A stretch of DNA of 63,776 bases, filler included, from Asterionella formosa (GCA_002256025.1; 8 parts of 8 records of this genome joined end to end with filler, not necessarily neighbours in it); one strand, 5' to 3'; shown: positions 1 through 63,776, numbered from the whole stretch's first letter. Notes: generated by a model not told the origin, from the letters alone. Made by a program: numbers and translations.

Positions 1-94
1 TGGGGTTACTCAGTCCCCATCAAGGAACAACAACGATTTTTCACGTGCTCCTACTAGTTCAGTTTCAAGAACGGCAACTGCCAGGCGAGCACCA

Positions 95-406
95 ATGTTT
101 CCAAGAGCTCGCCGAAGCATGCAGAGTCGGGGTCAACATTTCAGGATCAATGAGATTCTCTCATTGCTGGAAACCATTTCTACTCACCTGCCAATTGGGT
201 CCCATGAATGGGAAGTTGTTGCATCACAGCACAACGAGAATTTCCCAGACAAAGAACGGACAGGACCTTCACTTCGCCGAAAGTTTTCACAACTGCACAA
301 AGTTAAGAAACCAACTGGGGACCCAACATGCCCTGCTGAGGTGAGATATGCCAAACAAGATAATCTGAAGAATGATATAGGAACCACGAGTCCTGGTCCA
401 TGCTAA
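95..406 (+). pseudogene. Myb/SANT-like (DUF6818-type) ORF, probably the truncated DNA-binding ORF of a PIF/Harbinger-type transposon
   Basis: Motif LPIG..EWE.VA..HN...R...SLRRKF..L...KKPTGDP.CP.EVR.AK. The ORF stops right after the domain. A candidate terminus TTATCAGAGCGCGCC|CAG lies at 676-692. Confidence 0.6.
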
Positions 407-909
407 CCCAAGCGCTAGACAACTGATGGAACAGAGGTATCTTTGCCGACCTTTCTTTGTTGTTGAATTTCTAACAATGAAGGCGGCATAGCATACAAGA
501 GGATGCATCGATATGAAAATTTAACTGTTGAAAATTAAAGTTAAAAATATAAATAATGTCAGAGAAGTAATCTAAAATATCTTATCTCTATTATCAGAGC
601 GCAAGGACGATATTATGTAGCAGATCACCAGAATAAATTGTGTTATAATACACACATGATATAATAATTTTTTATTATCAGAGCGCGCCCAGTAACTCAT
701 TCGAAAACGCCCACACGTAGAAAAATCATATGTTTTCTACATAACAATCCATCCTAAAAATAAGCTGCTCGGCACTTGAGGCACCGGAAATCTCCGTGAC
801 TAACGGTATTTTGGCCTTTCCAGAGGAGGAGTGAACATAATACATGGAAAATTCCTTTTGTGTATTGTGCACAGACCTCGCTGTTTTATCCAAATATCTT
901 GCAAAATTC

Positions 910-945
910 TAGTCGCGCGTACTTCTTGAAAAGTACGCGCGACTA
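910..945. repeat. Perfect 15-bp inverted repeat with 6-nt loop
   Basis: TAGTCGCGCGTACTT (910-924) / AAGTACGCGCGACTA (931-945). Confidence 0.95.
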
Positions 946-1015
946 CCATTTCGTCGAATCGAGTTTGAGCTCTGATCAGGCATTAAACATCCACGGGCAA
1001 TAACATTGCTCGTCA

Positions 1016-1189
1016 CACGGTATACCGGGACTTTTCCCAAACAGGGTTGAAAAAGAGAAAACTATTCGTAAATTCAACTGCCCATTGGCATTTGCACCAC
1101 ATTTGCACCACAATTGTACCACCAATTTCACCATTGTTACTTAGAGAAACCAAAATTGCACCATCAGACTATTCATATATAAATCCGTG
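1016..1189 (+). repeat. Dispersed ~170-bp repeat (module B) with CACGG...CCGTG ends and internal TGCACCA arrays
   Basis: Closely similar copy at ~59363-59528, sharing ACTATTCGTAAATTCAACTGCCCATTGGCATTTGCACCAC. Confidence 0.85.
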
Positions 1190-1652
1190 CTACGGCCTGC
1201 ACTACCGTAGAGATATATTCTACATAGGATAACGATCAGATTCATAAAAGATATGTATTTTGTAGTAGTAGCCAACGGCCGTAGGCTACCCGGTGCATAC
1301 ATGTAATAGAACATACCGGTACTAATAAATTATTGCTATTGTATCATATATATAGGTTACTACCGGTAATGAATTTTTATCTAAGGCACTCCTTGCTGAC
1401 GTCATATTGTCGCTGCACCACATTGCACCACCATAGACCTACTGGTACCGATACCTGGTACGGAGTACCACCATCAGGGTACATATCGGCACCTTGATGT
1501 AACTTCATGTACCGGTATCCGGATGATAATATACCGGTAGTTTCAGAACCGAACGTATCCCCTATTACCTGTGAATGCAATATCAAAAGATGAAATGCAA
1601 AATTATGACTACGTGATATATTATTCTACTGTAGGTAGGTAGGACAGACGGT

Positions 1653-3101
1653 TCAGCTGTAAACCACACTGACAGCCACCCCCCCCCCCCCCCCCTCGCT
1701 CAAAGGGCAGGTTTGAGGGAAGAAGCAAAGTGTGACTGATGAGACATACGGTGGGGTGAGACGCCCAGTGATGTTGTCAAGATGCTGGGCAAAAAGAATT
1801 CCACCAGTTTGTTTCGTGATGGCATCTGTGGCATTGAGACCAGATGCAATATCTTCAAGAGCAACCAGATTGCGCTCGACCCATTCAGTGAGAGCGAGCA
1901 TAATGTTGTATATCAATATGACGAGATTGCTTAGTGAGTTGACCAGCATGGGCCATGAGCAAGGCACCTCCATTATCTTCATAGAGGAGGGTAACAAATG
2001 TCTGGCAAATGTCTGGGGAACATGGAGTTCATCAAGGATGGATCGGAGGTAAAGGGCCGTTTTTCCAGCATCACTAGCAGCCAAAAATTCGGCTTCAGTG
2101 GAACTCAACGAAATAGTGGGTTGCACACGGCATTTCCAGGAAATGGCAGCACCAGCAAGTTTAAAAACCATGCCAGAGATTGATCACCGGTGCCATGCAT
2201 ATGTCAGTAGCCCAATCAGAGTCAACATAGCCAAAAACAGAAAAAAGGGGAATAGCGTTCACTGGCATCAGAGACATCATGGTGATGGAGGTGTTGATCA
2301 GCTGGGTTGGCAAGCCAAGAAGGGGGAAAGATGCTAGAGAGTTCAGGATGAGATGAAGGGCGCCAGTATGTGAGACCATGGTCCAGAGTGCCAGCCAGCA
2401 AGATATTTGAAGACACGTTTGACAGCCTGATAGTGAAGGGCAGCAGGGTGGGTGGAGAATTGACTCAATTTAACTACAGGAAAACTGAGTTCAGGAAGAC
2501 AGGTAATCATGGCCCATATGAGTTCACCAATGGCTCCCCGATATCGAAAATAGCTTGTTTCCAGTGCCAGATGTTCAGCCTCTGTGGTAGGACACAAGAT
2601 GGTGTCAAGGGCTTTGATGTGGTTATTGTCAGCAGGCATGGGAAGTTTAGATGGTTTCATTTCCATCCAAGCATGATTCTGGAGGAGTTTGCGGATGTAT
2701 GTACCACAGTGGGTAGTGATGAAATTGCTAGTTTGAATGATATCAATACCGTTGTAATGAGTTAGTAAAGCCTGTCGTTTCATTGGAACAAGGAGTTTGC
2801 TATCAAGGGCATCACAAATGTGGGTATAAAGTAGCAAGTCATTGGTTGCAACGGCAAAGTCATCAACTTGTGGAAGGAAAAGTACATTTTCATTGGATAT
2901 TGTAGCACGGTAGAGGCAAAGAGCATGAACTGTGGGGAAAAAATTGTATTCCTGCAAGATGGAATCAATGTGGCAGGACCATTGGCGAGGAGCTTCAGGA
3001 TGACCTTGCAAGTTCTTTCTTATTGGAATTACATAACCGACTGGAATGGGTGGATGACCTTGCTTTACTAGCCCACCACTCACGGTATTGGGTATCAACA
3101 C
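1653..3101 (-). pseudogene. pol: Copia reverse transcriptase + RNase H, frameshifted
   Basis: KNLQGHPEAPRQW, QVDDF, YRGAIGELIWAM, GYVDSDWA and GAAISWKCRVQPTISLSSTEAEF are spread over three ORFs. Confidence 0.92.
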
Positions 3102-3111
3102 GCATGTAATA

Positions 3112-3224
3112 CCGTCTGTAACTAAAAAATATCATGAAAATATGATCAAGGGTATCGTACGCTAAGTGGCACAGAATTTTCACATATATGATGGTTTTTT
3201 GATCAAAAATATGATCAATGTATC
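3112..3224 (+). repeat. Foreign repeat terminus (CCGTCTGTAA...) inserted in the copia element
   Basis: Its reverse complement matches 15909-16020. Confidence 0.8.
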
Positions 3225-3285
3225 ATATAATTATGATCATGCAGTAAACTTTTGCCGAGCTTGAAGTATGATGAGACTATCATAG

Positions 3286-4196
3286 TTATAATACCAAAAG
3301 GAGATTGATAACCTCCTGATTGGAGAGGTCTAGTGCAGCCTTTGATTGAAGTTTCAAGAGGATGAGACTACCCATTTCAAAGACAAGTGGGATAGGGAGA
3401 TTATGAGGACACAGAGCATGTCCCTTTTTAAAATGACGCAAAGGGCACAGGTCAATTTGAGTGGAGGTAGCCTGTTGGGTGAACTTGCAGTACCAGTCAT
3501 GAATGGCAAAGGGAGTCGAGAGAGACAGTGTTGGCAGATCTGTAGTCAAGAATGTTTTCTTGTCAATGTTGATTGCATCCTTGAGAGAAGAGGATTGCCA
3601 AAGGGGATGAGCAGGTAAGAGTGCATCAGTGGGAGCTGTGGCAGAACGACGTGCAAGGTCTGTTGTATCTGCCAACAAAATTGCATCATGGTAGGAATGT
3701 ATGTATGCATGACTAGGAGATGGGGAATGTTGAGAGCCTGTGCCACCCCCAGCATGAGGGGAATGGTTTGGTGGAAGGAGCTTAGTTGTTATGGGTTTAT
3801 CAGGAGGGGCGGTGGTACCAGAGGAAGCTGGGAGGGATGATGATGCAGGGGGTGATAAGAAGAGGAGAAAGCTTCAGCAGAAAACTCGCTCATTAACCCA
3901 ATCAAAATGATTAACTCCAGTATCAAAGGACTGGGAAAACCAAGCAATGAGCCCCATCACAGTATCACTATCAAGCCAATCCCACAGAGGATCTGCAAGG
4001 AGAGAGGCAGGTAAGAGAAAGTCAGCTGTGTCAGCTCCATGGTGGATGCGGCGCAATGCATGCTGAAACTTGGCAAGAGTAAGTCGGGGATGAAAGGTCA
4101 TGAAAACATTGATGGAGTCAGGAGCCAGTCCATCTTTGAAAAGGATGTCCATAACTGAACCAGGAGTATAAGATGGGGAGATGGAAGTGGTGGCCA
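3286..4196 (-). pseudogene. Disrupted gag-region ORFs of the copia element
   Basis: Position between the 5' LTR and pol, on the pol strand. No clear motif recognised. Confidence 0.45.
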
Positions 4197-5052
4197 TTTT
4201 TTTTAAATTAAAGAATTGATTAGAGGGGGAAAGGAAGGCCAGCAGAGGGAATGTGAATGTGTATGAAGGGAGGTCTGACTGCAAGTTGAAGGTTGGATAG
4301 ACAGACAAACTGGACAGGCTGAAAAAAGGAAGGAAGGACAGACAGAGGAGGCCGAAAAAAAGATGGAAGGACAGACACTCAAAATATGATACAGCCAAGC
4401 AGAAAACGAGGAAGAATGGTATCCACACCCAGAAACGGAAGAAACAGAGAAGCTGACAGAACTGGCGAATTCCGTGACAGATGGTGGTGTCACAGGAGCA
4501 AAGAAGATGGTGTGGGCGGGTAGTATGGAGATGGCTGGGGGCCTCTTGTGAATGAAGACAAAGAAGTAGGACAGGAATGTGCTTAAGAGATAGACAAAAG
4601 AGGATAAGGGGGTGTGGTAGTCCAGAACTTCAAGGAATCGGAAAAGGTGCGTGTGTGTTTGAAAAATCACATAGAAAAAGGGTAAAAGACAGTATCGGCT
4701 TTGTTGTACTGTTTGCACAGAAACCAAAGCAGAAGCGAAGAAGCAGGGGTTGAAAGACACCTCACAGTGTCTACGGCAAAGAAAAGAAGAGGAGTTGAGG
4801 GGTCAGGCAACCGCAAAAGGGCTCAGTAAGCTGTGAATGCAATATCAAAAGTTGAAATGCAAAATTATGACTATATGATATATCATTCTACTGTAGGTAG
4901 GTAGGACAGACGGTTCACCTGTAAACCACACTGACATTACCTGGTATGTACTGAGTCCTGAGTGTGCTCGATTTTGTGTAGATAGAAAACCATAGATCCT
5001 ATATAGCACGGAATTATGTTCAAGGAATAAAATATACTGGTAATACACATTA

Positions 5053-6019
5053 GACCGTTGCTAACGGTGGACCAAAACGCAAACCAAACAGTGTTTTGGT
5101 TTCGGTAACCCTAAAAAACGATGCTAACGGGAGTGAAAAACCCAATGCAAACGCAATACGTCTAGGGGATTCCGTGCTCATATCCCAATAAGTTACCCAA
5201 ACGCATTACGTTTAGGTTTTTTCCCAAAGTTACCTAAACGTAGGATTCCATATTGACTACTTTGAATGTAGTCACTAGAAACCCAATATATATCGTCGCA
5301 GAATCACTACATATAGGACGCATCATATGCCGGTACCAGTATATCATATCTATATATGTACAACAATAGCTATATGGTACCGGTACCAGGGTAGCAGGTA
5401 CCATACCACACTGGCGAGAACAACAACAACAACAAATCGACTTCGATTTATTATGCGGAACACATGAATCAATCTTCTGACACCACGACTTCATCTTCGT
5501 CATCCTCTTCAACTGAGGCTGCTGGTGGCGGTATAGCTCCGGCAACTGGGACTGGTGCATCGCCACGTCCCATTGTATCAATATATCTGGTAAGTAATCA
5601 GTAGATGTTTTGTTGCAGGTAATGGCGCATCGCCAATTCGTTTGTACCGAGACACCATTGTTTTTGTTTGCGGCATTCAATTCTGTCTGGGTTGCTGAAA
5701 CTGCTGTCAGTTGTATTTCATCATGAAGAAGTGTGGTCGGAGTATATATATATTTACGGCACTACCGGTAAATTGCGGGGAAAACTAACTAATTCCCAAA
5801 TAGGAATCATAATATTTCATTTATAAAAGTAGTCTAATAGAAATATTTTACTTTTTTTATAATGATTTTGTCATCCTACGTCACAGTAGATGGGTGGTTG
5901 ACAACATGTAGGATTTCCCAAAAACCGATAGCATTGTTTTCGCATCAGTTGACCAAAACCAAAACCAATCCAAGAATATGTTTTTGGGTTTTGGTTTGGG
6001 TCAACAGTCAGCAACGGCC
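5053..6019. mobile_element. Non-autonomous PIF/Harbinger (Tourist-like) element
   Basis: Imperfect TIRs GACCGTTGCTAACGGTGGACCAAAAC / rc GGCCGTTGCTGACTGTTGACCCAAAC, flanked by TTA at 5050-5052 and 6020-6022. Confidence 0.8.
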
Positions 6020-6111
6020 TTACTGGTACATATTATTTTTGATACTCGTTGACACACCATGCTCAATGCATCGTTCTTGGTTTCAAAAAAGCAGTCATAA
6101 TCCATTTGACC

Positions 6112-6296
6112 AGTACGAAAAGACCGCAAAAGAACGCGAAGTTCGCAAAAGACCTCAAAAGAACGAGAAAATCCGGATAAACGATGTTTTTTCTGCGGTC
6201 TTTCCGAACTTCGCGTTCTTTTGCGGTCCTTTGGGAAAACGTGATGCGAGGTCGATTTTAGATAAAACACCGTTTTTGTACGTGACTTTTCGTACT
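6112..6296. repeat. Nested inverted repeats upstream of eIF2-beta
   Basis: Perfect 24-bp arms at 6122-6145 / 6205-6228, plus 11-bp arms at 6112-6122 / 6286-6296. Confidence 0.85.
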
Positions 6297-6672
6297 TCGG
6301 ATTTTCCGTCAACTCCCTGTCATATGATGACATCATGCATGGTGATCGCAGCCGCGGCAGCGTCTGCTTTTTGATAGTCGCTTATGTTGATGCGCACTTC
6401 TTTCGCGTGAAACGTGTGGTCTTGCAGCAACATGACATCTTTCTCAGCCAATACTGTACGCTTGTCTGAGGGTCTCTCGGCCAGTAGTATGCTGTACATA
6501 TACTTTTTGACGTATGCATTGATCCATGCAATTAAGACTGTACGTGTTGGACTTAGTAAGAAAATAGGCGTGATACATCGCGTCGCTTCGGTACATAATA
6601 ATAAAAACCTCGTTTCGTTTTTGTCTGTTGCCATTGCTGTTTTCAAACAGTACTAGACAACAATAACGAAAG

Positions 6673-7356
6673 ATGGCTTCTGACGACGAGGCCGATGTGG
6701 CTGCTATGCTCGACTTGAGCAAGAAAAAGAAAAAGAAGAAGAAGCCAAAGGACGAAACGTCCGCGGAAGCGGAGGATGTCGCTGCTGCCAACTTGGGTGA
6801 TCAGGAGCGCATGTTGCTGGAGCAAGACACGATCCAAGAACGCGACGATCAATTTGATCGCAAGGCGGAGTATACGTACGACGAGTTGCTCGATCGTGTT
6901 GTCAATCTCTTGCAGGCCAACAATCCTGATTTAGTCGAGAAGAAGCGTCGTAATATCAAGCCACCGCAGCTCACCTTGCTATCGAGCAAAAAGACATTGT
7001 GGATCAACTTTCAGGAGATTTGCACCATGATGCAGCGTCCCAGCGATCACGTCTTTCAGTTCTTCATGGCAGAACTGGGAACGGAAGGATCAATCGATGG
7101 AAACCAGCGCCTCGTCATTCGAGGAAAATATGTCCCCAAATACATTGAGTCCTTGCTTCGTAAATATGTGGTTGAGTATGTTACTTGCGGGATGTGTCGC
7201 TCCCCCAATACTGACCTAGAGAGAGATTCTGGATCTCGTTTGTACTTTTGCAACTGTCGCGATTGCGGATCCAGTCGCTCTGTCGCTCCTATTCGTTCTG
7301 GTTATCATGCCACGTCTCGTGCCGACAGACGTGCTGCCAGAAACGCCAAGGGGTAG
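6673..7356 (+). CDS. EIF2S2: Translation initiation factor eIF2 subunit beta
   Basis: Poly-Lys box, KKTLWINFQEIC, FFMAELGTEGSIDG, C-terminal zinc finger EYVTCGMCRSPNT...C..CG. Confidence 0.95.
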   Translation: MASDDEADVAAMLDLSKKKKKKKKPKDETSAEAEDVAAANLGDQERMLLEQDTIQERDDQFDRKAEYTYDELLDRVVNLLQANNPDLVEKKRRNIKPPQLTLLSSKKTLWINFQEICTMMQRPSDHVFQFFMAELGTEGSIDGNQRLVIRGKYVPKYIESLLRKYVVEYVTCGMCRSPNTDLERDSGSRLYFCNCRDCGSSRSVAPIRSGYHATSRADRRAARNAKG

Positions 7357-8253
7357 AGAAGCGAAGCAACCAAGTAATACCAGGAGAATTAAGAACAAGA
7401 ATACAAACAAAGGGATCTGTAAGAAATATAATCTATTGTTGGAATTCACATATGTAGTGAGTATCGAGAAGCTTGGGGAAGGCACTTTAGTTTGGCTTCG
7501 GTGAGACAAACGCCAAGTCAATGTATACAGAGGCAAGATGGATGATTGCAGCAAGCTGTAACGCTTTTTGTAAACCTATCGGAACTCCTTCGCACTGCTT
7601 TCTTACTCAACATACAATAGAAGCAGAACATGACAACAAATCGTTGTCCTAGAAATAATTATGCCTCGAATTTTTTGACAGGCAATCTTCTCTTAATCAC
7701 ACTGATGTATTATGGCAACACAAAAAATATTTTTTTTCAAAGGTCTTGCCCTATGAAAAGTTATCTGGATCACCCTTGTTCTGGTGTAAGAATCGCAGCA
7801 TTCAAGGCTCACTTCAGTATCACTTCATTGCAATCGCGTCCAGGACTTAAAATACATCCTCATGCTCTGAGAACTGACCATCCAAAGGTGATGTGTACTT
7901 GTATAGCAATCCGGTGTCGTCAAATCCTGAAATATTGATGAGATTCCAGCCATTCCAGATAAAAATCAATCTTGATTCGTTTCTTGCACAACATTAGGTT
8001 TCAATTGAATGCATCACAACATATGTATTGAAAAATGTCTCGACCAACTCTCGGGATGCTATCTGCTATAGAGCACTTCTTCGTGGTACATTCAAACGAC
8101 TCTTGTAGAGGGCTCATCATCCCCAAGAACAATTATTTCAACAAGCCTGGAGCAACTTTCCACCGAAATTTACTGACTAGGCGCAGGGATAAATCAAGTA
8201 ACAGTTCATGCGAAGCTATGACCTATCCCACATGCAGATTATTTATTAAGCCA

Positions 8254-9903
8254 CTAAAAGAATGAATTAGGGTTCATGCCCGATGAAGGCTCCTCGTCCT
8301 CATCTATAGATCGCCAAATTCCGCTACCTCCAAAGAGAACGCCCATCTCTTCTTCTGCCTTGTCGTCATCGAAATCCATGACATCTTCCATTAACGCACG
8401 ATGCGCGGCCGAGAGAGTAGGTGGCGATGATGAAATTCTATCAAGCTCTTGCAACAAAAAATCACTGGCCATGATTGTAGCACTAGTTTCCGGTCCACTC
8501 AAGGGTGTCACATCGCCATTCATCCCAAGTCTTTTTTCAAGTGCTTGCTTAATGACATTAATCAAATTGCCTTGTTCAATCTGCGATGAATCCACCTTGT
8601 TGGCAGCAGGAGTAGCATCGTTTGCAAAAGTCATGTCCTTAGGCGAAACTGCGCCCGTCTGTTGAAAATCTTGCGCAATCTTCAAAGCTTCCATTTCACG
8701 TCTGTTCACCTTGACGTGTGCAACTTCGCTCCAATCTCTTAATCGCAACATGGTTTCCAACTTTTCCACTCCAATGCTGGCCAGAGTCTTTTCATTTTGC
8801 TGATATACAAGTCCTGTTGGAATTCCTTTTTGTGCCGATCGCACTTGCTGAGTCCGAAGCAAGTTAATCATTGGCCACGGAGATCGCCGTGCGTAGTTGG
8901 CTGCCATACCGTCACCACTTCGGTCGCCACCATCACGAAAAGTCCAGTAAGGATGGAAAAAGACGAGCTGCAAGAGCTCTTCGATATCAAGCGCCGTCAA
9001 AGGTTGAGTCAACGTGTTGGAGAAGGATTCAAAGAGTTCAATGTTTTCCATGCAGAACTCAGGAGCAATGAGAAGAGTTGTCGACAACTCCTTCTCGGGG
9101 TTCTGTTCGACGCGGACAACTTCCTTCCAGTAGCGAGCATACATTTCTTCCATACTTGTACAACGTTCGACCGTGTAAAATACCTTACCCATTGGCAAGC
9201 CCGCCAGATTTGGGCCCGAGGTGAAAGGACATATGCCCATGTCGGACATCATTTTGTCCACCCAGACTTTGGTAGTATCGATAATCGCATCATCGTCATC
9301 TGGAATCTTGTTAACGATATCTGGGTAACTTCGTTGAAGGGTCTGTCCATCTTGCTCTTCGTCGATTCCTTCATGGCTCCAATCATCACCATCATCCCAA
9401 AATGGATCATAGTCAAACTTGTAATCGCCGTCAGTCATATCTTTTTCTGGATTTCGGTAAGATTTGACAGTAAACCCAGTCACTGTACCTTTTTGTACAT
9501 ATGGTACAACGATTGTGTTGATCCCAAAATGATCACAAACATCTTTGCAGCAGTCCAAATGACCCAGCAATCTGTTGAGATATCCTGGCCTCTGAATAAA
9601 ACTTTCCATTTGAGGAAATAGGACAGTCGCTGTGTCTCCCTTCACCATACTGGACCCTTGAGCTATCATATGCCAGATACCGGATAGGAGTTGCGGTGTT
9701 GTGTAAGCCGGATCGCGTGGATGCCACTCGTCGTCTTCTTGGACTTCCGGGACGCCAAGCTGGTTGGCGACTAATTGAATACGTTCATGTTTTGTTATTA
9801 TGGCTTGCAAATTGCTGTAGGTCTTCTTGGGAATAAAAGCGAGCGAGTTTGTCAAGCTTACGAGGATAATGACAAATAACACGATGGGACCAGATGCCAT
9901 CAT
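8254..9903 (-). CDS. Plastid-targeted DUF1415-like protein
   Basis: Signal peptide ending SLA-FIP. Motifs WV..M...MGICPF, LQLVFFHP and NYARRSPWPMINLLR. Confidence 0.75.
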   Translation of the reverse strand: MMASGPIVLFVIILVSLTNSLAFIPKKTYSNLQAIITKHERIQLVANQLGVPEVQEDDEWHPRDPAYTTPQLLSGIWHMIAQGSSMVKGDTATVLFPQMESFIQRPGYLNRLLGHLDCCKDVCDHFGINTIVVPYVQKGTVTGFTVKSYRNPEKDMTDGDYKFDYDPFWDDGDDWSHEGIDEEQDGQTLQRSYPDIVNKIPDDDDAIIDTTKVWVDKMMSDMGICPFTSGPNLAGLPMGKVFYTVERCTSMEEMYARYWKEVVRVEQNPEKELSTTLLIAPEFCMENIELFESFSNTLTQPLTALDIEELLQLVFFHPYWTFRDGGDRSGDGMAANYARRSPWPMINLLRTQQVRSAQKGIPTGLVYQQNEKTLASIGVEKLETMLRLRDWSEVAHVKVNRREMEALKIAQDFQQTGAVSPKDMTFANDATPAANKVDSSQIEQGNLINVIKQALEKRLGMNGDVTPLSGPETSATIMASDFLLQELDRISSSPPTLSAAHRALMEDVMDFDDDKAEEEMGVLFGGSGIWRSIDEDEEPSSGMNPNSFF

Positions 9904-10152
9904 GGTGCAGGCGCACAAGAAATGTCAGCAGTGTTGAAAAATGTTGTTCCTTCCTTTGCCGCAGCCGATAGACAAATCCTTGACAAGGAGGTCGTTTTTG
10001 TTTTGTCGAATTTGATATGAGCGACGGCTCATATAAAATTGGAGGGCGTGTGTGCATCCCCCTGTATCAAAAGATAAATGATGTGGCGGTAACAAATATA
10101 CCGGTGTATATACCAGTGCTATTTATTCCTTGGATGGTGGTGCCCCCCTAAA

Positions 10153-10397
10153 TACCAGGTCGTGGTGCCAGGTACCAGGGTACATGGTACCTACTACAGT
10201 ACCAGCTGGGTACCTGATACCTGGTAGCGAGTAACTGGTACATGGGGACGTGACGGGTACACCAAGGGATCGGTCTACCAGTAGCGGTACCTGGTACTCC
10301 GTTCCTGGTACCGATACCAGGTACCAGGTACGGTACAGAACTCGGTACCAGGTACTTTCATGCTGTCATTTTATAGGTACCAGGTACCTGGTACCAG
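10153..10397. repeat. (GGTACCW)n / TACCGGTA palindromic motif cluster in a divergent intergenic region
   Basis: Dense GGTAC/GTACC motifs, e.g. GGTACCAGGTACCTGGTACCAG at ~10376-10397. Confidence 0.9.
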
Positions 10398-10465
10398 CAA
10401 GTTGACATTTTAATCTGGGATAAAGGTAGCTAAATCTTTAGTTTCAGCAAAATTACCGCAACTTG
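10398..10465 (+). mobile_element. Short MITE, copy 1 (internally deleted)
   Basis: Ends CAAGTTG...CAACTTG flanked by CAG / CTG. Homologous to 37463-37550 and 50310-50396. Confidence 0.85.
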
Positions 10466-10829
10466 CTGCAGAGGTTACTGACACCCTCAGCGAACTCCTC
10501 AAACGCTCAGGAGTCCCCCGGTGACGAACTATTCACGTCATCACAGTTCCAATGATATGTTCTGCCTTTCAAGCCACGAAGCGACGAAGGAAGCATCCTT
10601 CTCACGACGTGGTTTTCTTCTTAAATTTTTTTCTTTCTCGTTGTCATACAGTACTGCAGACTGAAAACTGCGTTATCGAAGCCAGCTGGCTGCTGGATTG
10701 AATCTCTTGCCTGTCAACCTTGACAGGCAACCCGTTAGAAGTCCCTTGACTATCAGAAGTCTATTTTCATTCTTCCGTTTTCGTATAATAGAATAAGTCT
10801 GTAAAACCTTTTGGCATTGAGAACCAACG

Positions 10830-12923
10830 ATGAAGCATTTACATTTCACCTCGTTGCTTCTGACGAGCATTGTGCTTCCACCAAGCCTTAGCTTTGCTCC
10901 AATCTCGTTGAAATTACACCGTCGACTGACATTGGTTTTCAGCAGCAAAGCAGATAAGGATCGAGAAACAGAAATCCGACGAAAGATTATGCAGCTCAAG
11001 AAAGCGGGAAAAATCAAGAAATACGCTCTCGACGAAGTGCAGGCTGAACTCGACGAAGACGACCTAGTAGGGCTGAGCACTCTTGAAAAAATGCAGCTCC
11101 AACGACAGCGACTGAAAAATTCATCTGCGCTTGATGATTATGAAGCTGCCATTAAGGAAAAGTTGGGAAAGAACAAAGCCATTTATTTGGGTCTTGACGT
11201 TGACGTGGTGGAGGACATGTCGGAACCAAAGCAAGGACCACAGCGACAGGGCCAACTAGGTTCTCTACGGCCTACATCTACTCAAGAGAGTAAGCTGATT
11301 GTTCCAAAAATCAACATTATGGATCCATCACTCTTAGAGAACACAGTGGAAGAGGACGACGACGATGGTGACGGCGAGCTTGAACTCAATGAAGAGGAGC
11401 TCGTTGAGTTGGTCGCTCGGAAACTCAAGGAAAAGCGAGCTCGTGAGAGAGAGCAAGAAGAGGCGGATCAAGCTGGCAAGATCGCTATAATTGTAAATCA
11501 AGCGAGGGAATCTGCCACAAGAACAGCGGAGCAAGTCACACCTTTGACAAAGACCACAACTGGCATTGGTGGTTCTTGGGCCAAGAACGAGACAGCTGAA
11601 GAAGAGTCGTATCGACCCTCTCGAGGATCCTGGGGATACTTTGAGCGCCCCAAGGATATTAGCAAAGCATTTGGAGGTGGTCGTCGGGTGGGAGTTGGTT
11701 ATACCAAGGAAGCTGATGTTCGCCTATCCGAAGAGGAGACCAAGAGGCGCCTGCGGGAATACCGCGAAAAGGTAGGGATTGATGTTCAAAGTGAAAAGGA
11801 CCACGCCGGAGAGATTGAAGAAGCCCTAAGGATCTCTGGCTTGGCGATGGAGCGAGGTATTTACAATACTGCTGTATCTTCCTTGGAAAAGGTCACCAAA
11901 TGGTGTTCGTCCAACTCGAGAGTAGGTGGCAAAGTGTTTTTGGAACTCGCAATGGCCTACGAAGCGAATGGGCAGACAGAAGAAGCCATTTCTGTGTACC
12001 AGACTCTGACAAAATGTCGTATTGAGGAAATCAAACTTAATGCAAAAAAGCTCCTGTATGGAATAGAAGCACTCCAATTCATGAGAGACGAAGCCAAAAG
12101 TGAGGCGTTCAGTCGAAAAAAAGCCCGAAATGCCTTCATTGATACAACAAGCAATGCTCTTGCGAACTTTGCAGATAATTTCGACGATGTTTACCGAACT
12201 GGCTATGTAGATATCGATTCTGGGTTTTATCGGAAATTGAGCGAGAATGTTGTTCGATCAAATCGCGAAGCCCGGCAGATTTTATTGCGAGCTACAGTAT
12301 CTGGGGAAGTGAATCGGCTCAAGGTTGTGCAAGCTCTCCGTTCATTGAGCCGTCACTTTGACGAGGCACTTGAAAAAGAGATCGAAAGTGCTGCCCCCAT
12401 CAAAGAACCAGTTGCAGTGATTGATGGCAAGCCTATCTTGATACAAAAGAAGACCCAAGATTTAAAGAGTGTGGGAGTTGACGATTTTGTACTGGCCAGT
12501 GCATCGCAAATGGTTGAAAATCTTAACGGTGAATGGAGGCTTCAACTGCTTGCAGATAAAAAGGGAGATGGTGTCAAGTATTTTGATAGCAATCTCGCAT
12601 GGCAAAACTTGGATACCAAACGAATGGTATTCTCAAGTGCATCTCCTGCTGGGTTTATGTCCATAATCGATTCAGGCATTCTTGAGTTTAAAGAAGAAAG
12701 GCGCATTTTGGTGCGTGGCAACGTGGAATCATCAAGTAGTCTGCTATCTGGCCTATTTCCAAACATTGGAGCGACGTCAAGCGTTGTTGCTCAGCAGATT
12801 GTTATTGTAGACTCTGTCCTCCTTGTAACTCGATGCGTTCCTGGGAAGCGCCGACTCAAGGACGAGATTAAAGAGTTCTTTGCTGTGTGGAGAAAAGTGA
12901 ACCCCGGGACATATTCGAAGTGA
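10830..12923 (+). CDS. Plastid-targeted TPR-like protein
   Basis: 697-aa ORF with signal peptide ending SLS-FAP. YRPSRGSWGYFERPKDISKAFGGGR resembles a plant chloroplast TPR family. TPR helix LELAMAYEANGQTEEAISVYQTL. Confidence 0.8.
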   Translation: MKHLHFTSLLLTSIVLPPSLSFAPISLKLHRRLTLVFSSKADKDRETEIRRKIMQLKKAGKIKKYALDEVQAELDEDDLVGLSTLEKMQLQRQRLKNSSALDDYEAAIKEKLGKNKAIYLGLDVDVVEDMSEPKQGPQRQGQLGSLRPTSTQESKLIVPKINIMDPSLLENTVEEDDDDGDGELELNEEELVELVARKLKEKRAREREQEEADQAGKIAIIVNQARESATRTAEQVTPLTKTTTGIGGSWAKNETAEEESYRPSRGSWGYFERPKDISKAFGGGRRVGVGYTKEADVRLSEEETKRRLREYREKVGIDVQSEKDHAGEIEEALRISGLAMERGIYNTAVSSLEKVTKWCSSNSRVGGKVFLELAMAYEANGQTEEAISVYQTLTKCRIEEIKLNAKKLLYGIEALQFMRDEAKSEAFSRKKARNAFIDTTSNALANFADNFDDVYRTGYVDIDSGFYRKLSENVVRSNREARQILLRATVSGEVNRLKVVQALRSLSRHFDEALEKEIESAAPIKEPVAVIDGKPILIQKKTQDLKSVGVDDFVLASASQMVENLNGEWRLQLLADKKGDGVKYFDSNLAWQNLDTKRMVFSSASPAGFMSIIDSGILEFKEERRILVRGNVESSSSLLSGLFPNIGATSSVVAQQIVIVDSVLLVTRCVPGKRRLKDEIKEFFAVWRKVNPGTYSK

Positions 12924-13712
12924 ACTTATAGCTAGCTACCATGGGCTGGAAGAACATGATGTATTTATTGTACTTTCTCGACGAATTCATCTGCTTGCTT
13001 ATAGTTTGACATTAGACTTTTAACTACTATAGTAAATTGAGTGGACATGACAAGAATGGAAAGCACGTGCAAACAAAGGTGAGGCGAACTAAGGCACACT
13101 TACTTTCAACTGATGAATGAACAAAAAGGAAGTCGTTTTCTTTTATACACTAAATCATTTTATAGTGAAACTATGGTGGTATGAGGTAGGCTAATAGGGC
13201 TGGACTGCACAGCTACATAAGTGTAGAATAACAAGCCAAACAAGGGCCACAACCCTAAGGGCCAACTGATGTCATGTAATTAAATTAATCAACAAAGACA
13301 CAATTTTTATCTCTAACAGAAACAACAGAAATGAATTTTGGGAGGATGGATTCTCTTCAACAATTATTATTATCACTAGCTACTTATGGAATAATGCTTT
13401 TAATCATTTGTAAACAACATGCGCAATGGCATCATTTGAATCTTTAGACAATGAAACTTACTCTGCAGCAAGGAAACAGGATGACCAGTGGGTTGCAAGT
13501 ATCACTCCTGCTGATTTTTTCATTGACAACAATAAAAGACATGCTCATTCAACAGATATCGCTACAACAATTTTGTGTATTTGTGCTCACTTTAAAATCG
13601 CCGGATACAGAAACAAAACAAAGATGATAACAATTACACTCATTAAGAATTGGTTAAAGACTCTTGATCTTTGAGACATGGTGGGGTACAACAAATAGTC
13701 ATCAAAAGAACC

Positions 13713-13853
13713 AAAGAAGTATCTGAAAAGAAACGGCGCTCCTTTTGCTCCTGAATCATCAACAAGGTTGTCTCCTTGCCTAAAGAAGTATCTGAAAAGA
13801 AAAGGCGCTCCCTTTACTCCTGAATCATCAACAAGGAAGTCTCACTCCTTGCC
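13713..13853 (+). repeat. Tandem duplication of a ~70-bp unit
   Basis: AAAGAAGTATCTGAAAAGAAA.GGCGCTCC...CTCCTGAATCATCAACAAGG occurs twice. Confidence 0.9.
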
Positions 13854-14219
13854 TACTACTATCAAAGCAACTTTCCACTACCAGAGAAGATATTGCCAAT
13901 GACTCAAGTACAGCAATTTCCGAGTTATCTCCCTCCTTCCCAATTGTCTGCATTTCCATCTCCAGTTCCTGCTGATATTTAATGGATGACGATTCTGAAC
14001 GATCTCACCAGATTATTAAGGAACAGGGACAACCTCCAAAGAATCAGAGGAAAAAAATGCTGCAACTGCTCCGAAATATATTAAGAAGCATCATGGCACA
14101 TACTAATATTGAGTAATTAATGTCAACTTTGATGAGAAACATCAGCAAGATATTTTGTGTCTTGGGGAATACTCCAACTATACAAAATCTGAACTGAGTT
14201 TGAGTAATAGCATATCTTG

Positions 14220-14449
14220 CTTTCAATTTTATGATCATACAATCCTGAAACTATGATGATTTACTGTCCCTCTGCAGTAGCAACAGTCCTGAACATGTTC
14301 TGTTGCTTGCTTACTACTCCAACTACCCCCTTTCAATTTTATGATCATACAATCCTGAAACAAAGATAATTTACTGTCCCACTGCAGTAGCAACAGTTTT
14401 GAACATACGGTGTTCTGTTCTGTTGCTCACTTACTACTTCGACTACCCC
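14220..14449 (+). repeat. Tandem duplication of a ~110-bp unit
   Basis: CTTTCAATTTTATGATCATACAATCCTGAAAC...CTGCAGTAGCAACAGT...ACTACCCC starts at 14220 and at 14330. Confidence 0.9.
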
Positions 14450-14595
14450 TAGTAGTACATCACTTCCTACCTGCTACTGGCACTCTGTATATAGATGATG
14501 AAATGTGATGATTATATGATGTACACATGAAGAACTCCCGCCTAAAAAAGGGGCTTAAATAATTAGCTACCAAAATCCTTGAGTATAAATAAAAG

Positions 14596-15075
14596 TCGTG
14601 GAAAACAATGGACATATCGTGCATTGAAATTTTTTGAATTATCTATATACAAATATGATCATCTCAACAATACCAGACGTTCCATATTGAGAGTGCCTTT
14701 GAATGTTATAAATGTATGACACTTGATATATTTATACATTTACAAAATTTATAACTATATACATGGCAAATATATTTGAAATTGTTCTGTCATGTTAACA
14801 AACAATGCCTGCTTCGTGAAAAGAAATATCGTAGTAAAGCATATGACAAGGAAAGTTTACGCAATAACGAAAAAAAATGTGGCTTACACACATTGTGCCT
14901 TTGAAAGATGGAGTATGTTTAAGGTAATAAAGCCATCAATTTGCGTGGTACTTGGATGACAATCGTTGGGAGGCAGGACAACAACAAAGTGTAAACTAAA
15001 CGCACATTTCCTTTTTTCTCAGTTGAATCAACAGCTCGTTTCGCTTGTTGGAGAGCACCAATGTAAAACAAAAAT
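14596..15075 (+). repeat. Dispersed ~480-bp non-coding repeat, copy 1 (probable non-autonomous TE)
   Basis: Colinear with the reverse complement of ~26750-27256, sharing the end GTGGAAAACAATGGACATAT. Confidence 0.9.
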
Positions 15076-16329
15076 AATATTGGTAATTGCTCTTGTCATT
15101 GGACCTATTCACTTCTGATGGAACATAACTGACGGACACGCCACTTTACCTTCTCTCGAACTTAAGCTAACGAAAATCGGTTAGTTTTTTTCGACAACAT
15201 TGGATACCTGAAACTTACTTATTCAAGAATTTACTGACAACTTACTATTACAGACTTATGCATCGCTTGCTTTGATTTGGCTGTGGTAAGTGAAGCAAGC
15301 AAGAGGATACGATGGAATGGCGTGATGTTGTGTCAGTGTAACATGTCTAGATAACAAGTCATTCCTTCTCATTGTTACTGTAACTGCATAGGACAATAAA
15401 ACCGATCAAACAACGGAATAGTCGGCGAGTTCAGAACGACACTAACAGCAGGGAAAGAGACGCAACATTAGTAAGGCACTGCTTGGCACAAGCTTCAGAA
15501 TAGAGGAAGAAAAGGGCGAGACAGGAATATACATTGAGACAATTGGAGAGGAGAGAAACATTCCTCGGGTAGCTGTCGAAACAGAAGTATCATTGCTAAA
15601 TTTGTTAATTAAATTACAATCCATTCCAATCCTTTTTGAACAATCCATGTGATTGGTATTATGATCATGTTCAAGATAGATATACAATGAAACAATTCAT
15701 ATGATAGCATAGAGTTTAGCTGATTTTAGGTTGCGTTGTAGTAATAATTTACATTTGGCAATCTCAAGAAGTGAAAATGAAATGGGAAGGTTTATGATAT
15801 TGATAAGAAATGTGGTTGATCAGTTGATATACATTTTGTGATGATAATTTTCTTATTATCATTATACTTCAAGTTTGGTAAAATATCAATAAATTGTTAT
15901 AGTTACAGGATACCTTGATCATAGTTTTGATCCAAAAATTATCATGTACATGAAAATCTTCTGCCACTTAACATACAATACCCTTGATCCTATATGCATG
16001 ATAATTTTTATTTGCAGACGTTGGTAGCAATTGCTACCAATTTGGACCCAAATTGATATCAAGCCTTTCCAACTTCTGGGGCATAGATTCCCACAAAATG
16101 ATTATGATGACGTATTCAGTGATGTCACCTGTCTTAGTAATCGCAATTGATACCCTAAATTGGTTATGCCAAATCGGTAGTTCCAAATCGGTGTCACCAA
16201 ATTGGTAGCAACAGCGTTCTATACTAAATCGTTTTAATGTTTTTTTCATCAAGTCAATCTAATAGTAAAGCAAGTTGTGAGTTTTTACTGTTAAGTCGAA
16301 ACCAACAACAACATGACCAACGGGTTAGC

Positions 16330-17280
16330 CTACTCAATAGCCTACCAGCACATCAAGACCAATATGAATGTGGATTTCAACAGCTGATCCCACCATGCAC
16401 ACCTTGGCTGACAAATTGACGAACAGGGCAGCCCATATGATGCGTTTTTGACAATTAGAGCAACAGTTCAGCCCCTCCATAGCTAGTATCCCATCAAAAC
16501 CAACAGCTGAGCCAGCCAACAATGCCTAGCTAGTATTGACATCTAGACCATCACCAGCAGGCTGGAGGTCAGGCCCCCTCCGCACCACCTACATGGCTGA
16601 CATCAAACCGAAATGATTGGCTGCTGATGCCAGCAACTGATTCCTCCAACAAATCAACCAACAGCTGAGCCAATGCCTGTTGAAATCAAGACCATCACCA
16701 GGTGGAGGACAGCCCCTCCTCCCCTCTCCCTACATGGCTGATGTAAAAACCTACATGATTGGCTGTGATGCTAACAGCTGATTCCACACCATGATGGCCA
16801 ACATATAGACCAACAGCTGAACCTTTTCTGCCTATCGATATCTCTTACCATCAGGTCAGCCCCTTCATCATGAGCTATGGCTGACATCAAAGCCGAAATT
16901 ATTGATGCCAACAGCTGATTGCAGACCACAGTCGTTGATATCTAGAGCAACAGGTCAGACTATCATGCCTTAGCTCAGGTTAGAACTGCTGCCATAAATG
17001 CAAACAACAGCTGAGAAATCTCACCCCTTTGCCAAAGGTCAAAACCAACATGGTTCCCAAAACTGATCCCACACCTTGGCCAGCGTCCTAACCAACGCTA
17101 TTGCCGCCTTCTTACACTACGGTTTGGCCGACATTGCTACAAAAGCAAGCCCAACTCCTTGGATGATGCACATCTAAGCCAAACGTTTTGGTACATGCAG
17201 CTCGCCTCCTGTTCATACCTCTTGGCTGGCTGACATCTAAACTGGCCAACATCGCTACCAATCATCAAACATACCTTACT
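16330..17280 (+). pseudogene. Decayed Pro/Thr-repeat (PTAEP/PTADP-type) coding sequence with ~150-bp periodicity
   Basis: CAACAGCTGA recurs at ~16378, 16501, 16659, 16811, 16909 and 17005. CCA ACA GCT GAG CCA encodes PTAEP. No long ORF remains. Confidence 0.55.
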
Positions 17281-17549
17281 ATTGATGTCGAGAACACTAT
17301 ATATATTATTTATCAATGCTTCCATTTTGATGTCATTTTGATAAAGTATTCATCATGTCGTTTTTGTTGCTAGCTCCAGGCGGTCGTGAAAAATGAGTTG
17401 AATTATTGAATATATACCTTGTTGGACGATATTCAACATATTTAAAATAATAGTGGCTGTATGTATATTACTGATCATACCAATTTGGATTTCGATAGCA
17501 TAACATTCATATTATATCTCTTGTATCTTATATCAATGATGATACCAAT

Positions 17550-17795
17550 TAGGAAATCACGAATCCAAATTGGTAGCAAATTTCAATCCCTGATCTTAAT
17601 GCCAACAATAGATACCAATTTCGAAACCCGATTGGTAGTAAAAATAAAATTGACAGCAATTTGGATCCAAATTGGTAGCAACATTTCAGACCATATCACT
17701 AATGCGAACTATAGATACCAATTTTGAAACCGGATTGGTAGTAAAAATAAAATTGATACCAATTTGGATCCAAATTGGTAGGAAATGATACCAAT
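17550..17795. repeat. Palindrome-rich array with a ~103-bp direct repeat
   Basis: 17608-17682 resembles 17711-17785. Perfect 24-bp palindrome TACCAATTTGGATCCAAATTGGTA at 17757-17780. Confidence 0.9.
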
Positions 17796-17938
17796 GTGTA
17801 GATGTGGAACTTGACACAACCAAAGATGGTAGTAATATAGGAAATGACATGACCCAACAAAGTTGACAAAATCATCAGGATTGCCTGATTGTTTGTTTTT
17901 TCGATAGGCAACTTGATAATGATGATTAATGTATCTCA

Positions 17939-18860
17939 TTACCAATGAAAAGTCTTTGGAAGTGAGGACATCATATTTTTTGCGTAGTCAGCATCAATTC
18001 CAACTTGGTCCCAGTATTCATCTTCGGGAAATGCTAGAATGGTGCAGTTGACATCCTCATCATCAATATATGTGACAACAAGTCGATCGAAAATGAACTT
18101 GTGTCGAAATCTTCTTGCATCAAGTTCAGCCAGAGTTGGTGGCTGACGTAGACGCAAAACATCACTGCGATGCTTGTTGCACATGTAGACATTAATGACA
18201 CGGAAGTATGTGTTGCTGCGCGCAGGTCACAGCATCTGGAGGGGTTGACTTTGCCTGTGCCTTATTCTTTTTCGCCTTTTTTACAGGAGGGTTCACTTCC
18301 TCTTGATCAAACTGAGGATCAACCAAAGACTCATGTGGTGGCTGCACTGCTGTTGCCTCTTGAACTTTGTCGTTCCTTTCATCATTATCATCTTCGCAAT
18401 CTTCATCGATTTTGAATTCCTCATCATCAATTGATGAATATTCGTGATTATCATTATCACTATCCAATTCAATGTCTGATTCATTGACATTGAAAGATCT
18501 AGGGTATATACTCTGTGACAAGCTGTCTCTCTTCAAAAGTCGAACAATCAAAGCAACAGTGAAAGCCTTCTTCGTATTTTTGTATCCAGAAAGGTTGTAT
18601 CTGACGCAAATTATTCGGAGAACCTTGACCGAGATCTGCTTCATTGCAACACCTTTGATAAAAATCACCTGTGTCCTTTCACTATCAAGCACAAAGTCAT
18701 CAGGAAGTATGAGGGAGTCAACAAATCGATCGACTTCAGTATCTGTAGCAAGAGACTGCATTGTATTGTTGGAGGTGGTGGGTTGATCTTGATATACAGT
18801 GGTCTCCACATCAACAGTTGTTGTTTGCGTTTGTGTGACTGGTTCCATATGCGGTTCCAT
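17939..18860 (-). pseudogene. Frameshifted transposon-like accessory ORF (small helical DNA-binding-like domain, acidic tract, basic NLS)
   Basis: ORFs 18192-19037 and 17939-18184 abut. Motif KQISVKVLRIICVRYNLSGYKNTKK. Flanked by palindromic arrays. Confidence 0.45.
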
Positions 18861-19187
18861 TTGCCTTGCTTGTAGTATCTTCAAGGAGATTCCAATGACT
18901 GATCTGTAGTAACAAATACACAAAAACACTTGGGAGTTATAAGATCGCCAATATAAGTAAGTGGCAAGTATAAGTTTCTGTCTGGTGCCGTATAATTGTA
19001 TCAATGGTGTTGCTTGGACGATGTACCCAGCCAGCATAAAATTGAAGGAATAGTATATGCCATTAATATTATTAGTGGTGCCTTGCCTTGCAGGCTTATT
19101 TTCGGTTATTTTGTTAGTGACAACGGAAATGATACCTGCGTGAAAACGTTAGTATCACTGATACCATTTTTGGAGGGGGCAAAAAAA

Positions 19188-19224
19188 GGTATCAATTTTG
19201 TATCAATGATACAAAATTGATACC
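19188..19224. repeat. Perfect 18-bp inverted repeat with 1-nt spacer
   Basis: GGTATCAATTTTGTATCA-A-TGATACAAAATTGATACC. Confidence 0.95.
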
Positions 19225-19611
19225 ATCAAGTTACCATTGCTGGTACCAGGTACCGTGTTTTGATACCAACCGTCACTTTTTGCCCGCAACCCGGAAATGA
19301 TACAGCAAATTCGGAATGATAAGAACGACCCTAACCATCTCTTACATTTTTTTTGCCAAGTTGGTATCAAAAATACCGATTTGGCTAAAATCCCAATTTG
19401 GATTTCGGACACAAAGAAAAGACTTGAAATCCCAATATGGAGTCCGAATTGGGTACTTTTCGTCTCGTGTGTACGTGAAGAGATTAACAAATCCATAACT
19501 TACGCACCAACCAAATTTTTTTTTCTTCCCATCAAAATACATCGCTCAAATTGCTCATTTTCAATCTCAATTTTTGACTTTCGGTTTTATATACCGGTAT
19601 TGTTTCCAAGC

Positions 19612-21225
19612 ATGACCATATCAACGCTAGTGGTTGCTCATATTTGCCGCTTACTAAGTTCTCAAGTTTGGAATCCCCCAGCAGCATTGGCATTGGCGTT
19701 CCATCCCAACAGCCGATGTAGCAATGGGTGGCCGCTACAATTGCCGAGACGCCCCACACGATCTTCAAGGAGGTGCTTTACCACAATAAATCATGGTGCA
19801 GTAACGTTTCATAGCTTCAAAAGCCCTCTCTCATTGGGACACTCCACGCCTGAACTTCCCTCTGATCTCGTTGACAGCGACGACTCGGAAGAAGAAGGGG
19901 ACGAAGAGGTTTTGTCACTGATTGACGAGAGCAACGACGGCGACAGCGACAGCGACACAGAAGTAGAAGGAGTTCAATATCTACAAGAGGGAATTGCAAG
20001 CGGATTCTTCGTTGTTAAAATTTTTCACTCTCCCAGAGAAGGGTTTGATTTGTCATTGTTCGATGAGACGCAAATTGAACGATTGGGGCTTTCGACCCAC
20101 AACGTTTCCTTGCCAGCAGCCATCATGTCGATGGATGCGGACGCCTACCCAAGCTTTTCGAAAGCGAGAAAAGAATGTCGGAAAGGAGCCATTATGATTC
20201 ACCGGGGGCCATTGGCTGATCCAAAAGAAAACGAGAATACCTTCAATGTCAAGAACAGCATTATTGGGAGGGTTGGCGATCGCGTATATGCAGGCGATGT
20301 CTTGGCAAGACAGATTCGAATATCAACAGGAGCGTACTCTCCTGTGACATACGCGCAACCGTTTGAAATGGAGGTGGTGTATGAAGACGACCATTTCGCC
20401 ATTGTCAACAAACCCGCTGGTGTTGTTGTCTATTCAAATCGAGGTGGAGGCCATGGACTCATGACGATTCGAGCCGTCCTTCCGTTTGTACTTTCTCCGC
20501 CATCAGCGGGTGTATCCAGTATGCTAAGAAGACCTCAACCTGTACATAGACTGGATAAACCAACTCAGGGGCTTTTGTTGATAGCCAAGACAAAGCCAGC
20601 AATGGTGGACTTGACCAATCAGTTTGTGCTACGAACCATTAAAAAGACATACACAGCGATCGTCAATGGTATACCCCCTGAACCAATTAAATCGTCCATT
20701 TCCGCCAGGAGAGCATACGAATTAGGGGTCGACGTCGATCCCGAAACTGATGACATGTGGCAGCTCATTGATGAACCGCTAGATGAAAAGTCTGCTGTAA
20801 CAGTTTGGCGAGCCCTGCGGTATTCAAAATGTTTGAAAGCCGAAGATCAAACATTGACACTGGTGGAAATGAAACCAAAGACTGGTAGATACCATCAGTT
20901 GCGAAGACATATGGCGTGGGTATGCGAGAGGCCACTAGCAGGTGACAAAGGCTACGATGGTGGAGGAACTGCCATTGCACTCAGATCACGTGGACTTTTT
21001 CTCTGTTCCAACCGGGTTTCCCTTGAGCATCCGTTCTACAACACAGTTGTGGGTCGAGAAAGATGGAGCAATCTGTCGAACGAAGACAAGCTCGGAATGA
21101 CGTGCGTATATGAAAATCAAGATGGGAAAGTGATGGTAACAGCTGAGATCCCCTTACCCAGCAAATTCGAGAATTTTCTGTCCCATGAGGAGGAAAGGGC
21201 CACCAAACTAGGCGATGAGGCTTAA
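19612..21225 (+). CDS. RluA/RluD-family RNA pseudouridine synthase, probably organelle-targeted
   Basis: VYEDDHFAIVNKPAG, catalytic VHRLDKPTQG, TGRYHQLRRH, PLAGDKGY. Likely start is ATG 19612; the upstream extension runs through repeat DNA. Confidence 0.9.
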   Translation: MTISTLVVAHICRLLSSQVWNPPAALALAFHPNSRCSNGWPLQLPRRPTRSSRRCFTTINHGAVTFHSFKSPLSLGHSTPELPSDLVDSDDSEEEGDEEVLSLIDESNDGDSDSDTEVEGVQYLQEGIASGFFVVKIFHSPREGFDLSLFDETQIERLGLSTHNVSLPAAIMSMDADAYPSFSKARKECRKGAIMIHRGPLADPKENENTFNVKNSIIGRVGDRVYAGDVLARQIRISTGAYSPVTYAQPFEMEVVYEDDHFAIVNKPAGVVVYSNRGGGHGLMTIRAVLPFVLSPPSAGVSSMLRRPQPVHRLDKPTQGLLLIAKTKPAMVDLTNQFVLRTIKKTYTAIVNGIPPEPIKSSISARRAYELGVDVDPETDDMWQLIDEPLDEKSAVTVWRALRYSKCLKAEDQTLTLVEMKPKTGRYHQLRRHMAWVCERPLAGDKGYDGGGTAIALRSRGLFLCSNRVSLEHPFYNTVVGRERWSNLSNEDKLGMTCVYENQDGKVMVTAEIPLPSKFENFLSHEEERATKLGDEA

Positions 21226-21509
21226 TGAAATAATCCATGCGCAATATTTTGATTAAAACAACTGGAGACACTTATAGAAGCATGAATTCAACAACAAAGG
21301 AACAATGTACGAAATACATTAGTAAAGTCCAATCGATACATCTGAGTGCCAATACCTAAACCTGCATTCCTGGGTACCCTAAACTTAACTCACAACGAAG
21401 GACTAGTTTCCCTGGGTGATTAAATAACGGGAGTAGCAGCAATGTACATTGACCTATCAAAAGAGGAATGGGGAATGATCTGTAGATTCCAACGTCTGGC
21501 ATTATTTTT

Positions 21510-23865
21510 CTAGGACCTACAGATCTTGATAAACCTACATTGCGAGCTGCACTCAGGACAGCATTTCATCCCTGAAGTGCACTGAAAACAGCAGATCTGG
21601 TGTCCACATGGAGTAATGACACAATCAATGGAACGATCAAAACAGACGATGCACACATCTGTAGCGATTTGTTCGGACTGGGTTCGACTGACAATTGAAG
21701 AAACATCACACTCTGCAGTGAACCGAGCCGACTCATCTTCCCCGAGACTGCTGCATTCATTATACTCTCTTTCCGAGTACATTTCCTCGTCCCACCTTGC
21801 TGCGGTGAGCACATTGTTGCCTTCTCGGATATTGCGATCGCTCGAAGATCCCCGAGGTAAGGCAAGGAGAACAGCTTCTAATGCACGAAGGGATACTATC
21901 AAGTCTTTAATCTCAAAAACGGGCACGCCCTGTTCGATAGAGAGATATTGGATGATTTCCACGTTAAGGGCACTCATGGCGATGCTTAGCACTGTTCGTC
22001 CCTTTGATGTTTGTATTGGCTGCTCCACTGTGCGTGAGCTTTTGTTTTTGGTAGCAACAGCCTTTGTAATTGGACAAAATTGCTCTTCAATCAACCAACG
22101 AACAATCTCAATCTTTCCGCCCTCAACTGCACAGTGAACTGGAAGCCTACAACGACAAAAAATAATTAGATAAGGTGATAAATCAATACGCAACAAAGCA
22201 GACACCTTGCGAAATTGAGAGGGGGACTTACATGGATTCTTCTTTGGAGCGTGCAGGGAAGGGAACTCGAAGATTGATGTTTCCTGTACTATACAAATCA
22301 GTTGCATCATTGTATTTTCCCTGGAGCAGAGCTTGCTTGAATTCAACACTTATCTTGTTGCAACTCAAGCAAATTTTAACCTTGGACTCTTTCTTGATAT
22401 TATACGTCTGGGGTATGCTGATTGACGGCCAAAATGTCGTGCACGTACTACATATGCAAACTCCACAATTGCGACAGTGTCCAGCTCTCCTGAACATGGA
22501 AAAATCCTTGGAGCAAATAAAACAGGTCGGAGTTTTCGAAAAGGGAACCATTTTGGGAGGAGCGTTTGCAATGGCATATTCATGAGCTTGTCGTTCTGTC
22601 GGGAAAGAAAAAGCCTTGAGATATTTTGATGCTGCCTCTGGATTGGTAGGAACACCCTTCTGATTGAAATTAATCGTCGCTATCCACAAGTTGGTGGCAA
22701 CATTGTGGTACACAGTAGCTGAAAGAAGGGTTCTTGGATGGAAACCATTTCGCGTATTTTTGCGATCACCAGGTTGGTCACCTGCCACACGACCCGTTCT
22801 GTTTGAACTACTTCGTTCACTTGGTAATGGATCATCCACATGCGCTAGGCCAAAGCTTATATTCCGTCCAATATTGGCATCAATGACATATGCATTGTTT
22901 TCGTCGTTGACTTTACTTGAACGAGGTGGCAAGCCAGGCCCAACACTGTTCGAACTGGGTACAGTCGGGGGACAATCATTGGCCAATCTTGGTTTGCTTA
23001 GCGATCTCTCTCTGGGAATTGGGTAGGTAGTGACAGTACAACGTCCACGAGGTGCATACGTCACAGGGGGGCGACTTGCGACTCGGCTCCTCGGTGAGTT
23101 CTGGATCGTTTTGGAGGAGAGTGGAATTCGTCGTGTACTGCTGTTAGATCTCGGTCTTGGAGATGGCATTGATCGGCGTCGACTGCTTGATCTGCCTCTT
23201 TCCCGATCCGGGGATACCGATGTACCAGTAGGGTCGTTTACCCTTGCTGACGCCATTGCTTTTCTCTGCTGAGGCTCAGTTGAACGTGTTTTGCGGGCGT
23301 CGGTGCTCCTTGATGACGATGTTGCTCTTCTCTGCTGAGAATCTGGAGCATTTTCAACGATTGATCTACCACGCGTCCTGGAAGTGGCTCGATCCTGAGA
23401 ATCCAACGATGATGAATCTGATGAAAATGAAGCAGGATTCAGCACGCTAACAGCACTGTGATTTTCGCTACCGGCGACCACCAGACGGTTTCGGTCCCTC
23501 ATTGGAGAATGTTGAGGAGGTTTTTGGCTTGTGGATCTGTTATGAACTGATTCGCTGCCTACTTGTTCTCGATTTCTTGTCCCAGCCAGAAAGTTCCCTC
23601 CTCCCTTTATTCCATTCGGTTCTTGTCGTTGAAAGGCAGGAGGTGCTAGGGGAAACCACAAGGAATCGTTGTGGATCGGTTTGTTCATCCACGAAGCAGT
23701 GGAAGAGTTACAAGGACTATAGTTCGAAGGCAAGCCCGATGATTTATAATTTCGAACAGCTTGTGCGCTCCGACTTTCAGCATCGTTGAAAGAAGCGCTA
23801 GAATCGAAAGCCACCCAATCATCAGTTTGTCGCTTTTCGCCCAGCTGAATCTCATGTGCAGGCAT
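21510..23865 (-). CDS. FYVE + ankyrin + C-terminal RING protein; exons 23865-22232 and 22146-21510
   Basis: FYVE-like CFICSKDFSMFRRAGHCRNCGVCICSTC, ankyrin LPVHCAVEGG, RING CIVCFDRSIDCVITPCGHQICCFQC. Intron GTAAGT...TAG at 22231-22147 keeps frame. Confidence 0.88.
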
Positions 23866-25006
23866 TGATTTGCTGAAGCTCGCGATAACGAAGGATACAG
23901 ACGATTATGCTTTATTGAAAATGTGTAAGACTGGTCCTGGCCGTTCAAACAGCACACACCGTTTCCTTTTGTAATACAGCTAGCTGGATGTACATACTGA
24001 GGAAGTTCGATACCAGATATGTATTAGGAAGTAAGGAGAAAATGATCGCCAAAATTGAATTTGAGTGTCCACCCGGCGCGTTGCTCGAAATTTAGTATGG
24101 AAACATGAGGAAGATATTTCTCTAAAAAATTTTGCATGTAACGAGTACTGAATACCGCAACTGGTAATCTAATTATTGACAAATTAAATAGCATGATATC
24201 CCGGTGCTCCGGACTACCACAGTACCGGTAGTCCCTGCAACTCAAGCAACGCGATTGATTTACCGGTAAATGTGCAGCCCAAGGGTCCAGAGGACAGCCT
24301 CACGCACACCAACAGGCTAATTAAAAATTGCCCACAACAATGCATATAAATAGAAACGAACACGTGATCGTGATATTTATAACACATACCGGTATACCGG
24401 TACCAGGTTACTAGCGCGAAGAAAATTTTATGTCGAACAGCCACGCAGACATCCAATGTTTGCGTGTTCGATTAATTTTGAATACCACAGAATGCGGTCA
24501 CAGATGTGAACATGAATTTCCGTCTTCCACGGCATACATGTTACAACGGAGGACGATAGGGTGCCAACATTTGAAATACTTCAAGACATCTAAACCTGAC
24601 AACTTCCTTGCTTATTCAACGGATCCATGAGAGTCACGACACGGTTGGTTTCTTAACGGTTCTTCTGGCGTCATTTGGGTCGTTTGTTGGAGACTACCTG
24701 TATGCAGGCCTATTGGACTAAAATTTCAAAATAGAAGATGTTTCTCTTTCCTAGCTTACGCAAGCGCAAGAGCAGCGAAAGCACATGAACAAAAAGTTGT
24801 TGTAGAGTTGTAGAGTGTTTCATGATTACTGTAGAATTCCACTTCGGAAGATGCATGACGGAAAATGAAATAAAAGAGAGCCACTGACCTATTGACATGA
24901 GTGCTCCCGAAGCTAACCTGTATGTACGCTCATCAAACGACATGAAAGCAATAAACTAGACAAGTTTGATAGTAAGTGCGATGACTTGCTGTATGTTGCA
25001 ACAGAA

Positions 25007-25855
25007 TCAAAACTTCCGAACAAACTCTGCTCTTCGAGATCCATTCTCGCTGCGATATAGCAAAAGCATCCCAGTCAACATCGGGATTTTGACCACTTCT
25101 TCGTTTCTTTTGGACTTTTTGTGAGAAGAAGGAGAATTTTCACTTCGCCTGCTTCGTTGACGAATAGGACGAACTTGACTTGTTGTGCTCATTGTGATCT
25201 CACTTTCTGGTTCCTTGGCTTGACGACGCATTGATCGTTGTTCTCGAGCCGACAAATTTCCATGCCGTGCCGATGAAGAATCTCCTCCTGAAGGATTAGT
25301 TGAGCATTCGGAAAAGGTGACCACCTTGCCAGTCGCATTGGTTGTGGTGGAGATTGTTTTGGAGCGGGCATTGTCAGCGTCGCTTGAGGAAGAATATGTC
25401 TTGACAACACTGTTGGCCAGCCGTTTCTTGAAGTCCCCAGGAGGCGTCTCGCGATTGCTCTCATCGTCACTGATTGTTCGAAAGGCGCATTCGTAGAGTT
25501 CCTCGTCTTTCCACGATGTTGAGTCGAAAGTGACGAGCCAACGAGGACTCGCAGAAGGGGCGCTAAGTAGCTGCAAGAGACGTCCTTTTGCACTTACATT
25601 GTTGCGAGTCACCTATTTGGAAATTCGAATGAAATAACATGGTTCGTGGTTAGCGCAACGTTTTTACGAACAAAGAATGCACCGAAAGTATAACTCTCTC
25701 ACGAGCGCTTCAACCGCTTCGGGAATTGCGGTTCTCATGATCCCAACTTTAAAACAAGAAACATTTTAGTCACTTACCTCCACAATGTCACCCACATTGA
25801 AATCAGTTGCCTTCCTCACCTTTCTGCGAGAGGAGCGACGGACCGATTCAGCCAT
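25007..25855 (-). CDS. Hypothetical nuclear protein with a Tudor/SH3-like N-terminus; exons 25855-25778 and 25612-25007
   Basis: The 26-codon exon 1 (MAESVRRSSRR...FNVGDIVE) splices in frame via GTAAGT...TAG to VTRNN...RWLVTFD. Confidence 0.7.
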
Positions 25856-26042
25856 GGTAGATGAATGCAATCGTTTCGAGTAGTATTTGATCAATCGAAA
25901 TCGTAGAGAAATACTTCTTTGCCCAAACTTTCATTAAATTTTGGTAGCATTCCGGTAGATGATAAAGACAGTCGTCTACATATACTTAGTTTCTATGACA
26001 GTTTGTGGTCCTACACTATTTGTTTATGAATAAATAGGACTC

Positions 26043-26355
26043 GGAGTACCAGGAGTACCAGGAGCACCAGGTACCGGTACTCCATGAAGTGTACTACTGG
26101 TACATGGTACCTGGTACCCGTTACCGTAGAGACAGGAATGATGTATTTCTGCTAGGAGTGGTATGATGGTGCAAAAAATAGCTTTTGTGCATTCCTCCTC
26201 AGGATACCTGGTACCAGGTACATAGAACTGCCAGTATGCACGTATTTTGATTCTGCACAAAACATGCTCCTGGTTCATTGTATATGGGGTACACTTAGTA
26301 CCAGATACCACCACCAGACCGGTTGACTACCGGTTAGGGGGTACTAGGGTACCAG
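26043..26355. repeat. GGTACCW motif cluster upstream of the 25855(-) gene
   Basis: GGAGTACCAGGAGTACCAGGAGCACCAGGTACCGGTAC; TACCTGGTACCAGGTAC. Confidence 0.85.
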
Positions 26356-26633
26356 TCAAAAACTGCTTAAGACCACTATATTACCCCGTTTCTGGACTAA
26401 AATTAGAAAAATGTTCAGCCGACCCCATTTAAACCCTTTGAGCAGAGGTCAACTAATGCATGCAAGTACTAGATAAATGAATCATTTTAACAATTGGAAG
26501 GATATTTCTTGCGATATCCAACTTTTTAAGTCGTTCATTTTGCATTTTAGTGGTCTTAAGCCATTCATATATTTTTCATCATGTATATATACTTTTTAAT
26601 GGTAAACGGTTAGAAAATATTACCTCGTTTTCC

Positions 26634-26733
26634 NNNNNNNNNNNNNNNNNNNNNNNNNNNNNNNNNNNNNNNNNNNNTTAATTAATTAANNNNNNNNNNN
26701 NNNNNNNNNNNNNNNNNNNNNNNNNNNNNNNNN
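26634..26733. other. Artificial contig linker; also at 28370-28469, 30107-30206, 56833-56932, 58569-58668, 60305-60404 and 62041-62140
   Basis: Identical 100-bp N44-TTAATTAATTAA-N44 block with stops in all six frames. Confidence 0.98.
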
Positions 26734-26749
26734 GAGCACTTACGCAATT

Positions 26750-27256
26750 TGGTTTTGTTTTACATTGGTGCTCCCCAACAAGCGAAACGAGCTGTTGAAT
26801 CAACTGAGAAAAAAGGAAATGTGGCTGCGTTTAGTTAACAATTTGTTGTTGTGCTGCCTGCCTGCCTCCCAACGATTGTCATCCAAGTACCACGCACATT
26901 GATGGCTTCATTACCTTAAACATTCTCCATCCTTCGAAGGCGCAATGTGTCGAAGTCACAATGTTTTTCGTTATGTATTGCAAAAATTTTCTTTTCTTGT
27001 CATGTGCTTTACTACGACGTATGTTTTCATGAAGCAGCAGGCATTGTTTGTTAACATGACAGAACGATTTGAAAAATATATTGGCCATGAATATAGTAAT
27101 AAAATTTGTAAATATATATATATATCTAGTGTTATACATTTATAAAATTCAAAGGAACTCTCGATATGGAACATCTGATATGGTTGAGATGATCATACTC
27201 ACATATACATAATTCGAAAATACTCAATGCACTATATGTCCATTGTTTTCCACAAC
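26750..27256 (-). repeat. Dispersed ~480-bp repeat, copy 2
   Basis: Inverted homologue of 14596-15075. Confidence 0.9.
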
Positions 27257-27681
27257 TACCGGTACGTGTACCGGTATTATCTCTGAAATTTGTTTGCATC
27301 GATATTTTCTACGTCCGTTGAAACTAATTATTTAGACCGTTCAAATGCCGCAAGGGTTTTGGTAGCAAATTGTTTAAGCCCCTTTTTTGGGCGGGAGCTC
27401 TTCATGTGTACCGGGACATCATATGACAATAACAATGTATCATATATATATATACAGGGTACCAGTAGCAGGTAGTAACTGATATACATCTAAGCCGCGT
27501 ATTACGTGAAGTGACCATCACGTAAATAAGCCTAGTTGATTTTGAATGCATCACATGAATTGGTTGAATACATCAAAATACGTAGTTGAACATGTCTATA
27601 TATTATCTGAATACATCACGTTAAATATTTGATCAAAGTATCATGCATGCATTCCTGATCATCACTATATTATGTGATCAC

Positions 27682-27781
27682 CTTCACATAATTATTTGAA
27701 ATACTTCACATAATTATTTGAAATACTTCACATAATTATTTGAAATACTTCACATAATTATTTGAAATCCTTCACGTAATT
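27682..27781 (+). repeat. 22-bp minisatellite, ~4.5 copies with a degenerate tail
   Basis: CTTCACATAATTATTTGAAATA at 27682, 27704, 27726 and 27748; partial at 27770. Confidence 0.95.
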
Positions 27782-27918
27782 CTGTAATTTCGTTCACATA
27801 ATTGTAGAATAAAGTTCACTTAATATGTTAAATTTGTTTACGTAATTTTCTGGAGCTCATTCAACTAAATTGAAGAGTTTCATTAATGAAATAAAGCCTG
27901 CTCATTCGGAACGGCATG

Positions 27919-28226
27919 CGAATGCTCCTGCACTGAAAGGGTTTGCTGCAATGTCAATTGAATGTAGAGGAAGATCAGTGTGAGTTATCAGTAGCGTTGC
28001 TCATATAGCCGTCAAAATAGCGCAGTAATCTTACCAGAACAACTTTCATTCCGGACCTCATTGTCCCTGCCTGTTGTCAACAACAATGCGTGAGCTGACA
28101 AGCCATACTAGCATTTAGGTAAACAACAAGAACACACTCACCATTCAACTGTATTGCAGAGTTCTTTTATTTGAGTCGAGGATTCAATTGACATTGCAGC
28201 AAACCCTTTCAATTCAGGAGCATTCG
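27919..28226. repeat. 45-bp inverted repeat pair (43/45 identical), MITE-like
   Basis: Arms at 27919-27963 and 28182-28226. Confidence 0.85.
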
Positions 28227-28469
28227 GATGGAATCCAGGATTGAGTATTGATGCTTTCTGATTTTGTGTTAATGTCATATGATAACAGGGCTCCGTAAAT
28301 CATGAGTTGTTAGTGTGCCTTGGCGTGATGTTTGTCATGCTGCCAGCTGCTGCTGTATTTCTACTGAATNNNNNNNNNNNNNNNNNNNNNNNNNNNNNNN
28401 NNNNNNNNNNNNNTTAATTAATTAANNNNNNNNNNNNNNNNNNNNNNNNNNNNNNNNNNNNNNNNNNNN

Positions 28470-30106
28470 TTTATTGGTGACACATTTCGCAAACGTCCTG
28501 GACCAGCATCGTGGAGCTTGTACTATCCCGTACATAGCCTTCACAAGCTTGCAAACATGTGTATCGGAATCGACTCCGATCAAACCTTGAGGGGGCTCAA
28601 TATAAATGTCCTCATCGACGTCAGCATTTAGAAATGCTGCTTCCACATCAATAGCCTCCGCTCGCCAACCGTTGTACATCGTCACTGCGAGTACCGTTTT
28701 GATTGTCGCATCGCTTGCAACTGGAGCAAATGTCTCAGTAAAATCGACACCTGGGATTTGCTCATATCCCTTCACGACCAATCTTGCCTTGTAAATGGTC
28801 TTCCCGGTTAACACATCTTCTTTAATTCGAAACACCCATCTCGTTTTTAGTGTTCGCTTCTTAACAGTATCACGTTTGACAACTTTCCACACTCCTCTCG
28901 ACTGGAAGTTTTCATATTCTTTGTTGATCGCCTTGATCCACTCTTTCTTGTCTGGTCTTGCCATTGCTTCATCGTAGCTTGTTGGTAATCCTGGATCAGA
29001 AGCCAAACTTGCGTTGTACACAAAATTCACCTGTGTATTCTTCGTAATTTCCTTCATGTTATCCTCCTCGATAACACCAGGCATCTCAGTTCTCCTGAAA
29101 TTTTCACAATTTTCGTACTCGGAGGATTGAACGATGAGTCCAATCTTCGCATTTCACGTGCCAACTTCGCTTGCTTAGACTGAGCACTTTCCGCACGTTT
29201 AGCCTTCACAATTGGGGTATTGGTACCTGTAACCTCATCTTTCGTAGTACCATCTATCTTAGTTGATTGTTCAGTTTTCCTCCCCAATTCTTGCTTGTCA
29301 TCATCTTCATCTTCATTATCGGACACTTCTCGAGGTTCGAACTCGTCGTAAAAATCGTCATGTAACTCTTCATTATCTTCTCGTACTGATATCTCCGTAT
29401 CCTGTTGGTTGGTGACTGGTTTGAACATTTTCTCTAGTCCATCCGTTGGTACGTTTGTTCCATGCCACTCACTCCACTTTACGTCACGTGTATTGACCAC
29501 AGTATTTGTCTCGTGATTATACATGCGATACGTATCTTGAGAGTGGTCATCTGAGTATCCCAAAAAGACACACTTGATGGAACGTGCATCTTATTTCTTG
29601 ACACCTTCTCTTATAGTAACCCAACCAACACGTCCAAATTTCCTGTAGAGCTTGTAGGGCCTCCTTGTATTCGTTTCTCCATAGAACACATCATCAGGAC
29701 TCTTCTTAGTCACTGAATTCACTGTACTGTTTGTCAATCTTGTCGCAGTATGTACCGCTTCTGTCCACAATAACCCCTGATATTCATCTGTAAACTTCGC
29801 ACTTAGCATCATAGCGAGTGCTCTCTGACGCACTGTAACAAAACCACGTTCCACAACACCGTTGTGCTGCGGAGTATGAGGTGCCGTAAATTCCATCTTG
29901 ACACCTTGGTTTTCGCATACTTTCTTTAGTTGCTTGGAGTTCTCACCTGCGTCATCACATCGGACAAACTTAGTCTTATATCCCGCACCTGCAAGTTTTG
30001 TGAGTAACGCTCCAATGACAATTCCGATGTCACTTTTCTTCTTAATAAAATAACTCCAGCGTTTCCTTGTATAATCGTCCACGGCCATCACCCAATACTG
30101 ATTTCC
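28470..30106 (-). mobile_element. Ty1/copia pol fragment (integrase + RT N-terminus) with a stop and a frameshift
   Basis: VDDYTRKRW, VRCDDAGE, TAPHTPQHNGVVER, MGYSDDHSQDTYRMYN, PTSYDEAM, KARLVVKGYEQIPGVDFTETFAPV, IDVEAAFLNA. INT lies before RT. Confidence 0.95.
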
Positions 30107-30208
30107 NNNNNNNNNNNNNNNNNNNNNNNNNNNNNNNNNNNNNNNNNNNNTTAATTAATTAANNNNNNNNNNNNNNNNNNNNNNNNNNNNNNNNNNNNNN
30201 NNNNNNAA

Positions 30209-30601
30209 TGTCACTGTGAACTTGCAGGAGAGGGAATCGAGTATTCTTGGGGTTGCGCCAAGAATTTTTACTGTCGGGTTTCTCTGAAGAGGAAAAAGGG
30301 TAAAGAGGACTTCAGGTCTGTGGTGCGAGAGAGCCTGTCAAAAGACAAAGTGTTAACGACAAAAAGGATAAGACATTTTTCGAGGCGAGCAAGACAATAT
30401 ATATTTTGTGCATACTTCAAGATTTGGAAAGATCTGGAAGAACAACAACATGACAGGATGGACGCCGAAGTTGACACAACAACACATGAAGCGGACCCCA
30501 TCCGTGTTGAGAAGCTTGTCAAACAATTCAAAACACACCGCTGTGCTCTCAGTTTCGACACAACGTTCTGCAAGGCAGCCTATGTCAACGATCTAACATA
30601 G
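30209..30601 (+). mobile_element. C-terminal fragment of an IS630/Tc1-like DDE transposase
   Basis: Frame from 30209 reads CHCELAGEGIEYSWGCAKNFY (HCEL...IE..W...K motif) and continues into ORF 30320-30601. The 5' part is lost in the gap. Confidence 0.7.
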
Positions 30602-31006
30602 CAAACAACAGAGCAACGAAGCAAACAAGAAGCACGCAGCAAAATCAACAAACATGAAGGACGACAACTGGTCGATGTTACATACCTTTTGAGGGGAAAT
30701 GAGCGGAGGGCAACATATTTATATCAAAGAATTTGCATCAATTTTTGTATGCGTCACAACTTTTTACTCTTAATTATTAAATGCAAAAGAAAATCTATAC
30801 TGAGGCCTACGTATCCTACTATATTGATCTTCAGGTTGCAACCAGCCATACCGGTACTCGGGAGGAGTTGCATTTATTTTTAGATTTTTTGTTTTTAACT
30901 GCCTAAAAAATAAAGAGAAGGAACCTGAACAACCACAAGTACAAACGCGAGCATCACAACAAGGAAATAAGGAATCATTTCCCATTGCAACACCGAGGAC
31001 AGTAGA

Positions 31007-32397
31007 ATGACTTGCAGAGTGCGGATTCTCAAATGCCGTCACGCTATTTTGTTTATTTTCTTACTTTCAGCACCATCGCTGTCAAAGACTTATTCCGAAT
31101 CCAAAAGATCAGATCGGAGTAAATCTAGGCACAAACGACATCCAAATCCTAATATTGGTGACGGTCACGACAACATCTTTGTGACGTACACTGATTCGCC
31201 GTCGTCAGCGCCTCTTGAAACTTTTAAACCCTCAAGGGCCTTTGTCGCCGCGACCTCTAGGCCCTCAACGAGCTCGCCGATCACCATTTCTTCTGTATCA
31301 ACGAGTCCTGTGTCGGGCACATCAACTCCCGTGGCCCCTACAACTTTTTTGCCCGTTACAACTGCTCCTGTTTCAGTCGCCCCTGTATCAGCCCCAACTA
31401 CACCCGCTCCTTCTGCCATGTTGCCGAATAGTTCAGCGCAAAATTCCGTTGCTCCAACTTTTGGATCTGAGAGCCCTAGCGTAATTCCTCGCACGCCAGC
31501 TCCTTATTCTTTTCACAGCCAACCATACCAACAATACTGTATCATTGGCTCAACAGGAAATTTTGGTCTGGAATCCGGGAACTTAACGGTCGTCATTTTC
31601 TTTTACGAGATGGAGGTGATTCCCGGAGTCAAAAGTGCCGAGACAAAAAGTTACCTTATTCAACTGTTGGAACGAGCAATTGTGGAAAGTATTCTTCCTG
31701 ATTTATTTTCCGCGCAGTGCAGTGAAAGGATGCGACGGAGGATACTCGCCCTCACCGGCATCAGCACTCGACCTTCTGATTCTATCTTGAATGGAGGTAT
31801 GTTTTATGATCTGTTTATAAATGCAGGGTTTCATGTTAGTTTTTTTCGCTGCCTTACCTGCATATTCTTTTTCCTCTTTCAGTCGAATGTAACATTAAGA
31901 GTGAGAATTGCTTTGTTATAAATGGCTCGATGACCCTTTTTGGTGACGACGACGGAATAACGGCTGAAAAAACAAGGGACCAAGTAAAACTCAAAATTGA
32001 GGATGGTACCTTTGCTAAAGGAATCGATGATAGGATTGCAAGTGTTTCCTGGCATTCATATCTCCAGCTTCAGGAATCTGCATCACCACAGCAACAGTCC
32101 GCTAATAATAGGAGCAATGATGTGAGCAAAGTCCCCGCCTATGCATGGGTTCTTATATGTATTGGATCAGTGTTAATGCTTCTCGCCTTCTGCGCTTGCC
32201 CCAACCCATTTGGTAGTCAACAAAGAGATGAACATTGCCCCACCAAGTCTAGGAGGGGGTCTTTTCCAAAGCTAGATAACCATGAAAGTCTCCTGGTAAG
32301 TGCAAGTGAGTATGATACCTTCAAACTAAATCCAGGGGTTCCAGGGGATTCCCAAGCAGGAGCACATCAACAAGGGAGTACCCATTCTATTTCATGA
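31007..32397 (+). CDS. Single-pass cell-surface protein with a Pro/Thr/Ser-rich stalk; exons 31007-31796 and 31883-32397
   Basis: Signal peptide, PT/SAP repeats, intron GTATGT...TTTCAG at 31797-31882 restores frame, TM segment YAWVLICIGSVLMLLAFCA. Confidence 0.8.
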
Positions 32398-33911
32398 GCT
32401 GTATGCTTTGATTGAGCAAGGAATCTTTTTCAGTGCTAACTGTAATTTATTTTGGTTTATTTCGCTCTAGTTTTGGGGATTGCAGTGATCCTAATTTGTG
32501 GATAGTGAAGTTGTTTATTTGTACATCTTGATTGACTTGATCAATTGCATTGGTGTAGGAGTTCTGTGTTGACATTGATCTTTTTAGGTCACTTGTATAA
32601 TCGTTCATGAATAAAATAACACTCACCATGTTTCTATGATATGCACCTATTAATACACATTTTACAGAGCAATTCATGATGCCCAATAAGGCCATGAGTG
32701 TGTAAACATAGTATTTCTATTTCAGTGTGTGTGTAGTGTTTGATGGGAGCATGCACTACCACGCACTTAGTCGGTTAACCTTCAAACCCTGTTAAAGAAC
32801 AATTTTGAAGCATGAACTCCATAAAGCAATGAGAGTTTGCCGATAATAAGTCTCAGATGTTGAAAGGTTCAACATAGACTGAGAGTGATTGAAGGAACTT
32901 ATCAGATAGGTCCAAGAGATTGAAGAACAAGCAAGCAAGTATCATGTTGTATCTATTCAGTCAAGATACATTTAGGTTTTAGATTCGACTAGATGATTAT
33001 ATATGTGAAAAGAAAGTTGATGAAATCAAGTTTGCTTCTCCTGAAAGGAAAAAGAAGAACCATGCTTGGCTGCCTCCAAGTGACAAATAACATTTCATTT
33101 CAGAACATGTTGCTGGAGTTGACATGTTTGCTTCAATCTTAACTAAATTAAAATTACATTTAGATGAAAAAAGCTCACTCTTTGATAACAACAAACCAGT
33201 GAAACACAAAAGTCACAAACTATTTTGAAGCAAATTTTAACCACATGAATTCCATATTAGCTAACGAGAAACATTTTATTAATATATGCTAGACTAGGCA
33301 AAACCGGTACCTGGGACTGTATTATAGTTACCGGTGGTACATCACGAATAATTGAATAAGCAATTGCTTGTGGCTAAATTGTATGATAATGCATACCACG
33401 TGCCATATATATTTAGCGATTTCAAAAAGGAATCTATGGACGTACGCTCAAATTTCCACTGATTTCTTGAATATTTCAAACGGAATCATGTAATTCAAAA
33501 ATAGCTCATGTAAATTCTTACTTCCAGGGAATTTCGGCAACCCTAAGCAATAATTTAATTATTGGCTTACCAGTACCCTTATGTAGGGTTGAAATGCAGA
33601 AACCTTAAGTACCTGGTACCAGGTACCAGGTACTAACTATCTGTATGATGATGGATTGCATCGTTGCGTGGTCCAATGTCGTACATAGTAAGTACGATCT
33701 GTGTTGTCACCAAGGATGCGTGGTGATGTGTGATCCATATAAAAGTGTACACGATCTTTGCTAAATCCCTGATGGGGGGCGTGCTGTGGTCCTTTTTTGT
33801 GCATGCATACATACATACATGTATTGAAACCAACGCTCACACAACAAGCTCATCCATCAAACAAATGTCGTTCGACAAAAAATGCAATTGAATTAACATT
33901 TTGTCGAGAGA

Positions 33912-35456
33912 ATGTCGTCGACGAATGAAGAAACAAGCGACCTGGATGCCTTTTTGGTCTCTGTCGAGGCCAAGCTCCGAGGTCCCTTCTCGTCTCTGGA
34001 TTTGACCAAGGCTGTCAACACCACTGCGCTGCGGGAGTCATCGCCTCGCGAATACTTGGAACAAGTTCTGATGGTGCTTCCTCGAATGGATAAAGTGGTT
34101 CAAGTTAGGGTTTTAATAGGGATGCTAGGTCTGGATCCGTCGGACGAGATAGACGATGTTGTCTACAATATCTTGACAGGGGCGGAAAAGGAACACGAAG
34201 AATGGGTGCGAGCAGTTGCCGGTCTCGTTCGAGGAATCATGTTTGAAGGTGGAGACGGGTCTAGAGATTCATGTAGAGGAGAAGATGCAAAACAGCTGCT
34301 GGCTAAGACATGCAAAGATATCCTCAACAGGGTTTCCGCTCAGGAAATGAACGGCTTAGACTTTGATCCACTTTTTGTCCCATACTATTACTCGCTGCTC
34401 AACCCGGATACTCTGCAAGCAGTCGCCCCTGATACACTCAAAAATACTCACTTTAAATTAAACGAAGAAGCTGAAATTCTAAACGTCGATGAACGCAACG
34501 AAGAACAGAAACTACCAGATGGAGACGAGGCTGCAAGAATTGCTCGGCGCCAACAAGCACCTGTCAATGGGCCGGGGGAATCGTCTTCTGCAAAGCAAGA
34601 TCTACCTACTATGCCAGGTGTAAGAGCGTTATCGAATCCGAAAGCCAAGCCTGTTACTGGATCAACAACGAGTTTGTTTATGCCGAAGAAGCCGGCAGCC
34701 GCCACAGTGATTCGTATGGGAAAGCAATCTATTAATGGGACACTACATACACGAAAAGCTGGAGCTGCGCAAGCGCTCCTGACTAAGTCTCGTCGACCGG
34801 GAGGAGCTTTACCATCTTCGGTGTCACCTAGTGTAGGTGCCACAACGGGTCGAGCGATGAAATATGGGGCGAATCGTAGCAAGATGAAAATGTTAGACGT
34901 TTCGGAAGTGCAGGGCTTAACCAAGGAGCACTTGGAACGGGAATCTGTAGACAACAGAACGATAAGGAAAAGAAAGTTGATGGAGGCAGCAGCGGCAAAA
35001 GGTTTGGTCAAGAAGAAAAAATCAAATGAAAGCGAAGCATCAAAGCCCGAAGAAAAAGCTGAGCCCCCTCCTTCAGATTCAGCACTGAAGCCGGCCTTGG
35101 AGGCGACTGCCGCTGCTGCATTGTTAGCATACCAAAGTCAAAGCAACGCAGTGATGACAAGACTTTCTACATCTGGAAATGCCACAGAATCATCTGTCGA
35201 TGACGCAAACAGTAGCAATTGGGCACAGCTACTTGAGCGCTCAAACAAGCTAGCACCTGACGACAGAGAACGCATCAGACAATTCTTTGTTGACCGTACC
35301 AATCCTACGCCGGACAATTCTATTTACCGCATTAAGTTGCACGAGGAGAGAACTACAGAAAGGGACTCTGGCGTCCAAGTCAAGGAAACGCTTTATCTAG
35401 AGTTAGATTACAATACTTTTGGCTTCAAAAAGCTAAAGAAGACTAAAAAGAAATAA
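33912..35456 (+). CDS. NELFA: Negative elongation factor A (NELF-A)-like protein
   Basis: Colinear matches to animal NELF-A blocks: VQVRVLIGMLGL, EEWVRAVAGLVR, THFKL, MKMLDVSE, and C-terminal SNKLAPDDRERIRQFF...NP...IYRIKLHE...LYLELDYNTFGFKKLKK. Confidence 0.8.
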   Translation: MSSTNEETSDLDAFLVSVEAKLRGPFSSLDLTKAVNTTALRESSPREYLEQVLMVLPRMDKVVQVRVLIGMLGLDPSDEIDDVVYNILTGAEKEHEEWVRAVAGLVRGIMFEGGDGSRDSCRGEDAKQLLAKTCKDILNRVSAQEMNGLDFDPLFVPYYYSLLNPDTLQAVAPDTLKNTHFKLNEEAEILNVDERNEEQKLPDGDEAARIARRQQAPVNGPGESSSAKQDLPTMPGVRALSNPKAKPVTGSTTSLFMPKKPAAATVIRMGKQSINGTLHTRKAGAAQALLTKSRRPGGALPSSVSPSVGATTGRAMKYGANRSKMKMLDVSEVQGLTKEHLERESVDNRTIRKRKLMEAAAAKGLVKKKKSNESEASKPEEKAEPPPSDSALKPALEATAAAALLAYQSQSNAVMTRLSTSGNATESSVDDANSSNWAQLLERSNKLAPDDRERIRQFFVDRTNPTPDNSIYRIKLHEERTTERDSGVQVKETLYLELDYNTFGFKKLKKTKKK

Positions 35457-35474
35457 GGGGCAGATGAAACGCCG

Positions 35475-37271
35475 TCATATTGTTTCATCGTCACCTTCAA
35501 ATAATTTCACAAGACTCTTCTTATTGACCTTCCCCATTGCGTTCTTTGGAATCTCTTTAACGACGCGCAGTTTGGAGGGTACCTTGTATTTTGCCATTCG
35601 GGTCTCACACCAGTGTCTCAATGACTCAAGTGTCATTCGTGAACTCCCAACTTTTAGTCTACAAAGCATTCCAACTCGTTCACCCCAGGTTTCATCAGCA
35701 ACCCCAACGATCGCAACTTCAGCGACATCAGGGTGTTCCAAAATCTCTCGTTCGATGTCCAATGCGGAAAGCTTGTATCCGCCAACTTTGAGAATGTCAG
35801 TAGATTGGCGACCTAAAATCCGGTAGGAGGAAATTTCGTCATTGAACTCTGCTACGTCTCCGGTTTGGAAAAACCCATCAACGTCGAATGCTTCTCGCGT
35901 AGCCTCTGGCCGGTTGAGATATTTTTGAAACATAATTGGTCCCTTTACTTGTAGATTTCCGCTGCGATTTGCTTCCAAAATGATAGCGCCGGTCTCGTCG
36001 TCGACCAACCGAACGGACGCAGAGGGGAGTGGCAAGCCAACATGCCCAGGATGTCGTTCCGTAACAGGTTTGTATGGATTTGAAAGCGCCATGGCAAATT
36101 CAGTCATTCCATAGCGTTCTAGAAGTGTATGCCCAGTAAGTTCTCGCCATCTCTCCAACACAGAAACAGGAAGAGCTGCAGATCCAGATACCATCAGGCG
36201 CATGGGTTTCAACGTAGACCCGACAGCTGCTCGAACTGTTGCCTCTGGCAAATTCTCAGCCGTTTCCAAGAGTTTGGCGAAGATCGTGGGAACAGCCATA
36301 AAAACCGTTTGTCTGGGAGAAAGTTCGCTGACACTAGCCCATGTCGACCACAAATTAATTGCGTCAAAGGGCTGAAAATCTAACCGAGCTCCACAGTAGG
36401 CAGCACAGCTCAAAATGTTGATGACCCCATGGACATGATGAAGTGGCAGTACATGTAGTGCAACATCATCACACTTCCATTGCCAAGAGTCGACTAAATC
36501 TGTTACTTGATGGAAGATTCCTCGGTGGGTCGACACCACACCCTTTGGTTTCCCAGTCGTCCCCGATGTATACATGACTAAAGCTGGCGAATCCAAGTCA
36601 GCGTTTCCAGCACCTAATTCAAAATATTCGTCCGTGTCTGCATTTGCTTTATGGGAGAATAAATCTTCAAGCCTCAATATCCGCCCCTGCATTCCCAGAT
36701 TATCAGCAGCTTTTAGAAGCATATCTTGATTCGGAGGCCGTTGAGTTGCCGAAGGAAATCCCTCCAGTGCTGTTCCGCCTCCCAGAAGGATAACTTCGGG
36801 TTGCGAATCAAACAAGACATGCTCTATTTCCGGAACTTTCTGAGATATTGCAAGCGGTACACACGCATGCCCAGCAGCCCAAGAACCCCATAAGGACGAT
36901 ATATACTCCCAGCCAGGAACACACAGCTGGGCCACGTGGCCCCTTTCTTGGCTATAGCTGGGTCTGGACAGTTCTTGTTTGATAAGGGACGCTCGACTGA
37001 GTACTTGTTGATAAGACACGATGTTTCGATTCCCATCTTCGTAAGGCCAACCATTTAGCAAAATGCGGTTGTTTTTGGCATGTTGAGCTGCTCGGTAAAG
37101 CAAAGGTAAACCTAGCTCACGGACGTGATCCGCTGAGGGGGGAATGGATGCATCGGGGAACCTCCACCCTACACTAGATGATTGGCCATGAGCATACCTT
37201 ACTCTGTGAGGCCGTCCATATATCTTCCTAGCAATCCAGCGAACCTGTTCATTTCGCCGTCGAAGGGGCAT
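35475..37271 (-). CDS. ACSF3: ACSF3/MatB-like (malonyl-CoA synthetase-type) acyl-CoA ligase
   Basis: YTSGTTGKPKG, HVLPLHHVHG, FMAVPTI, RLMVSGSAALP, GHTLLERYGMTE, GRQSTDILKVGGYKLSAL, PKNAMGKVNKK. Confidence 0.9.
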   Translation of the reverse strand: MPLRRRNEQVRWIARKIYGRPHRVRYAHGQSSSVGWRFPDASIPPSADHVRELGLPLLYRAAQHAKNNRILLNGWPYEDGNRNIVSYQQVLSRASLIKQELSRPSYSQERGHVAQLCVPGWEYISSLWGSWAAGHACVPLAISQKVPEIEHVLFDSQPEVILLGGGTALEGFPSATQRPPNQDMLLKAADNLGMQGRILRLEDLFSHKANADTDEYFELGAGNADLDSPALVMYTSGTTGKPKGVVSTHRGIFHQVTDLVDSWQWKCDDVALHVLPLHHVHGVINILSCAAYCGARLDFQPFDAINLWSTWASVSELSPRQTVFMAVPTIFAKLLETAENLPEATVRAAVGSTLKPMRLMVSGSAALPVSVLERWRELTGHTLLERYGMTEFAMALSNPYKPVTERHPGHVGLPLPSASVRLVDDETGAIILEANRSGNLQVKGPIMFQKYLNRPEATREAFDVDGFFQTGDVAEFNDEISSYRILGRQSTDILKVGGYKLSALDIEREILEHPDVAEVAIVGVADETWGERVGMLCRLKVGSSRMTLESLRHWCETRMAKYKVPSKLRVVKEIPKNAMGKVNKKSLVKLFEGDDETI

Positions 37272-37462
37272 GTTCGGTTGAAAGTGGCTCCATGGGGCAG
37301 TACATGGTGATGCCGGTAGACTACGGTAGTTTAATTGATTAATAGGATTACATCACCCTGGTACACGGAATACATAAAAATATTTTATACCCGTACGGCA
37401 GAAATAACAAGAAATTCCTATATATACAGTACATAAGAATATAGACATCAGACCGGTACCAG

Positions 37463-37550
37463 CAAGTTGGGGTAATTTTGCTGAACTAAAGATTTAGCTA
37501 TCTTTATCCAAGATTAAAATGTTAGGTTTAAGCAAAATGACCGCAACTTG
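37463..37550 (-). mobile_element. Short MITE, copy 2 (88 bp)
   Basis: TIRs CAAGTTGGGGTAATTTTGCT / AGCAAAATGACCGCAACTTG, with CAG on both sides. Confidence 0.9.
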
Positions 37551-37682
37551 CAGATAGTCATCGTACCTGGTTACCAGGTCGCATGCAAATGCCGGTACCG
37601 GTTAGTGTTGTTATGATGATAAAACATGATATCATTTCTTCATTTACTGGTGGTATAATTAACAAGAGCAATTAAGATCGAA

Positions 37683-38006
37683 ATGGAATTATTGCAAGAA
37701 CCAAGTGACTATGACGAAATGAATGACGATGAGGAAGGACTCCTGATCATGATGAATACCGATAATGCTCCGCCACGATCCAATAAGCCCTCACGCGATT
37801 GGAATGACAAGGCGATTGTAGAATGCCTCCAATTGAGTTTGACCACAGAAGCTCACGTCAAGGAATGGAAAGCACCCAATCCTATGTATGATGCTTCCCA
37901 GAAGTGGATACCAGCACGACTGGAGATTCCAACATGGTTGACGCACGGAGGTGAGGATACGAAAACAGCTTCACAACGGAGCAATGAGGAAGTAGCCGCC
38001 ACATAG
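37683..38006 (+). CDS. Small acidic protein with an SMN N-terminal (Gemin2-binding)-like motif
   Basis: RDWNDKAIVECLQLSL resembles SMN DIWDDTALIKAYDKAV. No Tudor domain or YG box is visible. Confidence 0.5.
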   Translation: MELLQEPSDYDEMNDDEEGLLIMMNTDNAPPRSNKPSRDWNDKAIVECLQLSLTTEAHVKEWKAPNPMYDASQKWIPARLEIPTWLTHGGEDTKTASQRSNEEVAAT

Positions 38007-38220
38007 AGCAAATGCTTGTCATTTCTGTGGGACAAGAACGTCCTCAGCTCATCCAATTTGACAGCACCAGAGGTAGCCAAAGAAGTGGACAATCCAAAAA
38101 GGATCGAGGTTTTTGATACTCGGCAATACGAGTATTGCGATCGTGATGTATTCGTACTACTAAATGTGTCATACTTATTAGCTACTGAAATTACCGCCAA
38201 CACATGAATCGTTTTCCGCT

Positions 38221-40521
38221 CTACTCGTTGCAGCTGGTCAATGTCATCATGGCTGCATTGTTGAAGGCTTCCTGGTCGAGTTCGGTACTGGTATATTTTT
38301 CAATTTGTTGTGGAGTCAGGTTTATGTTGAATAGATTCGTCATACCGTCACGAAATTCTTCAGCAGAGATGAGACCGTTTTCATTCGTGTCGAACTTCTT
38401 GAAAAGTTCGACAGGATCCCAGTCACGCATGTCCATTTGCCGGCTCAACTTGGCACGTTTAAATGCATGGCCTGCATATCGCTTGACACTCCGATAGTAC
38501 TCTTTCTCGATGGCAGCAACTTCAGTTCCGTACTTTTCCTCTAGGCCCTTCCGCAAGTCAAACCCGTCATAATTGACGACCATATTGATCAAACCTTTTT
38601 CCTTCACCAGGGGATCTAGGATTCGTCGAAGGCCGTTGCTGAACCACAAGATGTCATCGACGCTTTTAATGGTGATACCGAATAGGTCAAGGAAAGCCAT
38701 ATGATCTTTGGAGTGATACGTCACTCTTTCGTCAAGGCTCCCAAAAAACTCAGAAAGTAGGTTCATTGTGTGTTCAACAAAAATTCGGGAGTCCATTGTT
38801 TTCAAATTGGGATTGATCTCTGGTATGAAGTCCATTTGGTCCAAAACATCCTTCTGAAAATCAATTCCTGGCGCAATCTCAATAAGTTCCAGAACTTCGT
38901 GGCTGGCAGTACGACGGAAGACAGCTCGTTCGGTAACATAAAGAACTGTTTGCCCCCTTTTCACCGCATTATCACCACTGAAAGTCTTTTCAAGGACATT
39001 GTTGACAAACTTCCTAATCTTTCCTTCTTTCTTAACCTGTATCGTTCCATTCCCTGGAAGAACTGTCTCGAGTCCGTTCGACGTCATCGAGACCATGAAG
39101 ATTATGTTCTTCGTGCTTTGCGAGATATCGATGAATCCTCCAGGACCTGTCAATCTATCCATTGACATTCGTGACACATTGACATCTCCGTTTCGACCGA
39201 TCTCGGCTGCTCCAAGGAAGGCCGTGTGAAGCCCTCCACCATCGTAAAAGTCAAACATTTGATTCAATTCGAAATACGCCGACCCATTTAAAGTCGGACC
39301 GAAATTTTGGCCTGAACATGGAATTCCTCCGAAGGTACCTGGTTCAGTTGTTAATGTCACAAAGTCAAGCATTCCCTCCTCCGCGGAAACAGCTGCAAGC
39401 CCTTCCGGCATACCAATGCCAATGTTTACAACTGTGTTTGGTTTGAGTTCGTAGAAAGCTCGTCGCGCGATAACCTTTCGGGTTGTTAGCCTCATTTCAT
39501 CAAAATTTTCATATGGAGGGGATCTCACTTCTCCAGTTAGGGCGGGGTCGTATCTCTCAGCATAACTCATAGGGTGCAGTGTATTGTGATCTGCAGTATC
39601 TACAACCACAACGCAGTCAACCAAAGGGCCAGGAATTGCAACGGATCTCGATGGAATCGATCCATTTGCTGCCAACCGTTTCACCTGTGCAATGACAACT
39701 CCACCAGAATTTTTGGCAGCAGCTGCGGTGATCAAAGAGTCGCACTTTAGAGATTCTTGCTCGATAGATATGTTTCCCTGGGAATCCGCAGAAGTACCGC
39801 GAATGATGGCAACTTGAATAGGGAGGGCCTTGTACATCAATTGATCTTGACCGTCAATTGACAATCGGGTAATCAGTTTCTGATGCAATGGACTATCCTT
39901 CGCCTTTTGGTTAACGGCTCCACCTGAAAAGTTGGGGTCGACATATGTCCCTATACCAATAGTAGTTATGTGCCCAGGTGAATGAGTCGCTTGAGCTCGA
40001 ATCATTCGTGATACTGATCCCATAGGCAGGGTCCATGCCTCGACGTGATCATCGAGCGCAAGCTGTGCCACCTCAGGTACTTGGCCATAGTGTGCTCCAA
40101 TTGTCCGTTTGAGCATTGGAGGGGAGCTTTCGTCGCCATTCTCGGGCTTTCTTCTCGCGAGATGGTTCAAGCCTTTGCTATCCTTATCACCGGGACCGAC
40201 ACCGAAGAAAAGGGTGAGGTTACTAGGAGAACCTGTGCTTGCGTAGCGATCCCCGAGTGCCTTAAGGATAGCCTCTGGAGCACCTTGCCCAAAAAAACCT
40301 GACACACTAACGGTGTCACCGCTTTGGATCAAGTTCACCGCGTCGGTCGCGCTGACCACTTTTTGGAGACTTCGTTGAGGTATCGCGAAGTTAGACAGTG
40401 TCGGGTCGTCGGCGAATGAGGAAAGTAGACGTGTTGTTGTTGGAGACTGCGTACGCCATACCGTGAGCGGTATGAACCCACGAGCCGCTGAGAATCTAAC
40501 TAGAACTGCTCTTAGTAACAT
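38221..40521 (-). CDS. Acetate/propionate CoA-transferase (YdiF/Pct family) with a C-terminal extension and EF-hand; mitochondrial-type presequence
   Basis: SGFFGQGAPE, GIGTYVDP, IIRGTSADSQGNIS, VNIGIGMPEG, TTEPG (catalytic Glu), FDFYDGGGL, GPGGFIDISQ. EF loop DTNENGLISAEE. Confidence 0.9.
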   Translation of the reverse strand: MLLRAVLVRFSAARGFIPLTVWRTQSPTTTRLLSSFADDPTLSNFAIPQRSLQKVVSATDAVNLIQSGDTVSVSGFFGQGAPEAILKALGDRYASTGSPSNLTLFFGVGPGDKDSKGLNHLARRKPENGDESSPPMLKRTIGAHYGQVPEVAQLALDDHVEAWTLPMGSVSRMIRAQATHSPGHITTIGIGTYVDPNFSGGAVNQKAKDSPLHQKLITRLSIDGQDQLMYKALPIQVAIIRGTSADSQGNISIEQESLKCDSLITAAAAKNSGGVVIAQVKRLAANGSIPSRSVAIPGPLVDCVVVVDTADHNTLHPMSYAERYDPALTGEVRSPPYENFDEMRLTTRKVIARRAFYELKPNTVVNIGIGMPEGLAAVSAEEGMLDFVTLTTEPGTFGGIPCSGQNFGPTLNGSAYFELNQMFDFYDGGGLHTAFLGAAEIGRNGDVNVSRMSMDRLTGPGGFIDISQSTKNIIFMVSMTSNGLETVLPGNGTIQVKKEGKIRKFVNNVLEKTFSGDNAVKRGQTVLYVTERAVFRRTASHEVLELIEIAPGIDFQKDVLDQMDFIPEINPNLKTMDSRIFVEHTMNLLSEFFGSLDERVTYHSKDHMAFLDLFGITIKSVDDILWFSNGLRRILDPLVKEKGLINMVVNYDGFDLRKGLEEKYGTEVAAIEKEYYRSVKRYAGHAFKRAKLSRQMDMRDWDPVELFKKFDTNENGLISAEEFRDGMTNLFNINLTPQQIEKYTSTELDQEAFNNAAMMTLTSCNE

Positions 40522-40749
40522 TTGAAGTGTTCTTCCTCCTTATTCTCGTTTCACTTTTATGAGCCATAACAATACGATACCTGGTACCTGGTACATAAGC
40601 AAATATTACACATCAAGCACGACCCTAATTGTTCATTTGTATGTTTTTCTCCGTCAATCCATTTATAATAGAGTAATAAAACTATGTTTATTGGACGTCG
40701 CTCATTTGGATGACTAATACTCATGTACATATATTTCTAAATACCTTCA

Positions 40750-41777
40750 TGTACAGAAATGTTTACCGATAGATGAATACAGGGTTAAGTAAACTTTGCA
40801 GGCTTCTCGTTTTTCACAAATGGACAGCATTGCTTCATTCCATATAAATAGGCTTCTCGTTTCGTTCAAGAGGTTCCTTCGCGTGTGTTGCTTTGCATAG
40901 TAGCACGCACCCTTCCACGACCACTTGGAGTAAAATTGTCTTGAAAAGCCTGACAACTGACATGCTCGTTTCTTGATAAATCACACAATTGCCTTCAGCG
41001 AAGCGAAGACAGTTTGATCAGTAGTCTGAAAAGTGTTCTTGTGAAGGTGCTTGTTTCAGTTTTTAAATGATTGTTGACTCTCGAAATAAGCAAAAACCGA
41101 GCGAATTGATTGGTCCAAAGTCTTTGCATGATTCAATTCAAACTCTTGAGTTGCCACTCATTGGGCATAGACCAGATAATGATAATACATGTATCTTCTT
41201 TCGACAATCCCATTTGATCCTCGGGTTGAGGCTTTAGTTGTAGTAGCCTGTTTAAAGTTTCAAGGCGGGCTCCAAAGTCCATTACCACATCTGAAATGGT
41301 TTAGATGATAGATAGTGAAGCATCCACTAACTTTGACATTGAAAGCTATCATTTGGAAGATGATAGTCAAGCCACAAAACCATTGCTTCATCGAAACTGT
41401 CAAAAGATTGATCTTCTAGAAGCACTTCCACATTTAACCAATCTGGTAAGGCAATATCGGTCAAACACCGCCCTTCTGAAGTATGAAAAGATATCTGCAG
41501 GGCTAAAAGCACATGTGTTAACCATATCACGAAATTGACTCACTCCAATCAACAACGCCTCCACAGAGCTTCTACCAATGACATCTTGTTCGAATGATTC
41601 AAACCTTCCACCAGTCAAAGCAACTCGAAATGTCTTAGTTTTAATGGTCAATACGTTGTAACCCTTAATAAAGGAGATGACAGAAACCCTTGAAGAAATT
41701 GCCATGTTTGTTCTAATTAGACTATTTTTGAATTCAAATTGAAGTATCTAACTAGAAGTATTAGTATTTGTTGAATA
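40750..41777 (-). mobile_element. Degenerate gypsy-like fragment: end of 5' LTR plus a decayed gag
   Basis: The reverse complement of 41740-41777 matches 63350-63387 at 37/38. It is followed by ATG 41705 and fragmented gag-like frames (DFGARLETLNRLL...SMPNEWQ). Confidence 0.6.
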
Positions 41778-42892
41778 GTAGCTAGGCAATCAAATCTTAA
41801 AATACGCTTTCATTGAAACTCAAATCTAATGGAGTACTTGGAGTCGCACTAGCAGGGCCCATATGGGCCCCAAGGGAATGACGAGTGAAGGGTGAGTCCA
41901 TTGAGGAACTCGTAGGGGTTGCAATTTGGAGGTAAAACAACTGTAGGGATTGTGAGCTACTAGGGCAGCAAGGAGCCCATTCTGGGGTTCTTAGAGGGTT
42001 TGGAGTCATGTGTAGAAAAGTAGAGGGAAATGCGAGCAGATAATCAATGAACAGGTAGCAAATATGAAAACTGCACAACCATTTTGAGAGAGTTATTTTG
42101 AAAAGAGAATCTTGGAGTTGGTAGAATCAATATGAGGAGTGTAGTACTAGCTCGATGAAGAGCAAGAGAGAAGGGTCTTGGAGGACAAAAACAATATTTT
42201 GGCAAACTGTATTACATTTCGGTTAATTTGAATTGAGAAGACTGGCAGGCGATTGCCAGAATGAAGCAAATGTAGTAGGCAGAACAAGGTTGGAGCACAT
42301 CCCTGGCATTCATGTCCAGAAGTCAAGCTTTGATTTCTTGTTTGCGCGTTTGGGCGCTTTCTTTTGTGGAGTGTCAACAGGAGCAAGCGGTTATTGTTGT
42401 CCATAGGAGGGTTGCTCGGAGGGGCAGCAGCAGCACATGCTGCCTTGTCCGAAGACACCATGGTGGGGGCGGACAATTCAGCAGCAGCATGTAGGGAGGG
42501 CCGTACTAGGGCCAGTACTACTACTAGTGTAAAGGGTGTATGATAACCAGAAAGGTGCAAGTTGTATTGTTCAAAAAGCAGTATTTGTTGAATATGTAAG
42601 CTAAATAGTTATTCATTTTATGCAACTCATTCTCCTAGGTTGACAAAAAAAATTATTTTAACATCGCCCAGTAGCTACTAGCACGGAGGAGTATATACCG
42701 GTAATATTTTTCAGGAGACAAAACTCCCCAGCATTTTTTAATATTTACCGCCACCATGATGCAGCAGACGTGCATGATGTCTGGTGCATCATGGGTGCGT
42801 CGCAAGAAGACTCTACTTACAGACACGAAATCATCAGCGACAATAACCCAGGGGAAGAAACGAAACTTACTCGCTTCATAATCGAAGTTGAT

Positions 42893-43602
42893 ATGGTTTT
42901 TTACTTCAAGACACGATGTGGTGGCTACACTATCTACATGGGAAAGGACAAGTATGAAAACGAAGATCTGATCAAGTATGGGCTGGAATCAGATGTTTGG
43001 TTTCACGTCGACGATCTATCGTCAGCTCACGTTTATCTTCGACTCAAGCCTGGCGAAACAATGGATGATATCTCTGAGGCGGCACTATTAGATTGCGCTT
43101 CGTTGGTGAAGGCGAATAGTATCGCAGGGTGCAAGGTATGTTTCTTTTCATTCCCTCCTCTACGGACTTCTTCCCATAAGCACTCACCTCAGTCGCTTAG
43201 ATGAACTCTGTTTACGTGGTGTACACGCGGTGGAAGAACTTGAAAAAGACATCCCAGATGGTCGATGGCCAAGTTGGATTTCATAGACCGGACAACGTTC
43301 GTCGTATGGAGGTTGAAAAGAATAATACGATTGTGAATGCGTTGAATAAAACAAAGGAAGAGAGCCACCCTAACCTATTCAAGCAGCAACAAGATGCGAT
43401 ACGAGAAGCACTAGAGCGAAAGAAAGCTGAGCGGCGATTTGAGGAAAAGGCGAAGAAGATTGCTGCCTTGGAAGAAAAGCAAAAACAGGATGAACTTAGT
43501 TACGATAGGATCATGAACACCAGCAACATGAAAAGTGCGTCAGAAATGGGCGGAACAGCAGACGAATCAGCAGCAGAGGCATATGAAGACGATTTCTTCT
43601 AA
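42893..43602 (+). CDS. CCDC25: CCDC25 (NFACT-R domain protein); exons 42893-43135 and 43201-43602
   Basis: [67 protein letters not shown]-terminal EDDFF. 65-bp GT-AG intron. Confidence 0.95.
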
Positions 43603-43769
43603 TCCAAGAAACGCTATTCAAATTAGAGGAGCTATTCAAATTTGAAATATCATCATACCTGATACCGTTGTTCAGGAAAACAAGTCATAATCTTTTGTTT
43701 CGGAGTTCAATTCTTGGACTACAGGTACGCGTAGGCGCTCGAATTGCCTCTTGATCATATTTTAGTATG

Positions 43770-44084
43770 TTATACCATTTCGGCGTCGTCGCAAAAAAGT
43801 CTTTTCATGCACATACGGCATTTCTTGGGATTATTTTGCTTTTGACGAGGAAATGCACACGCAGGTTTGCGATCTCCGCAACCAGTGCATGTTCGACGAC
43901 GACCAATGTTGTTCTCGGTGATGAACGAACACAAGCGGCAAGTAGGCTTGGTTCGCCGCAAAGGATAACGGGGGAAATCTGTTTTCGTCTTGTCTATTCC
44001 ACACAAATTGCAAGTAATTCGATCGTTCTTGTTCCTGTGGTACTTGAAACGTTGCTCGACGAGGTTACCCGACAACACCAACAT
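43770..44084 (-). CDS. Small Cys-rich zinc-finger protein (Stc1-like CxxC repeats); start uncertain
   Basis: Two units of C..C...K....F.....C..C. Confidence 0.5.
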   Translation of the reverse strand: MLVLSGNLVEQRFKYHRNKNDRITCNLCGIDKTKTDFPRYPLRRTKPTCRLCSFITENNIGRRRTCTGCGDRKPACAFPRQKQNNPKKCRMCMKRLFCDDAEMV

Positions 44085-44831
44085 TTTGAAGTGATGAGAT
44101 TGATCAGTGCTTGAATTGTGAGCCGAGATTATGGGCTCCCTACCTGTATTTGGTCGAGCTAATATCCGATAGGGAATCTTGGTAGGAATAGCCAGAAAAC
44201 TTGAAAACGTGCAGTCCTGGGATAGATCACGATTGAGAGTTTAAATACCTGGGCATCCATGACATGCAAATTTTGCCGATCCTCATAAAGTGATCCCGGC
44301 ATGGCTGATTGTTTTTCGCTGGGAGTTTTGAAATAACTTACCATACGGGTTTACCCAAGAAAATTGTCAGAAACGGCTATATAACGGTAAACTCTTTTGT
44401 GTACATCATGCCAGTACCGGTACCCTGGTACCAGTACCACAGCAGCTCCTGGTACCTGGTACCAGGTACCAGGTAATTGACGAGGGATTCATTAGATTCT
44501 GTCGACCTCGGAGCGCAATCGCAACTAGGGCAACAATCGCTCATTCGTCGTCCTTGTCCGCTATCATTTTAATTTCATGATAGCGGTACATGAAGGATGA
44601 TCAAAAACAATCATATATACCTCTATATATCTTATGGCTGTATATATGATAAATATGCATGATATTTCTATTTTACCGGGATTTTTTTCAGTACTCCGGA
44701 AAAGTACTTAGAGTTGTAGCGGAATTTGGAAGGAGTGAATCATTTCCATTTGATTACCGGTACCCGGTATTACATTTTACCATGGCTATTCGATATTGCT
44801 GCTTGTCATAGCGACGAACATCTACACATAA

Positions 44832-45491
44832 ATGATCGTCAGGAAGCTTGCCGTAAATATTTTAGCGCTGAATACGGTCTGCCGCGTCCGAATGAATCCA
44901 ATCAAGTCACTACCAGTAGTCATTTCAAGAAAAGGCACTACATCAATGGAATCGAACAGTATGTCGGCGAACGACTCATCACTCGGTAAAAACTATTTCC
45001 TACTAAAATCTGAACCAGAAGAATTTTCCATCCAAGACTTATCCACTACTAAAGGCTCTATGGAGGAGTGGAGTGGTGTACGAAATTTTGCTGCTCGTAA
45101 CATTCTCCGTGAAATGAAGGTGGGAGATGAAGCCTTTTTTTATCATTCAAGTTGTAAGGTCCCGGGTATAGTCGGTACCGTCCGAATAGTAAGAGAAGCA
45201 CAACCAGACGAGACAGCTTTAGACCCCAAGCATTCTGGGTATGACCCCAAGTCCACAAAGGAAAATTGTCGTTGGGACTCTGTCAAGGTGAGGTTGGAGG
45301 CTATCTATCCCGAGATCGTCACGTTGAAAGAGCTCAAGGCGCAAGCGAGCGTAAACCCTGTGATTGCGGACATGACAATCTTGAAACGAGGTAGGTTGAG
45401 TGTCACCCGAGTAAAATCAGAGGAATGGGAAGCTGTTGTGTGTATGTTGGAGAGGAAGATGGCCAGCGAAAATATTTCAAATGTTAGTTAG
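44832..45491 (+). CDS. EVE-domain protein (THYN1-like); true start may be at 44946 or 44961
   Basis: YFLLKSEPEEFSIQDL, WSGVRNFAARN.LREMKVGDEAFFYHS, YDPKS, RLSV..V...EW. Confidence 0.9.
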   Translation: MIVRKLAVNILALNTVCRVRMNPIKSLPVVISRKGTTSMESNSMSANDSSLGKNYFLLKSEPEEFSIQDLSTTKGSMEEWSGVRNFAARNILREMKVGDEAFFYHSSCKVPGIVGTVRIVREAQPDETALDPKHSGYDPKSTKENCRWDSVKVRLEAIYPEIVTLKELKAQASVNPVIADMTILKRGRLSVTRVKSEEWEAVVCMLERKMASENISNVS

Positions 45492-46389
45492 CAAGCAAAG
45501 AATAAGAAATGGTAAAACAGACAAGCTAATTTCAAATTGACCTGTGAAACTATTACCCGACACCTATGCACAATTGAGAGTTTCTACAGTTCAACCCTTT
45601 TGGTGTCCCTAGAATCGTTTGACTTGTGCTGACTAATCTCCTAAAAACTGTCTACCGGTATTATCATGTTATCATCAAATGACAGTACCAGGTGGTACTG
45701 GTACTGGTACCGGTACCAGGTATCATGAACGAAAACAATGATTCTATGTGCATCTGCAGCTACTATGTAGTTCACCGTGAAGTGCACGAGAAAAATTAAT
45801 TTAGTCTTCATCCAATTGAAAACGTTCGCGCCAAAAATAAATCGATCCTTTTGTTCATTAAATATCCTCGTCGCTATATAGTATTTTATAATGCATTCGT
45901 GCGCACTCATTTTTAAAACCGTGATAGGTTTCACTTGAATCGCTATTTTAGTTTCTGAATAAAATACCTCGTAGACCTTTGAACGACCATGGCATCGAAG
46001 TTCCCGCCAGGCGCGCAATAAAATATTTGTACATAAAATACCGGTATCATACCCTGGTACTAGTACCTCAGGTAAGTAACATCGGTATATTTGCAACGTA
46101 AAAGTGCTACCATTTTTTATTGCATAACAGCTTTTGTACACATAGTACCACCCACACCTTTCAACGGAGCACCTTTGAGGACATCACAATCCATTCATCA
46201 TTTTTCCTCCGAAGTAACTTTTAAGCTCGCAGTTCAAACTTACCCACCTTCATTGACACTCTTCAGAAAAAGCACGAGGAGAACAGCGAGGCCTATCTTT
46301 TAATACTTATTATCAAAGGACGAATTGGAATAAAAGCTCGCCCTGTGTGCTAAGAATTGCATGTTTCGAGTTCACATATAAATCAAACC

Positions 46390-49165
46390 ATGGTGGGACA
46401 ACGACGACGCAATAATGCCGCTTCTGCTGTTCTGTCTGTTGAAAGAAGGATGGAACTCTTGGAGAGCAGATTCACTACTCCGTCATCAAATCATAACATG
46501 CCCGCACCTTCCTCTCCTCAGGATGCCACTGTCACCACCCAAGCATCCAATCACTCATTCTCACCGGGCACCTCAAGGCATTCGTTCAACTTTGATGCAC
46601 CGGCATCACGAAGTTTCAGCGGCAGCTCCAACCAATCGAATGCTTCTAACATTGACAAGGCTCTTATACGCTCCAAACGCAAGTCTTCCAGCAAGCGATC
46701 CTCGCTCAGTGATGTTCACCTCGCGGTTGAGCGCCAAATGAGGAGGGTCATGGCGGCCTCACCATTGATTGGTACGCATCCACATGATGCTTCCAGCATG
46801 TCGGTCCTTCCCTCGCCGCAAATATCTAATCTGTCCATGTCAAATCAGACGCTGCTGACATCGCATGTCAAGCATCCGGCGGAGCATGTGAAGGTTGTTG
46901 CGGAGTCACCACCAACTTTGGTATCGCCTGCTCTTGACGCCTTACACAGTACCGAAGCGCAAGTGCCACAGTTACAAGTGCCAGTGAACAGCAGTGTACG
47001 TTGATTTGGAACGAAATGCTGAGTTATTTACGCCAGTTTGCTCTGCTGACTAACTTTGCCGACTCATTTCTCCCTACAGGTTGACAAGCGTAAATCTGTT
47101 CCTGTAAAGCGAACACTTCCGTCCGTCACGGAAAAACCCTTAACGAACACCAATAATAAGAGCCTTACTCCTGGATCAGCTGCTAGCCGCAAACGAACTC
47201 GCCTCAACTTTACGGAACCACCACAAATTTCTCCTTTAGCAAAGATCTTGCCACCTGACATCTCAACTGCGTCTCGTGACCGATCAAATTCTGCCCCTTC
47301 GAGTAAAAAGGGAAAGATGGCACCTCAGAATACCCTCATTCATGATTTCTTCGCTGTGGCTACCAGCAAAGCCACAAAAACGCGAGACATCTCGGCAGTA
47401 ACTTGTGCAGTCGAGACTCGGTCGCAGGCCCGTCTCGCTGCAGCTGCGGCTACTACGTTTACAGGTAGCCCTTGTGACTCTCAAGACAAGTGGCAACAAC
47501 GATGTCAAGAACTTGAACAACTTCTTTTGGACCGGAACGAACAGCTCACGGCAGTCTCCAACAACCAGACTATTATGCACACTGCGCTGCGTCAAATGGT
47601 TCATCGACTCGAAAAAGAGTTGGAAGACACTAAGAAAGCCAAAGAAGCCTATACCCAACAGACTGCAATTGTGATTGAAAAACTTGTTCGGACTGATTCT
47701 GCCCGAGAGGCAAAAGAACTTCGAGACAAGCTTGCTGGAGATGGTTCCAGACTGGGTCGGATTGTTTACACACGTGCTGGAATGAGAGCTGTGGAGTCAT
47801 GGGAAGATGGGTATGCGTTCAAGGAACTAAGAACTCGCAAACTCGAGCTCGAGATTATGCGTGAAACATTGGTGACTCGACGAGAGGAGGCTAGTCAAGC
47901 TACGAACGAACTCAACGAAAAACGCAGTAGTGTGAATGCTACTGAACTAGTTGCTATAGATGCTCTTAGTGTAATGGAAGCTCAGGAATCTGCCGAGATG
48001 CATATGGAAACTGTTAAAAAGCAGGAAACGATCCTTGCCGACGAAGAGCAAGCGCTTAATGATGAAAAAGCGAATCATATTCGCGCATGGAAGAGGCTGC
48101 AAAGTGAAGAGGAATCTCGCTTTAGAACTAGGCCAAAGGTAAGGTTGTACAACCGACTTGAGATTTTCAAAATTGCGTGACTCTAAACCTTCTTGCTGTC
48201 ATGGAATCCAGCTGGACAATCGCTATGTCTTGTTATCACTTTTAGGGAAAGGAGGTTTCTCAGAAGTTTGGAGAGCCTACGACCTCAACGAATTACGCGA
48301 AGTCGCCGTCAAAATTCATCAGTTGGACCCTCGTTGGTCTGATGCAAAGAAGGACAATTACACGAAGCATGTCACACGTGAATACGAAATTCACCGAGAT
48401 GTGCGTCATCCACGTATAGTCTCTCTTTTTGATGTTTTTGAAATCGACGACAATTCGTTTGCGACTGTTTTGGAGTGTTGCAAGGGCACTGATCTTGATG
48501 CCTTACTAAAGGAAAAGAAGAGGCTTCCAGAGCGTGACGCCAGAGCCATCTTGCTTCAAATTTTATCAGGCATGCAGTACTTGAGTCAGCCCTCAGGAAA
48601 TCGTCAGGGGATTATTCATTACGATTTAAAACCAGGGAATATTTTATTCGACGAATTTGGCGATGCCAAGATCACAGATTTTGGTTTGAGCAAAATTGTT
48701 GATACCCCGGATCCAGCTGAAAGTATGGAACTTACGAGCCAGGGAGCCGGGACATATTGGTATCTACCACCAGAATGCTTTGTAACCAACGAAACAGTTA
48801 GAATCAGGTATGTTTCGCTTTGGTTTAATTGTTCCAAGCCTTGCAATTTTGTTGGAAATCACACTTACCCGTTATTGCTTTGGATTCGATGCATTTACAG
48901 CAACAAAGTTGATGTCTTTTCCATTGGAGTGATATACTACCAGATGTTGTTCGGTCGGCGACCATTTGGAGATGGCATGTCGCAGGACAAAGTACTCACT
49001 GATCACACCATGCTCAATGCTCGCGAGGTTAAATTTCCTGATCGGATTGTTATCTCTGATCAAGGCAAAGACTTCATTCGGCAAGCGTTGATGTACGATC
49101 AAGCCTTTCGACCAACAATCGCCCAACTTTGTCAAAATTCTTACGTAACAACAAAACTATTCTAG
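46390..49165 (+). CDS. TLK: Tousled-like Ser/Thr kinase; exons 46390-46995, 47080-48138, 48212-48807 and 48901-49165
   Basis: RLG...E.WEDG coiled-coil region, LLGKGGFSEVW, KHVTREYEIH, IIHYDLKPGNIL, ELTSQGAGTYWYLPPECF, ISNKVDV after splicing. Three GT-AG introns, all frame-consistent. Confidence 0.95.
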
Positions 49166-49198
49166 AAAAATTAACTGAAGCTACTCTACATTCTTTTA

Positions 49199-50143
49199 TC
49201 ATCCGTTGACAATTCGAACAAACGATTTCACATGAGAAGCAAGCATCATCACAATCTTTTCATCAGCTTTAGTAAAGACACTATCACTGCCATCGTCATT
49301 TTTCTTGTTCACCATTTGGATAACTCCAATGACTTCGCCTTTGCAACCTTTCACTGGTACAGTCAAAATGCTCTTAGTACGAAATCCGAGGTCTTTGTCT
49401 CCATCTGAGTTGAACCTCTCGTCTTTGTAGGCGTCGTCGACAATGACAGGTTTTCCCGACTGAAGGCAAGCTCCTACAATTCCACAATCTTTAGCGATCC
49501 GAAGCTCTCGATTCGTTCCTGTGGAAACCCAAGACCAAAGCTTATCACCGTCTACCATCCATAATGTTGCGCGGTCAGCAGTGACGAGTAGGTGCCCTTC
49601 GTCAAGTATAGTTTCAAAGATGGATGTAAGTTCCTTTGCTTTTTTTGCTCTCTCCGCTCTATCGGTATCCATGAAGAGGAGACAAGTCATGCCCAAAAGA
49701 CAACCTGTCACTACACCAACACATCCACCAAACGTAGTGTATAGTCTCGCCGATTTCCCTCCCAATTGTTCAGCAGATAAGCCATGATGCGGCAGGTTTA
49801 ACTTGGACACCCCGGCATCGACCAAACCACCGCAGGTAAATCCAGCAACGTCACTAATGCACTGACCAAATCCAGCGGCTGTCAGGGTGCTCAGACTAAA
49901 CGCTACCCCTAGACTCATATCAATAGCTTCGCCCGCTTGAATCATGACAATATTATCCATGAATCCGAATCCAATCATTGGAATTGCCGAGCGAAGCGCC
50001 ACAATTCGAAGTTGATGACGAGTTGGTGTTGGTGCAAGTTTTACAGAGGAAAGATATCGCAGAGTCATGGCATACTTAGTGTGCCCCTGAGAGTGGCGCA
50101 TTACCTGCCGAAAGGCGGTGATGTGCTGCATCATGGAGGGCAT
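49199..50143 (-). CDS. TMEM65 domain fused to a C-terminal GAF domain; mitochondrial-type presequence
   Basis: TMEM65 motifs AIPMIGFGFMDN.VMI.AGEAID, STLTAAGFGQCISD, GCLLGM. GAF motifs ADRATLWMVD, GIVG, DAYKDERFN...D...GFRTKSILTVP, GVIQMVNK...FTKADE. Confidence 0.9.
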   Translation of the reverse strand: MPSMMQHITAFRQVMRHSQGHTKYAMTLRYLSSVKLAPTPTRHQLRIVALRSAIPMIGFGFMDNIVMIQAGEAIDMSLGVAFSLSTLTAAGFGQCISDVAGFTCGGLVDAGVSKLNLPHHGLSAEQLGGKSARLYTTFGGCVGVVTGCLLGMTCLLFMDTDRAERAKKAKELTSIFETILDEGHLLVTADRATLWMVDGDKLWSWVSTGTNRELRIAKDCGIVGACLQSGKPVIVDDAYKDERFNSDGDKDLGFRTKSILTVPVKGCKGEVIGVIQMVNKKNDDGSDSVFTKADEKIVMMLASHVKSFVRIVNG

Positions 50144-50309
50144 GAACGAGATTCGAATAATGTCTTGACCCAGAAGTTTCGCTTGTGACCATTTCCTGCA
50201 CAGATGATGTTTTGAATTGTTCTGTTGAGGAAGATACTTGGTCGAGATCTTCTGCCTTTCTTGGCTCCTTTCGTACCTGGTACCTGGTACTATAATTACC
50301 AGGAACCAG

Positions 50310-50396
50310 CAGGTTGCGGTCATTTTGCTTAAATCAACAATTTAATCTGGGATAAAAACAGCTAAATCTTTGGTTCAACAAAATTACCGCAATTTG
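50310..50396 (+). mobile_element. Short MITE, copy 3 (87 bp); a solo terminus also lies at ~50487-50510
   Basis: CAGGTTGCGGTCATTTTGCTT...CAAAATTACCGCAATTTG, with CAG on both sides. Confidence 0.9.
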
Positions 50397-51041
50397 CAGG
50401 GAACTATCGCTCACAACTCACACCATTCAGTACAGGACCTGGTACGAAAACAATTTTGGTATCTGTTTTACATATTATGTTGATTATTTAAGCAAAATGA
50501 CCACGACTTGCTTGTTTTCCTGGTGTGGAATTCTGGTTAAAAAAACAACCGGCTGTGAGACGCCTTATTGTACTACCCTGGTATGGGTAGCTGCCAGATA
50601 TCGGTCCTCCGAGTATGATACCGGTAGTATGTTTTAAAATCTTACCTGGCTGCTCTCTATGTAGTGTAGTACCCGATACGCACAGTGGCGGCACCGGGTT
50701 CCAACACAATCAGGTAGAGTCTTTCTGGTAAGTCTCCCAGGGTAGGAACCAACCCTCATTTACAACCGGACCTTCCCTGATGACACCGGTAGTACCTGGT
50801 ACCCGTACTACTGGTACCATGTTATATATCATATGCATGATGCAGGATTTGTGAGGATTTATGTATTATTGCCGGTACCAGGTACCAGGTACCATACCCT
50901 GCATAAAATGATGAGCGAGACGAGGATACCAAACAATCACATGTACAAACCCGCACATCATATCATACCGGTAATCATCAGCTTTCGATCATCCTTCCTT
51001 CTTTTCATGGAAAGCCATCATTGCTTCACTCAAAGATCATA

Positions 51042-52211
51042 ATGACGAAACTGATAGTGATCGCGCCACTGGCGCCGGAGAACATCAAAGCTGATGAGAC
51101 CGGCGTGAATATTTTGTCTCCAGAAGAGAAGGAGGCCGATGGTCAGGATCGTTTCAATCATCCTCGCTTGAGACGAACGCTAATTCTCAAAGCCATTGAG
51201 GCCAAAGCAGAATCTGATGCTGTTAGGTTTATGGTTGTTTCTGAGCCCACTGATGTTGACTTGAAACACATCTACTCTCAAATCCATTCAGAAGGTCTAT
51301 TGACCTTCTTGACGACTGCATGGACGACTTGGGAACAATATGGAGAGGAAGGCCGTGAGCCCGGTGCCTTTCTTGGTGAATCTACCTCCGGCATTCCACC
51401 GTTGATTCCGATCAACATCCCTCTTCCCCGAGATGAGCATGAGCGCCCAAGTAAGAGTGTGATTGGGCAAATCGGCTATTATTGCACTGACCTCTGCACT
51501 CCAGTCTTTGGTTCTTTGCTAAAGGAACTCCAGATTGATCACGTTATCATGAAGCAAGCTGTCGAGAGTGCAATAGACCATAATACGGTGGTTTACGCCA
51601 TGCCGACCCATCCAGGTCACCACGCTGCTCGAGATTCGTTTGGTGGCTACTGTTATTTGAATCAAGCTGCATACGCGGCAAGATTGTTTCAAGATCGCAT
51701 CGGCATCGGCACCAAGGTAGCTGTTCTCGATGTTGACTACCACGCTGGCAATGGGACCGCTTCGATTTTTTATGAAGACCCCAACATTCTAGTTGTTTCA
51801 ATACATTGTGACCCCGACTATGACTACCCTTTTCACGCCGGTTTTGCTGATCAAACTGGAGTTGGCGAAGGCGAAGGCGCAACATTGCATTTGCCATTAC
51901 CTCCCCAGACAAGATGGGAGGCATACAAGGAAACGCTCATGCTTGCTTTGGGTTGCATCCGAGAATTTGGAGCACATGCCACTGTCGTATCTCTGGGATT
52001 GGACACGCATGAAGGTGATCCTTGTACCATCCGTCGGGCTGGGTTTTGTCTAGCAGGCGAGGACTACAGACATATGGGTGAGAGCATCGCAGCTGGTCTA
52101 CCAGATGGTCCTGTTATCTTTGTTCAGGAAGGAGGATACCGCATGGATGAAATTGGAAATGCCGCTTCGAGTGTTGTGCTAGGATGTGCACTTTACAAAT
52201 CAAAATTATGA
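51042..52211 (+). CDS. HDAC-superfamily deacetylase, acetylpolyamine amidohydrolase (APAH)-like
   Basis: IGYYCTD..TP, PGHHA, GGYCYLN, LDVDYHAGNGT, SIHCDP...YPF, VSLGLDT, QEGGY. Confidence 0.88.
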   Translation: MTKLIVIAPLAPENIKADETGVNILSPEEKEADGQDRFNHPRLRRTLILKAIEAKAESDAVRFMVVSEPTDVDLKHIYSQIHSEGLLTFLTTAWTTWEQYGEEGREPGAFLGESTSGIPPLIPINIPLPRDEHERPSKSVIGQIGYYCTDLCTPVFGSLLKELQIDHVIMKQAVESAIDHNTVVYAMPTHPGHHAARDSFGGYCYLNQAAYAARLFQDRIGIGTKVAVLDVDYHAGNGTASIFYEDPNILVVSIHCDPDYDYPFHAGFADQTGVGEGEGATLHLPLPPQTRWEAYKETLMLALGCIREFGAHATVVSLGLDTHEGDPCTIRRAGFCLAGEDYRHMGESIAAGLPDGPVIFVQEGGYRMDEIGNAASSVVLGCALYKSKL

Positions 52212-53029
52212 ATGTACTCATCGTCAGCCATGCATTTGGGACTAGACTTCTGGTATATACATCTTTGATATCCCTTTCTAATCTATAACAGACTATGTGA
52301 ACATTTTGATGCTGTCAATGAAAGATACATGTATCATTTTATGTCCATCATAAAGAAAATATAATTTTTCTAGAGGTTTGTTAGGTCTGCAGGCTGTATA
52401 TCTGGATCATAGTATAAAATATAATTTAAATTCATAATACCCTTTTGTTAAGAACTTAACAATTGTGAAGGTTGTGAAATTGCACTTGGCCTCCCAAAGG
52501 GCCATAACAAGCCTGTTGTCTGCCACAAACCCCTGAACCCTAAGAGGGACTACTCTACATAAATGATGCAGGTCGAGAATGTGGGAATTAATCTCGCCAC
52601 TGCAGAAGTTGTGCTAACCACTAAGCCATTCCCCTATGGATAATAGCATACAAACTTCTGATCAAATTTTCTTCCATCACAGAAATAAAAATATTGCACT
52701 CGTTGCAAATAGAGTTGAAACATACCATTAAACTTGGCGATTTGTACATATGTGTTCATTTGTTTGTTTTCTAAAAAAGTGAGATTAAACTAGATCTGAA
52801 TTGAAATGTAGTTTCAATTGAAACGTGTTTCACTCTGACATGTTTCTGAAATGAATTGTTCCTTGTTCCTTGTTCCTTGGAGGCAACAATTTTTTTCTTT
52901 GTTCCAACAGGAGGTGCAAATTTCTAGATTCTCTCATCTTTTCTTGTCTGTCACATATCTCTCCATCTAACCTAGATAGCTAGATCCTAGGATACAGTAC
53001 TAGATGCTCCTCGACTGAACGCTTTTATG

Positions 53030-54403
53030 TGTTGTTTATGAGTTGCATAGATGTGAACATTACTCTGTTTCTGTAATTAAATAATTAGGATCGAAATAAA
53101 TAAATTGAAACCAATTTAACATGTATTGATACATTGGGTACATGTATATGCATATCAAGCAATGATGCTATAGAGTTGATTTTGCTAGTATCATTTATTC
53201 ATCATCATAATATCAGTTTTGCCAAAATGGATGTTGACATCGCTTATGCGCCTGTTCCTGGTGGTCAGATCCTTGGCTTGATGGCCAGCAACAATGGTCG
53301 CAGTTGCGCCCATCATCACTGTTGCGGATCAACTGTAAAGGTTGGCTCTCTGGTTCTCGTGTGTTGTCTTGCTTGTTGGACGAGATCCTACAAGAACTCG
53401 AGGATGCTATCCAGGTGACCATGGACTGTGACCTCGCTCCATACAGAAGGTCAAAGGAGCAGACTTGGATATCTTTCCAGGAGAATTGCGCATGGTTACA
53501 AAGTCGAGGCAGCACAGTATGTTAATTGTACAGCTGTATTAATTGAACTACTAAATGACTCTAAGGAGAAAAAGAATGAATATGCTAGGTTATGGAGTTG
53601 CGCTATATACATTTCTCGATGTTTGGGTCAAAATTGAAGATGCTGTCAAGGAGGAAATGATCACTTAGATAGTAATAGCAGTTCTACTTCTGTGTAGATA
53701 TAATAAAATATGAATAACCATTAACAACCAGTGCTTATATATATAGACAATTTAAAAAGGGGGAATGGCTTTGATCCAATTCAGGCATATTGGCGCCAGA
53801 CAGCACGAAAAAACCCTGATCAGCACACACTACTATTAACACTTGTGATATCGAATATCTTTCATCAGCCACCTCAATTATTTCTTCACGATTTTATTTG
53901 AGAGAACAACAGCCAAGAAATTGCGGGAAGTTGATGCAAACATTTCAGTATCATCATTGTAATAGGATTTTAGCACGTAGTTCCATATATGTTGTATGGT
54001 TGTTTTCTCTACTTTGAACTGTCCCACCAAATATTTAATGGTTCCACGCAATAAAACAAGCCAACCATCTATTTCGTCCTCCTTTGCTTTTGCAGGTTCT
54101 GTAAACCATAATCCAACACAAGTTGACACTCTTCTGGTGTTAGATCCTTTCTTGTATGTTTGTTGAGAAGAGGTGGTGGCAAGAAAAAGGGGGGTCAACA
54201 GGCATCTGCATTTCGCTCGAAATGCACAAAAGTGGAAGTCGAAAAAGTCGAATAATGTTTTTTTTCAAATGTACATGCTACCGGTGTAGTTGCCATTTTA
54301 ATCTTGGAGCTAGCCACAAATAGGGCAATTGAGCTGGAGAAAATCGTAGGAGTCGAAATGGCCCTGGATAAATTTGAATTATCGATGCATTAGACAGAGG
54401 GAG
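53030..54403 (-). mobile_element. DD39D mariner, copy 1 (internally deleted; accessory ORF frameshifted)
   Basis: Homologous to 54570-55345 and 56490-56830. Right TIR ACAGAGGGAG followed by TA at 54394-54405. Confidence 0.85.
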
Positions 54404-54442
54404 TACAGCATTCATGGTACATGGTTTACCAGGTACAAGGTA

Positions 54443-56832
54443 CTCCCTCTGTCTAGTAACAGTTGCATCGATTCGCCGGCACCACCCGTGTCTTTACTGT
54501 TGGCATATGAAGGATTATGTAGCCAACATACAAAATTTCTACGTGAGGGTCGGCTTACTCGAAAAAATGCGTTTTTTATGAGTTAGATAGACGTGAACAT
54601 ATACTCTGTTTTTGTAATTAAATATTTAGCATCTAAATAAGTTAATCGAAACCAATTTAACATATATTTATACATTGGGTACATGTAGATAGATATCAAG
54701 CAATGCTAATGCATTGATTTTGGATGATCATTTTTGTCAAAATGGATGTTGACTTTGCCGATGCGCCCATTTGCTCCTGATGGTCAAATTCTTGGCTTGA
54801 TGGCCAGAAACAATGGTCGCAGTTGCGCCCATCATCACTGTTGCGGATCAACAGTAAAGGTTGGCTCTGTGGTTTTCTTTTCTTTCTGTATTGTGTTGGA
54901 CGAGATCCTCCAAGAACTCGAGGATGCTATCGAGGTGACCATGGACTGTGATCTCCATCCAGAAGGTCAAAGGTGCAGAGTTGGGTATCTTGCAAGGAGG
55001 ATTGCGCATAACAAAGTCGAGGCAGCGCAGCATGTTAATTGTACTGCTGTAGTTATTGAACTACTACAAGATTCTAAGGAGCAAACAAAACGGAGAATGA
55101 ATATGCAAGGTAATGGAGTTGTTCTTTTTACGTTTCAAAATCCTACTGCTGTGTAGTTAAATAAAGTCCAACTATAGTTATCCAGCTTGTCAAAGAAAGA
55201 ACTATAAGTTCAATACATATAGAACCATTAACAACCAGTGCTAATATATATATATATATATATAAGGGGGAACGTCTTTTGATCCAATGCAGCCAATGCA
55301 AAATGGCGCCAGAGAAGAAAAACCCCTTATCATTACACCCTACTGTTAAAAAAGATCATTCAGAAATGTGCTAGCCAACTCAAAAGCTCCTTCCCCAGCT
55401 GCTAGCCTATCAGGTAAAATTACCGCCCGTTCCAGAGCCGCCTTCCCAATGTGAGGTATATTATAATTGTTGTCGCCATTAACCAAAATAATCTCTTCCA
55501 AGCAACCCTGTAATGTTAAGAAAGAACAATTTAATTTGGTTAGTTAAAAAAATGAATGCTGCCTGCACTGCCTCTATCAAACCGTCGATCATGTCGTTGT
55601 GGGCTTCTTCCACAGAGTCCCATTGACCTGATTGTAATGCCCTAAAAGAAGATAGATCGTTGATATTCAAATCCGGACTGTTTGCTGGTTGCTTATTCAA
55701 TCGAATATCCCATTCTTCATCTGTTGCAGCTGCCACAAAGGGAGCAAAATCGGAACCAAAATGTGTTGAAGCATTGTCGTGCTGTAGATATATTCGTTTG
55801 TTTCGATCAGGCCACTTCGCTTTTATCATAGGTAAAAAATTATCAACAATCATGTCAGCATATGACTGTTTTGTCACTGGGAGTGACTTTGTTTCCATTG
55901 TCCCTGCTGGTCGATAAATTGAACTTCTTTGCACTGCTACTTGGTGCACAAATGGCCAAATTCCAATTTTACCATCAAACGTACACACTTTTTCGTCGTC
56001 AAAAGGAGGACATGTCACAGCAGAAAGGAACATGACCTTTTCGATATGCTCCTCATGTTTCATCCGCCTTGTGGGAGCCTCTTCTCCATGAGCCAGATAT
56101 ATTTTCAACTTTCCTTCTGAAACAAAGAACCACTTTTCATCTATATGGACCTGGTCGTAGAAACCATCATAGTAACCAAACAGTCCCGGATCAAAATCAA
56201 CATCAGGGGAAGGATGTTCTTGATCTGGATGGTTCAATTGTTAATGATTAACACAATACATAAAACGACTTATCTTACCCTCCTCCAAAAGCATCGGCTT
56301 GACTGCACTTGTGTGCGGTTGTATTACATTCTCTCTGTTATCCTTTGCAATCCAAAAAACTGTTGACTTGGGAAGGGCAAGAGCAGCTGCTAATTTACGA
56401 TATGTAGTACGCTTGCGATATGGAATACCTCTAATTGCTGCAATTATTTCTTCACATGGGTATTTGCGAGTATACCCAGTCAATAATTTGCAGGAAAGCA
56501 ATGCAAACACGAAAGTATCATCATTATAATAGAATTTGAGCGCGCGGTTCCAAATACGTTGTATAGTTGTTTTATCAACTTTTAACCGGCCTGCCAAAAA
56601 TTTAACGGTTCCACGCACTAAAATGAGCCGACCATCTATTTCATCCCCTCCATCAGGTCCTTTTTGGAGGTTCCGTAAATCATAATCCAACACGAGTTGA
56701 CACTCTTCTGGTGTTAGATCCTTTCTCATGTGGTTGTTGAGAAGAGGTAGTGGCAAGAAAAAAAGGGGGGCAGTCATCTGCATTTCGCTCGAGATGAGCA
56801 AAAGTGGAAGTCAAAAAAGCCGAAAAACGTTC
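54443..56832 (-). mobile_element. DD39D (plant/Stowaway-type) mariner, copy 2; right end lost in the gap
   Basis: TA + CTCCCTCTGT TIR at 54441-54452. Transposase VHIDEKWFF, KVMFLSAV, FDGKIGIWPF, QHDNASTH...QPANSPDLNIND with 39 residues between D2 and D3. Frameshifted at ~56240. Confidence 0.93.
54743..55156 (+). CDS. Transposon-borne accessory ORF, HIRAN-like with a Cys/His cluster (5' end probably frameshifted)
   Basis: GRSCAHHHCCG...AIEV...CRVGYLARR lies inside the TIR, convergent with the transposase. Second copy at ~53227-53600. Confidence 0.55.
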   Translation, partial: WMLTLPMRPFAPDGQILGLMARNNGRSCAHHHCCGSTVKVGSVVFFSFCIVLDEILQELEDAIEVTMDCDLHPEGQRCRVGYLARRIAHNKVEAAQHVNCTAVVIELLQDSKEQTKRRMNMQGNGVVLFTFQNPTAV

Positions 56833-57140
56833 NNNNNNNNNNNNNNNNNNNNNNNNNNNNNNNNNNNNNNNNNNNNTTAATTAATTAANNNNNNNNNNNN
56901 NNNNNNNNNNNNNNNNNNNNNNNNNNNNNNNNAAAATTTTACATTTTCTCTCCTCAATAGGTAGGCACCCGTAGTTGTTAGCTGGCTTCTGTCACATAGC
57001 GCTTGCTGGTACTACCGGTATCAGGTAAAGCAATTACAATATCATGATCATGGCATCGTTTGAGCTTCAATTGAATTCAGTTACCAGCTAGACTTTACCA
57101 GCAGTGCTACGTGGATGATACCTCTAATTGCAAACTGACT

Positions 57141-57155
57141 CGGGGGGGGGGGGGG

Positions 57156-57192
<37 letters not shown>

Positions 57193-57201
57193 CGGGCGGG
57201 G
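57141..57201 (+). repeat. Poly-G tract of ~60 bp
   Basis: Nearly pure G run with a few C interruptions. Confidence 0.9.
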
Positions 57202-57499
57202 TAGCGATCAAACTAAAGGAGTCATAGTGGACAATGTGATTGGTCGGTCCTTATTATAAAAATAAGATCATGACGAATACGAAAATCGCACGACTCAGTC
57301 ATTGCATATCTTAGGGTCACATAGGTGGACAAACTTTTGGCAAGATCGGAAATGCAATCGTGGGTTGTTGCAAAGAAAATAACCATCATTTCTTCATAAT
57401 TCCAAAAATATTCATGGCTGCTCATTGTCACATAATTTATACTTTGCCAAAATAGGCCAGTGTCACTCTCACAAATTTAGCACACAACGCAAGATCAAT

Positions 57500-57946
57500 A
57501 TGTTTGTCAAAATCAACCATCACGACAGTCTCTACAAGAACAATGTTGACGTCAAAGTCAACCCTGTCGATAACAACGTTACTAGTCCAACGGTACAAGA
57601 ACGGCTTTGGGAATCGGAAGCGGCATACATCGAAAGCAGATCCTTCGACACCGAAGTCGAACTCATCTATGGTGAATGTGACACTAACGCGGTGCATCAT
57701 CAAGAAAGGTACAACAAGGTCATGCAAGAATTGGACTTTTGGTCTGAATGTATAGCAAGCAGCAACAGTAGAGAGGAGCGTGATCGTCAACGTAAGGTGG
57801 TGCGTCACTATGGGCCACCAGAATGGCTGTATATCCCTACATCTATCCTGGACGAGGATAGGAGAACCAGACCAGGAAACATGGTCCTAAATGAACCTTT
57901 TTTGCGGCCGGAGTGGATGTTTGTGTCGAGATCTACGACACTATAG
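57500..57946 (+). CDS. Hypothetical protein
   Basis: ATG-initiated 148-aa ORF with gene-like composition. No motif recognised. Confidence 0.5.
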   Translation: MFVKINHHDSLYKNNVDVKVNPVDNNVTSPTVQERLWESEAAYIESRSFDTEVELIYGECDTNAVHHQERYNKVMQELDFWSECIASSNSREERDRQRKVVRHYGPPEWLYIPTSILDEDRRTRPGNMVLNEPFLRPEWMFVSRSTTL

Positions 57947-59129
57947 CTGAAAATTACTGTATGCAGCATTCATTAATAAATCAATCCCCACCATGACTTC
58001 ACACGATTAGCCGATTTCACTGAATGTGCGATTAGCCAGTAGTTACAAAACCGTAGGCAAAAGTATCCTTATTAGAAATAGAGGACGTTTGCACCCAAAG
58101 TCGCTAGACGCAATGAATTAGCACGCATTACGTATATAATAGTCCCAACAGCAAGAGCTGAAGGAAGCTATTGGCAACTAGTAGCTTGCCATCGGTTTAT
58201 GTTTAAGTCATGAGGATGTAGTAGAAATTCTATATTGATAATACCCTGGCACATTGTGATCTCTACACTCAAGGTATATACTAAGCGAAGGCCTACACTT
58301 CGCTGACTGCTTGTCGTTGGCTGGTATCGTGCTTAATGGTACTATTACTTGGATGTGCGAGGTTGAGCAGAGGTGATCTCTCCATGAGTTTATCCAAGAC
58401 TTGTCATGCACTCAAGCACTGCTTTCATTCATGGTCCACGATGCAACTCGCCGAAGGTCAAGTTTGAGCGATACTATACTTACTGACGACATAACATATA
58501 ATTGCCGGTAATGGTATTTTTTAGACCTGCATGTCATACATATACAAATATGTATAAAATGCATAACANNNNNNNNNNNNNNNNNNNNNNNNNNNNNNNN
58601 NNNNNNNNNNNNTTAATTAATTAANNNNNNNNNNNNNNNNNNNNNNNNNNNNNNNNNNNNNNNNNNNNTCTTATACAAGTCAAATGTAGACAGCAACGTT
58701 TTGCTTCCTTATTTTATTGTGAGCTTATAAAACTAGAAATCGATTTACAATCGATTCAACTCCACTTATTTCAGATCAGTTGGATCTTGGATCTTGGATC
58801 TTTTGTCCAAACTTTCATACAGATAACCAAGTAATGATAATGATCTGTTCCTGATCATTCAATCATTCTTTTACTTCATAACACATATAGAATATTGTTT
58901 TACTTACATTGTCGGCAGCTCCAATGGCGACGACATGCCTGTGAATAGTTCATTACATAGAACATTTAACTTTCCAAATATTCCATCCCATCTTATTAAT
59001 TGTATGTTCGTCTTCATTAACATTAGTTCAAATATTTCTCACCGGAAACAGTTTCTCTGTATAATATTGACGACATGTACATTGATGGAATGCTGTTGAC
59101 CCTAACTCAAATCATCCTAGATTTTGTCA

Positions 59130-59528
59130 TATAGGATCTATGGTTTTCTATCTACACAAAATCGAGCATACTCATGTCTCAGTACATACCAGGTATTAGG
59201 GGATACGTTCGGTTCTGAAACTACCGGTATATTTGTTATCATCCGCATACCGGCACGTGAAGTGACATCAAGGTGCCGACATGTACCCTGATGATATCAG
59301 ATACAATTGGTACCTGGTACCTGGTACCAGGGTAACTACAGGTAGAGGGTTGAATGATTAGAAACGGAATACCGGGACTTTTCCCAAAACGGGATGAAAC
59401 TGGAAAAACTATTCGTAAATTCAACTGCCCATTGGCATTTGCACCACCGTTGCACCACAATTGCACCACCAATTGCACCACTTTACTTAGAGTAACCTGA
59501 ATTGCACCAGACTATATCAAATCCGTGC
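59130..59528 (+). repeat. Repeat modules A (59130-59305) and B (59363-59528) separated by a GGTACCW cluster
   Basis: Homologous to 1450-1569 + 4942-5010 (inverted) and to 1016-1189 (direct). Confidence 0.85.
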
Positions 59529-59655
59529 AACTATATAAATATACATAACTGTATAGGAATACATGTGATCCTAAAAATTACAGCCCGCCAACATTTGATG
59601 AATAATTTGTTCACTTAACTTGCCAATTTCGCATCCATATACTTGAATTGTCAGA

Positions 59656-60304
59656 ATGAGTAAGAAGAATACACGCGGTGAGACTAAAAAGCTTGCCAAT
59701 CTACCTCGGGATGTCTTATATGCCAAGGATACAACAGCAGATATTGAAGATAAAGTAGCCCAAGGAATTCTGAATGCTTTGGACAAATTGAAAAAGACAT
59801 CTGTTGACCGACGCTTGGCAAAATTGACTGGTACAAGTGCACTCCGGTATCGTACAGAGCTAAGCTATGAGGTTCACTTTCGTGGTCTTACAAAATTCTT
59901 CAAGTTGATTGGTGATTATGAGTCACTGTTGATGCTTAGGGACAAATGTCCTGCAAACTGTCCATCGATGAAGGTAGAATCCCTTGTAATGTATGTATGG
60001 TGGAAATACAATGCACCAAGTATGACATTATTGGATCTTGGTGGAAAGGAAGTTTACGATGTCATGGGGCATCTTATAAAATGTCGTGGGGATTGGAATG
60101 CCCCTGAAAAGCGTAAGGGATTTCGTACGGCAGTATGGTGCATTCATAAGGCTCACAATCAAACTGGTAACTACATACAGGCTTGTCAAGACTGTCGTGA
60201 TATGCCCTTTGATGAGTGGTATAAGGGATGCAGTACCCACAAGGGTCATCCTGCTCTACTTAGATCTGGTAATCCTGCATACGATTCGGTCTTTACAGAT
60301 TGTT
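59656..60304 (+). CDS. 5' part of a possible Crypton-like tyrosine recombinase (core-binding region with a Cys/His insertion); truncated by the gap
   Basis: T..SY..HF..L..F helix, later FRTAV..IH and GNPA, with CQDC...GCSTH in between. The catalytic domain is not visible. Confidence 0.45.
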
Positions 60305-60404
60305 NNNNNNNNNNNNNNNNNNNNNNNNNNNNNNNNNNNNNNNNNNNNTTAATTAATTAANNNNNNNNNNNNNNNNNNNNNNNNNNNNNNNNNNNNNNNN
60401 NNNN

Positions 60405-61777
60405 GACGAATTTGAAGATTGCGCTCCCACCGTTGCCACTTCCACGACTTTGTCCACACCGACCAACGCTTCGGAGACTGCCAAAACAGGAACCGCAGAG
60501 CCAGCAACGGAGAAGAAACTTGACAAGTATGGCTTCATCACCAATATGGACCGAAATGGGACGGTATATGACGATGTTATGACGCCAGAGATCATCCCCA
60601 GCTTTGCGGAATCAAAGCTGAACGCATCACGAGAGCAGAAATGGAATGCCATGATGCAGAACTGGGACGCCTCCTTGCGGAGACGCACACAATTGTCGAG
60701 ACGGCTTCGCAAAGGGGTGCCTAATGCATTGCGGGGATCAGTGTGGGCGTTGCTGGGAAATGTTCCAAAAATGATTTCGGCTAACCCTGGGAAATACGAA
60801 ACTATGGTCCAACAGAGCTTAGAAGCGTCGGCTTCCACCATCATTCCAACGGACTCAAACGACATGATTAATAGTGGAAAAAAGATCGACATGTCCAGGT
60901 TAGCGCTGGCCCATTCAAAGTCGTTTCGGGCCACACAAGAGACTATCGAACGAGATATTCATAGAACTTATCCACGACATGGCATGTTTCATGAAGATGA
61001 CATCAAAGAAGAAGACGATGAAGAAGCGCTGGAGCATTTGGCTGATGATGATGTGGAAAGCATTATCGCGGAATTGCAAGGCGAGCACCCGAAGGTCAAG
61101 GAACTATTGGCAGCCACTGGCGGACAAGCGTCGCTGCGGCGAGTATTAAGAGCCTACAGTGTTCATGATCGGGATGTAGGATACTGCCAAGGAATGAATT
61201 TCATTGCTGGTATGTTCTTGACGTTCATGACGGAGGAAGAGGCTTTTTGGCTGTTGGTTGGTAAGTAGCCAGCTTTGAGGAATTTACTTTATTTAATCTA
61301 CGCAGCACTCTAACTCCATTACCTTTAGCTGTTATGAATGACAAACCATGTCGAATGAGAGGATTGTTTGGCGAAGGTATGCATGAAACTCATCAAGTTT
61401 TGTTCATTGCAGAGAAGCTCACTCATCAGTTTCTACCGAAACTGGCCAAGCATTTGGAAAAAGAAGGTATTCACATTACTATGTATGCCACGCAGTGGTT
61501 GTTAACCTTGTATACCAGTTCATTTGAATTTGATTTGGTCACGAGAGTATGGGACTGTTTCTTGCTCGAAGGCTGGAAGCCTGTATATCGGGTCATGTTG
61601 GCGCTAATGCAGCACTCACAATCCGCCCTCATGGCATTGTCCTTTGAAGATATTCTTGCCTTCTTTCGTGAATTACCAGACCTAGTGAATGGAAATCAAA
61701 TCATGGATATCGCTTTGAAGATTCCACTTCGGCGGCGGCATTTAGAAAATTATGAAAAGGAATTCACAAGTCGATGA
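60405..61777 (+). CDS. TBC-domain Rab GTPase-activating protein (5' truncated by gap); intron 61261-61328
   Basis: DKYGF, LRKGVPNALRGSVW, IERDIHRTYP, LRAYS..D.DVGYCQGMNFIAG, EEEAFW, MYATQW, RVWD.FL.EG. Confidence 0.93.
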
Positions 61778-61851
61778 ATTGGTGTCAGAAGCATGTCGCA
61801 GTTCGAGAGTTGTATTGTCACTAGCTCCATAAAGCCTCCTAAGTAGCAATT

Positions 61852-62040
61852 TTAGGCAGACACAAAATGACCCTGAAATGCTTGCCGCGCTTTCTCGACA
61901 AGTTTCTTCCTTATTTGAGTGGTGTCTCTTGCGATTCTGTCCATAGCGTTTGTCCCTTCACCTAGTGATAGAATTACGTCCTCAGCAGCCTTGAGGGGCT
62001 CAAACAATGCGGTAGCCTCAACCTCGACACATCTGAGAAT
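61852..62040 (-). CDS. C-terminal fragment of an unknown gene
   Basis: Open frame of 62 codons from the gap to TAA (...KKLVEKARQAFQGHFVSA*), convergent with the TBC gene. Confidence 0.4.
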   Translation of the reverse strand: MLRCVEVEATALFEPLKAAEDVILSLGEGTNAMDRIARDTTQIRKKLVEKARQAFQGHFVSA

Positions 62041-62140
62041 NNNNNNNNNNNNNNNNNNNNNNNNNNNNNNNNNNNNNNNNNNNNTTAATTAATTAANNNN
62101 NNNNNNNNNNNNNNNNNNNNNNNNNNNNNNNNNNNNNNNN

Positions 62141-63387
62141 GATACTTGGCGTATTGCTATTCCTACATCATTATTGGATCCTATTATTAATTGGTATCAT
62201 CAGATGTTAGCTCATGTGGGTATGACAAGATTAAATGCTACAATTGCTACACATTTTTATCACCCTATATTAAAAACAAGAGTGGAACATATTGTAAGAG
62301 TATGTGAAGCATGTCAACGTACAAAATTACCTGGTACTGGTTTTGGTGAACTTCCACCCAGGAATGCATTATTATTACCATGGTCAGAAGTCGCAGTAGA
62401 TCTAATTGGTCCATGGAAGATAACAGTGGCTGCTCAAACGATTGAATTTCGTGCTCTAACTTGTATTGACACAGTCACCAATTTAGCAGAAATTTCACGT
62501 ATCATCAATAAAACATCAGAATATATTGCAATGAAATTTGAAAATGATTGGTTAGCCAGATATCCCCGTCCAGAACGTTGTATACATGACAATGGAGGTG
62601 AATTTACTGGTGCTCCTTTCTTACACATGTTAGTATTGAATGGAATCAAAGATGTGACTACCACAGTAAAGAATCCACAAGCAAATGCTATCTGTGAACG
62701 TTTCCATCAATCTATCAGCAATAGTCTACGAGTTATGTTAAAGGCTCATCCTCCAATCAATGAATTTCAAGCCCAAAATATTGTGGATACATGTTTTGCA
62801 GCTGCGTCATATGCAGCTCGAGCTACTATTCATAGTATATTACGTATTTCACCAGGAGCATGGGTTTTCCAACGTGATATGATATTAAATATTCCTTTGA
62901 TTACAGATTTACAATTAATACATCAACGTCGACAGGTGATAATTGACGAACGTTTACGTCGTGCAAATTTCCGTCGTCGATCTTATGATTACAAAGTGGG
63001 TGACGAGATTTTAATATTATTGGATAATCCTACTACTTTGGATGATCGTGGACGAGGTCCTTATACTATTATTCAAGTACATGCCAATGGTACAGTTACT
63101 TTTCAACGCACTATGCATATTACCGAACGAATTAATATTCGTCGTATCAAACCTTTTCATAGGTAAAAGGTTTTCCCTCAAGTGTGGGAGAGTGAGCAAT
63201 CCTGCACATCGATACAGATATATATAGAGTTGGGGTTATGTCAAATATATCGGAATTCAATAATGAGAGAACTCGACTAACACCCATTCTATACTTTGAT
63301 GTCAGTTCAGGAAATGAGTTATACATAAGGATTAATTAATAAGCTCATATATTCAACAAATACTACTACTTCTAGTTAGATACTTCA
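62141..63387 (+). mobile_element. Ty3/gypsy 3' end: integrase, PPT and probable 3' LTR
   Basis: H..L.H.G...C..CQ zinc finger, PWSEVAVDLIGPW, CIHDNGGEF, NPQANAICER, GPY module. Purine tract GGGAGAG at ~63186. LTR-like segment ends ...TACTTCA at 63387. Confidence 0.92.
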
Positions 63388-63776
63388 CCAGGTACCAGTA
63401 CCTGGTAGCCTAGTTAGTCTGGTGGATATGTACAGCAAGAGAGGTAAAATAAAATACATCATATTTGTCGATGATTTTGACCGGACCGTTGGTGACATAC
63501 CGGTACATACAGTACATCACTGCAAAATAATTACAGGTCATTATTTTTGTGATGTCGTTTTAGAGTACCGGTGCATAGACTGGTATTCTGGTATATAGAT
63601 ACATGTAATTTACAGGTTACACCGGGACATGCAAAATTTAGAGGGCCGGATGTTTCTATTTCCTCGATTTCGATAGTCTACGAGTGAGTAAACGGTTAAA
63701 AAATACGGAATACCTGGTAGTCAAGGCCCTCCCTGCCCTCATACAAATGTGAAAAAGTATTTCTATAAGGTATCCA

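Follow-up and report, generated by a model that had tools for sequence, protein, structure and literature searches.

Clusters of GTAC-core palindromes upstream of Asterionella formosa genes: putative sites for a general promoter factor

A palindromic word family in intergenic DNA

The window, by which we mean the whole stretch of DNA analysed here, comprises 63,776 nt of Asterionella formosa in eight parts joined with filler. It holds gene models, which are ORF-based calls made in this analysis, transposons, and clusters of short palindromic words built around a GTAC core (Table 1). The initial annotation had described strand-symmetric (GGTACCW)n runs over part of the window; all the runs and clusters it listed are present at the coordinates that it gave, their strand symmetry and the diatom origin are borne out, and further clusters lie beyond the range that it covered (1314-1540, 5332-5405, 59187-59331 and 63391-63506).

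Table 1. Clusters, arrays and associated transposons in the window (sites are GGTACC, TACCGGTA or TACCWGGTA)
Feature	Position	Strand	Context
Cluster, 6 sites	1314..1540		Within repeated element paralogous to 59187-59330
Copia-like LTR element	1570..4936	-	105-bp LTRs at 1570-1674 and 4832-4936
Cluster, 5 sites incl. period-6 GGTACCGGTACC	5332..5405		About 460 bp upstream of eIF2-beta-like gene model
Largest cluster, 17 sites	10153..10398		Between divergent DUF1415 (-) and TPR (+) genes
MITE, shortened copy	10405..10468	-	Abuts array 10376-10395
Two-unit array	19242..19257		260-bp divergent gap; pseudouridine synthase ATG 40 bp away
Cluster, 5 sites, four of them TACCGGTA	24223..24407		Upstream of Ank-RING/FYVE gene (-)
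Cluster, 9 sites	26043..26356		Upstream of ORF201 (-)
Cluster, 3 sites	27257..27466		In transposon-rich DNA
Array, 3.6 heptamer units	33609..33633		ATG (33912) 279 bp downstream; furthest RNA contig start (33870) at 237 bp
Two GGTACC sites bracketing MITE copy	37455..37602		Between divergent malonyl-CoA synthetase (-) and ORF107 (+)
MITE, full copy of 92-bp family	37459..37553	+	Abuts GGTACC; terminal inverted repeat CCWGCAAGTTGCGGT(A/C)ATTTTGC
Array, 2.4 units	40578..40594		57 bp upstream of CoA-transferase/EF-hand ATG (-)
Cluster, 9 sites	44414..44475		Between divergent ORF104 (-) and EVE-domain gene (+); end of ORF104 RNA contig at 44420
TACCGGTACC	44755..44767		25 bp upstream of EVE gene RNA contig start (44789)
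Cluster, 5 sites, period 6 (TGGTAC x4)	45653..45722		Between EVE gene 3' end and kinase gene 5' end
TACCGGTA and GGTAC/GTACC words	46039..46075		Kinase RNA contig start (46154) about 108 bp downstream
Array, 2.6 units	50273..50291		5' end of TMEM65-GAF gene (-); RNA contig ends at 50276
MITE copy	50309..50400	-	Abuts array 50273-50291
Cluster, 10 sites	50619..50974		Upstream of HDAC gene (+)
(GGTACCA)3 array	50874-50894		41 bp upstream of HDAC RNA contig start (50935)
Cluster, 7 sites, incl. (GGTACCT)3 at 59308-59328	59187..59331		325 bp upstream of RabGAP-TBC gene (+)
Cluster, 3 sites	63391..63506		Downstream of integrase ORF; right-hand neighbour outside the window

The words are far more frequent than chance would allow. 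GGTACC occurs 55 times in the window, against a mean of 6.98 (SD 2.40, largest 14) in dinucleotide-preserving shuffles (n = 100), none of which reached the observed count. TACCWGGTA is present in 34 copies (0.23 expected), GGTACCWGGTACC in 11 (0.00 expected) and TACCGGTA, the commonest palindromic 8-mer of the window, in 26 (0.40 expected), while TACATGTA shows only a mild increase (8 copies vs 1.6). An unbiased k-mer ranking places GGTAC at the top of the 5-mers (z = 11.8) and CCTGGTA and CTGGTAC at the top of the 7-mers. With Tandem Repeats Finder the heptamer unit appears in ten period-7 rows, each holding 2.4 to 3.7 copies, along with a period-6 variant at 45693-45722, and all but 5 of the 55 GGTACC sites have another GGTA or TACC within 30 bp.

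Around ACCWGGT, the preceding base is T in 40 of 46 cases and the following base A in 37 of 46. The half-sites occur at two spacings, with and without a central base, and at this base 34 sites have A or T and one has C or G. Any 2-base spacer is found in six sites and any 3-base spacer in two, and four specific words with a 2-base spacer (e.g. TACCATGGTA) have no copy in the window. Some dimeric factors likewise tolerate two half-site spacings, and the palindromic and constrained consensus is of the kind looked for in a promoter cis-element. The heptamer (GGTACCW)n thereby stands as the most regular form of the repeat but not as its specific unit, which is better described as a family of GTAC-core palindromes (RGTACY, TACCGGTA and TACC(W)GGTA).

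Position relative to genes and turnover of the arrays

The clustering of sites at the 5' side of genes is confirmed. One or more sites lie in the 700 bp that precede 21 of 22 non-transposon gene models of the window, compared with 4 of 23 models for the 700 bp that follow, and these four downstream cases consist of one lone site common to a convergent pair and two clusters in the upstream region of the next gene. The concentration upstream and between divergent genes reported in the initial annotation is thus reproduced, and so is the scarcity of sites in exons and in the convergent gaps 7356-8254, 21225-21510, 38006-38221 and 43602-43770, which hold 0, 1 (at 21373), 0 and 0 sites. A gene-free stretch of 5.3 kb (12921-18194) has zero sites.

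A comparison of 5' and 3' density after length correction, set in advance as the refutation test, was made on the window pooled with 27 diatom-like metagenome contigs (hereafter loci); the two checked for taxon, L045 and L076, are diatom. GGTACC reaches 1.57 per kb in DNA nearest to 5' ends, 0.26 per kb nearest to 3' ends and 0.33 per kb in coding sequence, whereas ten control palindromes of equal composition are flat (1.93 vs 1.91 per kb, summed). The window alone gives 3.48 vs 0.25 per kb. As the loci had been retrieved by means of the array itself, the seeding bias was countered by dropping the seeded segments only, and the loci alone then give 0.94 vs 0.27 per kb. Clusters of at least two sites number 25 on the 5' side and 4 on the 3' side (p = 2.3e-5), and dispersed single sites such as TACCGGTA show the 5' bias as well. 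The bias therefore withstands both the length correction and the control palindromes, and the proposed test does not refute the observation. Such over-representation upstream relative to other DNA is a mark of promoter cis-elements in the available text of PMC3597505. Relative to the ATG, density is 0.36 per kb within the first 100 bp and about 3 per kb at 300-1200 bp; the furthest RNA contig ends, which cannot fix the start site, are located 0 to about 240 bp downstream of the arrays.

The word family is common to other diatoms in varied form, and the comparison with related species suggested in the initial annotation yields the same polarity. Their contigs show 5' enrichment for each of the four RGTACY words (47:9, 66:26, 66:12 and 44:12) but not for TGTACA (16:21), and the four words are freely mixed at variable spacing.

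The arrays are evolutionarily unstable and are not conserved unit by unit. Two orthologous stretches, L049 and L063, share 83% mean column identity overall and are by eye near-identical over long unique stretches, and the indels that separate them are chiefly arrays, with whole arrays of 20-29 bp in one contig missing from the other. At one site TA in one contig corresponds to TA-CAGG-TA in the other; in the remaining array indels the empty site lacks TA. Within the window, a paralogous pair likewise has a restructured array.

Transposons and other explanations of the arrays

The three full copies (3/3) and the one fragment of a 92-bp MITE family found in the window all abut arrays. The MITE ends read CCWG...CWGG, resembling the CCWGG core of the arrays, and four of them read TA followed directly by CCAGCAAG; this adjacency and the matching ends point to a link with transposition. 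At ends away from arrays CC...GG is kept with no TA adjacent, and no consistent target duplication is readable there. The Copia-like element is inserted exactly within a TACCTGGTA site, between TTACC and TGGTA, with TTACC duplicated at 1565-1569 and 4937-4941. That a single transposon or MITE family carries the arrays is rejected, since the 280 flanks of 140 arrays have no common transposon; the only similarities among them are same-locus duplicates, copies of the 92-bp MITE and a few matches of at most 57 bp, and the flanks within the window alone give the same outcome. The clusters are accordingly not attributable to a single TE family, as the initial annotation had implied.

The main rival to the reading that we favor is that the arrays are a functionless by-product of transposition, in the form of excision footprints, kept target-site duplications or preferred landing sites in open promoter DNA, where each insertion-excision cycle would add a few bases and a new target and so build arrays at hot spots. 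The MITE and Copia-like insertions speak for it, as do the dominance of arrays among the differences between L049 and L063, including TA versus TA-CAGG-TA, and the periods of 7 and 6, which would be accounted for by a duplication of 2 bp together with 5 or 4 bases left behind. Many DNA transposons favour 5' regions, so that the 5' bias is no argument against this explanation. Like footprints of Tc1/mariner-type (TA-target) elements, the diatom words read TA, a few bases and TA again, and the arrays are unstable; TACATGTA words are known, in the available part of the source, as Tc1 excision footprints in C. elegans (PMC3520976). On the other hand, a search of 64 kb of the genome revealed no resident element that combines matching ends with a TA duplication, and the sole Tc1/mariner-like transposase of the window, a DDE_3 element at 55482-56810 (weak Pfam match), has ends reading CTCCCTC... 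The MITE ends off arrays and the array flanks described above likewise count against it. End joining usually yields mixed products, but the spectrum here is narrow, with few 2- or 3-base spacers and a strongly biased central base, and the free mixing and variable spacing of RGTACY words in other diatoms are more in keeping with a recognition word than with a single repair product. We know of no described footprint case with such density or gene-by-gene regularity, and altogether we consider this explanation unlikely. A related precedent is that of MITEs associated with microsatellites or targeting them, e.g. in pineapple (PMC8449440), since a MITE family of the diatom lies repeatedly right beside short tandem arrays; the diatom arrays, however, are far more numerous than the MITE copies, and their flanks are mostly MITE-free.

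It is improbable, in our estimate, that properties of the DNA itself would account for the clusters with no dedicated factor, be it as hairpin or cruciform, by nucleosome exclusion, or as a CCWGG/GTAC methylation target at promoters. The repeat unit does overlap CCWGG and GTAC, as can be read directly from the sequence, and for three of five arrays the single-strand fold is much more stable than in shuffles (-7.4 to -11.9 kcal/mol; z between -4.1 and -5.1), but for the other two, which have the same central base in all units, it is not (z -0.9 and -2.1), so that hairpin potential is not a constant feature, and the dispersed single sites have the same 5' bias. Least probable of all is a neutral origin by replication slippage, with repeats surviving where selection permits: head-to-tail copies (2.4 to 4.7 per array) and a unit number that varies between related contigs are what it would produce, but a 13-base seed is expected less than once by chance and is nevertheless present at nearly every promoter, many sites are dispersed and not tandem, and there are next to no sites in the 3' gaps and the gene-free region. 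The distribution depends on gene ends, and we disfavor a neutral micro- or minisatellite.

Known systems and a putative general upstream element

The initial annotation knew of no description of the repeat, and our literature searches also found none of these diatom promoter repeat clusters, but a near relative is in print. In the available parts of the published accounts, TACCGGTA (M94) and TACATGTA (M93) count as promoter motifs of high confidence in Phytophthora (PMC3597505), and TACATGTA is bound by the MYB-related PsMyb37 (PMC11134190). We regard M94 and M93 (the latter also motif-1/AM-20) as the nearest known case (PMC3597505, PMC3520976, PMC11134190). Both hosts are stramenopiles, both have 8-base TAC-NN-GTA palindromes in great abundance upstream of genes, the diatom TACCGGTA is identical to M94 letter for letter, and an origin as transposon footprints has been considered for both. 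The diatom sites differ in forming heptamer arrays and dense clusters of the same word at nearly all genes, whereas those of Phytophthora are, in these accounts, single and tied to life stages or infection. Moreover, the main diatom form carries an additional A or T at its centre, and TACATGTA is only mildly raised in the diatom.

Looser parallels exist. The palindromic DRE of Drosophila and the sites of yeast general regulatory factors are general housekeeping-promoter words and, like the diatom words, are short, partly palindromic and located upstream of many genes, often at divergent promoters; their sequences and lineages are, however, unrelated, so this is a functional analogy only, and to our knowledge no word of either type forms heptamer tandem arrays. 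SBP-domain factors of green algae and plants bind GTAC-core sites, the copper response elements, and the diatom words have such a GTAC core.

The best reading of these observations, to which we give a probability of about 0.45, is that the clusters are putative sites for a dimeric factor and work as an upstream element of a general kind. The GTAC-core family marks the intergenic DNA on the 5' side of nearly all host genes in this freshwater raphid pennate diatom and, in varied form, does likewise in other diatoms, and a sequence-specific factor would bind the clustered words as a dimer and serve as a general, orientation-independent upstream promoter element, possibly by keeping a shared promoter region nucleosome-free. 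The enrichment, the 5' bias, the palindromic consensus, the occurrence in other diatoms and the instability are direct observations, from which we infer both the protein binding and any effect on transcription. The arrays would grow and shrink fast through local duplication and deletion, and the accessible DNA that they mark may also attract MITE and LTR insertions. In perfect tandem heptamers neighbouring sites share bases, an arrangement that would be unusual for binding sites. The interpretation given in the initial annotation, which named a lineage-specific promoter or chromatin signal or else the footprints of a site-specific transposon, is as a whole partly supported.

The clusters probably represent a previously undescribed general promoter signal, although they may instead be a by-product of transposition. 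A wider proposal, which we put forward as doubtful, is that raphid pennates could possess a promoter code of GTAC-core palindrome clusters read by a dimeric, possibly MYB-related factor and akin in kind to the oomycete TACATGTA/TACCGGTA motifs, in which transposon-like insertion would seed and reshuffle the sites while the sites in turn would offer MITEs and LTR elements a place to insert. If this is true, TAC-N-GTA palindromes would constitute a pan-stramenopile promoter grammar.

The repeat unit and the word family behind it

The window consists of nuclear DNA from a diatom. Among named sequences, its malonyl-CoA synthetase is closest to that of Seminavis robusta (56% identity), other named matches come from Nitzschia, Cylindrotheca, Epithemia and Cyclotella, and most of the public runs in which the stretch is found are metagenomes and metatranscriptomes of freshwater or lake water. 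An Rfam scan of the window gave no family at or above threshold.

Every run and cluster of (GGTACCW)n (W, A or T) named in the initial annotation is found in the window, with further clusters beyond its range (see table). The window has 55 copies of GGTACC, a count reached in none of 100 shuffles (6.98 expected), 34 of TACCWGGTA (0.23 expected), 26 of TACCGGTA (0.40 expected) and 11 of GGTACCWGGTACC (0.00 expected). Tandem Repeats Finder reports ten period-7 arrays of 2.4–3.7 units and one period-6 variant. The heptamer run is real, but it is not the underlying unit. Of 46 cases of ACCWGGT, 40 have T immediately before the word and 37 have A immediately after it, with G or C at the following positions in about two thirds; at the center, 34 sites have A or T and a single site has C or G. 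Four specific words with a 2-base spacer had 0 occurrences in the window, where any 2-base spacer accounts for 6 sites and any 3-base spacer for 2, and the most frequent palindromic 8-mer is TACCGGTA, which lacks the central base. From the flank, central-base and spacer counts it follows that the family is TACC(W)GGTA overlapping GGTACC, and that the heptamer run is such sites placed head to tail.

Concentration of the sites at gene 5′ ends

Gene models are our own calls from open reading frames and Pfam matches, those in 33000–52999 being additionally backed by RNA-library contigs (four GT..AG introns, approximate transcript extents). In ORF-based segments of the window, GGTACC is densest in divergent gaps, at 6.56/kb, followed by tandem gaps at 1.48/kb; coding DNA has 0.34/kb and convergent gaps have 0.20/kb. 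At least one site lies within 700 bp upstream of 21 of the 22 non-transposon models whose 5′ end is in the window, with 127 sites in 12,352 bp of upstream zones when sites in a common divergent gap are counted for both genes. Downstream, 4 of 23 such models have a site within 700 bp (11 sites in 9,109 bp), and these four cases come down to a lone site at 21373 common to a convergent pair and two clusters that are upstream of the next gene. The 5.3-kb gene-free, repeat-rich stretch at 12921–18194, probably decayed mobile DNA, contains none.

To these we added metagenome contigs, pattern-scanned for three consecutive units. The scan gave at least 124 stretches, of which 123 loci were retrieved; 78 among those listed have G+C ≤0.50 (79 sequences including the window), and 44 of the 123, with G+C >0.50, were left out of the study. 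Gene-end statistics use 27 loci, each at least 5 kb long with G+C 0.38–0.50, after exclusion of L017 and L044, which overlap L016 and L043 and duplicate them. Taxon was checked for two of the 27: the best named relative of the Noc2 protein of locus L045 is from Seminavis robusta (60%), and the named relatives of the PP2C/PH protein of L076 are exclusively diatoms. Among the retrieved loci only L049 and L027 have DNA in common with the window, and the remaining loci are therefore from other genomes. A search for orthologous genes among the retrieved loci found none; L049 was considered as an orthologue of the window and rejected, as it offers a single 268-bp match that is equally good in all reading frames, for which reason the reading frame 5841–6371 may not be coding.

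After every intergenic segment containing the seeding match was discarded, GGTACC in the window and loci together reaches 1.57/kb (67 in 42,541 bp) in DNA closest to a gene 5′ end, against 0.26/kb (12 in 45,954 bp) in DNA closest to a 3′ end and 0.33/kb in coding sequence; ten control palindromes of matched base composition give 82 matches on the 5′ side and 88 on the 3′ side. The 5′ and 3′ densities are 0.94 and 0.27/kb in the loci alone and 3.48 and 0.25/kb in the window alone. As the sites are clustered, we also counted clusters of at least two sites, finding 25 near 5′ ends and 4 near 3′ ends, in territories of almost the same size (binomial p=2.3e-5; window 12 against 2, loci 13 against 2). 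In an unbiased ranking of k-mers by 5′ excess over 3′, the top 5-mer is GGTAC (z=11.8), and the 7-mers are led by CCTGGTA and CTGGTAC. Relative to the ATG, site density is low inside 100 bp (0.36/kb) and about 3/kb at 300–1200 bp. The initial annotation had placed the clusters upstream of genes and proposed equal 5′ and 3′ density after length correction as the finding that would overturn this; densities and cluster counts are unequal, and the claim thus stands.

The 5′ excess extends to all four RGTACY words (R, purine; Y, pyrimidine) when the window and the other diatom contigs are pooled, with 5′:3′ counts of 47:9 for AGTACC, 66:26 for AGTACT, 66:12 for GGTACC and 44:12 for GGTACT, and not to TGTACA (16:21). 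Among 4-base palindromes the excess is strong for GTAC alone (394:173), weaker for CTAG (296:210) and absent for CATG, GATC, TGCA, ACGT, AGCT and TCGA. TACTAGTA and CTACTA form a second family in the other diatom contigs, likewise 5′-enriched (42:7 and 272:121) and intermixed with GGTACC inside the same clusters. This family appears to be missing from the window's genome, and TACTAGTA shows no excess in the window (1 against 1.6). GTAC cores in the window are mostly separated by 3 bases; in the loci the separation ranges from 1 to 4 bases and beyond.

Array instability, mobile elements and RNA contigs

The loci L049 and L063 represent the same region in two related genomes, with 83% mean column identity and long unique stretches that are near-identical by eye. 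Their insertions and deletions are almost all arrays, with 20–29-bp blocks of units in one contig that are missing in the other, and one site reads TA in one and TA-CAGG-TA in the other; many copies of GGTACC remain in both (25 within 2,045 bp and 18 within 1,209 bp). In a paralogous pair within the window (59187–59330 and 1440–1571), a TACCGGTA is kept, and one copy has a perfect array and the other a disrupted one.

Comparison of the window with itself revealed no repeat family carrying the clusters. When the flanks of 140 arrays from the 78 loci and the window were compared with the motif masked, common sequence was limited to loci assembled twice (L024/L098, L039/L104, L049/L063), a 92-bp MITE and a small number of matches no longer than 57 bp. 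Confinement of all clusters to one transposon family, which the initial annotation had seen as fatal to its proposal, is thus not what either comparison finds. The MITE has a 23-bp terminal inverted repeat beginning CCWGCAAGTTGCGG and reading CCWGCAAGTTGCGGT(A/C)ATTTTGC. It adjoins arrays in all three full copies and one fragment in the window, and also in the L009 and L063 copies. Four of its ends read TA followed by CCAGCAAG; ends that are not on arrays retain CC...GG without the TA, and no consistent target duplication is readable from five copies. RNA-library depth is severalfold higher over the MITE than around it, suggesting that transcribed DNA contains the element in many copies. The sole Tc1/mariner-like transposase in the window, a weak DDE_3 match, was rejected as a partner of the MITE, since its ends do not match. 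The Copia-like element is inserted precisely between TTACC and TGGTA of a site (TACCTGGTA), with a 5-bp duplication of TTACC (1565–4941).

The furthest RNA contig ends lie 237 bp downstream of the array 33609–33633, 41 bp downstream of 50874–50894, 25 bp downstream of TACCGGTACC at 44755–44764, and inside arrays at 44414 and 50273; they are approximate extents, DNA carry-over is possible, and uncovered stretches carry no meaning. Many RNA-library contigs break, or fuse to unrelated sequence, precisely at arrays, and the same arrays must therefore be present in many other contigs of those libraries. As this is all that the breaks show, we rejected the contigs as evidence for start sites.

Coordinates of features in the window and in retrieved loci
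Feature	Position	Remarks
Additional cluster	1314-1540	
Additional cluster	5332-5405	
Additional cluster	59187-59331	
Additional cluster	63391-63506	
Copia-like LTR retrotransposon	1570-4936	105-bp LTRs, RVT_2 fragment
Uninterrupted paralogue of the Copia-like insertion site	59187-59195	
MITE copies, window	37459-37553, 50309-50400, 10405-10468	Fragment 50487-50511
MITE copies, other contigs	L009:890-983, L063:384-432	
Stretch similar to L049	5770-6022; L049:1333-1599	268 bp, 88% identical
Gene-free stretch	12921-18194	No long reading frames, low G+C (0.35-0.40), 69-bp and 103-bp tandem repeats; matches 26734-27487 and 3113-3274
Malonyl-CoA synthetase	35475-37271 (-)	
Region of the first ATG of the TMEM65-GAF open reading frame	50309-50341	First ATG (50323) inside MITE copy, array 50273-50291 would then be coding; true start probably the Met pair near 50143
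Mariner-like copies	53027-56831	Two, adjacent, partly deleted; weak DDE_3 match
Inward-facing ends of the mariner-like copies	54391-54455	Read TA followed by CTCCCTCTGTC
44-N runs	26634-30206, 56833-62140	Fourteen, pairs 12 bases apart, ~1736 bases pair to pair; masked stretches, not biology, in transposon-like regions
G run	57142-57201	60 bases, 89% pure
C run	1679-1695	17 bases
Second palindrome family (TACTAGTA, CTACTA)	L014, L016, L045, L047, L055, L064, L076	

Possible origin and significance of the clusters

The observation is genuine and has solid statistical backing, and more than one diatom shows the 5′ association. We tentatively favor the reading, at a probability of roughly 0.45, that the clusters are putative sites for a dimeric factor, which would read them in either orientation as a general upstream element. 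This reading is based on the near-universal presence of the sites at host genes, their tight palindromic consensus, their RGTACY core, which in relatives is degenerate and variably spaced, the absence from 3′ and gene-free DNA, and an oomycete precedent. The initial annotation knew of no description of the repeat. In the literature that we searched, which was thin on subscription journals, we found no account of GGTACC-type words in diatoms, either directly or among diatom promoter motifs, although the supplementary motif tables of a diatom single-cell preprint (10.64898/2026.03.25.714157) might list such a word. Outside the diatoms close relatives are in print, the closest case being Phytophthora, where TACCGGTA (M94), also the top palindromic 8-mer of the window, and TACATGTA (M93) rank as palindromic promoter motifs of high confidence (PMC3597505). 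TACATGTA is found upstream of 12,070 Phytophthora genes, and an origin as Tc1 footprints was considered and then set aside (PMC3520976). The MYB-related PsMyb37 binds TACATGTA in yeast one-hybrid and gel-shift assays (PMC11134190); neither word is mentioned in the main text of a study that surveyed P. infestans factors on protein-binding arrays (PMC11267843).

The main rival is that the sites are a by-product of transposition. This would account for the tandem form, the instability of the arrays and their association with the MITE, but no matching element was found in the window and a broader spectrum of products would be expected, and we consider it rather unlikely. It is quite possible that the history is mixed, with mobile DNA seeding sites that the cell then uses. 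A pure effect of DNA structure or methylation appears improbable. Three of five arrays fold as single strands far better than shuffles (z −4.1 to −5.1), and the two arrays whose units all have the same central base do not go far beyond them (z −0.9 and −2.1), so that hairpin potential is not a constant property of the arrays. Neutral slippage is very improbable.

If the word family does mark almost every promoter, it would provide a handle for annotating promoters and start sites in the genomes and metagenomes of diatoms, a candidate component from which to build synthetic bidirectional promoters for diatom biotechnology, and a bait for isolating a major DNA-binding factor. The link with the oomycete TACCGGTA and TACATGTA motifs renders a common stramenopile promoter grammar testable. 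If instead the arrays derive from transposons, they would represent an unusual case in which the scars of mobile DNA shape nearly all promoters of a genome.
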